DNA from: Deltaproteobacteria bacterium
GTDB lineage: Bacteria > Desulfobacterota > Desulfobulbia > Desulfobulbales > Desulfobulbaceae
DNA: 54,893 bases
Assembly (NCBI GenBank): GCA_013151365.1
Contig: JAADIK010000153.1
Location: 1-54,893 of the forward strand
Direction of reading: 5' to 3'
The notes below the pieces were generated by a model. It made no database searches. It saw only the letters and a program-made list of their open reading frames with translations, and was not told where the DNA came from. Positions 1-54,893 of this stretch are shown here, piece by piece; position 1 is the first letter of the stretch; each line of letters starts with the position of its first letter. The position numbers were made by a program, and so were the translations under genes.

Positions 1-79
1 CGGATAAACAGTTCCGGAACGAGGTTATGACAGTTTTTCGTTTATCCCTGAACAGTTATGAAGGGGGGATGGGCACTCT

Positions 80-310
80 CTAACACCCATGTTTAACGAG
101 GAAATCATGGACGACCTCCCGCATGATATCAGGCTGATCACGGCCGGTCTCGTTGACGATAATCCAGACACAGCGCTGGAAGGCCCGGTAAAGGTCATCG
201 GGCACGAACAATTTCAGCTCGGTCAATTCAGGAACCGGCTGAACCGGTTCATCACTTTCGTGCCGCCGCCGGCTCATCACCGGCCCCGCCGGTCGTCCTG
301 TTCGCGGCAA
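80..310 (-). CDS. small hypothetical protein, possible ribbon-helix-helix fold
   Basis: 76-aa ORF overlapping the hisA 3' end by 34 nt. The strand-like segment LKLFVPDDLYRAF is followed by a helical stretch. No family recognised. Met12 is an alternative start. Confidence 0.3.
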   Translation of the reverse strand: MPRTGRPAGPVMSRRRHESDEPVQPVPELTELKLFVPDDLYRAFQRCVWIIVNETGRDQPDIMREVVHDFLVKHGC

Positions 311-1056
311 AAGGCAACCACGTCCCGGTAGGCCAGGGTCCCGCCAAAAAAATCAAGGGCGCTGCCTACCGTTGCATCAAGGCGTTCCTGACCGGCGTCC
401 CGGACCAATTCCAGATCGGCCATGGTCGCCACGCCGCCGGCATAGGTCGTCGGGATGGTCGCATGGTCGGCCAGCAGCCGGATAAGACGCTCATCCACTC
501 CCATGCGCTTGCCTTCCACGTCAACGGCATGTATCAGGAATTCATCGCAGAAGCCGGCCAGCCAGGCCAGGACCTCCCCGGAAATACGGAGCCGGGTAAA
601 CTTCTGCCAACGATCGGTAACCACGTAATAACCGTCATCGCGCCAGCGACAGCTCAAGTCCAGGACCAGATGCCGCCGGCCGATCAGATCGCGCAGACGG
701 CGCAGGCGCTCTTCATTGAGCCGGCCGTCATGAAAGACATGAGAGGTCACAATCACATGCGAAGCGCCCTGCTCCAGCCACCATGGAGCATTGTCGGCCG
801 TAATGCCGCCGCCGACCTGCATGCCGCCGGGCCAGGCCTGCAACGCCTCTACGGCAGCCGCCTCATTCCCCGGGCCGAGCATAATCACATGACCGCCGAC
901 CAGTTGATCCCGCCGGTAGGCTTGGACATAATGAGAGGGCGGGGCCTCGGAAGAAAAATTGGTCTGCAGGGTCCCGGACTGGTCATCCCGGAGAGTTGAA
1001 CCGACGATCTGCTTGACTCGTCCATCGTGCAGATCAATGCAGGGACGAAAATGCAT
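277..1056 (-). CDS. hisA: HisA/His6-type phosphoribosylformimino-AICAR-ribotide isomerase
   Basis: 259 aa. It carries FRPCIDLHDGRVKQIVG at the N-terminus, VGGGI, and YAGGV...GSALDFFGG, which are typical of TIM-barrel HisA (His6 subtype). Confidence 0.85.
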   Translation of the reverse strand: MHFRPCIDLHDGRVKQIVGSTLRDDQSGTLQTNFSSEAPPSHYVQAYRRDQLVGGHVIMLGPGNEAAAVEALQAWPGGMQVGGGITADNAPWWLEQGASHVIVTSHVFHDGRLNEERLRRLRDLIGRRHLVLDLSCRWRDDGYYVVTDRWQKFTRLRISGEVLAWLAGFCDEFLIHAVDVEGKRMGVDERLIRLLADHATIPTTYAGGVATMADLELVRDAGQERLDATVGSALDFFGGTLAYRDVVAFCREQDDRRGR

Positions 1057-1077
1057 AGAAGTCTTCCAGTTTGAAAT

Positions 1078-1773
1078 TCAGCTCCGCTTGATCATCATGG
1101 TGGAAGGGTCAAGATCAAGACAGACACCGGAACCATTCGCCCGGCCGTTATTCCGGACAATATCGAGCCGGATATTGCTGCCTTCGGGCTTGAGCAGAAT
1201 CACCGTATCAAAAAGATCGTCTACCTCATGGCAGGGCGCCGGCACACCGGATGCTGATTTTCTCGTGTCATCACGATGAGTGACGGCCGAGAACCAGAGC
1301 TGCATACTCATCATATTTGCCAGATCCTTGAGATCGGCCAGACTCTCACGATTGACCGACTCAAAATCAAAGCCGTCGACCACCAGGCAATTCGGCGTAA
1401 AAATATTCTGCATAATCAAATCATTGAGCCGCTCTTCCAGTTTTGCCCGGCTGAAGATCGATTCCTTGAAGGTCATGATCATCCGGTGATGCTGCACCAT
1501 TTCAATCAACTCGTGCGGCTGCGAGACACTGTACTCCTGCAGAATACTGCGCAGAATATCATCATACCGGCACCTGGTCTTGTCAATGGATTCTCCGATA
1601 CTGACGTGAATAACCCGGTTGCCCCGGAGAATCGAATCCAGGGCGATCTGGACCAGCAACGCCGTCTTGCCAAGGCCGGGCCGGGCCATCACCAGGCCCA
1701 TCTCTCTGGCATTCTCCGTCCCAATCTTCAAAACCCTGAGCGGATTCTGCTTTACCAGCGGCTCATATCCCAT
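1078..1773 (-). CDS. KaiC/RecA-superfamily ATPase domain protein
   Basis: 231 aa with Walker A ARPGLGKT and a Walker B-like CLVVDGFD. Single-domain KaiC/DnaB-like architecture, 21 nt upstream of hisA on the same strand. Confidence 0.7.
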   Translation of the reverse strand: MGYEPLVKQNPLRVLKIGTENAREMGLVMARPGLGKTALLVQIALDSILRGNRVIHVSIGESIDKTRCRYDDILRSILQEYSVSQPHELIEMVQHHRMIMTFKESIFSRAKLEERLNDLIMQNIFTPNCLVVDGFDFESVNRESLADLKDLANMMSMQLWFSAVTHRDDTRKSASGVPAPCHEVDDLFDTVILLKPEGSNIRLDIVRNNGRANGSGVCLDLDPSTMMIKRS

Positions 1774-1832
1774 TGTTCCACTCCATCCAAATAATTCATA
1801 TATTACATGTTAGCTCTATGGCGGACCACAGT

Positions 1833-3917
1833 CTATTTATTTTTCTTTTCTTCTTCAAAGGCCTTGATCAACTCGTCGGCCACACTCTTGGGCACCTTCT
1901 TGTAGGTGGACAGCTCCATGGTAAACTCGGCCTTGCCCTGGGTGAGGGAACGCAGCGTGGTTGAGTAGCCGAACATCTCGGCCAGCGGCATCTCCGCTTC
2001 AACAACCGTATAGTTTCCTTCTTCAAAGGTCCCGACAATCACGCCGCGACGCTGGTTCAGACTACCCATGACCGCACCCTGAAACTCGGACGGCCCTTCC
2101 ACGGCAACCTTCATGATCGGCTCCATGATCACCGGCCCGGCTTTCGCATACCCCTCGTTGAATGCGCCGATAGCGGCGAGCTGGAAGGCCACATCGGAAG
2201 AGTCCACCGCGTGGGAACTACCGTCATTGATAACGACCCGGATGCCGGTAATCGGCGAGCCGGTCAGCTTGCCCTTTTGCAGGCATTTCCGGAAACCCTT
2301 GTCACAGGAAGGAATGAACTCGCGGGGAATGACACCGCCGACAATCTTGTCCTCAAATTCATACTCTCCCTCTTCCAGCGGCTCCAGGTAACCGCCGACC
2401 CGGCCGAACTGCCCCGAACCACCGGTCTGTTTTTTATGGGTGTAGTTGAATTCAGCCCGTTTCGTAACGGTCTCGCGGTAGGCGACCCGCGGAGCCCCAA
2501 CCTCCACCTCGGCATTGTACTCCCGCTTCATGCGCTCGATATACACCTCAAGATGCAGCTCTCCCATCCCGGAGATGATCGTTTCGTTGGTCTCGTGATC
2601 CACGAAACTCTTGAAGGTCGGGTCCTCCTTGCCGAACCGGTTCAGGGCCTTGGATACATTGGCCTGGGTCTTGTTGTCTTTCGGCTTGATGGCCAGGGAG
2701 ATAACCGGGGCCGGCACATGCATGGAGCTCATGGACCAGTTAATTCCGGACCCGCAGAAGGTGTCGCCGGAGGCACAGTCAACGCCGAACAGGGCGAGGA
2801 TATCACCGGAGCCCGCCTCTTCGATTTCCTCCATCTCGTCGGCGTGCATCCGGACCAGGCGACCGATTTTCACCTTTTTACCGGTACGCGAATTGATAAT
2901 GGTGTCACCCTTTTTCAACGTCCCCTGATAGGTGCGGATATAGGTAAGCTGACCGTAGCGCCCATCTTCCAGCTTGAAGGCCAGGGCCACCAGGGGGTCA
3001 TCGGCATCATTGGAAACCTGCACTTCTTTTTCATTATCATCCAGGTCCAGGGCCGTATTTTCAACATCGGTCGGACAGGGGAGATAGGCGTTCACGGCAT
3101 CCAGCAGCGGCTGAATGCCCTTGTTCTTGTAGGCGGAACCGATAATGACCGGGGCCAGCTCCAGGCTCAGCGTCCCACGGCGAATGGCCTCGCGGACCAG
3201 CTCCTCGCTCGGAGTCTGTTCCTCGATAATAACCTCCATCAGCTCATCGGAAAACATGGATACGGCATCCAGCAATTCCTCCCGCTTCTCATCGACCTCG
3301 GCCTGCATGTGTGCCGGGATTTCTTCCAGACGGATCGTCTCTCCCTGGTCGCCGTCAAAATACACCGCCTTCATGGAAACCAGGTCAATCACGCCTTCCA
3401 GATCATTCTCGAGGCCGATGGGCAACTGCAACATCACCGCGTTGAGTCCCAACTTGTCACGGATCTGCTGGGTTACCCGGTACGGATTAGCCCCGGTACG
3501 GTCACACTTGTTGATAAAGGCAATCCGCGGAACCTTGTAACGACTCATCTGCCGGTTCACGGTAATGCTCTGGGACTGCACGCCGCCAACGGAGCAGAGA
3601 ATGAGTACGGCGCCATCGAGAACCCGCAGGGCCCGCTCTACCTCAATGGTGAAATCGACATGGCCGGGGGTATCGATGATATTGATATCATGGCCCTGCC
3701 AATTGCAGTAGGTAGCCGCCGACTGAATGGTGATACCGCGTTCCTTCTCCAGCGCCATGGAATCCATGGTCGCACCGACACCATCCTTGCCGCGAACCTC
3801 ATGGATGGCATGAATGCGCTGGGTATAAAACAGGATACGCTCGGTAAGCGTTGTCTTGCCCGAATCGATATGGGCGCTGATGCCGATATTTCGTACTTTT
3901 GTCAGATCTTTTCTCAT
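1833..3917 (-). CDS. fusA: translation elongation factor G (standalone paralog)
   Basis: The N-terminus [24 protein letters not shown] has the G1 motif, followed by DTPGHVDF and NKCD. I place the start at ATG 3917 (GAGGA RBS upstream) rather than the ORF-track start at 4085, which runs into tRNA-Phe. Confidence 0.93.
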
Positions 3918-3989
3918 CACGCGTTCCTCAGTTACTTCGTGCCGGATTATTGCATTATCTCTTCCGGCTCCAGTTGTTCTTCCAGAGAA

Positions 3990-4036
3990 AAACAATAAAA
4001 TAAAAAAGGAGTTACAGGTGAGCTCTGCAACTCCTT
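3990..4036 (-). terminator. rho-independent terminator downstream of tRNA-Phe
   Basis: On the minus strand, AAGGAGTTGCAG / CTGTAACTCCTT form a 12-bp stem with 1 mismatch, followed by TTTTTTATTTTATT. Confidence 0.55.
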
Positions 4037-4050
4037 CAATGCATTTTCTA

Positions 4051-4126
<76 letters not shown>

Positions 4127-4360
4127 ACCCGAGCTTAAAGCTGTTGTATAGCCTAATTCAGATTATCCAGTCAAGAAATATTTACCTGTCCCATTCTTGC
4201 CTTTTGCCGCCATTCTATTTAGCCGGACAAGAGGCAGGGAAACAGCCCATCTCCCGCAGATATCATCAAGTGCAAAGTTTTCTTTTTTAACAGGAAAAAA
4301 AAACCATGTCAAGTGCAACCACCACCTATCTCCGGATATTTTATCCCGGCACCGCAACTC

Positions 4361-4473
4361 CTCGCCGGCCGGCGCGGTAAAGACCGGAGAATGCGCTTAT
4401 TCGTCAACAATACAATAAATTATTCCAAATATTGCATGAAATCATCAGCAACCGTCAACCGTCACGGATTCAA
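4361..4473 (-). repeat. family-1 element, truncated copy G (AT-rich half plus terminus)
   Basis: Matches the consensus from GGCGCGGTAAAGACC to GTCACGGATTCAAC. Its terminus supplies the last codons and the stop of the 4462..5499 gene. Confidence 0.7.
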
Positions 4474-5499
4474 CAACTCATCCCTGGCAAAGGCCACCAT
4501 CGCCGGATTTTCCGGCGGTGTCAGCTTCTCCATGCCCTCTTTCCGGCTCAACTCGCCGGTGCGGACCATATTGGCAATCTCCCAGACATAAGGATGGAAA
4601 CCATAGCGCTTCCTATGGATTTGGTTCGCATAGGCATTGAGAGTACAATTCGAAGAGTTCGGATCGGTGTCATCGGGGTGTTCCCAGCCAAGTTTGCCGA
4701 TACGTTCAACGATTTTATCTTCGTCATAATCGAGAAAGGCCAGCGGATGAATATTCCAGGGGAAGAATTCTTTACGCTCGAATTGTTTATCGGTAACAAA
4801 AAAAGGAAGAATCCGGTCGCCGCCGATCCGGTAAAGGGGTTTCATGGTAGCCTGCTGGGTATTTTTCATCAGGGCGGGATTGGTCCGCATAACGGACGAC
4901 TGAACCGGGGCCTGGCCGGGAGACCAGCCGAAACCGACAAAAGGAATCCGTTTTTCAATCGCGGTTCGCAGCACACTCCCCTTAACAAAACTGATACAAC
5001 TCGTACAGATCGTGCTCGCCCGTTCAAGGGTTTTGGCGGCATAAAGCTCGCGCACCGCCGCTGTCTTGAAAATGGTCCTGAGCATTTGCCGGCTTGGCCT
5101 GACGAGCAAATTATCAACTCCGAGGCTGTCGCAGACATTACTGATATTTTTAAAGGCCCGGGGAGAGACAAAGGTGTTATCCAGGGTCAGCGCCAACACC
5201 TTCAGCCGATATCGATTGACAAACACATCCAGGGTATAGGAGGAATCCTTGCCGCCGCTGTAGGCGACGATTACATCGTAGGCACCATTTCGTTCCCGCT
5301 CATCGAGAAGTTTCAGGAATTTTGTTTCATATTTCTTTTTCAGGGCGGCCCTGGCATCATCGCCCTTATAATGCCGGCAATGGTTGCAGACACCGTTTTC
5401 GTCAAAGGTAATGCCCGGAAATGTCGAAGGCAGCACACAATGAGAACAATACCGAAGTCGAGGTTGTTTTTCGTTCATCTCCTTCCTTTTCCGCACCAA
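4462..5499 (-). CDS. PP-loop ATPase, N-acetyl-sugar amidotransferase-like (WbpG/PseA-type)
   Basis: N-terminal zinc-ribbon CSHC...CNHC followed by the PP-loop SGGKDS. The last three codons and the stop (LNP*) lie in repeat copy G. Confidence 0.75.
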   Translation of the reverse strand: MVRKRKEMNEKQPRLRYCSHCVLPSTFPGITFDENGVCNHCRHYKGDDARAALKKKYETKFLKLLDERERNGAYDVIVAYSGGKDSSYTLDVFVNRYRLKVLALTLDNTFVSPRAFKNISNVCDSLGVDNLLVRPSRQMLRTIFKTAAVRELYAAKTLERASTICTSCISFVKGSVLRTAIEKRIPFVGFGWSPGQAPVQSSVMRTNPALMKNTQQATMKPLYRIGGDRILPFFVTDKQFERKEFFPWNIHPLAFLDYDEDKIVERIGKLGWEHPDDTDPNSSNCTLNAYANQIHRKRYGFHPYVWEIANMVRTGELSRKEGMEKLTPPENPAMVAFARDELLNP

Positions 5500-5501
5500 T
5501 G

Positions 5502-6401
5502 TTAAACCTGGGCCAGCAACACCCGGATGCTGCCGTTATGATCCAAGACTCTGCGGACCTGCCGGTAGTCGTATTTCTTCTTAAGCCGCCGCTCCATGGC
5601 CTTGCCCTGTCCCAGGCCGACTTCAAAGGCCAGCCAGCCGCCCGGCCGCAGAAAGACCGGCGCCTCGGTCAGCAGACGATGCAGGATCTTTACGCCAAAT
5701 GGCCCGCCATCAAAGGCCAGCCGGGGTTCATGAGCGGCAATTTCGTCAACCATCGTGCCGACTTTTGCAGTTGAGATATAAGGCGGATTACAGATCAGCA
5801 GGTGCACGTTACCATGAAATTCTTCCGCAGCAAAAGGGGCCAGCAAATCGCCTTCTCTCACCGTGACTTGATGTTCCAGGTGATGCAACTTTACATTCCG
5901 CCGGGCCAGGGCCACCGCTTCGCCTGATAAATCGGCGGCAAACACCCGGGCCCGCGGTTCATGCATGGCGATAGCGACAGCGAGATTGCCGGCCCCGGTG
6001 CAGACATCAATAATCCTTAAGTCAGCGTCTGTGGTGTCCGCCAGGAGCTCCAATGCGGCCCGGCCCAAAAGCTCGGTTTCCTGCCGGGGCACCAAAGCCT
6101 GCGGGCCGACCAGCATATCGACTCCCATAAATTGCTGCCAGCCGGTAATATGGGCCAAGGGGGTGCCACTCAAGCGTTGTGCGACCAGGCCAAGTAGGAC
6201 TTCGCCCTGGTCGGCGGTCAACTCCGGCACAGTCAAGGCCGCCACCGCCCCGGCTGACTTTGCGTCACCAGCGGCCTTGAACCACAGGGCCTTCAAGGTG
6301 GTCTCGGGGTTTTCTTCCGGTTTGTCCGGCAGCGTCTTTAATTCTTTCCGCAAGGCAACGAGAAGCCCGGCCCAGGTCTGATCCTTGTTCATACCCGCCA
6401 T
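5502..6401 (-). CDS. HemK/PrmC-family class I SAM-dependent methyltransferase
   Basis: SAM-binding motif IIDVCTGAGNLA and catalytic NPPY (ICNPPYIS). There is a 2-nt gap to the downstream gene and a 13-nt overlap with the upstream one. Confidence 0.75.
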   Translation of the reverse strand: MAGMNKDQTWAGLLVALRKELKTLPDKPEENPETTLKALWFKAAGDAKSAGAVAALTVPELTADQGEVLLGLVAQRLSGTPLAHITGWQQFMGVDMLVGPQALVPRQETELLGRAALELLADTTDADLRIIDVCTGAGNLAVAIAMHEPRARVFAADLSGEAVALARRNVKLHHLEHQVTVREGDLLAPFAAEEFHGNVHLLICNPPYISTAKVGTMVDEIAAHEPRLAFDGGPFGVKILHRLLTEAPVFLRPGGWLAFEVGLGQGKAMERRLKKKYDYRQVRRVLDHNGSIRVLLAQV

Positions 6402-7960
6402 GATTCAAGCAATCTTTTCTTGTCGATCTTGCCGTTGGGGCTCTGCGGCATTTCATCGACCAAGGTAACGTGTTGCGGAATCATAAAATTTTCAAGATTT
6501 GCCATACATATTTTCTTGATTTTTCTCTCGGTCAAACCGGCTGACTTTGCCACGACAACAAAGGCATGAATAGCCTGACCCAAGATTGCATCGGGAACAC
6601 CGATGACCACGGCCTCCCTGATTCCGCTGATGCCATGCAAAACATTCTCAATCTCGACAGGACTTACTTTTTCTCCACGGGTCTTGATGATGTCATCGCT
6701 GCGGCCGACAAAATATAAAAATCCGTCTTTATCATATTTGAACCAGTCATGGGTGCATAATATCCGCTCCCCGGGCAGATTCCCGGCCTTGAGCATTTGC
6801 CCTGACAACTCGGGCTGCCGCCAATAGCCCGCCATAATATGGGGGCCGCGGACATGCAGAATTCCGGGGGTCTCCGGCCCGACGGCTTCCCCTGCCGGAC
6901 TTAACAAGAATGTCTCGGTACCGGGAATAGCTTTTCCCACCGACCCCGGTTTACTGTCAAGCAATTCCGGTTCCAGGTACGAAACCCTTTTGCATTCCGT
7001 CAGGCCATACATTTTGAAGATCAGGGCATTGGGGAAAATTTTTTTCAAAAAAGGAATACATTCGACCGGCAGCACTGCCGCCGTGTTTGTAACCCTGGTA
7101 ACATCCGGGAAGGAGATAGCCTTCCTTTTATATGTTTCCAGAAGCATTGAAAAAATTGTCGGCACCCCCGGGAACACGGTCGCCCGTTGCTCGACCAATC
7201 GCTTGTAAACTACGGCCGGGAAGGTGAAAGAACGCTCAACTATTAAAGTTGCGCCCAACTTCATCGTCATGAGAAGCTGATAAAGACCATAGTCAAAGGC
7301 GAGGGGCAGAAAAAGCATAATTCTATCATCTTCCGACAGTCGCAGATATTCAATCAAACTCCAGGCCGCAAATACCATTGCCTGGTGGGTTTGCATCACC
7401 CCTTTAGGGTTGCCGGTACTGCCGGAGGTGTAGATGAGCGCGGCCAGATCATTGGGAATCGCAAAAACCGGCTCTTTCAAGGGCGGGGTGTATGCCAGGA
7501 TGTCGGCCAGGGCCTCGACCCCCGCGGCAATCTCCTGTTCGGCCCGAGCAATATCTCCGGCAACAAAGACGGTCCGGACCGAAGGCGCCTGGTTTACGGC
7601 AGGAATGAAGATATTTCCCAGATGGCTATCACTGATTAAAATGGCCGCTTCGCTGTCTTCCAGGATAAATCTCAGTTTTTCCTGTTTGGTCTGGGGATTA
7701 ATCAGCAGAAAAACGGCCCCGGCCAACAACGTCCCATACGTGGACAGCACGCAGGGCCAGGAATTATCCATGTAGATGGCGACCCGGTCGCCGCGCCGCA
7801 CCCCGTGATCGACAAGCGCTGCGGCAACCCGTAAGGCCCCGTCTGCCAGCTGTCCATAGGTGAAAGACTCACCCTGAATAACAAGCGCCGTTTTTTCCGG
7901 GTGCAGGGCGGCATTTGCCAGCATCCCTTCACGTAAAAGACGCTGCGGTTTTTTTATCAT
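6389..7960 (-). CDS. AMP-dependent synthetase/ligase (acyl-CoA or acyl-carrier-protein ligase)
   Basis: 523 aa with the AMP-binding motif IYTSGSTGNPKGV and a C-terminal GEKV...PNGKIDKK adenylate-forming signature. Confidence 0.85.
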   Translation of the reverse strand: MIKKPQRLLREGMLANAALHPEKTALVIQGESFTYGQLADGALRVAAALVDHGVRRGDRVAIYMDNSWPCVLSTYGTLLAGAVFLLINPQTKQEKLRFILEDSEAAILISDSHLGNIFIPAVNQAPSVRTVFVAGDIARAEQEIAAGVEALADILAYTPPLKEPVFAIPNDLAALIYTSGSTGNPKGVMQTHQAMVFAAWSLIEYLRLSEDDRIMLFLPLAFDYGLYQLLMTMKLGATLIVERSFTFPAVVYKRLVEQRATVFPGVPTIFSMLLETYKRKAISFPDVTRVTNTAAVLPVECIPFLKKIFPNALIFKMYGLTECKRVSYLEPELLDSKPGSVGKAIPGTETFLLSPAGEAVGPETPGILHVRGPHIMAGYWRQPELSGQMLKAGNLPGERILCTHDWFKYDKDGFLYFVGRSDDIIKTRGEKVSPVEIENVLHGISGIREAVVIGVPDAILGQAIHAFVVVAKSAGLTERKIKKICMANLENFMIPQHVTLVDEMPQSPNGKIDKKRLLESWRV

Positions 7961-8004
7961 CGTTTTTTCATCCCGGCTTCAGGGCGCGAATTCCCAGGAC
8001 CTGT

Positions 8005-8283
8005 TTATTTACCCTCCCCGGAGGAGATATATTCTTTCTTCCTTGCAACAAAAGCGGCCAGCTGGTTGACGCTATCAAGATTCTCCGGGACCAACTCTTC
8101 ATCTTCTACCGGGATGCCGAATTCATCTTCGAGCCATTCGACCAGTTCCAGCACGCCGGTAGAATCAATAATTCCTTTATCCAAAAATGAATCATCATTT
8201 TGCAAACCATCATCATCCGCGTCAAAAAGAAAATTCTCAAAAATGAAGGCCCTGATGGCGTCAACAGTTGTGGACATATTCAC
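8005..8283 (-). CDS. acyl/peptidyl carrier protein
   Basis: 92 aa, acidic, with the phosphopantetheine attachment motif GIIDSTGVLELV. Confidence 0.8.
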   Translation of the reverse strand: MNMSTTVDAIRAFIFENFLFDADDDGLQNDDSFLDKGIIDSTGVLELVEWLEDEFGIPVEDEELVPENLDSVNQLAAFVARKKEYISSGEGK

Positions 8284-8373
8284 CTCTACTTTTTAAATAC
8301 TCAGGCATTCCGGGTGCGCTCAAAAACAAGTCCGCTGGATCGGCAGGCTTCCGTAGTTGCACAGTCATCCACC

Positions 8374-10338
8374 TTAATCCCGGGACAACACTCTTACATT
8401 CTGCAGCCGTGGAGGCATATCAATATTAAAATTTTTCAAAAATTTATCGTATACGATCTGGGTGGATAATATACCGATAAATGCCATATTTTCAGCAAAT
8501 CCCTGCCGGCTTCTTTTCCTGCACTTTGCCAGGAGCTTGAAGACGGCGGCGGGCTTGAAGACCCCGGCCGCCCGCAACATTGAATCAGAGAGATAATATT
8601 CAAGATAGCCGGGCTCCGCATCCCCGAAAAAACTTGCAATATCCGGAGCCATATAGGGCTGTTTTTTTCGTTTTACTATATTTGCAGGTAAAATATCCCG
8701 TACCGCCAATTTTAATATATTTTTTTCGTTAAGTGCTTTCATCTTCAGTTTTACCGGAATACGGCCGGCCAGGTCGACAACCCGATGATCAAGAAATGGA
8801 AATCGCCCTTCCACTGAATGTGCCATGGCCATCCGGTCGCCCTGGGAACAGAGAAGGTAATTCCCCAGCAACAGTTTCGACTCTAAAAACTGTGCCCGCA
8901 GGAAATAATCCAGTCCCGCCAGAGAGGGCGCAATATCAGCCAGTCGTTTCTCCGGTCGACCGGCGCCCTGCGTGATCCGGTCGGCAAGAAAAACATGGGT
9001 GCGGGCCGTGGTTTTCCAACGCGGGCGGTGGGCATAAAACAAATCCGTAACATCGGCCCCGGTATCAAAAAATTTGCGGGCATATTCCGCCGACCTGGTG
9101 GGGGAAAGGGCAAGGTAGGGATAAAGCCGCGTGAGCAGCCGGGGCCGCAGGGAGGAATTCAGGTCGCGATGAATAAAGAACCGGGTTTTGGCCTCCTTGA
9201 AAATATCATAGCCGCCCAGAATCTCATCCGCCCCTTCACCGGTCAAAACCACCTTGTAATGATTTTGCCTGACCAGCCCCGACAACATGTACATGGGAGC
9301 CGGAGCCGTACGTAATATAGGAACCTCCGCATGCCAGATGACATCGGGAAAAATTTCGGCAATGGTGTCATTGCCGCAGACCACCTCGTGGTGCTCGGTA
9401 CCCAGGTAGCGCACCATTTCCCTCTGCTCCTGTCGTTCATCATAGACCTTGTCGGCAAAGGCTACGGAGAAAGTCTTGAGAGGGTTATTCGTGTAATTCT
9501 TGATCAGCGAAGTAATGGCTGAGGAATCAAGGCCGCCGCTCAGGTAGGCCCCGACAGGGACATCGGCCCGCAGACGCAAACGGACCGCATCGAGAAGCAG
9601 TTCACGCAGTTCTTCCGCATATTCCTGTTCGGACACCGCGCCATCAGGATCCGGGTTAAAAGGAATTTCCCAATACTGTTCGGGGGCATGCACACCTGCT
9701 CTGTCGACCCGCAGCCAGTGACCTGGCAAAAGTTGATGAATGGACTCAAAGACCGTTTCATGGGCCGCCGGCATCCAGAAGGTAAAAATTTCGCTGAGGA
9801 CTTGCGGGTTGAACCGCCTTGGCACTGAAGGGTCTGCATTGAAAATTGATTTTACCTCTGAGCCGAAATAGAAACAGCCGTCATGAAAAGTGTAAAAAAG
9901 AGGTCGTATCCCCATCCGGTCCCGGGCCAGGAAAAGTTCTTTTTCATGGACATTATAAATGGCCAGGGCAAACTGGCCGTTCAATTCATCCAGGCAGTCT
10001 CGACCCTTTTCTTCAAAGAGATGAATAATGACCTCGGTGTCAGAGTTGGTTGAAAATATATGGCCCCGGCTTTCGAGTCCCTGACGGAGTTCGGGGTAAT
10101 TGAAGATTTCACCATTAAAAACAATCCACAATGATTGATCTTCATTGGCAAGCGGCTGCCACCCCCCCTCAAGATCAATGACAGACAATCTGGCATGCGC
10201 CATGCCCGCCATGTCGCCGAGATAAAAACCAAAACCATCCGGCCCCCGGTGCCGGACCGGAAAAATCATCCGCTCAAGAACCGACCGGTCAGGACGATGA
10301 TTGCTGTTCAGGTTAAAAAATCCGGCAATTCCACACAT
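8374..10338 (-). CDS. asparagine synthase (glutamine-hydrolysing) family amidotransferase
   Basis: N-terminal MCGIAGFF (Ntn glutaminase Cys2) and the PP-loop YLSGGLDSS. 654 aa. Confidence 0.9.
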   Translation of the reverse strand: MCGIAGFFNLNSNHRPDRSVLERMIFPVRHRGPDGFGFYLGDMAGMAHARLSVIDLEGGWQPLANEDQSLWIVFNGEIFNYPELRQGLESRGHIFSTNSDTEVIIHLFEEKGRDCLDELNGQFALAIYNVHEKELFLARDRMGIRPLFYTFHDGCFYFGSEVKSIFNADPSVPRRFNPQVLSEIFTFWMPAAHETVFESIHQLLPGHWLRVDRAGVHAPEQYWEIPFNPDPDGAVSEQEYAEELRELLLDAVRLRLRADVPVGAYLSGGLDSSAITSLIKNYTNNPLKTFSVAFADKVYDERQEQREMVRYLGTEHHEVVCGNDTIAEIFPDVIWHAEVPILRTAPAPMYMLSGLVRQNHYKVVLTGEGADEILGGYDIFKEAKTRFFIHRDLNSSLRPRLLTRLYPYLALSPTRSAEYARKFFDTGADVTDLFYAHRPRWKTTARTHVFLADRITQGAGRPEKRLADIAPSLAGLDYFLRAQFLESKLLLGNYLLCSQGDRMAMAHSVEGRFPFLDHRVVDLAGRIPVKLKMKALNEKNILKLAVRDILPANIVKRKKQPYMAPDIASFFGDAEPGYLEYYLSDSMLRAAGVFKPAAVFKLLAKCRKRSRQGFAENMAFIGILSTQIVYDKFLKNFNIDMPPRLQNVRVLSRD

Positions 10339-10572
10339 GACCGAGAACGCCTTACTCCTTTGAATTGTTGGTCAACTTAATTCCGCCAGTCGGAATTATC
10401 CCCCAAAAGAGCTAAAAAAGCGAGGAGTTATCCTGATAAAACGTATCAAGTAAACAAATAATCGGCATGCCTCCACGAAAGGCATGGAGACAATGGCCGG
10501 CTCGACGTTACAATAACGAGCTGCTCAAACCGGGGGGGAGCCGGAACCTTGGACGCGACCCTCATTCAAGCC

Positions 10573-10588
10573 TGGCATAATATTTGCT
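10573..10588 (+). promoter_or_regulatory. candidate sigma-54 promoter (-24/-12)
   Basis: TGGCATAATATTTGCT fits TGGCAC-N5-TTGCW with correct GG/GC spacing. It points toward repeat copy A and the 11109 gene. Confidence 0.3.
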
Positions 10589-10658
10589 TTGAAAACCACA
10601 TGACAGTCATCCGTTCAGGTATGAGTTTTATCGGCCCTGTCTTCGCGGTTATCCTCTA

Positions 10659-10847
10659 CCTGGATCAGTGACGGCTTGAGGTGAGGTTCCATGCAATAGT
10701 GGAATTTATTGTATTATTGTCGAATAAATGTATTTCCTGGTCTTCACCGTGCCGCCCTGCGGGGCGCTCGAGAACGGCACATCTGCTGCGTTGGCAACTC
10801 GTTGCTGCCTTGCATTTGCACTGTTCTCGAACACTCACGGATTCAGG
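10659..10847 (+). repeat. family-1 element, copy A (both termini present, 29-nt internal deletion)
   Basis: Runs from CCTGGATCAGTGACGGCTTGAGG to TCACGGATTCAGG. It lacks the central hairpin segment found in copies B, C, D, E and L. Confidence 0.85.
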
Positions 10848-11108
10848 CTCTATTCTGTCGCCGCCGCGGCAACGACAAGAGATGCAACCGCTGCCAGGCC
10901 GGCAATGAATAACAAAAACGTAACTCGTCCGTCTTTAAGGGGACAGGGGCCGAGTCCCATGATTTCGCCACAATCCTTTCCGTTGGCACTCATGACAAAA
11001 TTTATGATATAATAAAATATATAAATACCGATATCACGATGAACAACAGAAAAGGCTCTGGTTTTTATAACAACTGTTGCTCTTTCGCGACTCAGGGAGC
11101 TCTCAACC

Positions 11109-12419
11109 ATGATACCATGCAATAATTATTTCATAAGCAGCAGCACCCGACGTATATTATGGATATGGTTTCTGGCCGGCATCTCGTTTCTATTGCTGCC
11201 AATCACCAGTTCATTCGGTCGCGATGTATCTTTTGTCTGGACGGCCAACACGGGCACTATCGACGGTTACAAGCTATATTACAAAACAGGAACCAGCGGC
11301 GCACCTTATGACGGCACCGGTGCCACCGAGGGTCCATCCCCCGTAACAACCGGCAATGTCACATCTTTTACCCTGCACGGCCTGTCAGACACCGAAACCT
11401 ATTATTTTACCCTCACCGCCTATGTCGGTTCTCTGGAAAGCGGCTATGCAACAGAGGTTGTCGTGCCTCCCGTTTCTGCGAACAGCCCGCCTACCGCCTC
11501 TGGCGCAACCATCTCTACCAAGGAAAACTCGCCAATAACAGGGCAGCTCAGCGCCAACGACCCCGACGGCGACGCCCTTACCTATTCCATCGTCACCAAT
11601 GGAAACCTCGGCAGCGTCGTTATCAACAACCAGGCAACAGGCGCATTCACCTACACCCCGAACACCGATGCCACCGGCAACGATTCGTTCTCTTTCAAGG
11701 TCAACGACGGCACCGTCGACTCAAATACGGCTACCGTCAATGTCACCATACTGCCGGCATCCACGGTCACAAAAATATTCGGCGACACGCCGGATGCCGA
11801 TTATCCGGGAACTCTCGCTGATACCTATACAAACCTCAATAACAACATCAATGCGGCTGCCGCTACGCTCACAACCTATTCCTGGTCATCTCCCGCTCCT
11901 CACAAAGTCGCGAACACTATTATTATAAAGGCTGACCTGGCAAGCATTCCCAGTGCCGCTATCATTCAGGAAGCAAGGATTTACCTCTACCAGACAGGTG
12001 CCAACGGAGAGGCCGAATACAACAACAGTATCCACATGATTACCGGCAAGGACCCGCAAATCGACCAGGTATCAGGTTACAATGCTTACAATGGCGAACC
12101 ATGGACCCCGGTTCCCGCCAATACAACTTACAACGATGTGCCATTGGGCCTGGCGGACATCGGACCACAGGAGGACACGGTTCAGCTGAATACCCAGAAC
12201 GGCTACCGCTCCTGGCTGGTCACCAAGATGGTCCAGAAATGGGTCAGCGACCCGTCCACTAATCACGGGCTCTTGATCAAAGGAGAGACAACTGCAATTG
12301 AAACCGGGCGGGATTTTGCGGCGTCGGAAAACCAGGATGCGGCCATCCGGCCCAAACTGGTCATCCGCTATACCTTACATAAGGCTCCCAAATTAATTTT
12401 AATAAAAGAAATCAAGTAG
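11109..12419 (+). CDS. secreted protein with FN3-like, cadherin/VCBS-like Ig and C-terminal DNRLRE-like domains
   Basis: Signal-like N-terminus. FN3-like YKLYY...YYFTLTAY. An Ig-repeat segment reads DPDGDALTYSIV...FTYTPN...DSFSFKVNDG. The C-terminal segment ends in HGLLIKGE. Confidence 0.75.
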   Translation: MIPCNNYFISSSTRRILWIWFLAGISFLLLPITSSFGRDVSFVWTANTGTIDGYKLYYKTGTSGAPYDGTGATEGPSPVTTGNVTSFTLHGLSDTETYYFTLTAYVGSLESGYATEVVVPPVSANSPPTASGATISTKENSPITGQLSANDPDGDALTYSIVTNGNLGSVVINNQATGAFTYTPNTDATGNDSFSFKVNDGTVDSNTATVNVTILPASTVTKIFGDTPDADYPGTLADTYTNLNNNINAAAATLTTYSWSSPAPHKVANTIIIKADLASIPSAAIIQEARIYLYQTGANGEAEYNNSIHMITGKDPQIDQVSGYNAYNGEPWTPVPANTTYNDVPLGLADIGPQEDTVQLNTQNGYRSWLVTKMVQKWVSDPSTNHGLLIKGETTAIETGRDFAASENQDAAIRPKLVIRYTLHKAPKLILIKEIK

Positions 12420-12445
12420 GGCCGGCCCAAGTCGTATCTCGTTTT

Positions 12446-12493
12446 GCAAATAAATACGTCATGATTTTCAATGCCAAGGACGTATTTATTTGC
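12446..12493. terminator. hairpin between convergent genes (possible bidirectional terminator)
   Basis: Perfect 15-bp inverted repeat GCAAATAAATACGTC / GACGTATTTATTTGC with an 18-nt loop, flanked by a T-run on the left. Confidence 0.45.
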
Positions 12494-12496
12494 CCG

Positions 12497-13630
12497 TTAC
12501 CGTTGTGACGGAGTCCACAGCACGATACGTTCACCTTTAAGGTATTTTATCCAGGCAATAAATATCGCCGCATTAACAATCAGGAAGAAAGTGGGGGTTT
12601 TGAGCAGGCCGCGTAACTTCTGCGTCTTCCAGCCCAAGATGCCGAGGCCGTAAAACAACAGTTGACCAAGCAATAAAAGCTGAAAGAATAATGAATTAAA
12701 CGCCAGGCAAACATTTGCGACCAAGGCGGATATCAAGAAAAAGGGCACCAGCCAGCGCAATAATTTGTGGCAGAAAAATTGATATGCAAACAAACCATAC
12801 CTGAAAGGGTTCAAAAACTCCAAGTGACCGAAAAACACGGTTATTCCCCTGACAACGGTCCGAACTTTCCTCTCAAGCTCGTGTTTCCCATTTGCAACAT
12901 CCAGGTAATAACCAATGGCCGCAGGGTCACTTACCCCTCTTAATCCAAGTTTAATACTGCTCAACAATGTCCGGAAATCACTTTGCACATCGCCGGAAAA
13001 ATCCCGGCACACTTCCTTTCTGGCAGCAAAAAAAGAGCCGCTTAAACCAACCAGCGAATTAACGCTTGACTCCAATCTTCTAAGCCACATTTCGTACCGA
13101 ACATATAACCCCTCACCGCTCGGTTGACCATCCTGGCCAAGGAGACGGTCTTCACTGCTGACACAGCCTACCGACGGGTCGGCGAAATTTGCAACAATCT
13201 CCTGAATTGCATTCGAGTCAAGCCTGGTCGCAACATCCGAAAAAACAAGAATCTCTCCGTTAGCATGCCGTACCGCTACCTTCTGGGCATTCTCCTTGCC
13301 ACTCCGCGGCGTGATATCGAGCAGACCGATTCCTCGATCAGCGAATTCCGCCACGATACGGTTGGTAGCATCTGTTGAACCGTCGGATGCCACCAGAACC
13401 TCCAACGTACCCCCTGAGTATGCAAGCTGCAGGGTATTCTCCAATTTCTCCCGGATACGATTTTCTTCGTTAAATACCGTTATAATAAGAGTAACCGGCA
13501 GGCTTATTTTGTCACGAGAATGATTCCGCCCCTTGATATATCTCAGGAGCAGGAGAGTCAACGGGTAGCCGAAATATGCATAAAAAACTAAAAAAATTGA
13601 AAAAAATAATATAAATATCAAAATACTCAT
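12497..13630 (-). CDS. family 2 glycosyltransferase (membrane-anchored)
   Basis: VTLIITVFNEE and VASDGSTDAT (DxD-type GT-A motifs), with N- and C-terminal TM segments. Confidence 0.85.
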   Translation of the reverse strand: MSILIFILFFSIFLVFYAYFGYPLTLLLLRYIKGRNHSRDKISLPVTLIITVFNEENRIREKLENTLQLAYSGGTLEVLVASDGSTDATNRIVAEFADRGIGLLDITPRSGKENAQKVAVRHANGEILVFSDVATRLDSNAIQEIVANFADPSVGCVSSEDRLLGQDGQPSGEGLYVRYEMWLRRLESSVNSLVGLSGSFFAARKEVCRDFSGDVQSDFRTLLSSIKLGLRGVSDPAAIGYYLDVANGKHELERKVRTVVRGITVFFGHLEFLNPFRYGLFAYQFFCHKLLRWLVPFFLISALVANVCLAFNSLFFQLLLLGQLLFYGLGILGWKTQKLRGLLKTPTFFLIVNAAIFIAWIKYLKGERIVLWTPSQR

Positions 13631-13756
13631 AATTAACCCATATCCGGAGGACCTACCGGTTAGTGCCCATTCATAAACGGTCTTTTAGGTCCGAAATCAA
13701 GGGGCTGCGATGGAAAACAGTAAACCCTTTTTTATTCCCCAATATGCTGTATAATA

Positions 13757-14650
13757 TTGATCATGGTCGCCTTGATGAGACACAATTTTTTTGCCTGTTT
13801 TCTGGGATTTCTCGCTTTATTACTGGCCTGCGGCCGGCCGGCCGGGGCATTGGCCGGGCAACGGCAACTTTCCGTCTTTGTTTCCATTCTGCCGGAGGAG
13901 TACTTTGTCAAACGAATCGGCGGTGACCGGGTCCGGGTGGAGGCTCTGGTCCGGCCCGGCCAAAGTCCGGAAACCTATGAGCCGACTCCGCAACAGATGG
14001 CCAGGCTCGCCCGGACCCGCATTTATTTCCGCATCGGCGTCCCCTTTGAAAACGGCCTCATTCCCAAGCTGATTCGCTCCATGCCGCATCTGACCATTAT
14101 TGATCTGCGGGCGGGCCTTGACCTTCTGGAGCTTGAAGGCGCGCAATCCGGTGAACTCGATCCCCATACCTGGCTCGATCCGCTGCTGGTCAAAAAACAG
14201 GCCCGACTCATCATGGAGACCCTGGTCCGTTTCGACCCCGAGGGGACGAAGCAGTACCGGTCCAATTATCGACAATTCGCCCACGATCTCGAGACGCTGA
14301 ACAGCCGCCTGCTCACTATCCTTCGCCCCCTGGCGGGCCGGACCGTCTATGTCTTTCACCCGGCATACGGCTATTTCTGCCGGGCCTACAACCTGATCCA
14401 GAGGGCCGTTATCGAACAGGGCAAGAGACCAGGCGGCAAACGCCTGGCCCGCCTCATCGAACAGGCCAGGCGCGACCGGGTCAAAGTCATCTTTGTGCAG
14501 CCGCAATTTTCCTCCAGGGCCGCCAAGACCATAGCCCAGGCCATTGGCGGCACAGTGATCGCCCTGGACCCCCTGGCGCGGGACTATATTGCCAACATGA
14601 AAACCATGGCCGAAAAACTGGCAAGGGGCCTGCATGAAACCGCACCTTAG
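13757..14650 (+). CDS. metal (Zn/Mn) ABC transporter substrate-binding lipoprotein, ZnuA/TroA family
   Basis: Lipobox LLLACG. TroA-like motifs include DPHTWLDP and FVQPQFS. The start is uncertain (TTG 13757, ATG 13763 or ATG 13775). No permease or ATPase partner is adjacent. Confidence 0.85.
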   Translation: MIMVALMRHNFFACFLGFLALLLACGRPAGALAGQRQLSVFVSILPEEYFVKRIGGDRVRVEALVRPGQSPETYEPTPQQMARLARTRIYFRIGVPFENGLIPKLIRSMPHLTIIDLRAGLDLLELEGAQSGELDPHTWLDPLLVKKQARLIMETLVRFDPEGTKQYRSNYRQFAHDLETLNSRLLTILRPLAGRTVYVFHPAYGYFCRAYNLIQRAVIEQGKRPGGKRLARLIEQARRDRVKVIFVQPQFSSRAAKTIAQAIGGTVIALDPLARDYIANMKTMAEKLARGLHETAP

Positions 14651-14773
14651 AAACCGGCCAACAACGAGCCCGGCGAATCGGCGCCTGTCCACGGGATTCC
14701 GCCGGCGGGCGAAAAGTGAACGTCCGACCATGAAATTGTTCGAGCGACCCGCCGACGCCACCCGGACCGTGTG

Positions 14774-15292
14774 ATGAAAATCATCTCCGGCGGCCAGACA
14801 GGCGCGGACCGCGCCGCTCTTGATGCGGCCAGAGAGTTGGGACTCCCGCACGGCGGCTGGCTGCCCAGGGGCCGAAAAACCGAAAACGGCCCCCTGCCCC
14901 GCAGCTATGCCCTTGAAGAGCTCGACAGTCCCGAATACCGGCCGCGCACGGAAAAAAACGTCCTTGCCGGCGACGGCACACTGATTATCTCCTTTGGCCC
15001 GCTCACCGGCGGATCCGCCCTGACCGAAAACCTGGCCCGGCGCCACAACCGCCCCTGTCTGCACATCAACCTTGAAGAGACGACAGACAACCAGGCAGCG
15101 GCCTTGATCATGGCATGGCTGCGCCGGTATCGTATTGCCACTCTCAATGTCGCCGGGCCGAGGGCCAGCGGCGACCCCCGCATCTACCGGGCCGTCTTGC
15201 ATCTCTTGAAAGAAATCCCCTGGCAGGAACTGGACCGAAAGAGCCAAAGAACTGCGGGCAGGCAAATGCCCTCCATGCCTGCAACCGACTGA
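14774..15292 (+). CDS. YpsA/SLOG-family protein (annotated elsewhere as putative molybdenum carrier)
   Basis: N-terminal MKIISGGQTGADRAALDAA...GGWLPRGR signature. ATG 14774 is preceded by an in-frame GTG at 14771. Confidence 0.7.
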   Translation: MKIISGGQTGADRAALDAARELGLPHGGWLPRGRKTENGPLPRSYALEELDSPEYRPRTEKNVLAGDGTLIISFGPLTGGSALTENLARRHNRPCLHINLEETTDNQAAALIMAWLRRYRIATLNVAGPRASGDPRIYRAVLHLLKEIPWQELDRKSQRTAGRQMPSMPATD

Positions 15293-15346
15293 AAAACCGG
15301 GGTGAATCAATCGCCGGCCGCCGGCCTCTTGCCGACCGGGATCACG

Positions 15347-16525
15347 TCAGGGGTTCAAAGCGGCGCAACAGGTTTTCCCGCCCCGGCCGGGGTCACGCCA
15401 CGGCGACTCGTAGCCGCCCGGTATACCTTTCGGCGAGAGCAGGACCTGCCAGACCTGATTTTTCCGAGCCCGGAAGGAACCGGCGCAGGAGAGCAGATAA
15501 TATTTCCACATCCGGTAAAAGCGCTCATCGTAGCTGTCTCGCAGTGACGGCCAATGGGCGTCGAAATTCTCGAACCAGCGCATGAGGGTTTTATCGTAGT
15601 CGGCACCGAAATTATGCCAGTCTTCAAGCACGAAAATGCCATCGAAACCCTGACAGATCTGCTCGGCCGAGGGGAGCATGGAATTGGGAAAGATGTAGTG
15701 TTCGATCCAGGGATCCATATCGACCTGGGAATGGTTGCCGCCGATGGTATGCAGCAGAAACAGGCCGTTGTCATCGAGGCAACGGCGGACCGTCGTCATG
15801 AACGTCCGATAATTTTTTCTGCCGACGTGTTCGAACATGCCCAGGGAAAGAATACGATCAAAGGGTTCGTTCAGCTGTCGATAGTCCTGCAGGCGAAACT
15901 CGACCGGCAGTCCCCGGCATAACTCTGTCGCCAGCCGGACCTGCTCCTCGGACACGGTAACTCCCACCACCTCCACCTGGTAGCGCTCGGCGGCGAATTT
16001 TGCCATGCCGCCCCAGCCACAGCCGATATCCAGCACCCGCAATCCCGGCCGCAGATGCAGCTTGCGACAGACCATGTCCAGCTTGGCCTCCTGCGCTTCA
16101 TCCAGAGTCGCGGCATTCTTCCAGTAGCCGCAGCTGTAGATCATGCGTTGATCAAGCATCGCCCGGTACAGGTCATTCCCCTTATCATAATGCCGCCGGC
16201 CGACCTCAAAGGCCCTGCTTTCCTTCTGGAGATTGAACAGCCTCGCCTTCAGAATGTGAGAGAATTCGGCCAAGGCCCGGACCTGGCAGTCCAGACCGGC
16301 GCCGAGAATCCGATAAAAAAAATCGTCCAGGCGGCGACAATCCCACCAGCCGTCCATGTATGACTCGCCCAGCCCCATGGAGCCCTGGGTCAGCACCCGC
16401 CAATAAAACTTTTCGTTATGAACCTGCAGGTCCCAGGGACGGTCGCCGTTGATGGCAATGTCGGCACAGGCAAGGAACCGCTCAACTCGATGGTGAAATT
16501 TACCCTTTAACATAACGTTCCCCAT
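15347..16525 (-). CDS. cfa: cyclopropane-fatty-acyl-phospholipid synthase
   Basis: SAM motif VLDIGCGWGG and conserved HYD.GNDLY and FEHVG blocks. The C-terminal ~25 residues extend beyond typical Cfa. Confidence 0.9.
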   Translation of the reverse strand: MGNVMLKGKFHHRVERFLACADIAINGDRPWDLQVHNEKFYWRVLTQGSMGLGESYMDGWWDCRRLDDFFYRILGAGLDCQVRALAEFSHILKARLFNLQKESRAFEVGRRHYDKGNDLYRAMLDQRMIYSCGYWKNAATLDEAQEAKLDMVCRKLHLRPGLRVLDIGCGWGGMAKFAAERYQVEVVGVTVSEEQVRLATELCRGLPVEFRLQDYRQLNEPFDRILSLGMFEHVGRKNYRTFMTTVRRCLDDNGLFLLHTIGGNHSQVDMDPWIEHYIFPNSMLPSAEQICQGFDGIFVLEDWHNFGADYDKTLMRWFENFDAHWPSLRDSYDERFYRMWKYYLLSCAGSFRARKNQVWQVLLSPKGIPGGYESPWRDPGRGGKTCCAALNP

Positions 16526-16641
16526 AGTATTTCTACAGGACTACATTAACACCTCCGGCATTGTAAATAAAGATACAGTTTTTGCTCATTTCATGGAAGT
16601 GAATTTGTGCAATACGCCTGCCAAAATAAACTCCATGCGGC

Positions 16642-16678
16642 AAAATAAAAAGGCCGCTTCCTGTAAGGAAACGGCCTT
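16642..16678 (-). terminator. rho-independent terminator after tRNA-Asn
   Basis: On the minus strand, stem AAGGCCG...CGGCCTT with inner TTCC/GGAA pairs, followed by TTTATTTT. Confidence 0.65.
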
Positions 16679-16687
16679 CGTCATATC

Positions 16688-16763
16688 TGGCTCCTCGGGA
16701 CGGACTCGAACCGCCGACAGGGTGGTTAACAGCCACCTGCTCTACCAACTGAGCTACCGAGGA
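16688..16763 (-). tRNA. tRNA-Asn (GTT)
   Basis: Reverse complement TCCTCGGTAGCTCAGTTGGTAGAGCAGGTGGCTGTTAACCACCCTGTCGGCGGTTCGAGTCCGTCCCGAGGAGCCA. The anticodon loop is CTGTTAA. Confidence 0.92.
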
Positions 16764-16954
16764 ACGTAACTCGTTTGTTCGTAATTTTTATTTTTTTGCA
16801 ACGGCAAACGCTGTGCGGACAACACCGTTCCAAAGCGGAATTTATTAGCACAGCCGGGGATAGCCGTCAAGTGAAAATTAAAAAAGGAGTTGCGCTCACC
16901 GACAAAAACCGGTATCAGATACCCACTTTTCAACCCTACCCGCAAACACGCCGT

Positions 16955-17032
<78 letters not shown>

Positions 17033-17074
17033 GTTTTGCCAACGGCTTTTACCCCGCCTCAATCAGCGCCGTTT

Positions 17075-17998
17075 TCAGGCAGAAGGCATGTCGGCCACCG
17101 CGAAGATAACGTTTTCATCCTCTCCTGCCATCTCCCGGACCATCGTGGCACCATGATCGCGCAGCCAGTCGACCACCTCGGTGACCAGCTTTTCCGGGGC
17201 CGAGGCCCCGGCGGTCAGACCGATATTCCGCACCCCGGCCAGCCAGTCCGGATCGATCTCGTCCGCCTGGTCTATCAGGTAAGCGACAACGCCCCGATGT
17301 TCGGCAACCTCTCGCAACCGGTTGGAGTTGGAGCTGTTTTTCGACCCCACTACCAGCAGGAGATCCACCATGCCTGACAATTCCCGTACGGCGTTCTGCC
17401 GGTTGGTCGTTGCATAGCAGATATCGGTCCGTTCCGGTTCACTGATGGCCGGAAATCGCTGCCTGATCGCGGCAAGCAAGGCCCCGGTATCGTCAAGGCT
17501 GAGGGTTGTCTGGGTGACATAACCCACCCGCGCGGAATCTTTGACCTGCACCCTGGCGACTTCCTCGATGCTGGAAACAACATGAACCGCACCGGTAGCC
17601 CGGCCGCAGGTCCCCTCGACCTCCGGATGCCCCAGGTGGCCGATGACCAGGACATCGCAACCCATTTTATTCAGGCGGACGGCCCGCCGATGCACCTTGG
17701 ACACCAGCGGGCAGGTTGCGTCTATGGTGCGCAGCCCCAGTTCTCCGGCCCGCTCCTCAACTGCCCGGGAAACTCCGTGGGCGCTGAAGATGACGACCGA
17801 GCCCTCGGGTATCGTTTCCAGTTCTTCAACAAAAACCGCGCCCTTTTTCGCCAGATCGCAAATAACGCGGGTGTTGTGCACTATCTCGTGCAGCACATAG
17901 ACCGGCGGTCCGTATCGATCCAGGGCCTGCCGGACAATAGTGATCGCCCGTTTGACCCCGGCACAGAAGCCGCGCGGCTTCGCCAGAATAACATTCAT
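17075..17998 (-). CDS. ispH: 4-hydroxy-3-methylbut-2-enyl diphosphate reductase
   Basis: N-terminal ILAKPRGFCAGVKRAI, with conserved Cys and His blocks HEIVHN and SAHGVS. Confidence 0.92.
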   Translation of the reverse strand: MNVILAKPRGFCAGVKRAITIVRQALDRYGPPVYVLHEIVHNTRVICDLAKKGAVFVEELETIPEGSVVIFSAHGVSRAVEERAGELGLRTIDATCPLVSKVHRRAVRLNKMGCDVLVIGHLGHPEVEGTCGRATGAVHVVSSIEEVARVQVKDSARVGYVTQTTLSLDDTGALLAAIRQRFPAISEPERTDICYATTNRQNAVRELSGMVDLLLVVGSKNSSNSNRLREVAEHRGVVAYLIDQADEIDPDWLAGVRNIGLTAGASAPEKLVTEVVDWLRDHGATMVREMAGEDENVIFAVADMPSA

Positions 17999-18228
17999 AA
18001 AAGTATACCTGAATCAAGGCGGTTCCGCCTGTGCTTCCATTGTTGTTTATCTTGTGTTCACAGCCTCGTGCATAGAATCAAATGGTTAAAAAGTCAATAA
18101 CGAAAGACTCTCCGCACCGGATCGAGCCGTGAGGGCCGGGGACGGCGCCGTCATTGTGCAAATAAACATTCTCAGGTATAAGGAAAAAGAGAGTATTGCG
18201 GACCGCCCGGCATTGAAAACCCGTAAAC

Positions 18229-18337
18229 GTCGTCCGGGATGGCGCGGTGAAGACCAGGGAATGTGTTTATTCTGCATATAATGCAACAAATTTCCCATAT
18301 TGCATGGAGTATCACCTCAAGCCGTCACGGATTCAGG
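18229..18337 (-). repeat. family-1 element, truncated copy F (AT-rich half plus terminus)
   Basis: Runs from GGCGCGGTGAAGACC to CCTCAAGCCGTCACGGATTCAGG and contains a perfect TATAAT. It ends 21 nt before ATG 18359. Confidence 0.7.
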
Positions 18338-18358
18338 TGAAAATTATGACCCGCAAAA

Positions 18359-20965
18359 ATGTCGCATGTTGAGACGAACACACCCAGACAGGAGAACTCC
18401 GTGCGGATAACCCAGCGCCCCCTGTTTTACTGGATTCTCCGGCGACACCGGCCGCTGCAGGTCCTGCTGCTGCTTGTGATCCTGGCCAGCCTCTTCTTCC
18501 GGGTCTTTCCCCTGGAGATGCAGAAACGAATCATCAACGAGGCCATCCACCTCAAGGATGAACAGCTCCTCTTCATCTACTGCGGCCTGTACATGGGCGC
18601 CGTGGTCCTGGCCGCTGTCTCCAAATACGCCATCAACGTCATGCAGACCGTTATCGGCCAGAAAATCCTGGTTGAGATGCGCAGCGAACTCTATCGTCAC
18701 CTCCTCCAGCTCCCCCTGCAGTTTTACCGCAAAGTACCGCCGGGAACAGTTATCTCGGCCATGACCGCCGAACTGAACGGCATCGGTTTTTTCCTCGGCG
18801 GCGCGCTGGCCATCCCGGTGACCAGCGTCCTGACCTTCCTGGTCTTTCTCGGTTTCATGTTCAGCCTGAGTCCGCTGCTGGCACTCCTCAGCGTCGTCAT
18901 CTACCCCCTGGAGATGATCGTCATCCCCCTGCTGCAAAAACGCTATAACCGGCTCAACAAAAAACGAATAAAAACCACCCGGGCCATGAGCAACGTCGTC
19001 AACGAGGGCGTCTCCGGCATCCAGGAGATTCACGCCAATGCCAGTTATCAACTGGAAGAAAAGCGAATGGCCGCCTTTATCGAGACCCTGTACAACATTC
19101 TCAAACGGCTCTTCATCGTCAAGTACGGCATCAAGTTCGCCAACAACATGTTCCAGTCGTTCGGCCCCTTTATCCTCTTCCTGGTCGGCGGCTACCTGAC
19201 CATCAACGGCCAGTTCACCCTGGGTGCCCTGGTGGCCTTTCTCTCCGCCTATGAAAAGGTGTACGATCCCTGGAAGGAGATGATGGAATATTACCAGGCC
19301 CTGCAGAACGCGCAGGTCCTCTACCGGCAGGTCATGAGCACCTTCGACCGGCAGCCGCGGCATCCGCTGCTGCCGGACGGCCGGGAGCCCTACCGGCTGC
19401 GGGGCAGCATCGAGCTGAAAGAGGTCTCTTGCACCGTGGACGGCGGCATCAAGGTCCTGGACCGGATCACCATGCAGATCCGCCCGAACGAGCAGGTGGC
19501 GCTGGTCGGTTTTTCCGGGGCAGGCAAGACCACACTCGTCCTGCTCATTGCCCAGCTCTACGATGCCGACCAGGGTTCGCTCCTCCTGGACGGCAAGGAG
19601 GCCGGCACGCTCAGCAAGGCCGATATCAGCCGCAATATCAGCATGATCGCCCAGCAGCCGTTCATCTTTACCGGCAGCCTCCGCGACAACCTTTTGTACG
19701 CGGTCCGGGCCGACCGGAGTGCCGACGGCCGCGAGCTGCCGGGCCGGGAACAGCTTTTCCAGGTGAGCCGCGATGTCGGCCTGGAAGAAGACCTCCTGCG
19801 CTTCGGCTTTAACAGTATCATCCCCAGGGAGCGCGTTCTGCCGCTCAAACAGAATTTTTTGCATATGCGCCGGATCATCCGGAAAGAACTGGGAGAGCAC
19901 TTTGTCGGCGTGGTTGAATTCTATGACGCCGACACCTTCCTTTCTTACTCATCCCTGCGGGACAATATCATTTTCGGCGAGAGTCCCGGCGGCGAGTATG
20001 ACATCGACGAGCTGCCGGATAACCCGGTTTTCAGAGATTTCCTCGGCCGGAGCGGACTGGAGCCGGAGCTGCTGCGCCTGGGCCGGGCCCTGGCCGAAGC
20101 CACCGTCGAGCTGCTCAAAAAAATCGGGGACGATGAATTCTTTTTCCGCGGCAGCCCCATGGAGGCGGACGAATTCGACCGCTACAAAAAGCTGGTTGAC
20201 GACCTGGACGGTCGGCAGCCGCAAAAAAAGGAAGAAAAGGACGCCCTCCTCCTGCTCGCCCTGCGCTTTATTCCCGGACACCATACCATCGTAACCATGC
20301 CGCCCGGCCTGGCTGAAAAAATCCTGCAGGCCCGGCACCGCTTTCTCGAACAGATCGCGGGCATTGACCTGAAGACATACCGCCGGGCAGAGGAACGGCC
20401 CCGGGGCCGGACCGGAGCCACCGCTTTGCCGCAACGCGCCGGGGACTCCGGGGCAGGCGGCGACTTCATCGCCTACTGCCCGTCGGAATACCTGTACAAG
20501 CACAGCCTGCGCGACAATATCCTTTTCGGCGCAACGACCCGGGAGGCCCGCGACGTGGAAGGCCTGTACGAGGTGACCAAACAGGCCTTTGCCCGGGAGG
20601 GACTCCTGGACGAAATCCTGGACATCGGTCTCGATTTCGAGGTGGGCAGCAAAGGAGACCGGCTTTCAGGCGGGCAGAAGCAAAAGGTGGCCATTGCCCG
20701 AGCTCTGCTCAAAGACGCGCCGATTCTGATCATGGACGAGGCCACGTCCAGCCTGGACAATACCTCCCAGGCCCGAATTCAAAAACTCCTGGAGACCAGG
20801 TACCGGGGCAACAAGACGATTATTGCCGTCATCCACCGCCTTGACCTGGCCCCTTCCTATGACCGGATCTTTGTCCTCAAGGCCGGGTCCCTGGTCGAAC
20901 AGGGAACCTATGACGAACTGATGGCCCAAAAAGGAGCGTTTTATGAACTCGCCCGGAAACACTGA
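18359..20965 (+). CDS. ABC exporter (fused TMD-NBD) with a greatly expanded nucleotide-binding domain
   Basis: Six-TM exporter domain, Walker A GFSGAGKTT, signature LSGGQKQ, Walker B ILIMDEATS and H-loop VIHRL. I count about 376 residues between Walker A and the signature. Alternative start is GTG 18401 with an AGGAG RBS. Confidence 0.85.
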   Translation: MSHVETNTPRQENSVRITQRPLFYWILRRHRPLQVLLLLVILASLFFRVFPLEMQKRIINEAIHLKDEQLLFIYCGLYMGAVVLAAVSKYAINVMQTVIGQKILVEMRSELYRHLLQLPLQFYRKVPPGTVISAMTAELNGIGFFLGGALAIPVTSVLTFLVFLGFMFSLSPLLALLSVVIYPLEMIVIPLLQKRYNRLNKKRIKTTRAMSNVVNEGVSGIQEIHANASYQLEEKRMAAFIETLYNILKRLFIVKYGIKFANNMFQSFGPFILFLVGGYLTINGQFTLGALVAFLSAYEKVYDPWKEMMEYYQALQNAQVLYRQVMSTFDRQPRHPLLPDGREPYRLRGSIELKEVSCTVDGGIKVLDRITMQIRPNEQVALVGFSGAGKTTLVLLIAQLYDADQGSLLLDGKEAGTLSKADISRNISMIAQQPFIFTGSLRDNLLYAVRADRSADGRELPGREQLFQVSRDVGLEEDLLRFGFNSIIPRERVLPLKQNFLHMRRIIRKELGEHFVGVVEFYDADTFLSYSSLRDNIIFGESPGGEYDIDELPDNPVFRDFLGRSGLEPELLRLGRALAEATVELLKKIGDDEFFFRGSPMEADEFDRYKKLVDDLDGRQPQKKEEKDALLLLALRFIPGHHTIVTMPPGLAEKILQARHRFLEQIAGIDLKTYRRAEERPRGRTGATALPQRAGDSGAGGDFIAYCPSEYLYKHSLRDNILFGATTREARDVEGLYEVTKQAFAREGLLDEILDIGLDFEVGSKGDRLSGGQKQKVAIARALLKDAPILIMDEATSSLDNTSQARIQKLLETRYRGNKTIIAVIHRLDLAPSYDRIFVLKAGSLVEQGTYDELMAQKGAFYELARKH

Positions 20966-21467
20966 GCACGGGGCTTCGCCCGGCCGCGGCAGTCTCGAGG
21001 AAAACATGGCCTTTCTACGGCGCCAGCCCGTCTTTGCCGACATACCGCTTGAAATGCTTCGGCTTTACGCCTACCTCTCTCAAAGAGAGCGCTTTCAAAA
21101 AGACGAGCCGATCATCAGGCAGGGTGAGCCCGGCGACCGCATGTACCTCATCATGACCGGCACGGTGGCCGTCTGCGAAAAGTATAACGGCCGTGAATGC
21201 CTGTTGCAGACCCTTGCCGCCGACGGGTTCAACTCTTTCGGTGAGCTTGCTCTGCTGGCCGAGTTCGACTGGTTTTACTCGGCCAGGGCGGTGACGGACG
21301 TGACCCTGCTCTCCATTACCAGGGAGGCCTTTCGCAAGGTCCTGGAGCAATATTCCGAACAGTATTCCGAGGCGGTTGCCGACATTGTCCGGTGGCGGAT
21401 CAGGCGCTTCGTCGATCAGACGCACGCCCTGCTCGACCAGTCGGCACAAGAGAACCTGAATCCGTGA
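20943..21467 (+). CDS. cyclic nucleotide-binding domain protein
   Basis: cNMP-binding fold signature FGELALL...ARAVTDV. It overlaps the ABC gene by 23 nt (alternative start ATG 21006). The last codons and stop (LNP*) lie in repeat copy B. Confidence 0.75.
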   Translation: MNSPGNTEHGASPGRGSLEENMAFLRRQPVFADIPLEMLRLYAYLSQRERFQKDEPIIRQGEPGDRMYLIMTGTVAVCEKYNGRECLLQTLAADGFNSFGELALLAEFDWFYSARAVTDVTLLSITREAFRKVLEQYSEQYSEAVADIVRWRIRRFVDQTHALLDQSAQENLNP

Positions 21468-21672
21468 CGGCTTGAGGTACTATTCCATGCAGCATGTGGA
21501 TTTTATTGTATTATTGTCAAATAAATGCATTTATGGTCTTCACCGCGCCGCCCTGCGGGGCGCCCGATAACGGCGCATCTGCTGCGTTGGCAACTCGTTG
21601 ATATCACACCAGGATAATCAACCTCGTTGCCGCCTTGCATCTGCACCGTTCTCGAACGCTCACGGATTCAGG
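21455..21672 (+). repeat. family-1 element, full copy B (218 nt)
   Basis: Perfect 13-bp terminal inverted repeats CCTGAATCCGTGA / TCACGGATTCAGG. An AT-rich left half is followed by a GC-rich right half with hairpins. Confidence 0.9.
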
Positions 21673-21727
21673 GGGAAATGAAGGGAGAGGCGGCGTCGGG
21701 AACCAAGCCCGTCAAGAGGAGAAAATC

Positions 21728-22316
21728 ATGACGATCCGACAACTTGTCTGTATATTATCCATTCTTCTGGTACCCCATCTCGCCGCGGCCGCGGACCGCG
21801 CCCCCCATGAAATCGGCGGCTTCAGACTGGGCGCTTCCATCAATGACTACAATGTCATCAGCAACCGCAACGTTCTGCACCAGGTGGTCGTCGACGAAAC
21901 CGGGGGATTCAGAAAAGGCGTTATCTATTACGGAGATTGCGCCCGTCCCGGAGAAATCGTTAAAATCAAGCTCAAGTTCAAGGATCCGAGCGCTGAATTT
22001 TACCGGCAGATCCTGGAGCGTTATACGAAAAAATTCGGCAAACCCTATAAATTCACGGGCGGCACCTTCGGTATTATCCGGGCGTGGAAGTGGGAGTTCA
22101 CGGACAAGGACAGACAAGGACAACAACCGCATCACCCTTACCCTGCAGCATAACCTGAAAAACATGGATGAAAATATCGGCAATATGATCAAGCTCTCCA
22201 TGCCGGACCGCATAGAGGCGGAGCGAAAATGCGTCAATGCCGGCCGGCCGCGACATCGGAAGACCCCCCCGGCGGGGCCGGGCACCCCGGACTGGGAGCG
22301 GTTGATACCGCGCTGA
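21728..22316 (+). pseudogene. secreted hypothetical protein gene split by a 10-bp tandem duplication (frameshift)
   Basis: ATG 21728 has an AGGAG RBS and the signal peptide MTIRQLVCILSILLVPHLAAA. GACAAGGACA is duplicated at 22103-22122, shifting the frame. Removing one unit joins ORF 21635..22153 to the frame of ORF 21744..22316. Confidence 0.6.
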
Positions 22317-22364
22317 TAAAAAACCGCCCCGGGCATGGCCCGAAACGGTGTAACCACGCAGCGG

Positions 22365-23198
22365 TCAACGACCGGCGAGATGGCGCCGGATGGCCTGCAG
22401 ATCAAGCCAGGTGCCCTTTTTCATCTCCTCATGCCGGCGGAGGAAACGGGGATGAAAGGTCGGCATCACGGCGACCGGCGTCCCGGCCTGGTAGCGAAAT
22501 TGCTGCATCCGCCCGCGCAGCCGGACCAGCGGCTCCTCGCGGCCCAGAAGCATCCTGGCCGCCATGTCCCCCATGGCGCAGATCACCCGGGGCCTGACGG
22601 CGGCAATCTCCCGCTCTAGAAATGAAAAGCAGGCATCCAGGCAGGTACGATCCGGCTCCGGTCCCGGCGGCGGACAGCATTTGACACAGTTGGTCACATA
22701 AATATCGCCGGGCTGCAGACCGATGGCCGCCATCATTTTGACCAGCAGGGCATCATCATCGGGGCCGAAGATGGTTGCCGGCGAAAAATTGCCCTTTTCC
22801 TGCTGCGACCAGTCCCCGACCACCATGAGCGCGGAGCTTTCGCCGCCCGAACCGGGGACGGTCCCCAAGCGGCCGGCGGCCAGGGGGCAGAAGCTGCAGG
22901 AGGCCGCCTCCCGCCCGAGACACTGCAGCCGGGGTCCAGCCGGCTCTCCCGGTTCGGGCCGGGGCCGCGGCGGCCTGACCGGGGGTGAAACCCTCCCGGG
23001 CCGCGACGTCTCCGCCTCGGCCGTCTTTTTTGCCAGAAAACTGCGCAACCCGGGAGAACCCGGATATTCGTTGATTCCCAGGGCCTGGTGAAACCTCAGC
23101 ACTTTGCCGAGTTCACGGGCAAGTCGTGCCGGCGCTTCCCGCTGCCGGGTCCGTTGCGAATTTGCCGTCGAATTTTTAGCTGACAACTCCAACCTCAA
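22365..23198 (-). CDS. uracil-DNA glycosylase, family 4
   Basis: The C-terminal domain has LMVVGDW...GDIYVTNCVKCCPP and a HP motif near the end. The N-terminal extension is Pro/Arg-rich. Confidence 0.8.
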   Translation of the reverse strand: MRLELSAKNSTANSQRTRQREAPARLARELGKVLRFHQALGINEYPGSPGLRSFLAKKTAEAETSRPGRVSPPVRPPRPRPEPGEPAGPRLQCLGREAASCSFCPLAAGRLGTVPGSGGESSALMVVGDWSQQEKGNFSPATIFGPDDDALLVKMMAAIGLQPGDIYVTNCVKCCPPPGPEPDRTCLDACFSFLEREIAAVRPRVICAMGDMAARMLLGREEPLVRLRGRMQQFRYQAGTPVAVMPTFHPRFLRRHEEMKKGTWLDLQAIRRHLAGR

Positions 23199-23281
23199 TG
23201 CTTAAAGTACGACAAACAGAGGAAAATAAACCCTGATCAACATATTGAAATCATATATATACAATCCCGGAGGATCCAGTA

Positions 23282-23497
23282 ATGCCCATTTATGAATACG
23301 TCTGTAAAGACTGTAAAACCCATTTTGAAGTGCTCACCACGGCCTCGGCAACCGCGAAAACGATCAAGTGCAAAAAGTGCAGCAGCCTGAATGTCAAAAA
23401 AACAATCTCCACCACGAGTTTCCGCGTCAGCCACGGCGGGGGCTCGATACCGACAGGTGCCCTTTCCGGCTGTTCCTCGAAAACCGGATTCTCCTGA
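23282..23497 (+). CDS. FmdB-family zinc-ribbon protein
   Basis: N-terminal MPIYEYVCKDCKTHFEV...CKKC (CxxC-x-CxxC zinc ribbon). Confidence 0.75.
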   Translation: MPIYEYVCKDCKTHFEVLTTASATAKTIKCKKCSSLNVKKTISTTSFRVSHGGGSIPTGALSGCSSKTGFS

Positions 23498-23564
23498 GCC
23501 TGATTTTGAAAGCCCGTGCGGCTTTCCAGCCCTTGCCGACCGCAGGACCAAAAGATACGAGGTC

Positions 23565-23673
23565 GGTAACTGTTCAGATGTGCTCCATATTTGGGCAAGC
23601 AGGCCAACGAATCTATAGTATAGCTATGTGAGGCGGCCTGATCGCCCGAAGATGGGGTGCAGCTGAACAGTTA
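23565..23673. repeat. family-2 palindromic element, copy X (109 nt)
   Basis: Runs from GTAACTGTTCAG to CTGAACAGTTAC with inner arms GTGCTCCATATTT / GAAGATGGGGTGC. It lies between convergent genes and overlaps the ftsB stop. Confidence 0.6.
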
Positions 23674-24000
23674 CTTTTTCTTTTTTTTTGCCGGCTTGTA
23701 CTCGAAGACCATCTCGTTTTTCTTCAGCAGGCCATACTTCTGCCGCGCCAGTTCTTCAAGATAGGCGCTATCGTGTTGCAGCCGGTCCACATCGTGCCGC
23801 AGTTCGGCGTTATGCTTGGCCAGGGCCTTGTTTTCCCTGGCCAGGGTGTCAACCCGGCTCTGCAGACGCCTGTAGCTTAAAAGGCCGCGGCCCGGCGCAA
23901 AAATGAGCCAGAGCATGCCGAGGACAACGACCAGTACAACAATACGCCGGAGGAACCGGCGCTCCTGCAAGGTCAATCCCTGTTGTTGCCTGGAAACCAT
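23671..24000 (-). CDS. ftsB: cell division protein FtsB/DivIC family
   Basis: 109 aa with an N-terminal TM segment, a coiled coil (LARENKALAKHNAELRHDV) and the conserved YLEELARQKYGL. Confidence 0.8.
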   Translation of the reverse strand: MVSRQQQGLTLQERRFLRRIVVLVVVLGMLWLIFAPGRGLLSYRRLQSRVDTLARENKALAKHNAELRHDVDRLQHDSAYLEELARQKYGLLKKNEMVFEYKPAKKKKK

Positions 24001-24050
24001 AATCCGTCCCGCGTCAAATTAACCTTCAACCGCAGCCCGGTCCAGCCACG

Positions 24051-24470
24051 ATGCCGCAACCAAACCCTGAAAAATGTCTCGTCAGCGCCTGCCTCACCGG
24101 ACTCTGCACCCGCTATGACGGCCGGAGCAAACCTTCGCCCCCCTGCCTGCGACAGCTGGAGAACCGCAACTGGATTCCGGTCTGCCCGGAACAGCTTGGC
24201 GGCCTGCCCACGCCGAGAACGGCCGCCGACCTGGTCGGCGGCGACGGCCACGAGGTGCTGGCCGGCCGGGCCGTTGTTATCAATCGCGCCGGCCTTGACG
24301 TCAGCGACAACTTTATTCGGGGCGCCCGCCAGTGCCTTGCCATCGCCCGGGCCCGGCAGATCAAAACCGCCTACCTGAAGGCCGGAAGTCCCTCCTGCGG
24401 CCTGACACCGCAAATCGGGGTCACGGCGGCGCTTTTGCAACAGCACGGCTGTAAAATAATCGAATTCTGA
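24051..24470 (+). CDS. DUF523 family protein (2-thiouracil desulfurase-like)
   Basis: LVSACLTGLCTRYDG...CPEQLGGLPTPR...SPSCG signature of DUF523. Confidence 0.75.
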   Translation: MPQPNPEKCLVSACLTGLCTRYDGRSKPSPPCLRQLENRNWIPVCPEQLGGLPTPRTAADLVGGDGHEVLAGRAVVINRAGLDVSDNFIRGARQCLAIARARQIKTAYLKAGSPSCGLTPQIGVTAALLQQHGCKIIEF

Positions 24471-24504
24471 GCCGAGCGCCACTCCTCTTGTGGTTACCAG
24501 TCTT

Positions 24505-25269
24505 CTATCCGTCCTCTTGTCCGTCGTCCTTCTGCCTGTCCTCCCGCCCGCCGGCCGCTGTCGTTACCGGGCGCCTCTTGTCCATTTTAAAAATGACGAT
24601 AACCATGATACCTGCCTCATAGAGCAGATACAGGGGGCAACCCATGAGCGCCATGTTGAAAATATCGGGAGTCGGGGTCAGGACCGCCGCCAGGATGGCA
24701 ATGATCAGAACGGCATAACGCCGGTTTTTCTCAAAAACCTTTCTGGACACACCGACCCTGGCGCTGAACACCATAAAGACCGGCAACTCGAAAATCACCC
24801 CGAAGGCAAGAATGAAAATAATCACGAAATTGACAAAACGGCCCACCGAGATAACCGGCCGCAAATCCTTGGACTGATAGCTCAACAGAAAGCTGATGCC
24901 GTAAGGCAGGGTGAGCAGGTAGCAGAACAGCGTCCCGGCATAGAAAAGGAAACAGGTGGCAAGCACAAACCAAAACAAGGTCTTGCCGGTCACCCCGAAA
25001 GGACGGCCCAGTCCCTTCCAGACCACGTACATGATCCAGGGCATCAGCAGGAACAGGGCTCCGAAAAAGGCGACCTTGACATGGGCCAGAAACGGCCCGG
25101 CCACGGAAAAAAAGTACAGTTTTTCTTTCAGATGATCCTGCATGGCCAGCAGCAGGTTGTTCGACAGAAAAAAAAGCGTAGCGGTCAGCGCCATGATGCT
25201 CAGACCAAGCGACCGGACCGAGCGGCGCAGCTCGGCAAAAAATATGGCAAGATTTTGATGTATTTCCAA
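24505..25269 (-). CDS. tatC: twin-arginine translocase subunit TatC
   Basis: Six-TM protein with TatC blocks FELPV and TPTPDIFN. Confidence 0.9.
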   Translation of the reverse strand: MEIHQNLAIFFAELRRSVRSLGLSIMALTATLFFLSNNLLLAMQDHLKEKLYFFSVAGPFLAHVKVAFFGALFLLMPWIMYVVWKGLGRPFGVTGKTLFWFVLATCFLFYAGTLFCYLLTLPYGISFLLSYQSKDLRPVISVGRFVNFVIIFILAFGVIFELPVFMVFSARVGVSRKVFEKNRRYAVLIIAILAAVLTPTPDIFNMALMGCPLYLLYEAGIMVIVIFKMDKRRPVTTAAGGREDRQKDDGQEDG

Positions 25270-25406
25270 AAGACCAGGGCCGGATTTCAGGGGTCAGGGA
25301 ACCTCGATTTTCATGATCAGCTCAGAGTAGCAGACAGATTCATGAAAAGCAATGCAATAGGTACGGGCAGAATATCCCACGGGGTAGCCGCCCCTGGGGA
25401 ACTGTT

Positions 25407-25627
25407 ACTGAATCCGTGAGCGTTCGAGAACGGTGCAGATGCAAGGCGGCGACGAGGTTGATTATCCTGGTGTGATATCAACGAGTTGCCAACGCAGCGC
25501 AGATGCGCCGTTCTCGGGCGCCCCGCAGGGCGGCGCGGTGAAACCGGAAAATGCGTTTATTCAGCATATAATACAATAAATTCCATATATTGCATGAAAT
25601 ATTACCTCAAGCCGTCACGGATTCAGG
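25407..25627 (-). repeat. family-1 element, full copy C (221 nt, inverted orientation)
   Basis: Both termini are present (left ACTGAATCCGTGA). It has 2 extra nt in the GCATCTGC segment and sits in the tatC/serS divergent region. Confidence 0.9.
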
Positions 25628-25711
25628 TTACTGCAATAGCAGTTGCTTTCCGGCAAACGTCATGATAGTAAGAGTCCATCCATAAACACCAGAAAAACAA
25701 AAACCTGAATC

Positions 25712-26983
25712 ATGCTTGAATTACGCTTTATCCGTGAACATATCGACCTGGTACGAAAAAAGACCGCCCTGCGCCGCCTCGACCCGGCCATCATCGACCG
25801 GTTTACCGCGACCGATTCCCGGCGACTCGCCCTGCTCGGGGAGGTTGAAAGTCTAAAAAACCTGCGCAACACGGTTTCACAGGAGATTGCCGAGCTGAAA
25901 AAAACCGGCGCCCATGACCAGGCCGAACCGCTCATCACCAAAATGCGCGAGGTTTCGGCCCGGATCAGGGAGCTGGACAATGAGCTGGCCGAGGTGCAGA
26001 CGCGCCTGAACGATATTGTCATGGCCATTCCCAACCTGTGCGACGACTCCGTGCCCGAGGGCGACAACGACAGCGACAACATCGAGATCAGGAAGTGGGG
26101 GGAGATTCCGGAGTTTACCTTTACGCCGCGGCCGCACTGGGAAATCGGCGAAGAGCTGGACATCCTGGATTTCGAGACCTCGGCCAAGCTGGCCGGAGCG
26201 CGGTTCGCCATCCTCAAGGGTTTCGGCTCCCGCCTCTCCAGGGCGCTCGTCAATTTCTTCCTCGACCTCCATACCCAGAAACACGGCTACACCGAGATAC
26301 TGCCGCCGTTCATGGTCAACAGCAAGACCATGACCGGCACCGGCCAGCTGCCCAAATTCGCCGACGACCTGTTTCGCATCCAGGACTGGGACCTGTGGCT
26401 GATTCCCACGGCCGAGGTGCCGGTCACCAACATCCACAGCGGCGAGACCCTGGTCGAGGACGACCTGCCGTTGAAATATACGGCCTACACTCCCTGTTTC
26501 CGCTCCGAGGCCGGGTCATACGGCAAAGATACGAGGGGCCTTATCCGCCAGCACCAGTTTGAAAAGGTGGAACTGGTCAAATTCACCACGCCGCAAACAT
26601 CGGAGCAGGAACTGAACGCCTTGCTGGCCGATGCCGAAGAGGTGCTGCAACTGCTGCGCCTGCCCTACCGGGTCGTGCAGCTCTGCGGTGGCGATCTCGG
26701 TTTCTCCGCCGCCAAGACCTATGACATCGAAGTGTGGCTGCCGGGGCAGAGCGCCTACCGGGAGATATCCTCCTGCTCCAACTACCATGACTTCCAGGCT
26801 CGGCGCATGGGCATCCGCTACCGGCCGGCCGGCGAAAAGAAAAGCCGCCTGGTGCATACCCTGAACGGCAGCGGCCTGGCCGTCGGCAGGACCCTGCTGG
26901 CCATCATGGAGAATTACCAGCAGGAAGACGGAACGATCCGGTTACCCGAGGTCCTGCAGCCCTACTTTGAAAAGCGTTTTTAG
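25712..26983 (+). CDS. serS: seryl-tRNA synthetase
   Basis: N-terminal coiled-coil arm and class II motifs ([16 protein letters not shown]). Confidence 0.95.
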
Positions 26984-27955
26984 GGCTCCCCCTGAGGACC
27001 CGGCCGGCACGGAAAAGCCGTGCTCACCCCGTTCCAGGGCCAGTTCGATCAACCGGTCAAGCAGGGCTGAAAATGAGAGCCCGGCCTGGGCGGCGGCCTG
27101 CGGCAGCAGGCTGGTCGGCGTCATGCCCGGGATGGTGTTGGTTTCCAGAATAAAAATGTCCTCGCCCCTGACAATCATGTCGGTCCGGCTGTAGCCCCGC
27201 AGTTGCAGGACGCGGTGGGCGATAAGGCCGTACTCCTGCGCCTTGCTCCTGATCCCGTCACTGACCTCGGCCGGGCACACCTCCCTAGTTGCGCCGGGTT
27301 TGTATTTGGCCTCGTAATCAAAAAAATCATACTGCTCCCCCGGAATAACCTCCACCAGCGGCAGGGCGGTCAGCTCATCGTTGCCGAGCACCCCGACGGT
27401 GATCTCCCGGCCCCTGATAAACTCCTCCACCATGACCTGGCGGTCATGGGCAAAGGCATTTTGCAGGGCCTCGGACAGTCCCCCCGCCTCCCGGACAACG
27501 GACATGCCGATACTGGAGCCCTGCCGGACCGGCTTGACCACCAGGGGCAGCCGCAACCGCTCAAGCAGCGGCCCCGGGTCCCGGACATCATCAGGGCTTG
27601 CCATCTCCCACGAGGCCACGGGCAGGCCATGCAGCCGATAGAGGGTCTTGGCCAGGTTTTTGTCCATGGCCAGGGCGCTGCCCAGTACGCCCGCGCCCTG
27701 GTAGGGAATGCCGAGCAACTCAAGAAAGCCCTGCATGGTCCCGTCCTCGCCGTGAATGCCATGCAGCAGGATAAACGCCACATCAAGTTGCGCGGCATCC
27801 GCGGCGAGCCGGGGCAGGTCGGTTGCCGGGTCATAGCGGCTGACTTTATACTTTTGCGGGTCCAGCGCCTTGGCCACTCCCGCCGCGCCCTGCAGCGACA
27901 CCTTTCGTTCCCCTGATGTACCGCCGGCGATGAGGGCCAGCCGTAATCTGCTCAT
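26942..27955 (-). CDS. ddl: D-alanine--D-alanine ligase
   Basis: [20 protein letters not shown] start plus ATP-grasp motifs. I place the start at ATG 27955 (GGGGAGGA RBS) because the ORF-track start at 28027 lies inside repeat copy D. Confidence 0.9.
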
Positions 27956-27989
27956 AGTTCCTCCCCGGGACCCGCTTCCATCTCGTTCA

Positions 27990-28208
27990 CCTGAATCCGT
28001 GACGACTTGAGGTGGTAATCCATGCAATATATGGAATTTATTGCCTTGTTGTTGAATAAACGCATTTTCCGGTCTTCACCGCGCCGTCCTCCGGGGTGCC
28101 CGATAACGGCGCATCTGCTGCGTTGGCAACTCGTTGATATCACACCAGGACAATCAACATCGTTGCCGCCTTGCATCTACACCTTTCTTGAACACTCACG
28201 GATTCAGG
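27990..28208 (+). repeat. family-1 element, full copy D (219 nt)
   Basis: Perfect 13-bp termini. It is flanked by CAC on both sides if the outermost C is excluded. The left end lies 34 nt from the ddl ATG. Confidence 0.9.
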
Positions 28209-28290
28209 CACCAAATAACATGACATGTTGAATAACAACATTTTCAATAATTTTCCGTAAAAAATCTGGTTTCCAGCCGCTCTTTTCAGT

Positions 28291-29682
28291 ATGGTCGGGG
28301 ATATGGATCGGGAACTGATAAAAAAACTGCAGAAAATCGTCGGCAACGGGCACCTGACCACTGCGGCCGAAGAGCTGAGCTGTTACAGTTACGACGGCAC
28401 GGGGCGCATCTTCCAGCCCGAGGCGGTTGCCTTTCCCGGCACCCCCGAAGAGATCGCCGCTATCCTGAAACTGGCCAACGAATACCGGTTCCCGGTCGTG
28501 CCCCGCGGCGCCGGCAGCGGCATGACCGGCGGCAGCCTGCCGGTCGCCGGCGGCCTGGTCCTGGCGACCAGCCGGATGAACCGGATCCTGGAGCTTGATC
28601 CGGACAACATGATCGCCGTGGTCGAACCGGGGGTGATCAACGGCGACCTGCAAAAGGCGCTGAAAAAACACCATCTGATCTATCCGCCGGACCCGGCCAG
28701 CCTCAAGTTCTGTTCCATCGGCGGCAATGCCGCCGAATGCGCCGGCGGCCCGAGCGCCGTCAAATACGGGGTCACCAGGGATTATGTTATCGGCCTGGAA
28801 GTGGTGCTGCCCACCGGCGAGATAATGACAACCGGGGTCCGGACCGAGAAAGGGGTGGTCGGCTACGACTTGACCCATCTCTTTATCGGCTCCGAGGGGA
28901 CGCTGTGCATCTTTACCAAGCTGATCCTGCGCCTCCTGCCCCGGCCGGAAACAAAGGCGACCTTCCTGGTGACCTTTGCGTCCCTGCCCGACGCCACCCG
29001 GTTCGCGGCGAAAATCATGGCCGCGGCAATCACGCCCAGTACCCTGGAATACATGGACCGGACCGCCATCAGCGTGGTCGGCGCTGCCATTTCCCCGCCC
29101 CTGCCGGAGAACACGGCTGCCCTGCTGCTGCTGGAGCTCGACGGGACGGGAGCAGAGGTCGAAGGACAGAAACGACGGCTGCTGCCCTTCCTGGAGCAAC
29201 AGGGCATCGCCTACCGCTACGCCGTTGACGAAACGGAGCGCGACCATCTCTGGCAGGCCCGGCGCTCCATATCGCCGGCGACCTTTTCGCTCCGGCCGCA
29301 CAAGATCAGTGAAGACGTGGTGGTTCCCCGTTCAAAGATACCGGATCTCGTCCAGTTCACCGAGGATCTTGCCCGCCGGCTCGACCTGACGATCCTGACC
29401 TTCGGCCATGCCGGTGACGGCAATATTCACGTCAACATCATGATCGACCGCCACAATGCAAGGGAACTCGAAAACGGCAACGTAGCGAGGAAGCGGCTCT
29501 TTGAATTTGTGATCAAACTGGGCGGCACCCTTTCGGGCGAGCATGGAATCGGCATTACCAAGGCGGAATTTCTGCCGCTCGAAATCGAGCCCCGGGCCCT
29601 GGCCGTCATGAAACAGATCAAGCAGCTCTTTGACCCGGCCAATATTCTCAACCCGGGGAAAATTTTTCCCAACGCCTCCTAA
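28291..29682 (+). CDS. FAD-binding oxidoreductase, GlcD/D-lactate dehydrogenase-like
   Basis: FAD-binding PCMH domain (VVPRGAGSGMTGG) and a C-terminal GEHGIG block. Confidence 0.85.
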   Translation: MVGDMDRELIKKLQKIVGNGHLTTAAEELSCYSYDGTGRIFQPEAVAFPGTPEEIAAILKLANEYRFPVVPRGAGSGMTGGSLPVAGGLVLATSRMNRILELDPDNMIAVVEPGVINGDLQKALKKHHLIYPPDPASLKFCSIGGNAAECAGGPSAVKYGVTRDYVIGLEVVLPTGEIMTTGVRTEKGVVGYDLTHLFIGSEGTLCIFTKLILRLLPRPETKATFLVTFASLPDATRFAAKIMAAAITPSTLEYMDRTAISVVGAAISPPLPENTAALLLLELDGTGAEVEGQKRRLLPFLEQQGIAYRYAVDETERDHLWQARRSISPATFSLRPHKISEDVVVPRSKIPDLVQFTEDLARRLDLTILTFGHAGDGNIHVNIMIDRHNARELENGNVARKRLFEFVIKLGGTLSGEHGIGITKAEFLPLEIEPRALAVMKQIKQLFDPANILNPGKIFPNAS

Positions 29683-29860
29683 GGGCTTGCGCATAAATTA
29701 CTTGGCATTTTCGCATCCCGTCTTCCGGCCATCTTGAGCCGAGCCTCAATCGCAAAATCCTCAACATAACTCTACTATGCCTGCGGTTTTGCTCAATCGG
29801 CCCAACTCAATCTGACCCAAATCCGGGCGCCAATTCTGCCATTAATTTCTGCGCAAGCCC
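29683..29860. repeat. 178-nt imperfect palindrome with 18-nt inverted termini
   Basis: GGGCTTGCGCATAAATTA ... TAATTTCTGCGCAAGCCC (17/18 complementary), with partial complementarity through the interior. It starts immediately after the glcD-like stop codon. Confidence 0.6.
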
Positions 29861-29890
29861 TGAATACCATCCCTTCATGACAATTTTTCA

Positions 29891-29919
29891 TTGACAGATT
29901 TTTTGCGGCAGAATAGAAT
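29891..29919 (+). promoter_or_regulatory. candidate sigma-70 promoter of rpsU
   Basis: TTGACA-N17-TAGAAT located 66 nt upstream of the rpsU ATG. Confidence 0.5.
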
Positions 29920-29984
29920 TATAATTTCTCATATAATTTTTAACCAATCTGGCGGCGATGGCCGTTAAAAGGATGTGATTTAAC

Positions 29985-30179
29985 ATGATCGATGTAGAAG
30001 TAAGAGGCGACATTGAGTACGCGATCCGCCAGCTCAAAAAAAAATTACAGATAGACGGAATAAAACGCGAACTCAAACGGCGTGAATATTACGAAAAACC
30101 CAGTGTCCGCAAACGTCGCAAAAGCGCCGAAGCCCTCCGTAAACTTCGCAAGTTTAACCGCATGAAAAATAATTATTAA
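29985..30179 (+). CDS. rpsU: 30S ribosomal protein S21
   Basis: 64 aa, basic, with the conserved S21 core AIRQLKKK...REYYEKPS.RKRRK. Confidence 0.92.
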   Translation: MIDVEVRGDIEYAIRQLKKKLQIDGIKRELKRREYYEKPSVRKRRKSAEALRKLRKFNRMKNNY

Positions 30180-30182
30180 CGA

Positions 30183-30218
30183 CAAAGGCCTGCCGTACGG
30201 CAAACCGGCAGGCCTTTG
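30183..30218 (+). terminator. hairpin downstream of rpsU (possible terminator, no T-run)
   Basis: Perfect 13-bp stem CAAAGGCCTGCCG / CGGCAGGCCTTTG with a 10-nt loop. Confidence 0.35.
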
Positions 30219-30256
30219 CCGTTATCTCCGCCACCATCTTCGACCAAGCGAACGTT

Positions 30257-31159
30257 CTGAAACAACAGCGACTTTCAACCTGTCTAGATCTTTTCCTGAA
30301 TTACCTTATTGCCGAGAGACGTCTCGCGCGCAACACCGTTCTCGCCTACGGTTCAGACCTGCGTTTTTTCCTGGACTTTCTTGACCGGTACCGGCTTGAA
30401 CAGCCGGCGGCAATCACCACCGAACATATCCGGGCCTTCTTCCGTCACTGCCACGAACACGAAATAGGCTCCCGCAGCAATGCCAGGCGGCTGGCGGCGC
30501 TTCGCTGTTTTTTTGCTTTCCTCGGCCGGGAAAAATGGCTCACCGCCAACCCGGTGCTTGATATCGACCCGCCCAAGACCGGCCACAGCCTGCCCAAGGC
30601 CCTGAGCATCGCCGAGGTCGAACAGCTCCTGGCGCTGCCGGAAAAAAAAACACCGCTCATCCTGCGCGACTATGCCATGCTGCATCTCATGTATGCCACC
30701 GGCCTGCGGGTCTCGGAACTGGTCCGCCTGCCGGTGCAGGCCTGCAACATGACCAGCTGTCACCTGCGGGTGCTGGGCAAGGGCGACAAAGAACGGCTGG
30801 TGCCCTTTGGCGAGGTGGCCAGGGAACGTATCGAAGACTACCTTGACCAGGGACGGCCGCAACTGGTCAAGAAAAAATCCTGCCCCTTTCTCTTCCTGAA
30901 CAACCGGGGCGGCGCCATGACCCGCAACCGGTTCTGGCAGATCATCAACGGCATCGCCATCCAGGCCGGGACCAGACACCGGATCAGCCCCCACATGCTG
31001 CGCCACTCCTTTGCCACCCACCTGCTGGCAGGCGGTGCCGACCTGCGCGCGGTCCAGATGATGCTCGGCCATGCCGACATCTCCACCACCCAGATTTACA
31101 CCAAAATTGAAACAGACCGCCTCAAAGCCATTCACCAGCGTTTTCATCCCCGGGGATAG
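30257..31159 (+). CDS. xerD: tyrosine recombinase XerD-like (start codon uncertain)
   Basis: The catalytic region has [12 protein letters not shown]...[12 protein letters not shown]. The N-terminal core-binding domain ([22 protein letters not shown]) is in frame upstream of the ORF-track start at 30554. No ATG, GTG or TTG lies in frame back to the stop at 30170, so CTG 30257 is my best guess. Confidence 0.75.
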
Positions 31160-31193
31160 GAGGTCGCGGGACCGCCCGAGTCCGGGAAAAATA

Positions 31194-32672
31194 TCAACGC
31201 CAGAGCTCCTTGGTCACGGCCAGCTGCAACATGATGCGGTTATCGGTATAGGAATCACGAACAAGATCCGCATCCTGCTTGTAATAGACATACCGGACAC
31301 TGGCAACAAACCATCTCAGGAAACGGTAATCCAAATTCGCCCCGGCTGAATAACCGTGCTCGATATAGGTTACGTCTCCGACATTCCGCCCCGTCGACGG
31401 CACTCCGTCCCCAACGGCGGCCCGGTAATATTCACCCTGGGGATTGAGAATACCCCGGTAACGATAGAGCCCGAAGATACCGGAGGACAATTTCTCAGTG
31501 AACTGATAGGTCAAATCCGTTCTTGCCTCGACTATATCCGACAGGCCGATATCACCTGCCCCGGTAAAGTTCTCCGTAGCATAAGTTTTCTCAAGCCGGG
31601 CGCTGAAATTCGCATGCTGGTAGGCCCGGGTAAAGGTCAGATACAGGCTGTAAACCCACTCCCCGTTCATATCCTCGGCATCGACATAGGCAGGGCCGCC
31701 GCCGATAATCAGATGGGTCCGCTCGTCCAGGGCATGATCCCAGCCGACAGTGAATTCGTGTACCCATATATCATTACGCCGGTAGTCATCATATCGTGTC
31801 TCCCGGAACTTGTACAGGAAAGGGAAGGTATCGGTGACCCCCTGGTTATAGTCAACGCCGAAGTCTGCCCGATACTCCTCCAGGTCCGAAGATAAACCGG
31901 CGGGAACCCCGTTATCATTATAAAGGCCTTTGATATAATGAAGCTCCAGGTTCGATTTCCACGCCGGGCTGAACCGGTAGGAACAGAGTCCGGAAAAATC
32001 GTGCCGGTCGTATTCCTCGTATTCATCGGCATTGCCGTTATCGCCGGACTCGTTGCGCAGGGCATCGTAGGTATAGCCGACGCCGACGTTACTGTCTTCC
32101 GCATAGGTATAGTCAGTCCTAACGGTTAAATCATTTGTCCAGTACCGTCTTCGTCCTAAATTCCAGGTGAGCTGCGTATCCCTGCTGGCTTGCTCTGCAT
32201 TTTGTGTTGTTGGTCCCTGCGGGGTGCCAGCGGCAGGGCCTTCATGTCCGAGGCGGGAAAAAGGAGTTTCATCTCTCGTGGGATCGGTTGAAAGAACAAA
32301 ATTATTACTGAGCGAAACGTTCCAGTTCCTGGTCAGAGAACGTTGGCCGGCCAAGGTAAGATAATGATCAACATACGAGGTATCACGCAGATCATCATAC
32401 GTCAGTACCGGCCTATATCGCAGCGACAATAAATCATGAATGCCGCTGGACCGGAGCTCGATTTCCGGCCAGACAGACCAATCGCGCCGGTCCCCCTCAT
32501 TGAGGTACGCTTCCGGATTCTCACCCTTGTACGTTCTCTCCCAATAATTATATCCCATGCCGATAGAACCGGTAACAGTAGTTTGCCGGGCGGCGGCGCA
32601 AGAGGGAGCGAAGAGAACGATCACTCCGGACAGGGTCACCGCAAAACGTAACAGCTTGCTATTGTTGAGCAT
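31194..32672 (-). CDS. outer-membrane beta-barrel protein, exopolysaccharide-locus associated
   Basis: Signal peptide, then an aromatic-rich alternating pattern throughout. It lies directly downstream of the Wza-like gene. I prefer ATG 32672 (AGAGGGGA RBS) over 32705. Confidence 0.6.
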   Translation of the reverse strand: MLNNSKLLRFAVTLSGVIVLFAPSCAAARQTTVTGSIGMGYNYWERTYKGENPEAYLNEGDRRDWSVWPEIELRSSGIHDLLSLRYRPVLTYDDLRDTSYVDHYLTLAGQRSLTRNWNVSLSNNFVLSTDPTRDETPFSRLGHEGPAAGTPQGPTTQNAEQASRDTQLTWNLGRRRYWTNDLTVRTDYTYAEDSNVGVGYTYDALRNESGDNGNADEYEEYDRHDFSGLCSYRFSPAWKSNLELHYIKGLYNDNGVPAGLSSDLEEYRADFGVDYNQGVTDTFPFLYKFRETRYDDYRRNDIWVHEFTVGWDHALDERTHLIIGGGPAYVDAEDMNGEWVYSLYLTFTRAYQHANFSARLEKTYATENFTGAGDIGLSDIVEARTDLTYQFTEKLSSGIFGLYRYRGILNPQGEYYRAAVGDGVPSTGRNVGDVTYIEHGYSAGANLDYRFLRWFVASVRYVYYKQDADLVRDSYTDNRIMLQLAVTKELWR

Positions 32673-32694
32673 AACGAATCCCCTCTTTATCTCT

Positions 32695-33474
32695 TTAATG
32701 AACAACGATCACGTCACCTGACTTGATAACGATATTGTTCCCAAGGTTACGACCCTTGAGAAAATCATTATAATCAAATTCGAAGGTCTTCCCCTTGACG
32801 CCCTTTTTCTGCTTTCCGGTGATACCGGGCGGCGTTTGCCGAATAACAGTCACATCGGATTTGGCCCATTCGGTAAAGCCGCCGGCTTTCGCAATGGCCA
32901 TCACTATCGTGACGGGGAAATCCAAATAGTACAGCCCCGGATGTCGCACCTGGCCCATAATCGTATATTGACGGCTGTTGCTCTGAACAAGCGTTACGGT
33001 CACGCTGGGATTTTCGTAAATGGTACTGTAGAGTTTTTTCAAATAGTCTGAAAGCTGTCTCAGGGTCATGCCGACCACAGACACATCGCCAATATGGAGC
33101 AGTGAAATTCGGCCATCCTGTCGAACTTCGATGCCACCGCCACCTTCACGAACATGATCCCGGCCCCGGACGCCGGTGCGCCCTATCTCGTTTGCGGCCG
33201 CCGGTGGCTGTACCCCTTCCCCCACGGCCATGGATCCTTCGCCGTAAATACTGACGTATAAAATATCCCGATAACCAATCTTATACTCCGGGTCTATCGG
33301 CAGCTTTGCCGAGGCGCCTACAATTTCGTGACGCGCCTTGGCCTTTAACGCCGCATTCGCGGAAACATCAGCTGTGGATTCAGCCGCCTGACACCAGGAG
33401 GCAACGGCAAGTGCAGCAAAGACGAGGAGAATGCCCTGAAATAACAGTCTTGATCCATTGTGCTTCATATACAT
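32695..33474 (-). CDS. polysaccharide export protein (Wza-like, Poly_export plus SLBB)
   Basis: Signal peptide, YKIGYRDILYVSIYGE (Poly_export motif) and a C-terminal SLBB-like LKGRNLGNNIVIKSGDVIVV. Confidence 0.8.
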   Translation of the reverse strand: MYMKHNGSRLLFQGILLVFAALAVASWCQAAESTADVSANAALKAKARHEIVGASAKLPIDPEYKIGYRDILYVSIYGEGSMAVGEGVQPPAAANEIGRTGVRGRDHVREGGGGIEVRQDGRISLLHIGDVSVVGMTLRQLSDYLKKLYSTIYENPSVTVTLVQSNSRQYTIMGQVRHPGLYYLDFPVTIVMAIAKAGGFTEWAKSDVTVIRQTPPGITGKQKKGVKGKTFEFDYNDFLKGRNLGNNIVIKSGDVIVVH

Positions 33475-33866
33475 TTCACCTCAAAAGATAACGGAAATCA
33501 TGAATGGTCGCCTTTATGAAAAAAAGCTTATTTTATCGTTACATAAATCTTCATTAATGGTCAAGAAACTTCGGTGCACATAGCGGCGGAAAATCGATCT
33601 CAAAAGAGATCGGGCCGGGCATTCTCCCTTAAAAAATTACCTATTATTTCCAGATGATAGAAAGCAGCCCCCGCCCGCCAGGGCTTGTCTTTCTTATTCC
33701 GGTTTTTTGTAACGGCTACAGTCCGGCAAAAAATCAAAGGTGTTTCTGCCTGAAGAACTACAATCCTTCCCATAACTGTTCCGCATCTTCCCCGGGGTCC
33801 TCAAGCAAGACCTTGCTTTTTACCAAAAGTTTTTTTACCCTGATTCTGTCGGTAGCTTGATTGTGT

Positions 33867-34071
33867 CCTGAATCCGTAACGGCTTGAGAAAACCCCATGC
33901 AATATGCGGAATCTATTGCATTATTGCCGAAAGAATGCATTTCCTGTTCTTCACCGCGCCGCCCGATAACGGCGCATTTGCTGCGTTGACAACTCGTTGA
34001 TATCACACCAGGATAATCAACATCGTTGCCGCCGTGCATCTACACCGTTCTCGAACGCTCACGGATTCAGG
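33867..34071 (+). repeat. family-1 element, copy E (205 nt, 12-nt GC-hairpin deletion)
   Basis: Both termini are present (left CCTGAATCCGTAA). It lacks the segment between the GCGCC direct repeats. Confidence 0.9.
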
Positions 34072-34138
34072 TATATTTTATGTATCTCCCCGGAGAGAGT
34101 GTCGATCCATACATAAAGTCCGCCAAGACGGTCCCCGG

Positions 34139-34870
34139 ATGAAAAAGGTAGCGTTTATTTCCGACATCCATGGCAATCTCGAGGCATTCCAAGCCGTTCT
34201 GGCCGATATTGACCGGCTTGCCATCCAGACGATTTTCTGCCTGGGAGATTGTGTCGGCTATGGCCCGGAGCCGGAAAAGGTTATCATGGAAATTCGCAAC
34301 CGCGCCATTCCCACGGTGATGGGCAATCACGAACTGGCCCTGCTCAACGACCGTTACGCCAACTCTTTCAATTTTATTGCCCGGCAGTCACTCGACATCA
34401 CCCGGACCCTCATTTCCCCGGCCACCCTGCGATATATTGCGGCCATGCCGGTCACCCGGCTGTTCGGGAACACCCGCATGGTCCACGGCCGCCCTCCTGC
34501 CTCCATCACCCGTTATCTCTTTGCTGCGCAAAAACACCTCCTCAAGGATATTTTTTCTGAATTTGCCGAAACGCTTTGTTTTTTCGGACATACTCACACC
34601 CTTGCCCTCTACACCCTCGACCCGTCGGGCAATATTCATAGTCAGCGCCTCGAAAGGGGCATCCTTGGTCTTGAACCCCATTGTCGCCACCTGATCAATA
34701 TCGGTTCAGTAGGCCAACCGCGAGACGGCAATAATAATGCCAAATACGTCATCTGGGACGAGGAGGAAAGGATGATTGAGACCCGCTATATTCCCTATGA
34801 CATTCAAAGCACTTTTGCCAAGATCATTGCCGCCGGATTGCCTGAATTAAACGCAACCAGACTTTTATAA
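34139..34870 (+). CDS. metallophosphoesterase family protein
   Basis: MKKVAFISDIHGN, GDCVGYG, GNHE and GHTH motifs. I use ATG 34139 because the ORF-track start lies in repeat copy E. Confidence 0.8.
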   Translation: MKKVAFISDIHGNLEAFQAVLADIDRLAIQTIFCLGDCVGYGPEPEKVIMEIRNRAIPTVMGNHELALLNDRYANSFNFIARQSLDITRTLISPATLRYIAAMPVTRLFGNTRMVHGRPPASITRYLFAAQKHLLKDIFSEFAETLCFFGHTHTLALYTLDPSGNIHSQRLERGILGLEPHCRHLINIGSVGQPRDGNNNAKYVIWDEEERMIETRYIPYDIQSTFAKIIAAGLPELNATRLL

Positions 34871-35028
34871 GTGGTTTGAAACAGATCGGTCTCCATACAT
34901 TCAATATCTGCCGCCATCCCCTCTTCAGCTTTTTTTCATAAATTCTTTTACATTCTCCAGCAGCATGATATATTTAAAATTATTGGTAACATACGTCATT
35001 TTGCCGAAAAAAAAGGAGGGGGGGAGAA

Positions 35029-36030
35029 ATGAAGACCGAAAAAAATATGGCGGCAGCTTATTTCTGGAGCAGCGTTCTTGCCGCACTACTTGCTGTCTCC
35101 GGAGCGACACAGGTTTTCGCTGCGACAAGTATCCGGCAGGGTAATCAGACCACGGTGCGGATCAATAAAGAGGTGATCATTGTGTCCGGACATATTGGTG
35201 CCGGTTATCTCTCAGGAGAATCCACCGAATCCGTGTATGACACGGCCGCTTCCGGATATAAACTGAGCGAGTTGACCTGGAGGCTCAGGGATGTCTTCAT
35301 GTTCAATGCGGGCGTATCGGTTCAGCCGGCTACCTGGCTGAAGTTGAACGGTGACATCTGGGTCAAGGCCAACGACGGCAACGGCTCCATGGACGACTAT
35401 GACTGGTTTGTCGAAGGCTGGGACTGGACCCACTGGTCCCACCACAATAACGTGGAGTTGTCCGAGGGGCTCATGTATGATCTCAATGTCGAGTTTCCCT
35501 TTTACAGGTTTGACCAGGTCACATTCAGCGCCCTCATCGGTTATAAGCATGATCACTGGGAGTGGAAAACCAAGGGGGGATCGTATATCTACTCAACCTA
35601 TGCGTTGCGGGATACCATCGGCACCTTTCCGGACGATGAGCCGGGGATAACCTATGAACAGACGTTTGGCGTGCCCTATTTGGGACTGGCCTTCGCGGCC
35701 AAGCTGGAGAAGGCAACCTTAACGGGCCGTCTTATCGGCAGCACCCTGGTCAAGGTCGAGGATGTCGATCATCACCACATGCGTAACCTGCTCTTTGAAA
35801 ATGATTTCGATACCGGGTCAATGGTCTCTTTTGACTTAGGCGGCGGCTACAATTTTACCGATCAGTTATCACTCCTGGCTGCATACCATTATCAGATATA
35901 CTATGAGACCAAAGGCAGTACCAAGGTAACCGACCTGCTCACCGGGGAGACGCAAAACTTCCCGGGTGACGCCGCAGGCACGGATCACCAGTCCGACATG
36001 GTTTCCCTGTCGTTGCGCTACACCTTCTAA
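35029..36030 (+). CDS. omptin-family outer-membrane protease
   Basis: Matches OmpT/Pla blocks: SELTWR, MDDYDW (Asp pair), GGSYIYS, GTFPDDEPGITYEQTFGVPYLGL and DVDHH (Asp-His). The C-terminus is LRYTF. A signal peptide is present. Confidence 0.85.
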   Translation: MKTEKNMAAAYFWSSVLAALLAVSGATQVFAATSIRQGNQTTVRINKEVIIVSGHIGAGYLSGESTESVYDTAASGYKLSELTWRLRDVFMFNAGVSVQPATWLKLNGDIWVKANDGNGSMDDYDWFVEGWDWTHWSHHNNVELSEGLMYDLNVEFPFYRFDQVTFSALIGYKHDHWEWKTKGGSYIYSTYALRDTIGTFPDDEPGITYEQTFGVPYLGLAFAAKLEKATLTGRLIGSTLVKVEDVDHHHMRNLLFENDFDTGSMVSFDLGGGYNFTDQLSLLAAYHYQIYYETKGSTKVTDLLTGETQNFPGDAAGTDHQSDMVSLSLRYTF

Positions 36031-36215
36031 ACGCTTCGTTGATGCCATTCTCCCGGGCCGGGCAAAAAACCGGCCCGACCGGGTCACCGGGTGAAAAAAA
36101 TAAGGGGGGGGGCGCACAAAAAACAACCGCACATTTCCGCATCCCGGAGACAGGCTCCGATTCCGCTGACTTACTTTTTTGCGCAAACCATAGGGAACCG
36201 TACCGGAGCGGGGAC

Positions 36216-36260
36216 AAAAAAATCCCGGAAGGCGGCTGTTGACAAGTTGACCTTCCGGGG
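36216..36260 (-). terminator. rho-independent terminator of the RRM gene
   Basis: On the minus strand, CCCGGAAGG...CCTTCCGGG is followed by ATTTTTTT. Confidence 0.65.
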
Positions 36261-36295
36261 CTCAAGTAAGCATTTTCAGCAGGCAGGCGATCCGT

Positions 36296-36568
36296 TTAAT
36301 ATCGCGAATCGTGCTGGGGGCGGTCCGCCCGTGGTTTTGCCTGGTTTACCCTCAGCTTGCGGCCCTGCATGTCGGTACTATCCAGTGATTTGATCGCCTC
36401 TTCCGCTTCGGAGTCATTGTCCATTTCAACAAAACCGAAACCCTTCGACCGTCCGGAATACCTGTCCATGATAATTTTGGCGGTTGCGACGTCTCCAAAT
36501 TCTGCGAAAGCGGAACGTAATTCATCATCCGTTACACTGTATGGCAGGTTGCCAACATAGATATTCAT
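36296..36568 (-). CDS. RNA-binding protein (single RRM domain)
   Basis: RNP2 IYVGNL and RNP1 KGFGFVEM. 90 aa. Confidence 0.9.
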   Translation of the reverse strand: MNIYVGNLPYSVTDDELRSAFAEFGDVATAKIIMDRYSGRSKGFGFVEMDNDSEAEEAIKSLDSTDMQGRKLRVNQAKPRADRPQHDSRY

Positions 36569-36731
36569 TCAGCTGCTCTCAAAACTTTGTGCGTTCGTTA
36601 CAAAATGCTAACAAGTAACCTAAACGCACAAAGTACTTATTAGCGACCAGCCGTCTGAGCCGGTTTTACCCATTGCGGCAGGAGTATTTCTGCCTGCAGA
36701 CCTTGCCTGCTCCCTGATGATCGGCGCAAGT

Positions 36732-36833
36732 CTATTTTTTGTTTTTCTTGATGTTTTTTGGTTTGGGACGGGTCTTGCCGTTGGTGCTGCGAATAATTTT
36801 GCCGCGTTTACTCCTGATGTCGCCTTTACCCAT
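36732..36833 (-). CDS. 30S ribosomal protein Thx-like small basic protein
   Basis: My own translation gives MGKGDIRSKRGKIIRSTNGKTRPKPKNIKKNKK (33 aa), with a GAGGTG RBS 5 nt upstream. It resembles the Thx MGKGDRRT.RGK motif and is below the ORF-track size cutoff. Confidence 0.65.
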   Translation of the reverse strand: MGKGDIRSKRGKIIRSTNGKTRPKPKNIKKNKK

Positions 36834-37061
36834 TTTTCACCTCTAACACTCTGCTTACACAGACGATATGTTATAAAGAAACAACCTTATGTCCGGCTGA
36901 CTTTTCATGCCGCCATGAAAAACCAACTCGGCCTTTTATAACTCGTATCATTACTGCATGTTGCAAGTTCAATGCAACATCTTTCCACATTTTTTTTACC
37001 GGCCGGCCAATGATCCGACCGCCCCCTGTGTCAAAACGGGGACAGTGACCGAACCCGACCT

Positions 37062-38276
37062 TTATTGAAACTTTTCCCGAATAGCGCTCAGCACATCGGT
37101 TATCTGGAAAAAGGCCTCCACCACCTCCGGGTCGAACTGAGTCCCCGAGTTCTCCCTGATTATGGCAAAGGCCCTCTCGTCGTCCCAGGCCTCCTTGTAG
37201 ACACGCCGGCTGCACAGGGCATCGTAGACATCGGCCAGGGCGGTAACCCGGGCGGTGATCGGAATCTCTTCGCCTTTTTTCTGCAGCACGCCATGGCCGC
37301 TTCCCTCGTCCACCTCCGGGATGCAGCCGGGATAGCCCGCGCCGTCCCATCTTTGATGGTGATTCAAGGCAATCTCCAGGCTCATCCGATCAAGCTCCGA
37401 GGTGATGGAGGTGAAAAGCCGGGCACCGTACAGGGTGTGTTTTTTGATGATTTCGAATTCATCATCCGTCAATCGTCCGGTTTTTTGAAGGATAGCGTCG
37501 GGGATGCCGACCTTGCCTACATCATGGAGCATGGCGGCCAGGCGAATGAGGTCACGGGTCGATTTGATCTCCTGATTATTATCAAGACCCTGGTTTTCGG
37601 CCCAGCGCTGATAAATCTCGGCGGAATATGCCGCTACCCTCTGAACATGGGCCCCGGTTTCATTGGGATCGCGCAGCTCCGCCATCGACATCATGCGCAG
37701 GATCAGCTCCCGGTTCATAATCCCCCGCTCAATGGTCACCGCGGCATTGTTGGCAAAAAGCGACACAAAGAGCTGGCTCCTTTCCCTGAAGGGAATCACG
37801 TTCCGGTCCTTGTCCCTGGCGTTGATCAGCTCCAGGACTCCCACCAGGCGATTTTCAATGGTGAGGAGCGGCAGGGTCATGATGGATGTGGTTCGATAGC
37901 CGTACTTTTCATCAAAAGAGGTATTGAACCGGTAAGGGACCCCGGCCGGCAGGTTATAGGCATCGTCGATAATAACAGCCTCCTTGGTCAGGGCGGCATG
38001 GCCGACAATGGATTTGTGGGACATGGGAACGGTGAGATTGGTGTAGAGGGCGGCCCGGCCTTTTTCACGGTCAAAGAGGCTGTCATTCTGGACATAGCTG
38101 AAGACCAGGCAGTCATCCCTGACCAGAAATATGGAGCCGGCATCGGCATTGGACAGGTGGCGGGATTCAGAAAGAATGCGGTCCAGAATGGTGTCAACAT
38201 CCTTCAGGGTATTGAGAACATCGATTTTTTTGAGAATAGAAGAGATTTCATCACTTGTGTAGAGCGGCTCCGTCAT
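37062..38276 (-). CDS. GAF domain-containing HD-GYP phosphodiesterase (c-di-GMP)
   Basis: N-terminal GAF, then HDVGKVGIPD and HHQRWDGAGYPG. I place the start at ATG 38276 (MTEPLYT). Confidence 0.85.
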   Translation of the reverse strand: MTEPLYTSDEISSILKKIDVLNTLKDVDTILDRILSESRHLSNADAGSIFLVRDDCLVFSYVQNDSLFDREKGRAALYTNLTVPMSHKSIVGHAALTKEAVIIDDAYNLPAGVPYRFNTSFDEKYGYRTTSIMTLPLLTIENRLVGVLELINARDKDRNVIPFRERSQLFVSLFANNAAVTIERGIMNRELILRMMSMAELRDPNETGAHVQRVAAYSAEIYQRWAENQGLDNNQEIKSTRDLIRLAAMLHDVGKVGIPDAILQKTGRLTDDEFEIIKKHTLYGARLFTSITSELDRMSLEIALNHHQRWDGAGYPGCIPEVDEGSGHGVLQKKGEEIPITARVTALADVYDALCSRRVYKEAWDDERAFAIIRENSGTQFDPEVVEAFFQITDVLSAIREKFQ

Positions 38277-38447
38277 AATGATCCCCCTTGTCCGGCAACG
38301 ATCGGCCGGGCGATTATGGCCTCGCTGTACATCGTCTGAATTTCTTGGCGAGTATAGCACATTGCCCGGTCAAAGAGAAAGAATTGCTTATTACGAGCCC
38401 ATGGTTTCCCGGCCGAGTCTGACGTGTGCCCGCTTTTTGCTCCCCTT

Positions 38448-40043
38448 TCATGAACGTAATTCTTCCGGCCTTGGCTTACGGCCGGCAAGCAGGAGCAGAA
38501 CCAGGAAGATGGTGCCGAAGGCGCCAAAGACAAAGGTGTGACGGAAAGTATCCTGAAAGGCGAGACTTAAGGCCTTGAGGTGCTGGACCCGGCCCAGCAG
38601 GAGATGGGCCTTGACATCGGCGAGCCCGGACGGCAGGTACTGCGAAATCAGGTCCTTGTTGCTATCGATGAAGCGCTGGACATAGTCATGGTTTTGCAGG
38701 GTGGCAATGCCCTCGAAATGGACGGCTTTCCGCATTTCCAGGGTATTGGTGGCAATGGCCGTGCCCAGGGAACCGCCCAGAAAGCGCAGGTAATGCATGA
38801 GGCTGACTCCCTGGGCGGTCTTGTCACCCAGGGATCCCAGGGCCAGGGCGGAAACCGGGGCAAAAAAAGAACCCAGGGCAATGCCCAGCGGGATGGTGAT
38901 GATGGCGGCCCGGATCGACGGAGTATAGTAGTTGAGAGAAGGGATCAGGAAATAACTGGTGTAGAGAAAGATGATGGTGCTGCCGACAATCACCCGCTGC
39001 GGGCCGAAGCGGTCGCTCAACAGCCCGGCCAGGGGAGAGACGATGGCGATAAAAATGGCAAAGGCCAGCATGTGCAGGCCGGTGACAAAAGTAGTGAGAT
39101 GTTTCAGGGTTTCATAGTAGAGCGGCAGGAGATAAAAAAGCTGGTAGATGGAGAGCCCCATGATCAGGAAATAGAACCCCATGGACAGGGTATACTCTTT
39201 GATTTTGAAGATGGCCGGGTCGATCAGCTTGTTACGGCTGAACATCTCGGACAAGAGATAGAACAGCAGGGAGGCGGCGGCGCCGAAGGCCAGGAGGACA
39301 ATGGTGGAAGACTGGCCCCAGCCCAGCTGCTGGCCCTTGGAAAGCAGGATAAGAAGCGAAACGGTAAAGGCGCCCATAAAAAAATAGCTGACGAAATTGA
39401 AACGCAGCCGCTGCCGATTCTTGACCAGGACCGGCAGATACGACGCCCCGGCTATAAAGTTGAGAATGCCGGTGGGCAGGTTGATATAGAAGACCCAGCG
39501 CCAGCTCATGTGCAGGGTGATCCAGCCGCCCACCGTCGGCCCCAGTGAAGGGGCGAAGCTCACGCCCATGGCGTAGATCCCCATGGCCATGCCGTGTTTC
39601 TCCGGCGGGTAGATGGCAAAGAGGATGGTCTGGGCGCTGGCCATGATAAAGGCCTCGCCCAGGCCCTGGATGATCCGGGAACCGACCATCTGCGGCAGGG
39701 AGGCCGCCACGCCGCAGAGGGCGCTGGCCGAGGTGAAGATCAGCAGCCCGGAAAGAAAAAGCCATTTCAGGCCGATGACCCGGCCCAGATTGTGGGTCAG
39801 GAGCAGGCCGACCGCCGCGGCGATCATGTAGGCGGTAATGACCCACTGCACCCCGTACAGGTCGGTGGCCAGCGGTCCCATCATCTTGGGGATCACCACG
39901 TCGATCACCGTGGTGTCAAGGATGGCCATGAAGGCCCCGACCATGACGATTATGGTAAGGAAAGCGCGATAACCCGGTGAAATCAGGTCGTAGATCGGCT
40001 GTTCATCGTTGACGTTGCCGCTGGCCGGCCAGGTTGCGGTCAT
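38448..40043 (-). CDS. MFS DHA2-family (EmrB/QacA-type) efflux transporter
   Basis: Roughly 14-TM profile of 531 aa with DHA2 motifs. A 4-nt overlap with the upstream HlyD gene suggests coupling. Confidence 0.85.
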   Translation of the reverse strand: MTATWPASGNVNDEQPIYDLISPGYRAFLTIIVMVGAFMAILDTTVIDVVIPKMMGPLATDLYGVQWVITAYMIAAAVGLLLTHNLGRVIGLKWLFLSGLLIFTSASALCGVAASLPQMVGSRIIQGLGEAFIMASAQTILFAIYPPEKHGMAMGIYAMGVSFAPSLGPTVGGWITLHMSWRWVFYINLPTGILNFIAGASYLPVLVKNRQRLRFNFVSYFFMGAFTVSLLILLSKGQQLGWGQSSTIVLLAFGAAASLLFYLLSEMFSRNKLIDPAIFKIKEYTLSMGFYFLIMGLSIYQLFYLLPLYYETLKHLTTFVTGLHMLAFAIFIAIVSPLAGLLSDRFGPQRVIVGSTIIFLYTSYFLIPSLNYYTPSIRAAIITIPLGIALGSFFAPVSALALGSLGDKTAQGVSLMHYLRFLGGSLGTAIATNTLEMRKAVHFEGIATLQNHDYVQRFIDSNKDLISQYLPSGLADVKAHLLLGRVQHLKALSLAFQDTFRHTFVFGAFGTIFLVLLLLAGRKPRPEELRS

Positions 40044-41206
40044 TGCCGCTTGATCTCCACTTCCCCGCCCAGCCCGACCCGCAGCAGCGAAGTATCGCCG
40101 CTGGTGATGCTGATCCGTACCGGGATGCGCTGGGCCACCTTGGTGAACTCGCCGGCCGAGATATCGCGGGGGGCCAGGGCAAAGGTCGCGGCCGTGGCAG
40201 GCAGGATGTCCTCCACCCTGCCCCGGAACTTCTGGTCCGGATAGGCGTCGATACTGATGTTCACCGCGGCGCCCCGCTCTACCCCGTGCAACTTGCCCTC
40301 TTCCAGCAGGGCGACGATATAAACATCACGGGGATCAATGAGGGATAAAACCGCTTTTTTGGGAGAAACAATGCTGCCGACGGTCAGAAATCGTTTGGCG
40401 ACCCGGCCGTTGATCGGACTCTTCAGCTCACAATTGCCGAGATCGTTTTGCGCGGTAGCCAGGGCGGCGGCCAACCCCTTGATCTTGTCAGCCAGGGCCT
40501 GGATCTTCTTTTCCGTTTCCGGAATGCGCAGACGGCCGGTCCGGGCCAGCTTCACCCGGTTCCCGGCCGTGGCCATCGACGCCTCAACGGCCCGTGCCTG
40601 CTCTTCGACGGATTTTTTCATTTTTTGCTTACTGACCAGGTCGGTGTCAATGGTTTCGGCCCGGGTCCGGGACACCGCCTTGACTTTATACAGGGTTTCA
40701 AGCCGTTTCCGGTCCCGGGCAAGCTGTTCGATCTCCGCCTGTATCGCCTCGGCCTGAGCCAGCAGAGACGCCCGCTGCCGGGACAATTCCTCGATCCGGC
40801 CGGCGGCGATAGCCTCGTTCAACTTTGTTTCCTGGCGCAGACGATCGAGAAGAATGCCGAGGCCTTCCTTGTCCTGCCGGGCCTCGGCCAGTTCCGCGGT
40901 CAGCCGTTTGACGCGCAGGCGGTAGACCGCCGGATCGATAGCGGCCAGCACCTCCCCCCGGCGGACCGCATCGCCTTCTTTTTTGTTCATTACGGCAAGC
41001 CTGCCGTTCACCCGGTCGAAACCAATAGTGACCAGACTGTCGGTCCGGACAAAAACCGCATCGGTCACGGCATAGGCCATCCGGTAACGGATAAAACGGA
41101 CGGCCATGAATAACAGGGCAAGGACGCCGATAACCATGACAGTGGCCGCCACGGTCTTGCCGGCGGGCTTTCGCTTTGGTTTTCCTTTAGGCTGCTCTTC
41201 TTCCAT
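40040..41206 (-). CDS. HlyD/EmrA-family membrane fusion protein
   Basis: N-terminal TM, a long coiled-coil hairpin, and lipoyl-like and beta-barrel segments (SPINGRVAKR). Confidence 0.85.
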   Translation of the reverse strand: MEEEQPKGKPKRKPAGKTVAATVMVIGVLALLFMAVRFIRYRMAYAVTDAVFVRTDSLVTIGFDRVNGRLAVMNKKEGDAVRRGEVLAAIDPAVYRLRVKRLTAELAEARQDKEGLGILLDRLRQETKLNEAIAAGRIEELSRQRASLLAQAEAIQAEIEQLARDRKRLETLYKVKAVSRTRAETIDTDLVSKQKMKKSVEEQARAVEASMATAGNRVKLARTGRLRIPETEKKIQALADKIKGLAAALATAQNDLGNCELKSPINGRVAKRFLTVGSIVSPKKAVLSLIDPRDVYIVALLEEGKLHGVERGAAVNISIDAYPDQKFRGRVEDILPATAATFALAPRDISAGEFTKVAQRIPVRISITSGDTSLLRVGLGGEVEIKRQ

Positions 41207-41454
41207 CTTTTTTCCTGCTTATCTCTATTTAAAAAAACCGGCCATATGACTAAAAAAGGTACCCATGCACCCGGTCCTTAGGACTGCCTTGCGCACACTC
41301 GAAGCTGCCGGGTGTTTGTTAAAAACCAGCTTCGTTCAAACTCTCGGAGTCTACGCTACTATGTATTTTCGCTCAACTCCTTTATCGATATCTTCGGCAG
41401 TTCAGTTGCAAGTCAAGTGGAAAATCCCTTAAAATCACCTCTTAAGAAACGACC

Positions 41455-41489
41455 AAAGCCGGATCCATTGGATCCGGCTTTTTATTTTC
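41455..41489. terminator. strong hairpin with T-run on the plus strand (orphan or bidirectional terminator)
   Basis: AAAGCCGGATCC-ATT-GGATCCGGCTTT followed by TTATTTT. No annotated plus-strand gene lies upstream. Confidence 0.5.
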
Positions 41490-41689
41490 AAAGGATTGAA
41501 TGGAAATGAGGGAAAGATACTGCGTGCGAGGCCAGCATCAGGCGTTTGATCGAGATTACCGGGACGTATCCGGGGAGGATGTCAATCGTCAAATTAATGT
41601 CAGGGACAGCATCTCACATCATTACAGCATGCATACTGCCCCCGAAGCCGCTAAAATCATGGCATAAATCGAGCTGCGCCGATTACATT

Positions 41690-43624
41690 CTATTGGGCGC
41701 TTGAAGTAAAAACCATGTAGCCGATAACTTCTTTTCGATGAGCAGCTTTCCTTCTGGAGGTTTCCTCCTCGACTTTGACCTGCACATCCTTTGCGGTTAG
41801 ATTCTGATACCTGACTGTTGCATTATTGCGCCCGCGGTAGCCCTGGATCCCGGCAAAGAAAAACGGTTTTGCAGTGAAGGGTGACCGAAAAGACAGCGAA
41901 TGCCACTTGTCCGAAACAGACTTACGTGTCCGGCCGACTTCATAAAGGAGTTGACCGATAGCCCCCGTTCCCTGTTCACAGGCAATATAGCCGACCGTTT
42001 CAATGACATGCCTGGGGAGCCGGTTCGCGTCCTGTCCCTTGAGTTTAAATTTAAACTTCCGCCTTGAAAGTCCTCTGATCCGACCATTTAGCGCACCTTC
42101 CTCGTTGTTTGACAAAACACTGGTGAGCAATACGGGTTTGCGCCGGAAGGCCTTGATGAATTTATGCTTCTTGAAACGAGCACCGCCGAAAAAGGTGCCG
42201 GCTTCGACGCGGGCTCCATTATCCAGGATGTAGCTCCCTTGTTCCATAACAATATAATCGACCGTTTCTTCCGCATGGGAGCCGTCAAGATAACCCCATT
42301 CCTGAATACGGATGTCAAAACCTGTTGCCGTGACATTTCTGATGCGGACGACCGCCGGATCGGGGTCATTATAACTGAGCGGGCCAGCGACAACAACTGG
42401 GTTGACAAACGACTCTTTAAAAACCACATGAGACCAGCTGGTGTTGAGCAACAGCTCTCCGAGTTCAACCGCCAGCGAGGGATTCGTGACACCGGAGCGC
42501 ACCGTAACAACGGTTGAAGACTCGCTTACCGCTCCTTTGTTATCTTTTACCTTCAGGGTAACCGTATAAGTAGCGGCCTGCTTATAGACATGATCAACCG
42601 CAACACCGGACCTCCGGGTGCCATCGCCGAAATTCCAGGTGTATTTCTTGATCTTACCATCAGAATCACTTGAAGCGCCGGCGTCAAAACTGATAGCGAC
42701 AGGCGCAAAGCCCTGGCTGGTCGAGGCGGTGATGACCGCGGTGGGCGGGACGTTGCGGTTGCTGCCAGCCGGGGGTTCCCTGACAATAACCGGGGTGGAA
42801 ATGGAATCGGTCAAGCCGCCATCATCTGTTACGGTCAGCGTGGCGTTAAAACTGCCGGCAGTGGTGTAGGTATAGGTCACCTTGGGGCCGGTGGCTGTCC
42901 CGCCATCGCCCATATCCCACTTATAAGAGAGAATGGTACCGTCGCTGTCCGTGGAACCTGAGCCATCAAGATGCACCTGCAATGGCGCATCACCGACCGT
43001 GGACGAAGATGAAACAACCGCGGTGGGAGGGATATTGCTACTTGAAGGACTGGTAACCACAATCGCAACTGTTGCCTGGTCCGTGGCTCCCTGGTCGTCG
43101 GTAATTTTCAGGGTAACGTTATAACTGCCAGCCGGGCTGAAGACATGGCTGATGGTACTGCCGACACCTGTTTCACCATCACCGAAGGTCCAATCATAAC
43201 TGAGGATATTTCCCGTTGAAGAATTCGCATTAAAGGCCACAGTCAGAGGGCTTGTACCTTTCAGCACGTCAGCAGACAGAACCGCCTTGAGAACGCTCGA
43301 AAAAACATAAGGAAAGGGGGCGGATGGCGGGCTTTCCGTGCCGTCCTTAAAATAGGAGGTAAGGGTGAACAGTGATTCTCCGTCAGGAACGTCAACAGAA
43401 CAATCCATGGAAGTAGCGTCGGGGTCGGCTATTTCACAGGCAAGATTATTTCCGTGATACAAACGGAATCCGGCCAGATTGTCGCCGTTATGCTGATATT
43501 GCCACTCAACATGAATAACACGTTGATGGGCCGATGCCAGAACGGGCAGAATTAGGATGCTCAATAAGATTAAAAAAATTTTTCCAAATCGCATAAGAAC
43601 GCCATAAAATAAAACGGATAACAT
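41690..43624 (-). CDS. secreted protein with an FN3-like module, three PKD domains and three C-terminal H-type-lectin-like repeats
   Basis: Signal peptide. There are three W.FGDG PKD signatures (YDWTFGDG, YKWDMGDG, YTWNFGDG). The C-terminus has a threefold repeat ending in VDYIVMEQG, VGYIACEQG and IGYMVF. Confidence 0.8.
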   Translation of the reverse strand: MLSVLFYGVLMRFGKIFLILLSILILPVLASAHQRVIHVEWQYQHNGDNLAGFRLYHGNNLACEIADPDATSMDCSVDVPDGESLFTLTSYFKDGTESPPSAPFPYVFSSVLKAVLSADVLKGTSPLTVAFNANSSTGNILSYDWTFGDGETGVGSTISHVFSPAGSYNVTLKITDDQGATDQATVAIVVTSPSSSNIPPTAVVSSSSTVGDAPLQVHLDGSGSTDSDGTILSYKWDMGDGGTATGPKVTYTYTTAGSFNATLTVTDDGGLTDSISTPVIVREPPAGSNRNVPPTAVITASTSQGFAPVAISFDAGASSDSDGKIKKYTWNFGDGTRRSGVAVDHVYKQAATYTVTLKVKDNKGAVSESSTVVTVRSGVTNPSLAVELGELLLNTSWSHVVFKESFVNPVVVAGPLSYNDPDPAVVRIRNVTATGFDIRIQEWGYLDGSHAEETVDYIVMEQGSYILDNGARVEAGTFFGGARFKKHKFIKAFRRKPVLLTSVLSNNEEGALNGRIRGLSRRKFKFKLKGQDANRLPRHVIETVGYIACEQGTGAIGQLLYEVGRTRKSVSDKWHSLSFRSPFTAKPFFFAGIQGYRGRNNATVRYQNLTAKDVQVKVEEETSRRKAAHRKEVIGYMVFTSSAQ

Positions 43625-43671
43625 TAAGTTGAAAAATCATACCTGAAGTCACCTACTCTATAGCATTTATC

Positions 43672-44127
43672 GTGCCAAGAAGAGACAACCACCAACTTAC
43701 TGTTTTCACGTACAAACAAACATCAATGGCAAAACGATGCAATTACCATTACGTAATCGCTATTGCCAAGGACATACTATGCGGAGAGCAGAGAGCATAC
43801 AGTAAAGACGAAATCCGCATACACTGCAAACCTGAAGGATCGGAAAAATTTCCTCTTAATGTAAATCGATCATCGGTTCCGGCGTTCGCCCATATACCGG
43901 AAGTGACTGTAATGATTGCCGCCATGGCCGGACCGTGGCATTTCACCAAGCGGAATCGCATTTTGGAAAACCAGGCCGGTTCAGAAAAAAAACATTCTTC
44001 CGGGATACACTATCAACAAATAATTGCGCATCATCCTGAACCGGATGCGTTGTCTCCAAAAAGAGACTCCTTATTCAGGCAGTCAATCTTAAAACCCTTT
44101 GAACACACCAAAAACCTGAATCAGTGA
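43672..44127 (+). CDS. hypothetical ORF (doubtful)
   Basis: 151-aa ORF in a relatively AT-rich 620-nt gap. No recognisable motif. Its stop is supplied by the terminus of repeat copy H. Confidence 0.2.
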   Translation: MPRRDNHQLTVFTYKQTSMAKRCNYHYVIAIAKDILCGEQRAYSKDEIRIHCKPEGSEKFPLNVNRSSVPAFAHIPEVTVMIAAMAGPWHFTKRNRILENQAGSEKKHSSGIHYQQIIAHHPEPDALSPKRDSLFRQSILKPFEHTKNLNQ

Positions 44128-44235
44128 GCGTTCAAGAACGGTGCAGATGCAAGGCGGCAACGATGCCGATTCTTCTATGTAATATCAATGAGTTACCGAC
44201 ACAACAGACGCGCCGTTACCGGGCGCCCCGGAGGG
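44115..44235 (-). repeat. family-1 element, truncated degenerate copy H (GC-rich half)
   Basis: Runs from CCTGAATCAGTGAGCGTTCAAGAACGGTGCAGATGCAAGGCGGCAACG to GGGCGCCCCGGAGGG. It ends 12 nt before the MshEN gene stop. Confidence 0.75.
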
Positions 44236-44247
44236 ACACCATCTCAA

Positions 44248-45042
44248 TTAAATGCCTTGTGGATTGGTCATGGCCCAAGAAAGCCATTTGAGCTGGATGG
44301 CTGAAAAATCATCCTTTTTTGAATTAAGAAATTTTTTGAGAGATTTTGTATCATTAAAGGTGACGGAATAATATCCGGAAGAATATGAACCATGGCCAAA
44401 AAGAGACACTTTGTTCTGGTCATTAAAACCAAGGATCAGTTCATGATTCGCATAGGTAATCGAATGTGGGAAAACGGTTACATTGCCGTACTCCATGCGT
44501 TTTCGATCCTGATAAAACTGCATGGCAGTAAAAATAACCATGAGAAGAGCAATGGCGGTGGCGGCAGCCGTCAGCCGCAAAGAAGCCTGCGAGTTGAAAA
44601 TATCCCGAAATGACCAAGGAATACGTGAACGTATATTTGATTCAATATCACTTTTCGGAGCCAGTACGGGTTGGATTATTTTGCCGGTGTACTTTTCAAT
44701 ATCCGAAACGGCTTCACTATCGGAAGGGTCAACCATTGCTACTTTCAGGGTATTGTTTTCTCCGGTCATCAGAGGGATGACGCTGTATTTCTTACAAAGA
44801 TATTTTGGCAGGACTTTCTTGACGGTCGGGGAGAATTCCGACGCGACATCAACAATCTCCAGATCCAATTGGCGCGACAGGACCGAATGAAGTTGATCCT
44901 CGCTGATAAAACCCATTTTAATAAGGAGATAACCAAGCCTGCGGTTTCCCCCGACCTGGAGACGAAGAGCCTTGCCCAGATCAGTTTCGGTGATCAGGTT
45001 GGCTTCAACAAGGAGTTCACCAAGACGTTGTTTGGCTGCCAT
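44248..45042 (-). CDS. MshEN (T2SSE_N) domain membrane protein, putative c-di-GMP receptor
   Basis: Two tandem 24-residue motifs, RLGELLVEANLITETDLGKALRLQ and RLGYLLIKMGFISEDQLHSVLSRQ. These are followed by a TM segment and a C-terminal domain of unknown function. Confidence 0.8.
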   Translation of the reverse strand: MAAKQRLGELLVEANLITETDLGKALRLQVGGNRRLGYLLIKMGFISEDQLHSVLSRQLDLEIVDVASEFSPTVKKVLPKYLCKKYSVIPLMTGENNTLKVAMVDPSDSEAVSDIEKYTGKIIQPVLAPKSDIESNIRSRIPWSFRDIFNSQASLRLTAAATAIALLMVIFTAMQFYQDRKRMEYGNVTVFPHSITYANHELILGFNDQNKVSLFGHGSYSSGYYSVTFNDTKSLKKFLNSKKDDFSAIQLKWLSWAMTNPQGI

Positions 45043-45562
45043 AACTTGCCCTCATTACATAAATTACCCAAACGAAATAAATCGACTTTCCGCCAAAATC
45101 TCCGGACATGGAGACCCTTCACCATACTCGGCCGGCGGTTTTGGTTGTTCCGTCAAAACAGTTTCGGCTCCCTGCTGACAGCAGGACGGATACCTAAATC
45201 TTGTCAATTTCCGCTTACCCCCGGGAACTGGCGCCACTGCAAAATACTTTTTTTACATATTGGCTGGATTTCGTTATCATTCTTAATATATTATATGATA
45301 CACAGTAAAAGCTGACAAGAAAATAGGATATATGGCTGCAAATAAAAATGTTTTCTCGATAAATCAGGGCAATTTCTCTTGAATTACATTTCCTATTTCA
45401 CGTGCAGGGCTCGTAAATAAGACGACCAGGCCCTGCTGAAATCTGTTGATTATACTTGTTACGTGTTCAGAACCGGACATTGAAGCGTTTTGTTCTCATC
45501 ATTATCGTCCACAAAAGAGGTGCTTTCAGAAAATATTTTATAAGACTATCAACAGTTATCAG

Positions 45563-45701
45563 CCTGAGAAATTACTTGTATCCGTGACGGTTCGAGGTAA
45601 CACTCCATGCAATATATGGAATTTATGGCATTATTGCTGAACAAACGTATTTTCTGGTCCTCAACGCGCCGCCCACCGGGGCGCCCGATAACTTATTCAG
45701 G
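45563..45701 (+). repeat. family-1 element, internally deleted copy I
   Basis: The left terminus is interrupted (CCTGA-12 nt-ATCCGTGACGG). The AT half and GC hairpin run to CGATAAC, then join directly to TTATTCAGG. The copy ends 23 nt before ATG 45725. Confidence 0.7.
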
Positions 45702-45724
45702 AAATATCCAGGGAACCAAATGAG

Positions 45725-47194
45725 ATGATACGGAAGAAACTGAATTGCTGGGAGGTTATGAAATGCGGCCGGGGACCGGGCAAGTTACTGTCCGGCAAAA
45801 TGGAGGTCTGCCCGGTTGCCACTGAAAGGCGTCTTGACGGCAAACACGGCGGCAGGCAGGCCGGCAGGGCATGCTGGGTTGTGGCCGGTACATTCTGTGG
45901 CGGTAAAGTACAGGGGACCTTTGCCAAGAAATTTAACGCCTGCAAAACCTGTGTCTTTTATAAAAAGGTCCTGGAGGAGGAGGGCGATGACTTCCAAAAG
46001 CCTTTCGCCCTCTTGAAACGACTCAAGAAACCTGCCAGAATCGTTGATATATCTACAAAAAAGTTTGGCGTGCTCATCGGCGGCTCCGGCCTGATCGGCG
46101 GCGAGCTGATGCATTATTTCAAGACCGAGACCAAAAATGAAGTCGAGGTCCTGGCCCCGAACAGTAAACGCCTGAGCCTCAGGGAACCCGAGGATATCCG
46201 GCTCTATTTTCAAAGATACAAACCCGACTTCATCATTAATGCGGCCCTGGCCGCCATTGACAGTGACGCCCAGATTTCCTACGAGGTCAACTACCTGGGC
46301 AGCATCAACCTGGCCAAGGCCGCCATGGCCTTGAAAATCCCCTATATCCACTTCAGCTCGGCCGCCGTTCTGCCGATGGGCGAGAATCTGACGGAAGAGG
46401 ACCATGTGCCGCTGACGGCGGATCTCCCCTTTTATCCCCGGTCTAAACTGATGGCCGAAATGAGCCTGCGAAACCTGCAGGAGACCCGGGGACTTGATTG
46501 CACGATCATCAGGCTGGGCGTGGTTTACGGCAAGCATGATCATAAAATCCAAGGATTTCACCGGCTGCTGTTTTCCGTCGCCACCCAGGCCATGCCCTTC
46601 ATGATGACCAGACGGGGGGTGCTGCATTCCTATTCCAACACCAGGAAGATCCCGCCCTTTGTCCATTATATCTTAGAACATCGCGGGGAGTTTTCCGCTC
46701 AGACCTATAATTTCGTCGACAGGAATCCAATCGAGCTGAGCCAACTTATTTTTGCGGTAAAATCCTACCTGGAACTCAAGAGCCCCAGAGAGCTGTACCT
46801 ACCCTATCGCCTGACGAAATTCGGCAAGATCTGCCTGCTCTTTCTGCTCCGGAAGCTGGGCCGTATCGGTGTCGAGGTCCGGATGCCGGCGGAGTTGATG
46901 TTCTTGGAATATTTCTATAAAACCCAGATTCTATCGATCGAAAAACTGCAGAAATCAAGTTACGGGAACCGGCATTCGGAGCTGAGCGTCTATACCGAGT
47001 TGCCTGATATTATCGATTACTACTGCAAAAGATGGCAACACCTCAACCTCATCTCGCATGGCAAATCCGAGATATATGACGGAGCCCGGAAGGGCATTAC
47101 CGAATTTATCCAGAGTCCGCAAAACCTGATCAACGATATCCACCAAGGAAAGGCTGACTATTTCGCTGATTTCGATTCTCTCAACGACGAGTAA
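45725..47194 (+). CDS. two-CW domain fused to an NAD-dependent epimerase/dehydratase (SDR) domain
   Basis: The N-terminus reads NCWEVMKCGR...CPVA...GRACWVVAGTFCGG...CKTCVFY (two CW motifs, Cys-rich). A Rossmann motif GGSGLIGGEL follows, then an extended SDR body. Confidence 0.8.
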   Translation: MIRKKLNCWEVMKCGRGPGKLLSGKMEVCPVATERRLDGKHGGRQAGRACWVVAGTFCGGKVQGTFAKKFNACKTCVFYKKVLEEEGDDFQKPFALLKRLKKPARIVDISTKKFGVLIGGSGLIGGELMHYFKTETKNEVEVLAPNSKRLSLREPEDIRLYFQRYKPDFIINAALAAIDSDAQISYEVNYLGSINLAKAAMALKIPYIHFSSAAVLPMGENLTEEDHVPLTADLPFYPRSKLMAEMSLRNLQETRGLDCTIIRLGVVYGKHDHKIQGFHRLLFSVATQAMPFMMTRRGVLHSYSNTRKIPPFVHYILEHRGEFSAQTYNFVDRNPIELSQLIFAVKSYLELKSPRELYLPYRLTKFGKICLLFLLRKLGRIGVEVRMPAELMFLEYFYKTQILSIEKLQKSSYGNRHSELSVYTELPDIIDYYCKRWQHLNLISHGKSEIYDGARKGITEFIQSPQNLINDIHQGKADYFADFDSLNDE

Positions 47195-47297
47195 AAAAGT
47201 CGGGCGGGGGAAAGCAGGAGCGTACTTCCTGCCGGCGCGGCGTCGGCAGCAGGGTGCCTGATTGAACAGGCATACGGCCAGGAAAAAAATTATTGCG

Positions 47298-48476
47298 TTA
47301 TGGCTTTTGTTTACTTTGCCGCACCAGGACGACAATGGCACCGGCGGCAAGAGCGGCACTCAGGATAAAGGCGGTTGCGGCCCCCCATAGCTCCCAGACC
47401 ACGCCGAACAGAAAGGCGCCGGGCAGGGCGGCCAGGCCTATGGTCATGTGATACAGGCCATAGGCCGTGGCCCGCTCATCACGGCGGGCCAGATCGCCGA
47501 TCAGGGCGCGTTCCGCGCCTTCAGTCGAGGCCAGAGCCGCCGCATAGCCCAGGAAGAGTATCCACACCAGGTCGGCACTGTGGTGGAGGCTGGTATAAGC
47601 CAGGGCCAGCAGCAGGACAATGCGCAGAGACCAGCCGACCAGCAGGGCCGGTACGCGGCCGAAATGATCAGAGAGGCTGCCGGCCGGTGCGGCAAGCAGG
47701 GCCTTGACCGCACTGGCCGCCGCCCAGATTAGCGGTACCCAGGCAATCCGCAGCCCCTGGTCTGCGGCCCAGAGAACCAGGAAGGCCTCCGGGGCGCTGG
47801 CCAGGGCGAGACAGCCGGTGGCCAGGATCAGGCCGCGCAAACGGGAATCAAGAGCAGACCAGCGCAGGGGCGGCAGGGAAGGAAGCCGGCCGGCCGGGGG
47901 CCTGACCTCCGCCCCTTGCAGGCCGAAAAATAAAAGCATGACGGCCAGGAGACCGGGGATCAGGGACCAGAGAAAAACATGGCCCATGGGCAGGCCGTGC
48001 TTAAGTAAAAGATAGGCGCAAAGCGAGCCGAACATGGCCCCGGCATTATCCAGGGCACGATGAAAGCCAAAGGCCCGGCCACAGCGGGCGCCGTCGACCG
48101 AGCCGGCGATAAGTGCGTCCCGCGGCGAAGTACGAAGCCCCTTGCCCGCCCGGTCGAGAAACCGCAGCAGCAGAACCCAGGGCCAGCCCAGGGCCAGGCC
48201 GATCAGGGGGCGGGCGGTATTGGACATTCCGTACCCGCCCAGCACCAGCCGCTTATGATTCCAGCCCCGGTCCGCCATGTATCCGGAAAAGAGCTTGAGC
48301 AGACTGGCCGTGGCCTCGGCCGTGCCTTCCACCAGCCCCACCACGGCCGGCCCGGCGCCAAGGGCGGCTGTTAAAAACAGGGGCAACAGCGGAGTTATCA
48401 TCTCACTGGACGTATCATTGAGAAAGGAAACAAGGCCAAGAACCAGGACAGTGCGCGGCAGAAAGGAGGTCTTCAT
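47298..48476 (-). CDS. MFS transporter
   Basis: 12-TM-like hydrophobic profile of 392 aa with an N-terminal LVSFLNDTSSEM motif. Confidence 0.8.
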   Translation of the reverse strand: MKTSFLPRTVLVLGLVSFLNDTSSEMITPLLPLFLTAALGAGPAVVGLVEGTAEATASLLKLFSGYMADRGWNHKRLVLGGYGMSNTARPLIGLALGWPWVLLLRFLDRAGKGLRTSPRDALIAGSVDGARCGRAFGFHRALDNAGAMFGSLCAYLLLKHGLPMGHVFLWSLIPGLLAVMLLFFGLQGAEVRPPAGRLPSLPPLRWSALDSRLRGLILATGCLALASAPEAFLVLWAADQGLRIAWVPLIWAAASAVKALLAAPAGSLSDHFGRVPALLVGWSLRIVLLLALAYTSLHHSADLVWILFLGYAAALASTEGAERALIGDLARRDERATAYGLYHMTIGLAALPGAFLFGVVWELWGAATAFILSAALAAGAIVVLVRQSKQKP

Positions 48477-48628
48477 CAGCTTGTCCTGATCAGGACCGGC
48501 ATGAATTCAATGGTGGGCACGTTGCGCCAGGGTGACTTCTTCTCCGGTTTTCCCCCATTTGACCCTCCGAACGGCCTCATCCAAAAAAACCCTCGCAATC
48601 AATGGAGATTACGAGGGTCGTATCGATA

Positions 48629-48705
48629 TGGTGGCGATGCAGGGAATTGAACCCCGGACACTACGGATATGAGCCGTATGCTCTAACCATCTGAGCTACA
48701 TCGCC
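48629..48705 (-). tRNA. tRNA-Met (CAT); elongator Met versus lysidine-Ile not distinguishable
   Basis: Reverse complement GGCGATGTAGCTCAGATGGTTAGAGCATACGGCTCATATCCGTAGTGTCCGGGGTTCAATTCCCTGCATCGCCACCA. Position 1:72 is paired, so this is not an initiator. Confidence 0.9.
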
Positions 48706-48827
48706 ATATATTTTAAAAGGCTCCCTTGAACCGTGCTACTTTTCAAGATTTTTCGTTTTTTGTCAACAATAAAAAAAGTAATTGATCACAGGGTTTGTAA
48801 CTGTTCGCTTTCACATACCTCAGAACT

Positions 48828-48935
48828 GTAAGGTGGCACAGGTGCCCTAGATTCATGTAGTTTTTCCTGCACGCTATAGCCCCTCTATGCGGGCAGGAAA
48901 AACCGCGTGAAGATGGGGTGCCTGTGACGGCTTAC
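48828..48935. repeat. family-2 palindromic element, copy Y (108 nt)
   Basis: Runs from GTAAGGTGGCACAGG to CCTGTGACGGCTTAC, with a 10-bp inner stem TTTTTCCTGC/GCAGGAAAAA. It shares the 13-mer GAAGATGGGGTGC with copy X. Confidence 0.55.
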
Positions 48936-48936
48936 G

Positions 48937-48982
48937 AAAAAAAAGAGTCCTTTCCCCGCATTGATCGCGAGAAAAGGACTCT
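48937..48982 (-). terminator. rho-independent terminator of groEL
   Basis: On the minus strand, a 10-bp stem AGAGTCCTTT/AAAGGACTCT is followed by TTTTTTT. Confidence 0.7.
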
Positions 48983-49011
48983 CTGTTCTGCGCTTGGGTC
49001 GAAGGGACAGG

Positions 49012-50676
<1,665 letters not shown>

Positions 50677-50717
50677 TTAACTCCTTTCCTTCTCTATGAT
50701 TTTAGTTTTCAACGATT

Positions 50718-51008
50718 TTAGTTTTCAACTATGCCAAGAACATCATCCTCACGCATAATGAGGTAGTCTTCGCCATCAATCTTAACGTCGGTGCCGCCAT
50801 ACTTGGAGAACAAGACACCGTCGCCCACCTTGACATCCATGGCGATCCGGTCACCCTTATCATTCATTTTGCCGGGACCTACGGCGATAACCTTTCCCTC
50901 GGCCGGCTTCTCTTTGGCTGAATCCGGAATGATGATCCCGCCTGCGGTTTTTTCCTCTTCCTCCAGTCTTTTGACCAGAATACGGTCATTCAGCGGACGA
51001 ATCTTCAT
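50718..51008 (-). CDS. groES: co-chaperonin GroES
   Basis: [14 protein letters not shown]...GGIIIPD. I use ATG 51008, with an AGGAGG RBS 7 nt upstream. The ORF-track start at 51014 is a TTG. Confidence 0.95.
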
Positions 51009-51141
51009 GGACAATCCTCCTCATGTAATAAGTTGATTAATTGGTTTGACTTGAACTGAAAAGAAGTTTTTTGTCCGGCGGCCAGCTCAACACCGCTTCA
51101 ATCTGACAAAAAACGCAGTTTTTATCATCAAACTGGGCAAT

Positions 51142-51169
51142 ATAATAGTGATGGTTTTCGAAAAATCAA
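51142..51169 (-). promoter_or_regulatory. candidate sigma-70-type promoter of groES-groEL
   Basis: On the minus strand, TTGATT-N16-TATTAT lies about 130 nt upstream of the groES ATG. No CIRCE inverted repeat was found. Confidence 0.3.
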
Positions 51170-51254
51170 GGGAGAGGGGAGAAAAAAACACATATCTCTT
51201 AATTTATTGAAATTAATAATCTATTTGACTAACGATTTACTCAGGAACAAGTTC

Positions 51255-51334
51255 AGGAATCGGCACCCGGCTTCGGGTTGAATTACGCGATTCATGATCG
51301 ACGAAAGACCGCCCGAAGCCGTCACGGATTCAGG
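51255..51334. repeat. family-1-derived mini-hairpin M (two inverted termini, about 80 nt)
   Basis: The right arm CCCGAAGCCGTCACGGATTCAGG is a family-1 terminus. The left arm CAGGAATCGGCACCCGGCTTCGGG is its degenerate inverted copy. Confidence 0.55.
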
Positions 51335-51382
51335 GTGAAAGTATTCCCGGGCAACCCCAAGGGGCAACTTGAGCCCGGCCGG

Positions 51383-52468
51383 TTAGCCGACGCGAACCAG
51401 CCACTTGTGAACGTCTTCCTGCCGGCCCCGCTGAATATCCTGCAGATTATCATACAGCCGCCTGGAGAGATCGCCGACCCGGCCGCCATTGATGATGATG
51501 GTCCGGTCTTGGTAGCAGAGCTCGCCCACCGGGGAGATGACGGCAGCCGTACCCGAACCGAAAGCCTCCCGCAGCGAGCCGTCCTCCTGGGCGGCGATGA
51601 CTTCATCGATGGAAATCCGCCGTTCCTGTGTTTTTATGCCCAGGTCGCGGGCCAGCTGCAAAATGGAGTCCCGGGTAATACCGGGCAGGATGCTGCCTGA
51701 CAGCTTCGGGGTGATCAATTGGTCACCGATAACAAAAAAGATGTTGGACGTCCCGACCTCTTCAATATATTTCCGGTCAATGGCATCGAGCCACAGCACC
51801 TGGCTGTACCCTTTTTTGTTCGCCTCGGTCATGGCCTTCAGGCTGGCGGCATAGTTGCCGGCGGTCTTGGCCGCGCCCACCCCGCCCGGAGCGGCCCTGA
51901 CATAGGTGTCCTCCACGTAAATCCGCACCGGGTTGAACCCTTCCGCGTAGTAGGCCCCGACCGGACTCTTGATAATGAAGAAAATATATTCCTCCGAGGA
52001 CCTGAGGCCGATGACCGGCTCGGTGGCGATCATGGTCGGACGCAGATACAGGGTCGCGCCGTCGTTATACGGCACCCAGTCCCGGTCCAGGTAAATAAGC
52101 GCTTTCAGTGCCTTCAACACCGCGTTGACCGGAATGCGGGGCATGCACAGGCGCAGGGCCGAGCTGTTCATCCGTTCCAGGTTGTCCGTGGGCCGGAAGA
52201 GCAGGATCTGGCCGCTACTGTCCCGATAGGCCTTCATCCCCTCGAAAATGGCCTGGCCATAATGAAAAACCATGGCCGCCGGGTCAAGGGAAAAATTCTG
52301 ATAGGGGGTGATCTCGGCATTGTGCCAACCCTGTTGCCGGTTCCAACGCATCACGAACATATGATCCGTGAAGTAGATGCCAAAGCCGAGCTTGTTTGGA
52401 TCCGGCTTTGCCTTGAGCTGATTTTTGTCTGCCTTGCGCAGGGTAACTTCGAGATCCTTGTTTAACAT
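51383..52468 (-). CDS. ilvE: branched-chain amino acid aminotransferase
   Basis: 361 aa, class IV aminotransferase. Recognised blocks are FTDHMF, HYGQAIFEGMKAYR and GAAKTAGNYAASL. Confidence 0.9.
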   Translation of the reverse strand: MLNKDLEVTLRKADKNQLKAKPDPNKLGFGIYFTDHMFVMRWNRQQGWHNAEITPYQNFSLDPAAMVFHYGQAIFEGMKAYRDSSGQILLFRPTDNLERMNSSALRLCMPRIPVNAVLKALKALIYLDRDWVPYNDGATLYLRPTMIATEPVIGLRSSEEYIFFIIKSPVGAYYAEGFNPVRIYVEDTYVRAAPGGVGAAKTAGNYAASLKAMTEANKKGYSQVLWLDAIDRKYIEEVGTSNIFFVIGDQLITPKLSGSILPGITRDSILQLARDLGIKTQERRISIDEVIAAQEDGSLREAFGSGTAAVISPVGELCYQDRTIIINGGRVGDLSRRLYDNLQDIQRGRQEDVHKWLVRVG

Positions 52469-52560
52469 CTTTTTTTATCCTGTTCTGTAAAGCGATTTTC
52501 TTTTTCAGCCAGAGAGAGTACAATAAATCCAGCGCTCATCCAGAAACGGCCTTCTTGCCC

Positions 52561-52675
52561 GATCTCGGCGTTATCGGGCGGCGCGGGGAAGGCCGCAAAA
52601 TGAGTTTATTTGCCGATAATGCAATAAATTCCATATATTGAGCAGGGCGCCACCTCAAGCCGTCACGGATTCAGC
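52561..52675 (-). repeat. family-1 element, truncated copy J (AT-rich half plus terminus, lacks 12-nt hairpin)
   Basis: Runs from GGCGTTATCGGGCGGCGCGG to CCTCAAGCCGTCACGGATTCAGC. It ends 32 nt before ATG 52708. Confidence 0.75.
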
Positions 52676-52707
52676 ATGATTCATGTCGTTGCCGGACACA
52701 AAAACTG

Positions 52708-53847
52708 ATGCAGCATACCAAGCAGGTTAAACAGGCTCAAGACCATCCTTCACCTGGCCGGCTGCCGGGTTCGCCTCGAGAAAAGCGGCCGCTCAATTCG
52801 GTTCAGGTCAGGTATTTCCTCCTGATTTTTTTCGCCGCCATCGTGCTGCTCGGCCTGGTTTTGTCGCCGTTCTGGCAGCTCCTGATCCTGGCCTTTCTCC
52901 TGGCGGGAATTTTCCGGCCTCTCTATTCCTGGCTCAGCCGCTGGATTTCGTCATGGACGGCGTCCATGTTGACCTGCACCCTGATCGTGGTAATCGTCTT
53001 TGTGCCGATGACCTTCTGTATCGGCGTCCTGTCATCGGAGGCGCTTAACCTGTATTCTCTGGGCAGGGACAGCAACCTGCTACTCAAACTGCATCATTTT
53101 ATCCAGAATAATACATTGGTGGGAGAGGCACAAGGGGTACTCGCCGGCTTCGGCATAAATTTCGACCCGGCGGATATAACCCGGATGCTATCGAACCTGG
53201 CCGGCAAAATCGGACTCTTTGTCTACAACCAGGCCTCGATCTGGGCCGCCCATATTATGAGCTTTGCCCTGCAGTTCTGTATCCTCATCCTGGTGGTATT
53301 TTTCCTTCTCATTGAAATGGAGCGCTTCCTCCGGTTTCTGATGAAGCTCTCGCCACTGCCCAATGATCAGGATGAACTGCTGCTGCACAAGTTCATGGAA
53401 ATTGCCGGGGTCATCCTGGTCGGCAACGGTATCAGCGGGGTCTTCCAGGGAACAATGGGCGGAGCCCTTTTTGCCGTGCTGGGACTCAAGTCACCGGTTC
53501 TCTGGGGCTCGGTCATGGCGATCCTGGCCTTTCTGCCCATCTTCGGCATCGGCCTGGTGCTGCTTCCCACGGCGGCCGTCCTGATGCTGTACGGTCATAC
53601 CGGCCAGGCCATAATCACGGTCGTTTTTTACCTGATTCTGTCGTTATCGGTGGAGTACCTGCTTAAACCAAAATTTGTGGGCAGTCATATCAAGATGCAT
53701 ACCCTGCTGGTTTTCCTGGCCATTATCGGCGGCATGAGCGTGTTCGGGATATGGGGGATCATCTATGGTCCTCTTATCGTCACGGCCTTCCTGGCCTTGT
53801 CCGACATGTATCTGAACGAGTATCGGCCATATCTGGATAAGACCTGA
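52708..53847 (+). CDS. AI-2E family transporter (PerM-like permease)
   Basis: Multi-TM protein of 379 aa with AI-2E-like conserved blocks. Its stop codon TGA is the first TGA of repeat copy K. Confidence 0.85.
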   Translation: MQHTKQVKQAQDHPSPGRLPGSPREKRPLNSVQVRYFLLIFFAAIVLLGLVLSPFWQLLILAFLLAGIFRPLYSWLSRWISSWTASMLTCTLIVVIVFVPMTFCIGVLSSEALNLYSLGRDSNLLLKLHHFIQNNTLVGEAQGVLAGFGINFDPADITRMLSNLAGKIGLFVYNQASIWAAHIMSFALQFCILILVVFFLLIEMERFLRFLMKLSPLPNDQDELLLHKFMEIAGVILVGNGISGVFQGTMGGALFAVLGLKSPVLWGSVMAILAFLPIFGIGLVLLPTAAVLMLYGHTGQAIITVVFYLILSLSVEYLLKPKFVGSHIKMHTLLVFLAIIGGMSVFGIWGIIYGPLIVTAFLALSDMYLNEYRPYLDKT

Positions 53848-53917
53848 ATCCGTGGCGGCGCGAGGTGGCATTCCACGAACAGATTGCAATTTATTGTATT
53901 ATTGTCGGCCGAACGCC
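53843..53917 (+). repeat. family-1 element, truncated copy K (left terminus plus part of the AT half)
   Basis: CCTGAATCCGTGGCGGCGCGAGGTGG...TTTATTGTATTATTGTCG. Confidence 0.7.
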
Positions 53918-53948
53918 TAAAAAGACGTGACCGGACAAGCCGGGGCCG

Positions 53949-54650
53949 TTACGGGTCCGAAAGATAGGAGGTGAATAAATGGCGGATTTCGTCCAAATGA
54001 TCTTCGATGATAAACGGCATAAGGTGGGTAATCATATCCAGTAAAATAACGGCATTGACCGAGGAATCGGTTTGAGTTGCACTCCTGACGCGTTCCGCGA
54101 CCTTCTTATTTATCAAATGCAGATTGGCATAAATCTTTTTCAGCCCGTCGAGTTCCAGATCATTTTTTTTCCCTGCTTTGCGCAAAAAATACTGGGCCAG
54201 GAAATACATGCCGGCCGCCCTGAAAATAGTGTCTTCTTTTGACGCCAACGGCAGGTGGAAACGGGCCATCGGCTTCAGGTAGGCGGTATGGGGACAGCCG
54301 CTCGCGGCAAAGAGAAGGCCGAGCAACGAGCTAATGCCTCTTTGCACGGTCGTGTGCTGGGACACATGTCTTTCGTCCGTGATCACCTCCAGGTCAACTT
54401 TATCATGGGAAAAGACATGATCGAATCGGCCGATGACAAGAGCCAGGTTCACGGCAACCGGGCAGTCAGGATATTCCTTGCCGTCAAGAGGACAATGCTG
54501 GCATTGATGAAACTCGAGCCTGGTCCAGGACGGCAGATTCCGGCAGGGTACATTGATCACCTCGAGACTGCGGGCGTCGAGTTGCAGATCAAAGACCTCA
54601 TGCCGCTCCTGGCCGAGGTTGAAACAGTAGCGAATTTTTATTTCGTCCAT
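53949..54650 (-). CDS. conserved hypothetical Cys/His-rich protein
   Basis: 233-aa ORF with good coding appearance. It carries a CRNLPSW...HQCQHCPLDGKEYPDCP cluster (possible metal site). No family recognised. Confidence 0.55.
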   Translation of the reverse strand: MDEIKIRYCFNLGQERHEVFDLQLDARSLEVINVPCRNLPSWTRLEFHQCQHCPLDGKEYPDCPVAVNLALVIGRFDHVFSHDKVDLEVITDERHVSQHTTVQRGISSLLGLLFAASGCPHTAYLKPMARFHLPLASKEDTIFRAAGMYFLAQYFLRKAGKKNDLELDGLKKIYANLHLINKKVAERVRSATQTDSSVNAVILLDMITHLMPFIIEDHLDEIRHLFTSYLSDP

Positions 54651-54683
54651 ATCAGGCCTATATTACTCATGTCAACCAAATCT

Positions 54684-54893
54684 ACTGAATCCGTGACGGC
54701 TTGAGGTGTTATTCACGCAATATGCGGAATTCATTGTATTATTGACAAATAAGCGCATTCCCTGGCTTTCACCGCGCCGCCCTGCGGGGCGCCCGATAAC
54801 GACACATCTGCTGCGTTGGCAACTCGTTGATATCACACCAGGATAATCAACCTCGTTGCCGCCTTGCATCTGCACCGTTCTCGAACGCTCACG
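54684..54893 (+). repeat. family-1 element, copy L (cut by the window end)
   Basis: Begins ACTGAATCCGTGACGGCTTGAGG and runs to GAACGCTCACG at the window edge. By eye its GC half differs from copy B at only 2 positions. Confidence 0.9.

Follow-up and report, generated by a model that had tools for sequence, protein, structure and literature searches.

The stretch of DNA analysed here (the window, 54,893 nt, contig JAADIK010000153.1) belongs to a Desulfobulbales-type bacterium. A Pfam scan of 50 of its larger open reading frames matched only housekeeping and other non-transposase families, among them fusA, asnB, ispH, tatC, serS, ddl and groES/EL, and found no transposase, in agreement with the original prediction made from the sequence. 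Between these genes recurs a unit of about 219 bp that has no ORF and is bounded by the terminal inverted repeats (TIRs) CCTGAATCCGTGA and TCACGGATTCAGG. The 13-mer CCTGAATCCGTGA occurs 19 times at up to two mismatches, against 1.5 ± 1.2 times in shuffled sequence (maximum 4).

Copies of the repeat in the window

Thirteen copies or remnants of a TIR-bounded element of about 220 bp had been predicted, and all thirteen are real. A profile (nhmmer) built from five window copies recovers 12 of them at E<1e-8, the remaining one (51255-51334) is recognised by a perfect terminus, and the coordinates first given prove right to within a few bases. In all, the copies cover 1991 bp (3.6% of the window), where about 3.5-4% had been estimated. 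They are as follows, together with one empty target site discussed below.

4358-4474, minus strand: remnant, left half only (profile positions 3-109), with the degenerate terminus GTTGAATCCGTGA (nhmmer E=1.6e-18)
10659-10847, plus strand: full copy of 189 bp (29-nt internal deletion) with the perfect 5-bp target-site duplication CTCTA (nhmmer E=2e-58)
18235-18337, minus strand: left-half remnant, left terminus perfect (nhmmer profile)
21455-21672, plus strand: full 218-bp copy, both 13-bp termini perfect (terminus search and nhmmer profile)
25407-25627, minus strand: full copy of 221 bp, reversed, between divergent tatC and serS (nhmmer profile)
27990-28208, plus strand: full 219-bp copy, both termini perfect, between divergent ddl and FAD-oxidase genes (nhmmer profile)
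33867-34071, plus strand: full copy of 205 bp that lacks 12 nt of the central hairpin (nhmmer profile)
44115-44235, minus strand: decayed remnant, right half only (profile positions 98-219; nhmmer profile)
45123-45127, no strand: empty target site CATAC (pairwise alignment of the window with locus L081)
45575-45701, plus strand: short form of about 127 bp (nhmmer profile)
51255-51334, minus strand: derivative of about 80 bp with one perfect terminus, body and far end decayed, upstream of groES (terminus search)
52567-52675, minus strand: left-half remnant (nhmmer E=5e-21)
53843-53916, plus strand: left-end remnant of 74 nt (nhmmer profile)
54684-54893, plus strand: full copy interrupted by the window end (nhmmer E=8e-67)

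Both orientations occur, as predicted, the full copy at 25407-25627 being reversed. Perfect 13-bp termini had been ascribed to the element at large but occur at the two ends of only 21455-21672 (flanked by GAGAA and GGGAA, which match at 4 of 5 positions) and 27990-28208, the other copies having 1-2 mismatches. The description of all copies as intergenic likewise holds for nearly all of them: the remnant at 18235-18337, for example, sits between divergent ispH and ABC-transporter genes, with 21 nt separating its terminus from the downstream ATG at 18359. The exceptions are two Pfam-supported genes that end inside a left TIR, a cNMP-binding gene (20943-21467) whose TGA stop lies in the left TIR of 21455-21672 and an AI-2E transporter gene (52708-53847) whose stop is the TGA at TIR positions 3-5 of 53843-53916. 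The element rewrites the final codons of some genes in this way, its TIR supplying the TGA stops. Neither a conserved ORF nor a 3-nt periodicity was seen within the element.

Insertion and spread among related genomes

To the window we added 100 related loci, for a total of ~770 kb from 14 genomes, in which the profile finds 175 matches (76 full, 36 left-part and 58 right-part). The 13-bp termini are more than 92% conserved over the 57 copies compared, and complementarity between the two ends is perfect for 13 bp and continues imperfectly to about 20-25 bp. Perfect 5-bp target-site duplications (TSDs) flank 60 of the 101 TIR-bounded copies, where 0.1 would be expected, and in a further 16 of the 101 the flanks agree at 4 of the 5 positions; as a control, shifted registers yield 0-4. 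The duplicated sites are 82% A+T, compared with 44% in the DNA around them. The modal length is 219 bp, and copies with perfect duplications span 40-295 bp. The family includes deletion derivatives (of 40 bp, which is the TIRs alone, ~125 bp and ~157 bp) as well as extended forms (of 244 and ~275 bp), and every one of these size variants has TSDs of its own.

Empty sites in relatives, which the original prediction had proposed looking for, are found as well. In BMS3Bbin14, a genome of ~90% identity, a 220-bp copy with AATAC on each side lies at the ortholog of window positions 45123-45127. The filled site reads CATAATAC, then CCTG...CAGG, then AATACTCGG, against CACCATACTCGG at the empty site in the window, and this pair therefore fixes the ends of the element at CCTG...CAGG with a 5-bp TSD. 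At a second orthologous intergenic region the element is present in one MAG and absent from two others. Exact-protein look-ups with three window proteins, made in search of strain-level polymorphism, returned nothing on record. The short form at 45575-45701, in which the left half and central hairpin run straight into the final ~11 nt of the right terminus, has an ortholog in BMS3Bbin14 (L081 2910-3021) and is thus an old shared insertion. The BMS3Bbin14 interval orthologous to the remnant at 44115-44235 has unrelated sequence.

Outside the window, at least 13 Desulfobulbales-type MAGs carry the family, in more than 160 further copies; BMS3Bbin14 has at least 83 matches in 41 blocks, and the copies differ among themselves in sequence and flanks. 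As the original prediction had suspected, the repeats are genuine copies of a MITE, a small DNA transposon of the non-autonomous kind; besides the TIRs and the absence of an ORF, the 60 duplications, the filled and empty site and the copies elsewhere all speak for this. The element has spread in chromosomes of uncultured bacteria of the sulfur cycle. In the isolate C14-07, many contigs stop about 55 nt inside the right end of the element.

Searches of databases returned no known family. Against Rfam, the whole window at the gathering threshold gave four tRNAs only, and a relaxed scan of the copy at 21455-21672 gave a single chance-level match (E=0.14; 16 bits, where the gathering score is 40). 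A blastn search of 72,556 plasmids (PLSDB) with the consensus gave chance matches in which the termini were never matched, and the searchable literature on Desulfobulb* MITEs, BMS3Bbin14 and the terminal 12-mers held nothing relevant. Matches of an 18-nt degenerate TIR pattern to more than 120 viral contigs were rejected, all being chance matches within one conserved phage gene; of two exact 19-mers searched against viral contigs, one had a single chance match in a coding sequence and the other had none. Judged by Rfam, PLSDB and the searchable literature, the element appears to represent a high-copy MITE family not described before, from an uncultured Desulfobulbales lineage.

The family resembles bacterial MITEs of the Correia, RUP, ERIC and Nezha types in being small, TIR-bounded, multicopy, mostly intergenic and non-autonomous and in having internal hairpin potential, but has no sequence relationship to them. 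It duplicates 5 bp of A+T-rich DNA, where many MITEs typically duplicate the dinucleotide TA (PMC4133298), and there is no evidence that it rewires promoters or terminators, for which Correia, ERIC and RUP elements provide precedent.

A probable transposase of the IS1380 family

The explanation that we regard as highly probable is that the repeats are a MITE of an uncultured Desulfobulbales-type chromosome, moved by a DDE transposase supplied in trans, with the IS1380 family pointed to. Most likely, such a transposase would bind both termini of the ~219-bp unit and would integrate it into an A+T-rich 5-bp target, which the insertion would duplicate. The original prediction had recognised no known insertion sequence (IS) family in the termini, a view that no longer holds, since the terminal CCTGAAT and the 5-bp duplication match measured elements of the IS1380 family. 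Because of this match, an IS1380-type transposase (Pfam DDE_Tnp_1_4, PF13701) acting in trans is the likely driver, its identity being inferred from the 7-nt terminal motif and the TSD length.

Four IS1380-family lineages were sampled for this comparison. The first 7 nt of the element are identical to those of IS1678 (TIR CCTGAATAATTCATA, TSD GATAG) and of an IS from Lactiplantibacillus plantarum (TIR CCTGAATTATTCA, TSD TTTAT). ISEcp1 has the termini CCTAGATTCTACGT and CCTAAATTCCACGT, which start CCTAGAT and CCTAAAT. An ISKpn23-like element has ends that start with CC and 5-bp TSDs at three of four sites (TTGCA, ATTAT and TTCTT), and its terminus differs from CCTGAAT in reading CCCGCAT; an internal CCTGAATCCG of this element was considered as a matching terminus and discarded, as the four insertion sites put its true ends at CCCGCATTCCCC and CCGACATTCCCC. 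IS1247, another IS1380-family member, is also recorded with a 5-bp direct repeat (PMC3281130, Table 2). The element therefore shares with IS1678, ISEcp1, IS1247 and ISKpn23 termini that start with CC and a 5-bp TSD, but these ISs are 1.65-1.68 kb long and encode a DDE_Tnp_1_4 transposase, and the TIR of the element diverges from theirs after position 7.

A cognate full-length IS was not found in the window and 100 loci. There, a tblastn search with four IS1380 transposases gave no match, pairing of termini up to kilobases apart gave no long TIR-bounded unit with a transposase (nor was a transposase flanked by the same 13-bp termini, for which the original prediction had suggested looking, found), and an all-against-all blastn of the loci gave no multicopy segment of IS size. 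Two long candidates with paired TIRs were rejected as the parent IS because the genes inside them are for an FMN reductase (L004) and a TPR protein (L029). In a metagenome scan the pattern sought was the TIR followed, after a gap of 195-225 nt, by a conserved N-terminal motif of the LSSDGGL type, and the two matches returned were false positives; a homology search with the ISKpn23-like transposase gave only a near-identical marine clade among the matches listed.

At BMS3Bbin14 L004 14-1097, left and right halves of the element bracket the FMN-reductase gene, a likeness to mobile insertion cassettes (MICs) and composite MITE transposons, but the unit has no flanking duplication (ATAAA on the left, TTGTA on the right), and it may be a rearrangement rather than a mobile cassette. 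No such unit of halves bracketing a gene is found in the window.

An unlikely alternative to IS1380 is that the MITE derives from, or is mobilised by, another family with duplications of about 5 bp, such as a Tn3-derived TIME or an element of the ISAba11/IS701, IS1634 or ISH3 type. TIMEs are likewise non-autonomous, enter A+T-rich DNA with 5-6-bp duplications and form derivatives that flank passenger DNA (PMC4133298), and the failure to find a partner transposase in the loci or the metagenome scan leaves the IS1380 assignment indirect. TIMEs, as described in PMC4133298, differ in having 38-bp inverted repeats with homology to the ends of Tn3-family elements and in occurring mostly as single copies, in contrast to the short CCTGAAT-type termini (13 perfect bp of TIR) and the dozens of copies per genome seen here. 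The identity of the first 7 nt with two IS1380-family elements further argues against another family, in a comparison that covered termini of the IS1380 family.

The conserved right half

The element is ordinary selfish DNA, unusual only in that one of its halves is strongly conserved and forms a hairpin. The right ~125 nt, ending at the right TIR, are more than 90% conserved across species, while the left half varies freely. Identity within and between species is 85-92% for the right part and 42-76% for the left interior (92% versus 76% among copies inside one genome), a difference not expected if selfish copies simply decay neutrally. The conserved half is no remnant of a coding sequence, having stops in every frame and no 3-nt periodicity.

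RNA folding of the right part gives z-scores of -4.2 (reverse strand) and -3.0 (forward strand), those of the left part being ~0. The structure tested was taken from a single aligned sequence; in its long hairpin 95.9% of cells are paired, and both partners have changed in 12 pairs. Shuffles give 3.7 ± 1.3 such pairs (0 of 500), and slid controls 4-7. On the reverse strand the hairpin has four consensus G·U columns and zero A·C columns, with G·U outnumbering A·C among minority cells by 65 to 27; the strand that runs inward from the right end gives the best fold. When the ends of four IS1380-family elements were folded in search of a comparable long hairpin marking one end, hairpins appeared at several ends, with no decisive pattern.

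That the element was a structured RNA or DNA module had been the other possibility raised in the original prediction, and a conserved, covarying hairpin in the right ~125 nt is indeed present. In its full form, this explanation would have the element or its right ~125 nt kept for a structured RNA or single-stranded DNA (ssDNA) function (as a regulatory leader, a target of RNase or an sRNA module carried on a mobile shell), with the copy density partly due to selection. The conservation far above that of the left interior, the fold z-scores, the both-side pair changes and the strand-specific G·U bias favour it. We nevertheless consider it improbable, as copies in tandem gene contexts show no preferred orientation (18 same, 17 opposite), divergent, convergent and tandem spacers are occupied in near-background proportions, decayed right halves such as 44115-44235 exist, no Rfam family matches and no consistent promoter or terminator consensus is found inside the copies. 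Covariation among related copies can also originate in a parent IS lineage, and the structure tested was derived from a single aligned sequence.

Two regulatory roles were considered and dropped. The termini serve as a Shine-Dalgarno source for downstream genes in individual cases, but the statistics did not rise above a (flawed) control, and for left halves as promoters of co-oriented genes, most cases lie in divergent spacers, which make the test uninformative, while a larger sample shows no orientation bias.

Within the preferred account of a MITE moved in trans, we take the right hairpin to be a remnant of the end of the parent IS, or a cis element of that end still in use, such as a transposase mRNA leader, and not a host regulatory RNA. 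TSDs are present on short forms without the right half, so that half is not strictly required for insertion. A bolder version, which we put forward only tentatively, is that the right ~125-nt module is a functional, strand-specific structured RNA or ssDNA, either acting in cis to enhance or control mobilisation by an IS1380-type enzyme or serving as an RNA leader co-opted by the host, and that the family persists and amplifies without a conventional autonomous copy by means of a single-copy or domesticated transposase.

The dense, mostly intergenic, strongly palindromic copies, the TIR-only 40-bp forms and the failure to find an adjacent transposase also recall REP/REPIN-like repeats, which would be spread by a single-copy RAYT (Y1/HUH) and not as a DDE element. 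To our knowledge, REP/REPIN elements make no target-site duplications, and with 60 of 101 copies perfectly duplicated, an empty site that shows simple insertion and no Y1/HUH transposase gene among the window ORFs scanned against Pfam, such an origin is very improbable. A local duplication or assembly artefact of one contig, suggested by nothing but the high local density, is refuted by the more than 160 further copies, differing in sequence and flanks and in varied gene contexts, that counting in related genomes brought to light in 13 other, independent assemblies.

A link between a MITE and IS1380 will not surprise specialists in mobile elements. For the organisms themselves, the repeats account for the frequent breaks in MAG contigs, and insertions that differ between genomes of ~90% identity provide a usable population marker. 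For the IS1380 family, the asymmetric conservation of the element offers a testable handle on the cis sequences or RNA structures that the family uses.

Copies of the repeat and their genomic setting

The terminus CCTGAATCCGTGA has 19 matches in the window at up to two mismatches, against 1.5 ± 1.2 (maximum 4) in dinucleotide-preserving shuffles of the window, and an end-to-end alignment holds for six long copies, one of which (25407-25627) is inverted relative to the other five. A profile HMM trained on five copies from the window recovered 12 of the 13 copies in the original prediction (E-values 1e-8 to 1e-77), and the thirteenth, 51255-51334, is a ~80-bp derivative that the profile missed but that carries a single perfect terminus; the copy set is thus real, and its coordinates were accurate to a few bases. 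Together the copies take up 1991 bp (3.6%) of the window. One remnant, at 4358-4474, lies ~230 nt upstream of the first of the four window tRNA genes:

4054-4126, minus strand, tRNA gene
16691-16763, minus strand, tRNA gene
16955-17029, plus strand, tRNA gene
48632-48705, minus strand, tRNA gene

Pfam scans of 50 of the larger window ORFs matched solely housekeeping or other non-transposase genes (among them EF-G, asparagine synthase, IspH, an ABC exporter, a cNMP-binding protein, TatC, SerRS, Ddl, an FAD oxidase, GroES/GroEL and MFS transporters), and no transposase or integrase was found among them, as had been predicted. Positions 41298-48608 are 88-93% identical to contig NODE_2 of 'bacterium BMS3Bbin14', so that the window, judged by this identity, represents the chromosome of a close relative of that genome.

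TGA occurs in all three frames of the left terminus, CCTGAATCCGTGACGGCTTGAGG (positions 3, 11 and 19), both at window 21455-21477 and in every left terminal inverted repeat (TIR). Two Pfam-supported genes, for the cNMP-binding protein (20943-21467) and an AI-2E transporter (52708-53847), use these TGAs as stop codons, and the insertions have therefore rewritten the last codons of host genes; over all loci, an open frame of at least 100 codons ends at 48 of the 234 termini. Only one sigma-70-like match falls inside a copy (TCAACA-18-TATATT, 28026-28055, minus strand): it belongs to the left half of 27990-28208, faces outward in the direction of ddl and is not conserved among the other copies.

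Mobility, distribution and size variants

The repeat is a mobile element. When facing termini 30-400 bp apart were paired in the window and 100 loci listed from a genome scan, 60 of the 101 bounded elements had perfect 5-mer direct repeats just outside both termini (0.1 expected) and 16 more had flanks matching at 4/5 positions, against 0-4 matches when the register was displaced by 1-3 nt. A+T content is 82% in the duplicated sites versus 44% in the overall DNA. Copy 10659-10847 has the perfect duplication CTCTA, and copy 21455-21672 is flanked by GAGAA/GGGAA. An empty orthologous site, which the original prediction had proposed to look for, was found at window 45120-45131: BMS3Bbin14 reads CATAATAC CCTG...CAGG AATACTCGG and the window CACCATACTCGG, which sets the element ends at CCTG...CAGG. 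At a second orthologous spacer, MAG B4G8CH4-05 has the element, and BMS3Bbin14 and MAG C14-07 lack it. The short copy 45575-45701 occurs in window and BMS3Bbin14 alike with divergence about equal to that of its flanks, and is therefore an old shared insertion.

The genome scan, in which a 21-nt degenerate terminus was matched to one genome per GTDB species, gave at least 100 loci; all but one of those listed come from Desulfobulbales/Desulfurivibrionaceae-type MAGs, the exception being a chance match. In the window and the 100 listed loci (~770 kb) the profile matches 175 copies, of which 76 are full length, 36 are left parts and 58 right parts. The family is accordingly not confined to the window: at least 13 assemblies carry it, and BMS3Bbin14 has at least 83 copies within just 41 8-kb blocks. 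At viral loci L101-L220, matches to the 18-nt pattern CCTGAATCCGTGASSSYT are due to chance and unrelated to the element; they fall in a single conserved gene (CCTGAATCCGTGACCGCTTTCCAGAC...) that belongs to a prophage group sampled many times over. Many contigs of the SPAdes MAG C14-07 (L003, L008, L011, L022, L025, L061, L079) break off within the conserved right end, 54-64 nt in, and the element repeatedly causes assemblies of these genomes to break.

The element has a modal length of 219 bp. Across MAG lineages the 19-nt left TIR and the entire right portion are shared and the left interiors are unrelated, and several derivatives have target-site duplications of their own.

Size variants of the element
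40 bp: palindrome of two TIRs only
~125 bp: short form, left half and central hairpin fused to the final ~11 nt of the right terminus, with an identical junction at many loci
~157 bp
244 bp: 25-nt insertion in the right half
~275 bp: different left interior

The same 25-nt insertion, CGAAGGTCTCGCAGGCTCGCTATC, occurs in variants of at least 244 bp in two different MAG species (L021 4390-4633, L038 5885-6127, L067 2268-2511; also L045, L074, L012, L054), and this longer form may be ancestral, closer to the parent. A 153-bp variant (L013 3075-3227) consists of two right ends in inverted arrangement, an R-R palindrome, with flanks ACTCT/ATTCT (4/5 match). At L004 14-1097 (BMS3Bbin14 NODE_6), a gene for a 191-aa NADPH-dependent FMN reductase (PF03358, E=4e-34) sits, in a passenger-cassette-like layout, between a left half (14-125) and a right half (967-1097) of the element; since no 5-bp duplication flanks this unit, it may have arisen by rearrangement between two copies. 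In MAG CWP5-2.bin.54, two outward-facing solo termini lie 1552 bp apart (L029 1913-3464). Between them are a gene for a TPR_21 protein and, nested there, a complete copy (3037-3254); the start codons of the adjoining panC-like and xseA-like genes are each ~9 nt away from a terminus.

Probable relationship to the IS1380 family

With its TIRs, 5-bp duplications, filled and empty sites and no transposase in the window, the element is in function and structure a classical bacterial MITE, as originally proposed. No family match was found in Rfam, PLSDB plasmids or the searchable literature. The termini were at first not recognised as those of a known IS family, but the view that they match none does not stand: they start with CCTGAAT. 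For comparison, we determined the ends of IS1380-family elements from plasmid records.

IS1380-family elements
IS1678: 1678 bp, termini CCTGAATAATTCATA, duplication GATAG
L. plantarum member: 1649 bp, termini CCTGAATTATTCA, duplication TTTAT
ISEcp1: 1656 bp, termini CCTAGATTCTACGT / CCTAAATTCCACGT
ISKpn23-like: ~1.66 kb, ends CCCGCATTCCCC / CCGACATTCCCC from four insertion sites, 5-bp duplication at 3/4

Because of these ends and duplications, and the 5-bp direct repeat of the IS1380-family element IS1247 (PMC3281130, Table 2), a CCTGAAT-type terminus with a 5-bp duplication reads as an IS1380-family signature; both occur in the MITE, which most likely belongs with that family. No partner transposase gene turned up in the window, the 100 listed loci or a targeted metagenome pattern scan. 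Public metagenomes contain the ISKpn23-like element in extremely large numbers (8000 candidates at E<=1e-20; L228-L231, P0001-P0120), one 90% cluster having 2167 members. The main alternative class, the Tn3-derived TIMEs, likewise makes 5-6-bp A+T-rich duplications, but TIMEs have 38-bp Tn3-type inverted repeats and are mostly single-copy (PMC4133298). REP/REPIN identity is ruled out by the target-site duplications.

The conserved right half

Conservation of the element is strongly asymmetric.

Identity among BMS3Bbin14 and window copies, and between lineages
Left interior: 76%, 42%
Right ~125 nt: 92%, 85%
TIRs: 92-96%, 94-96%

The right portion is predicted to form a ~100-nt imperfect hairpin; for RNA folding, z is -4.2 on the strand that runs inward from the right end, -3.0 on the opposite strand and ~0 for the left part. 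Scored over 57 copies, which are related and one of which supplied the structure, 95.9% of cells pair, and 12 pairs show changes on both sides, versus 3.7 ± 1.3 in column shuffles (0/500) and 4-7 with slid partners. On the inward strand the consensus is G·U in four pair columns and A·C in none; minority cells are G·U in 65 cases versus A·C in 27. Parent IS lineages, rather than the MITE itself, could be the source of this covariation.

Several observations argue against a host-level role for the right module: orientation to genes in tandem contexts is unbiased (18 same, 17 opposite), copies in divergent, convergent and tandem spacers (26/17/35) are close to background (92/80/193), decayed right halves occur, and no consistent promoter or terminator consensus was found inside copies. 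Nor is the module essential for insertion, because short forms without it still have duplications. Our preferred, though unproven, reading is that it represents a structured non-coding end of the parent IS, perhaps a transposase leader, which would be kept because copies derive from, or compete for, the parent IS machinery. Nothing here departs from established transposon biology; the copies are notably dense, and the feature worth attention is the hairpin half with its asymmetric conservation and covariation.
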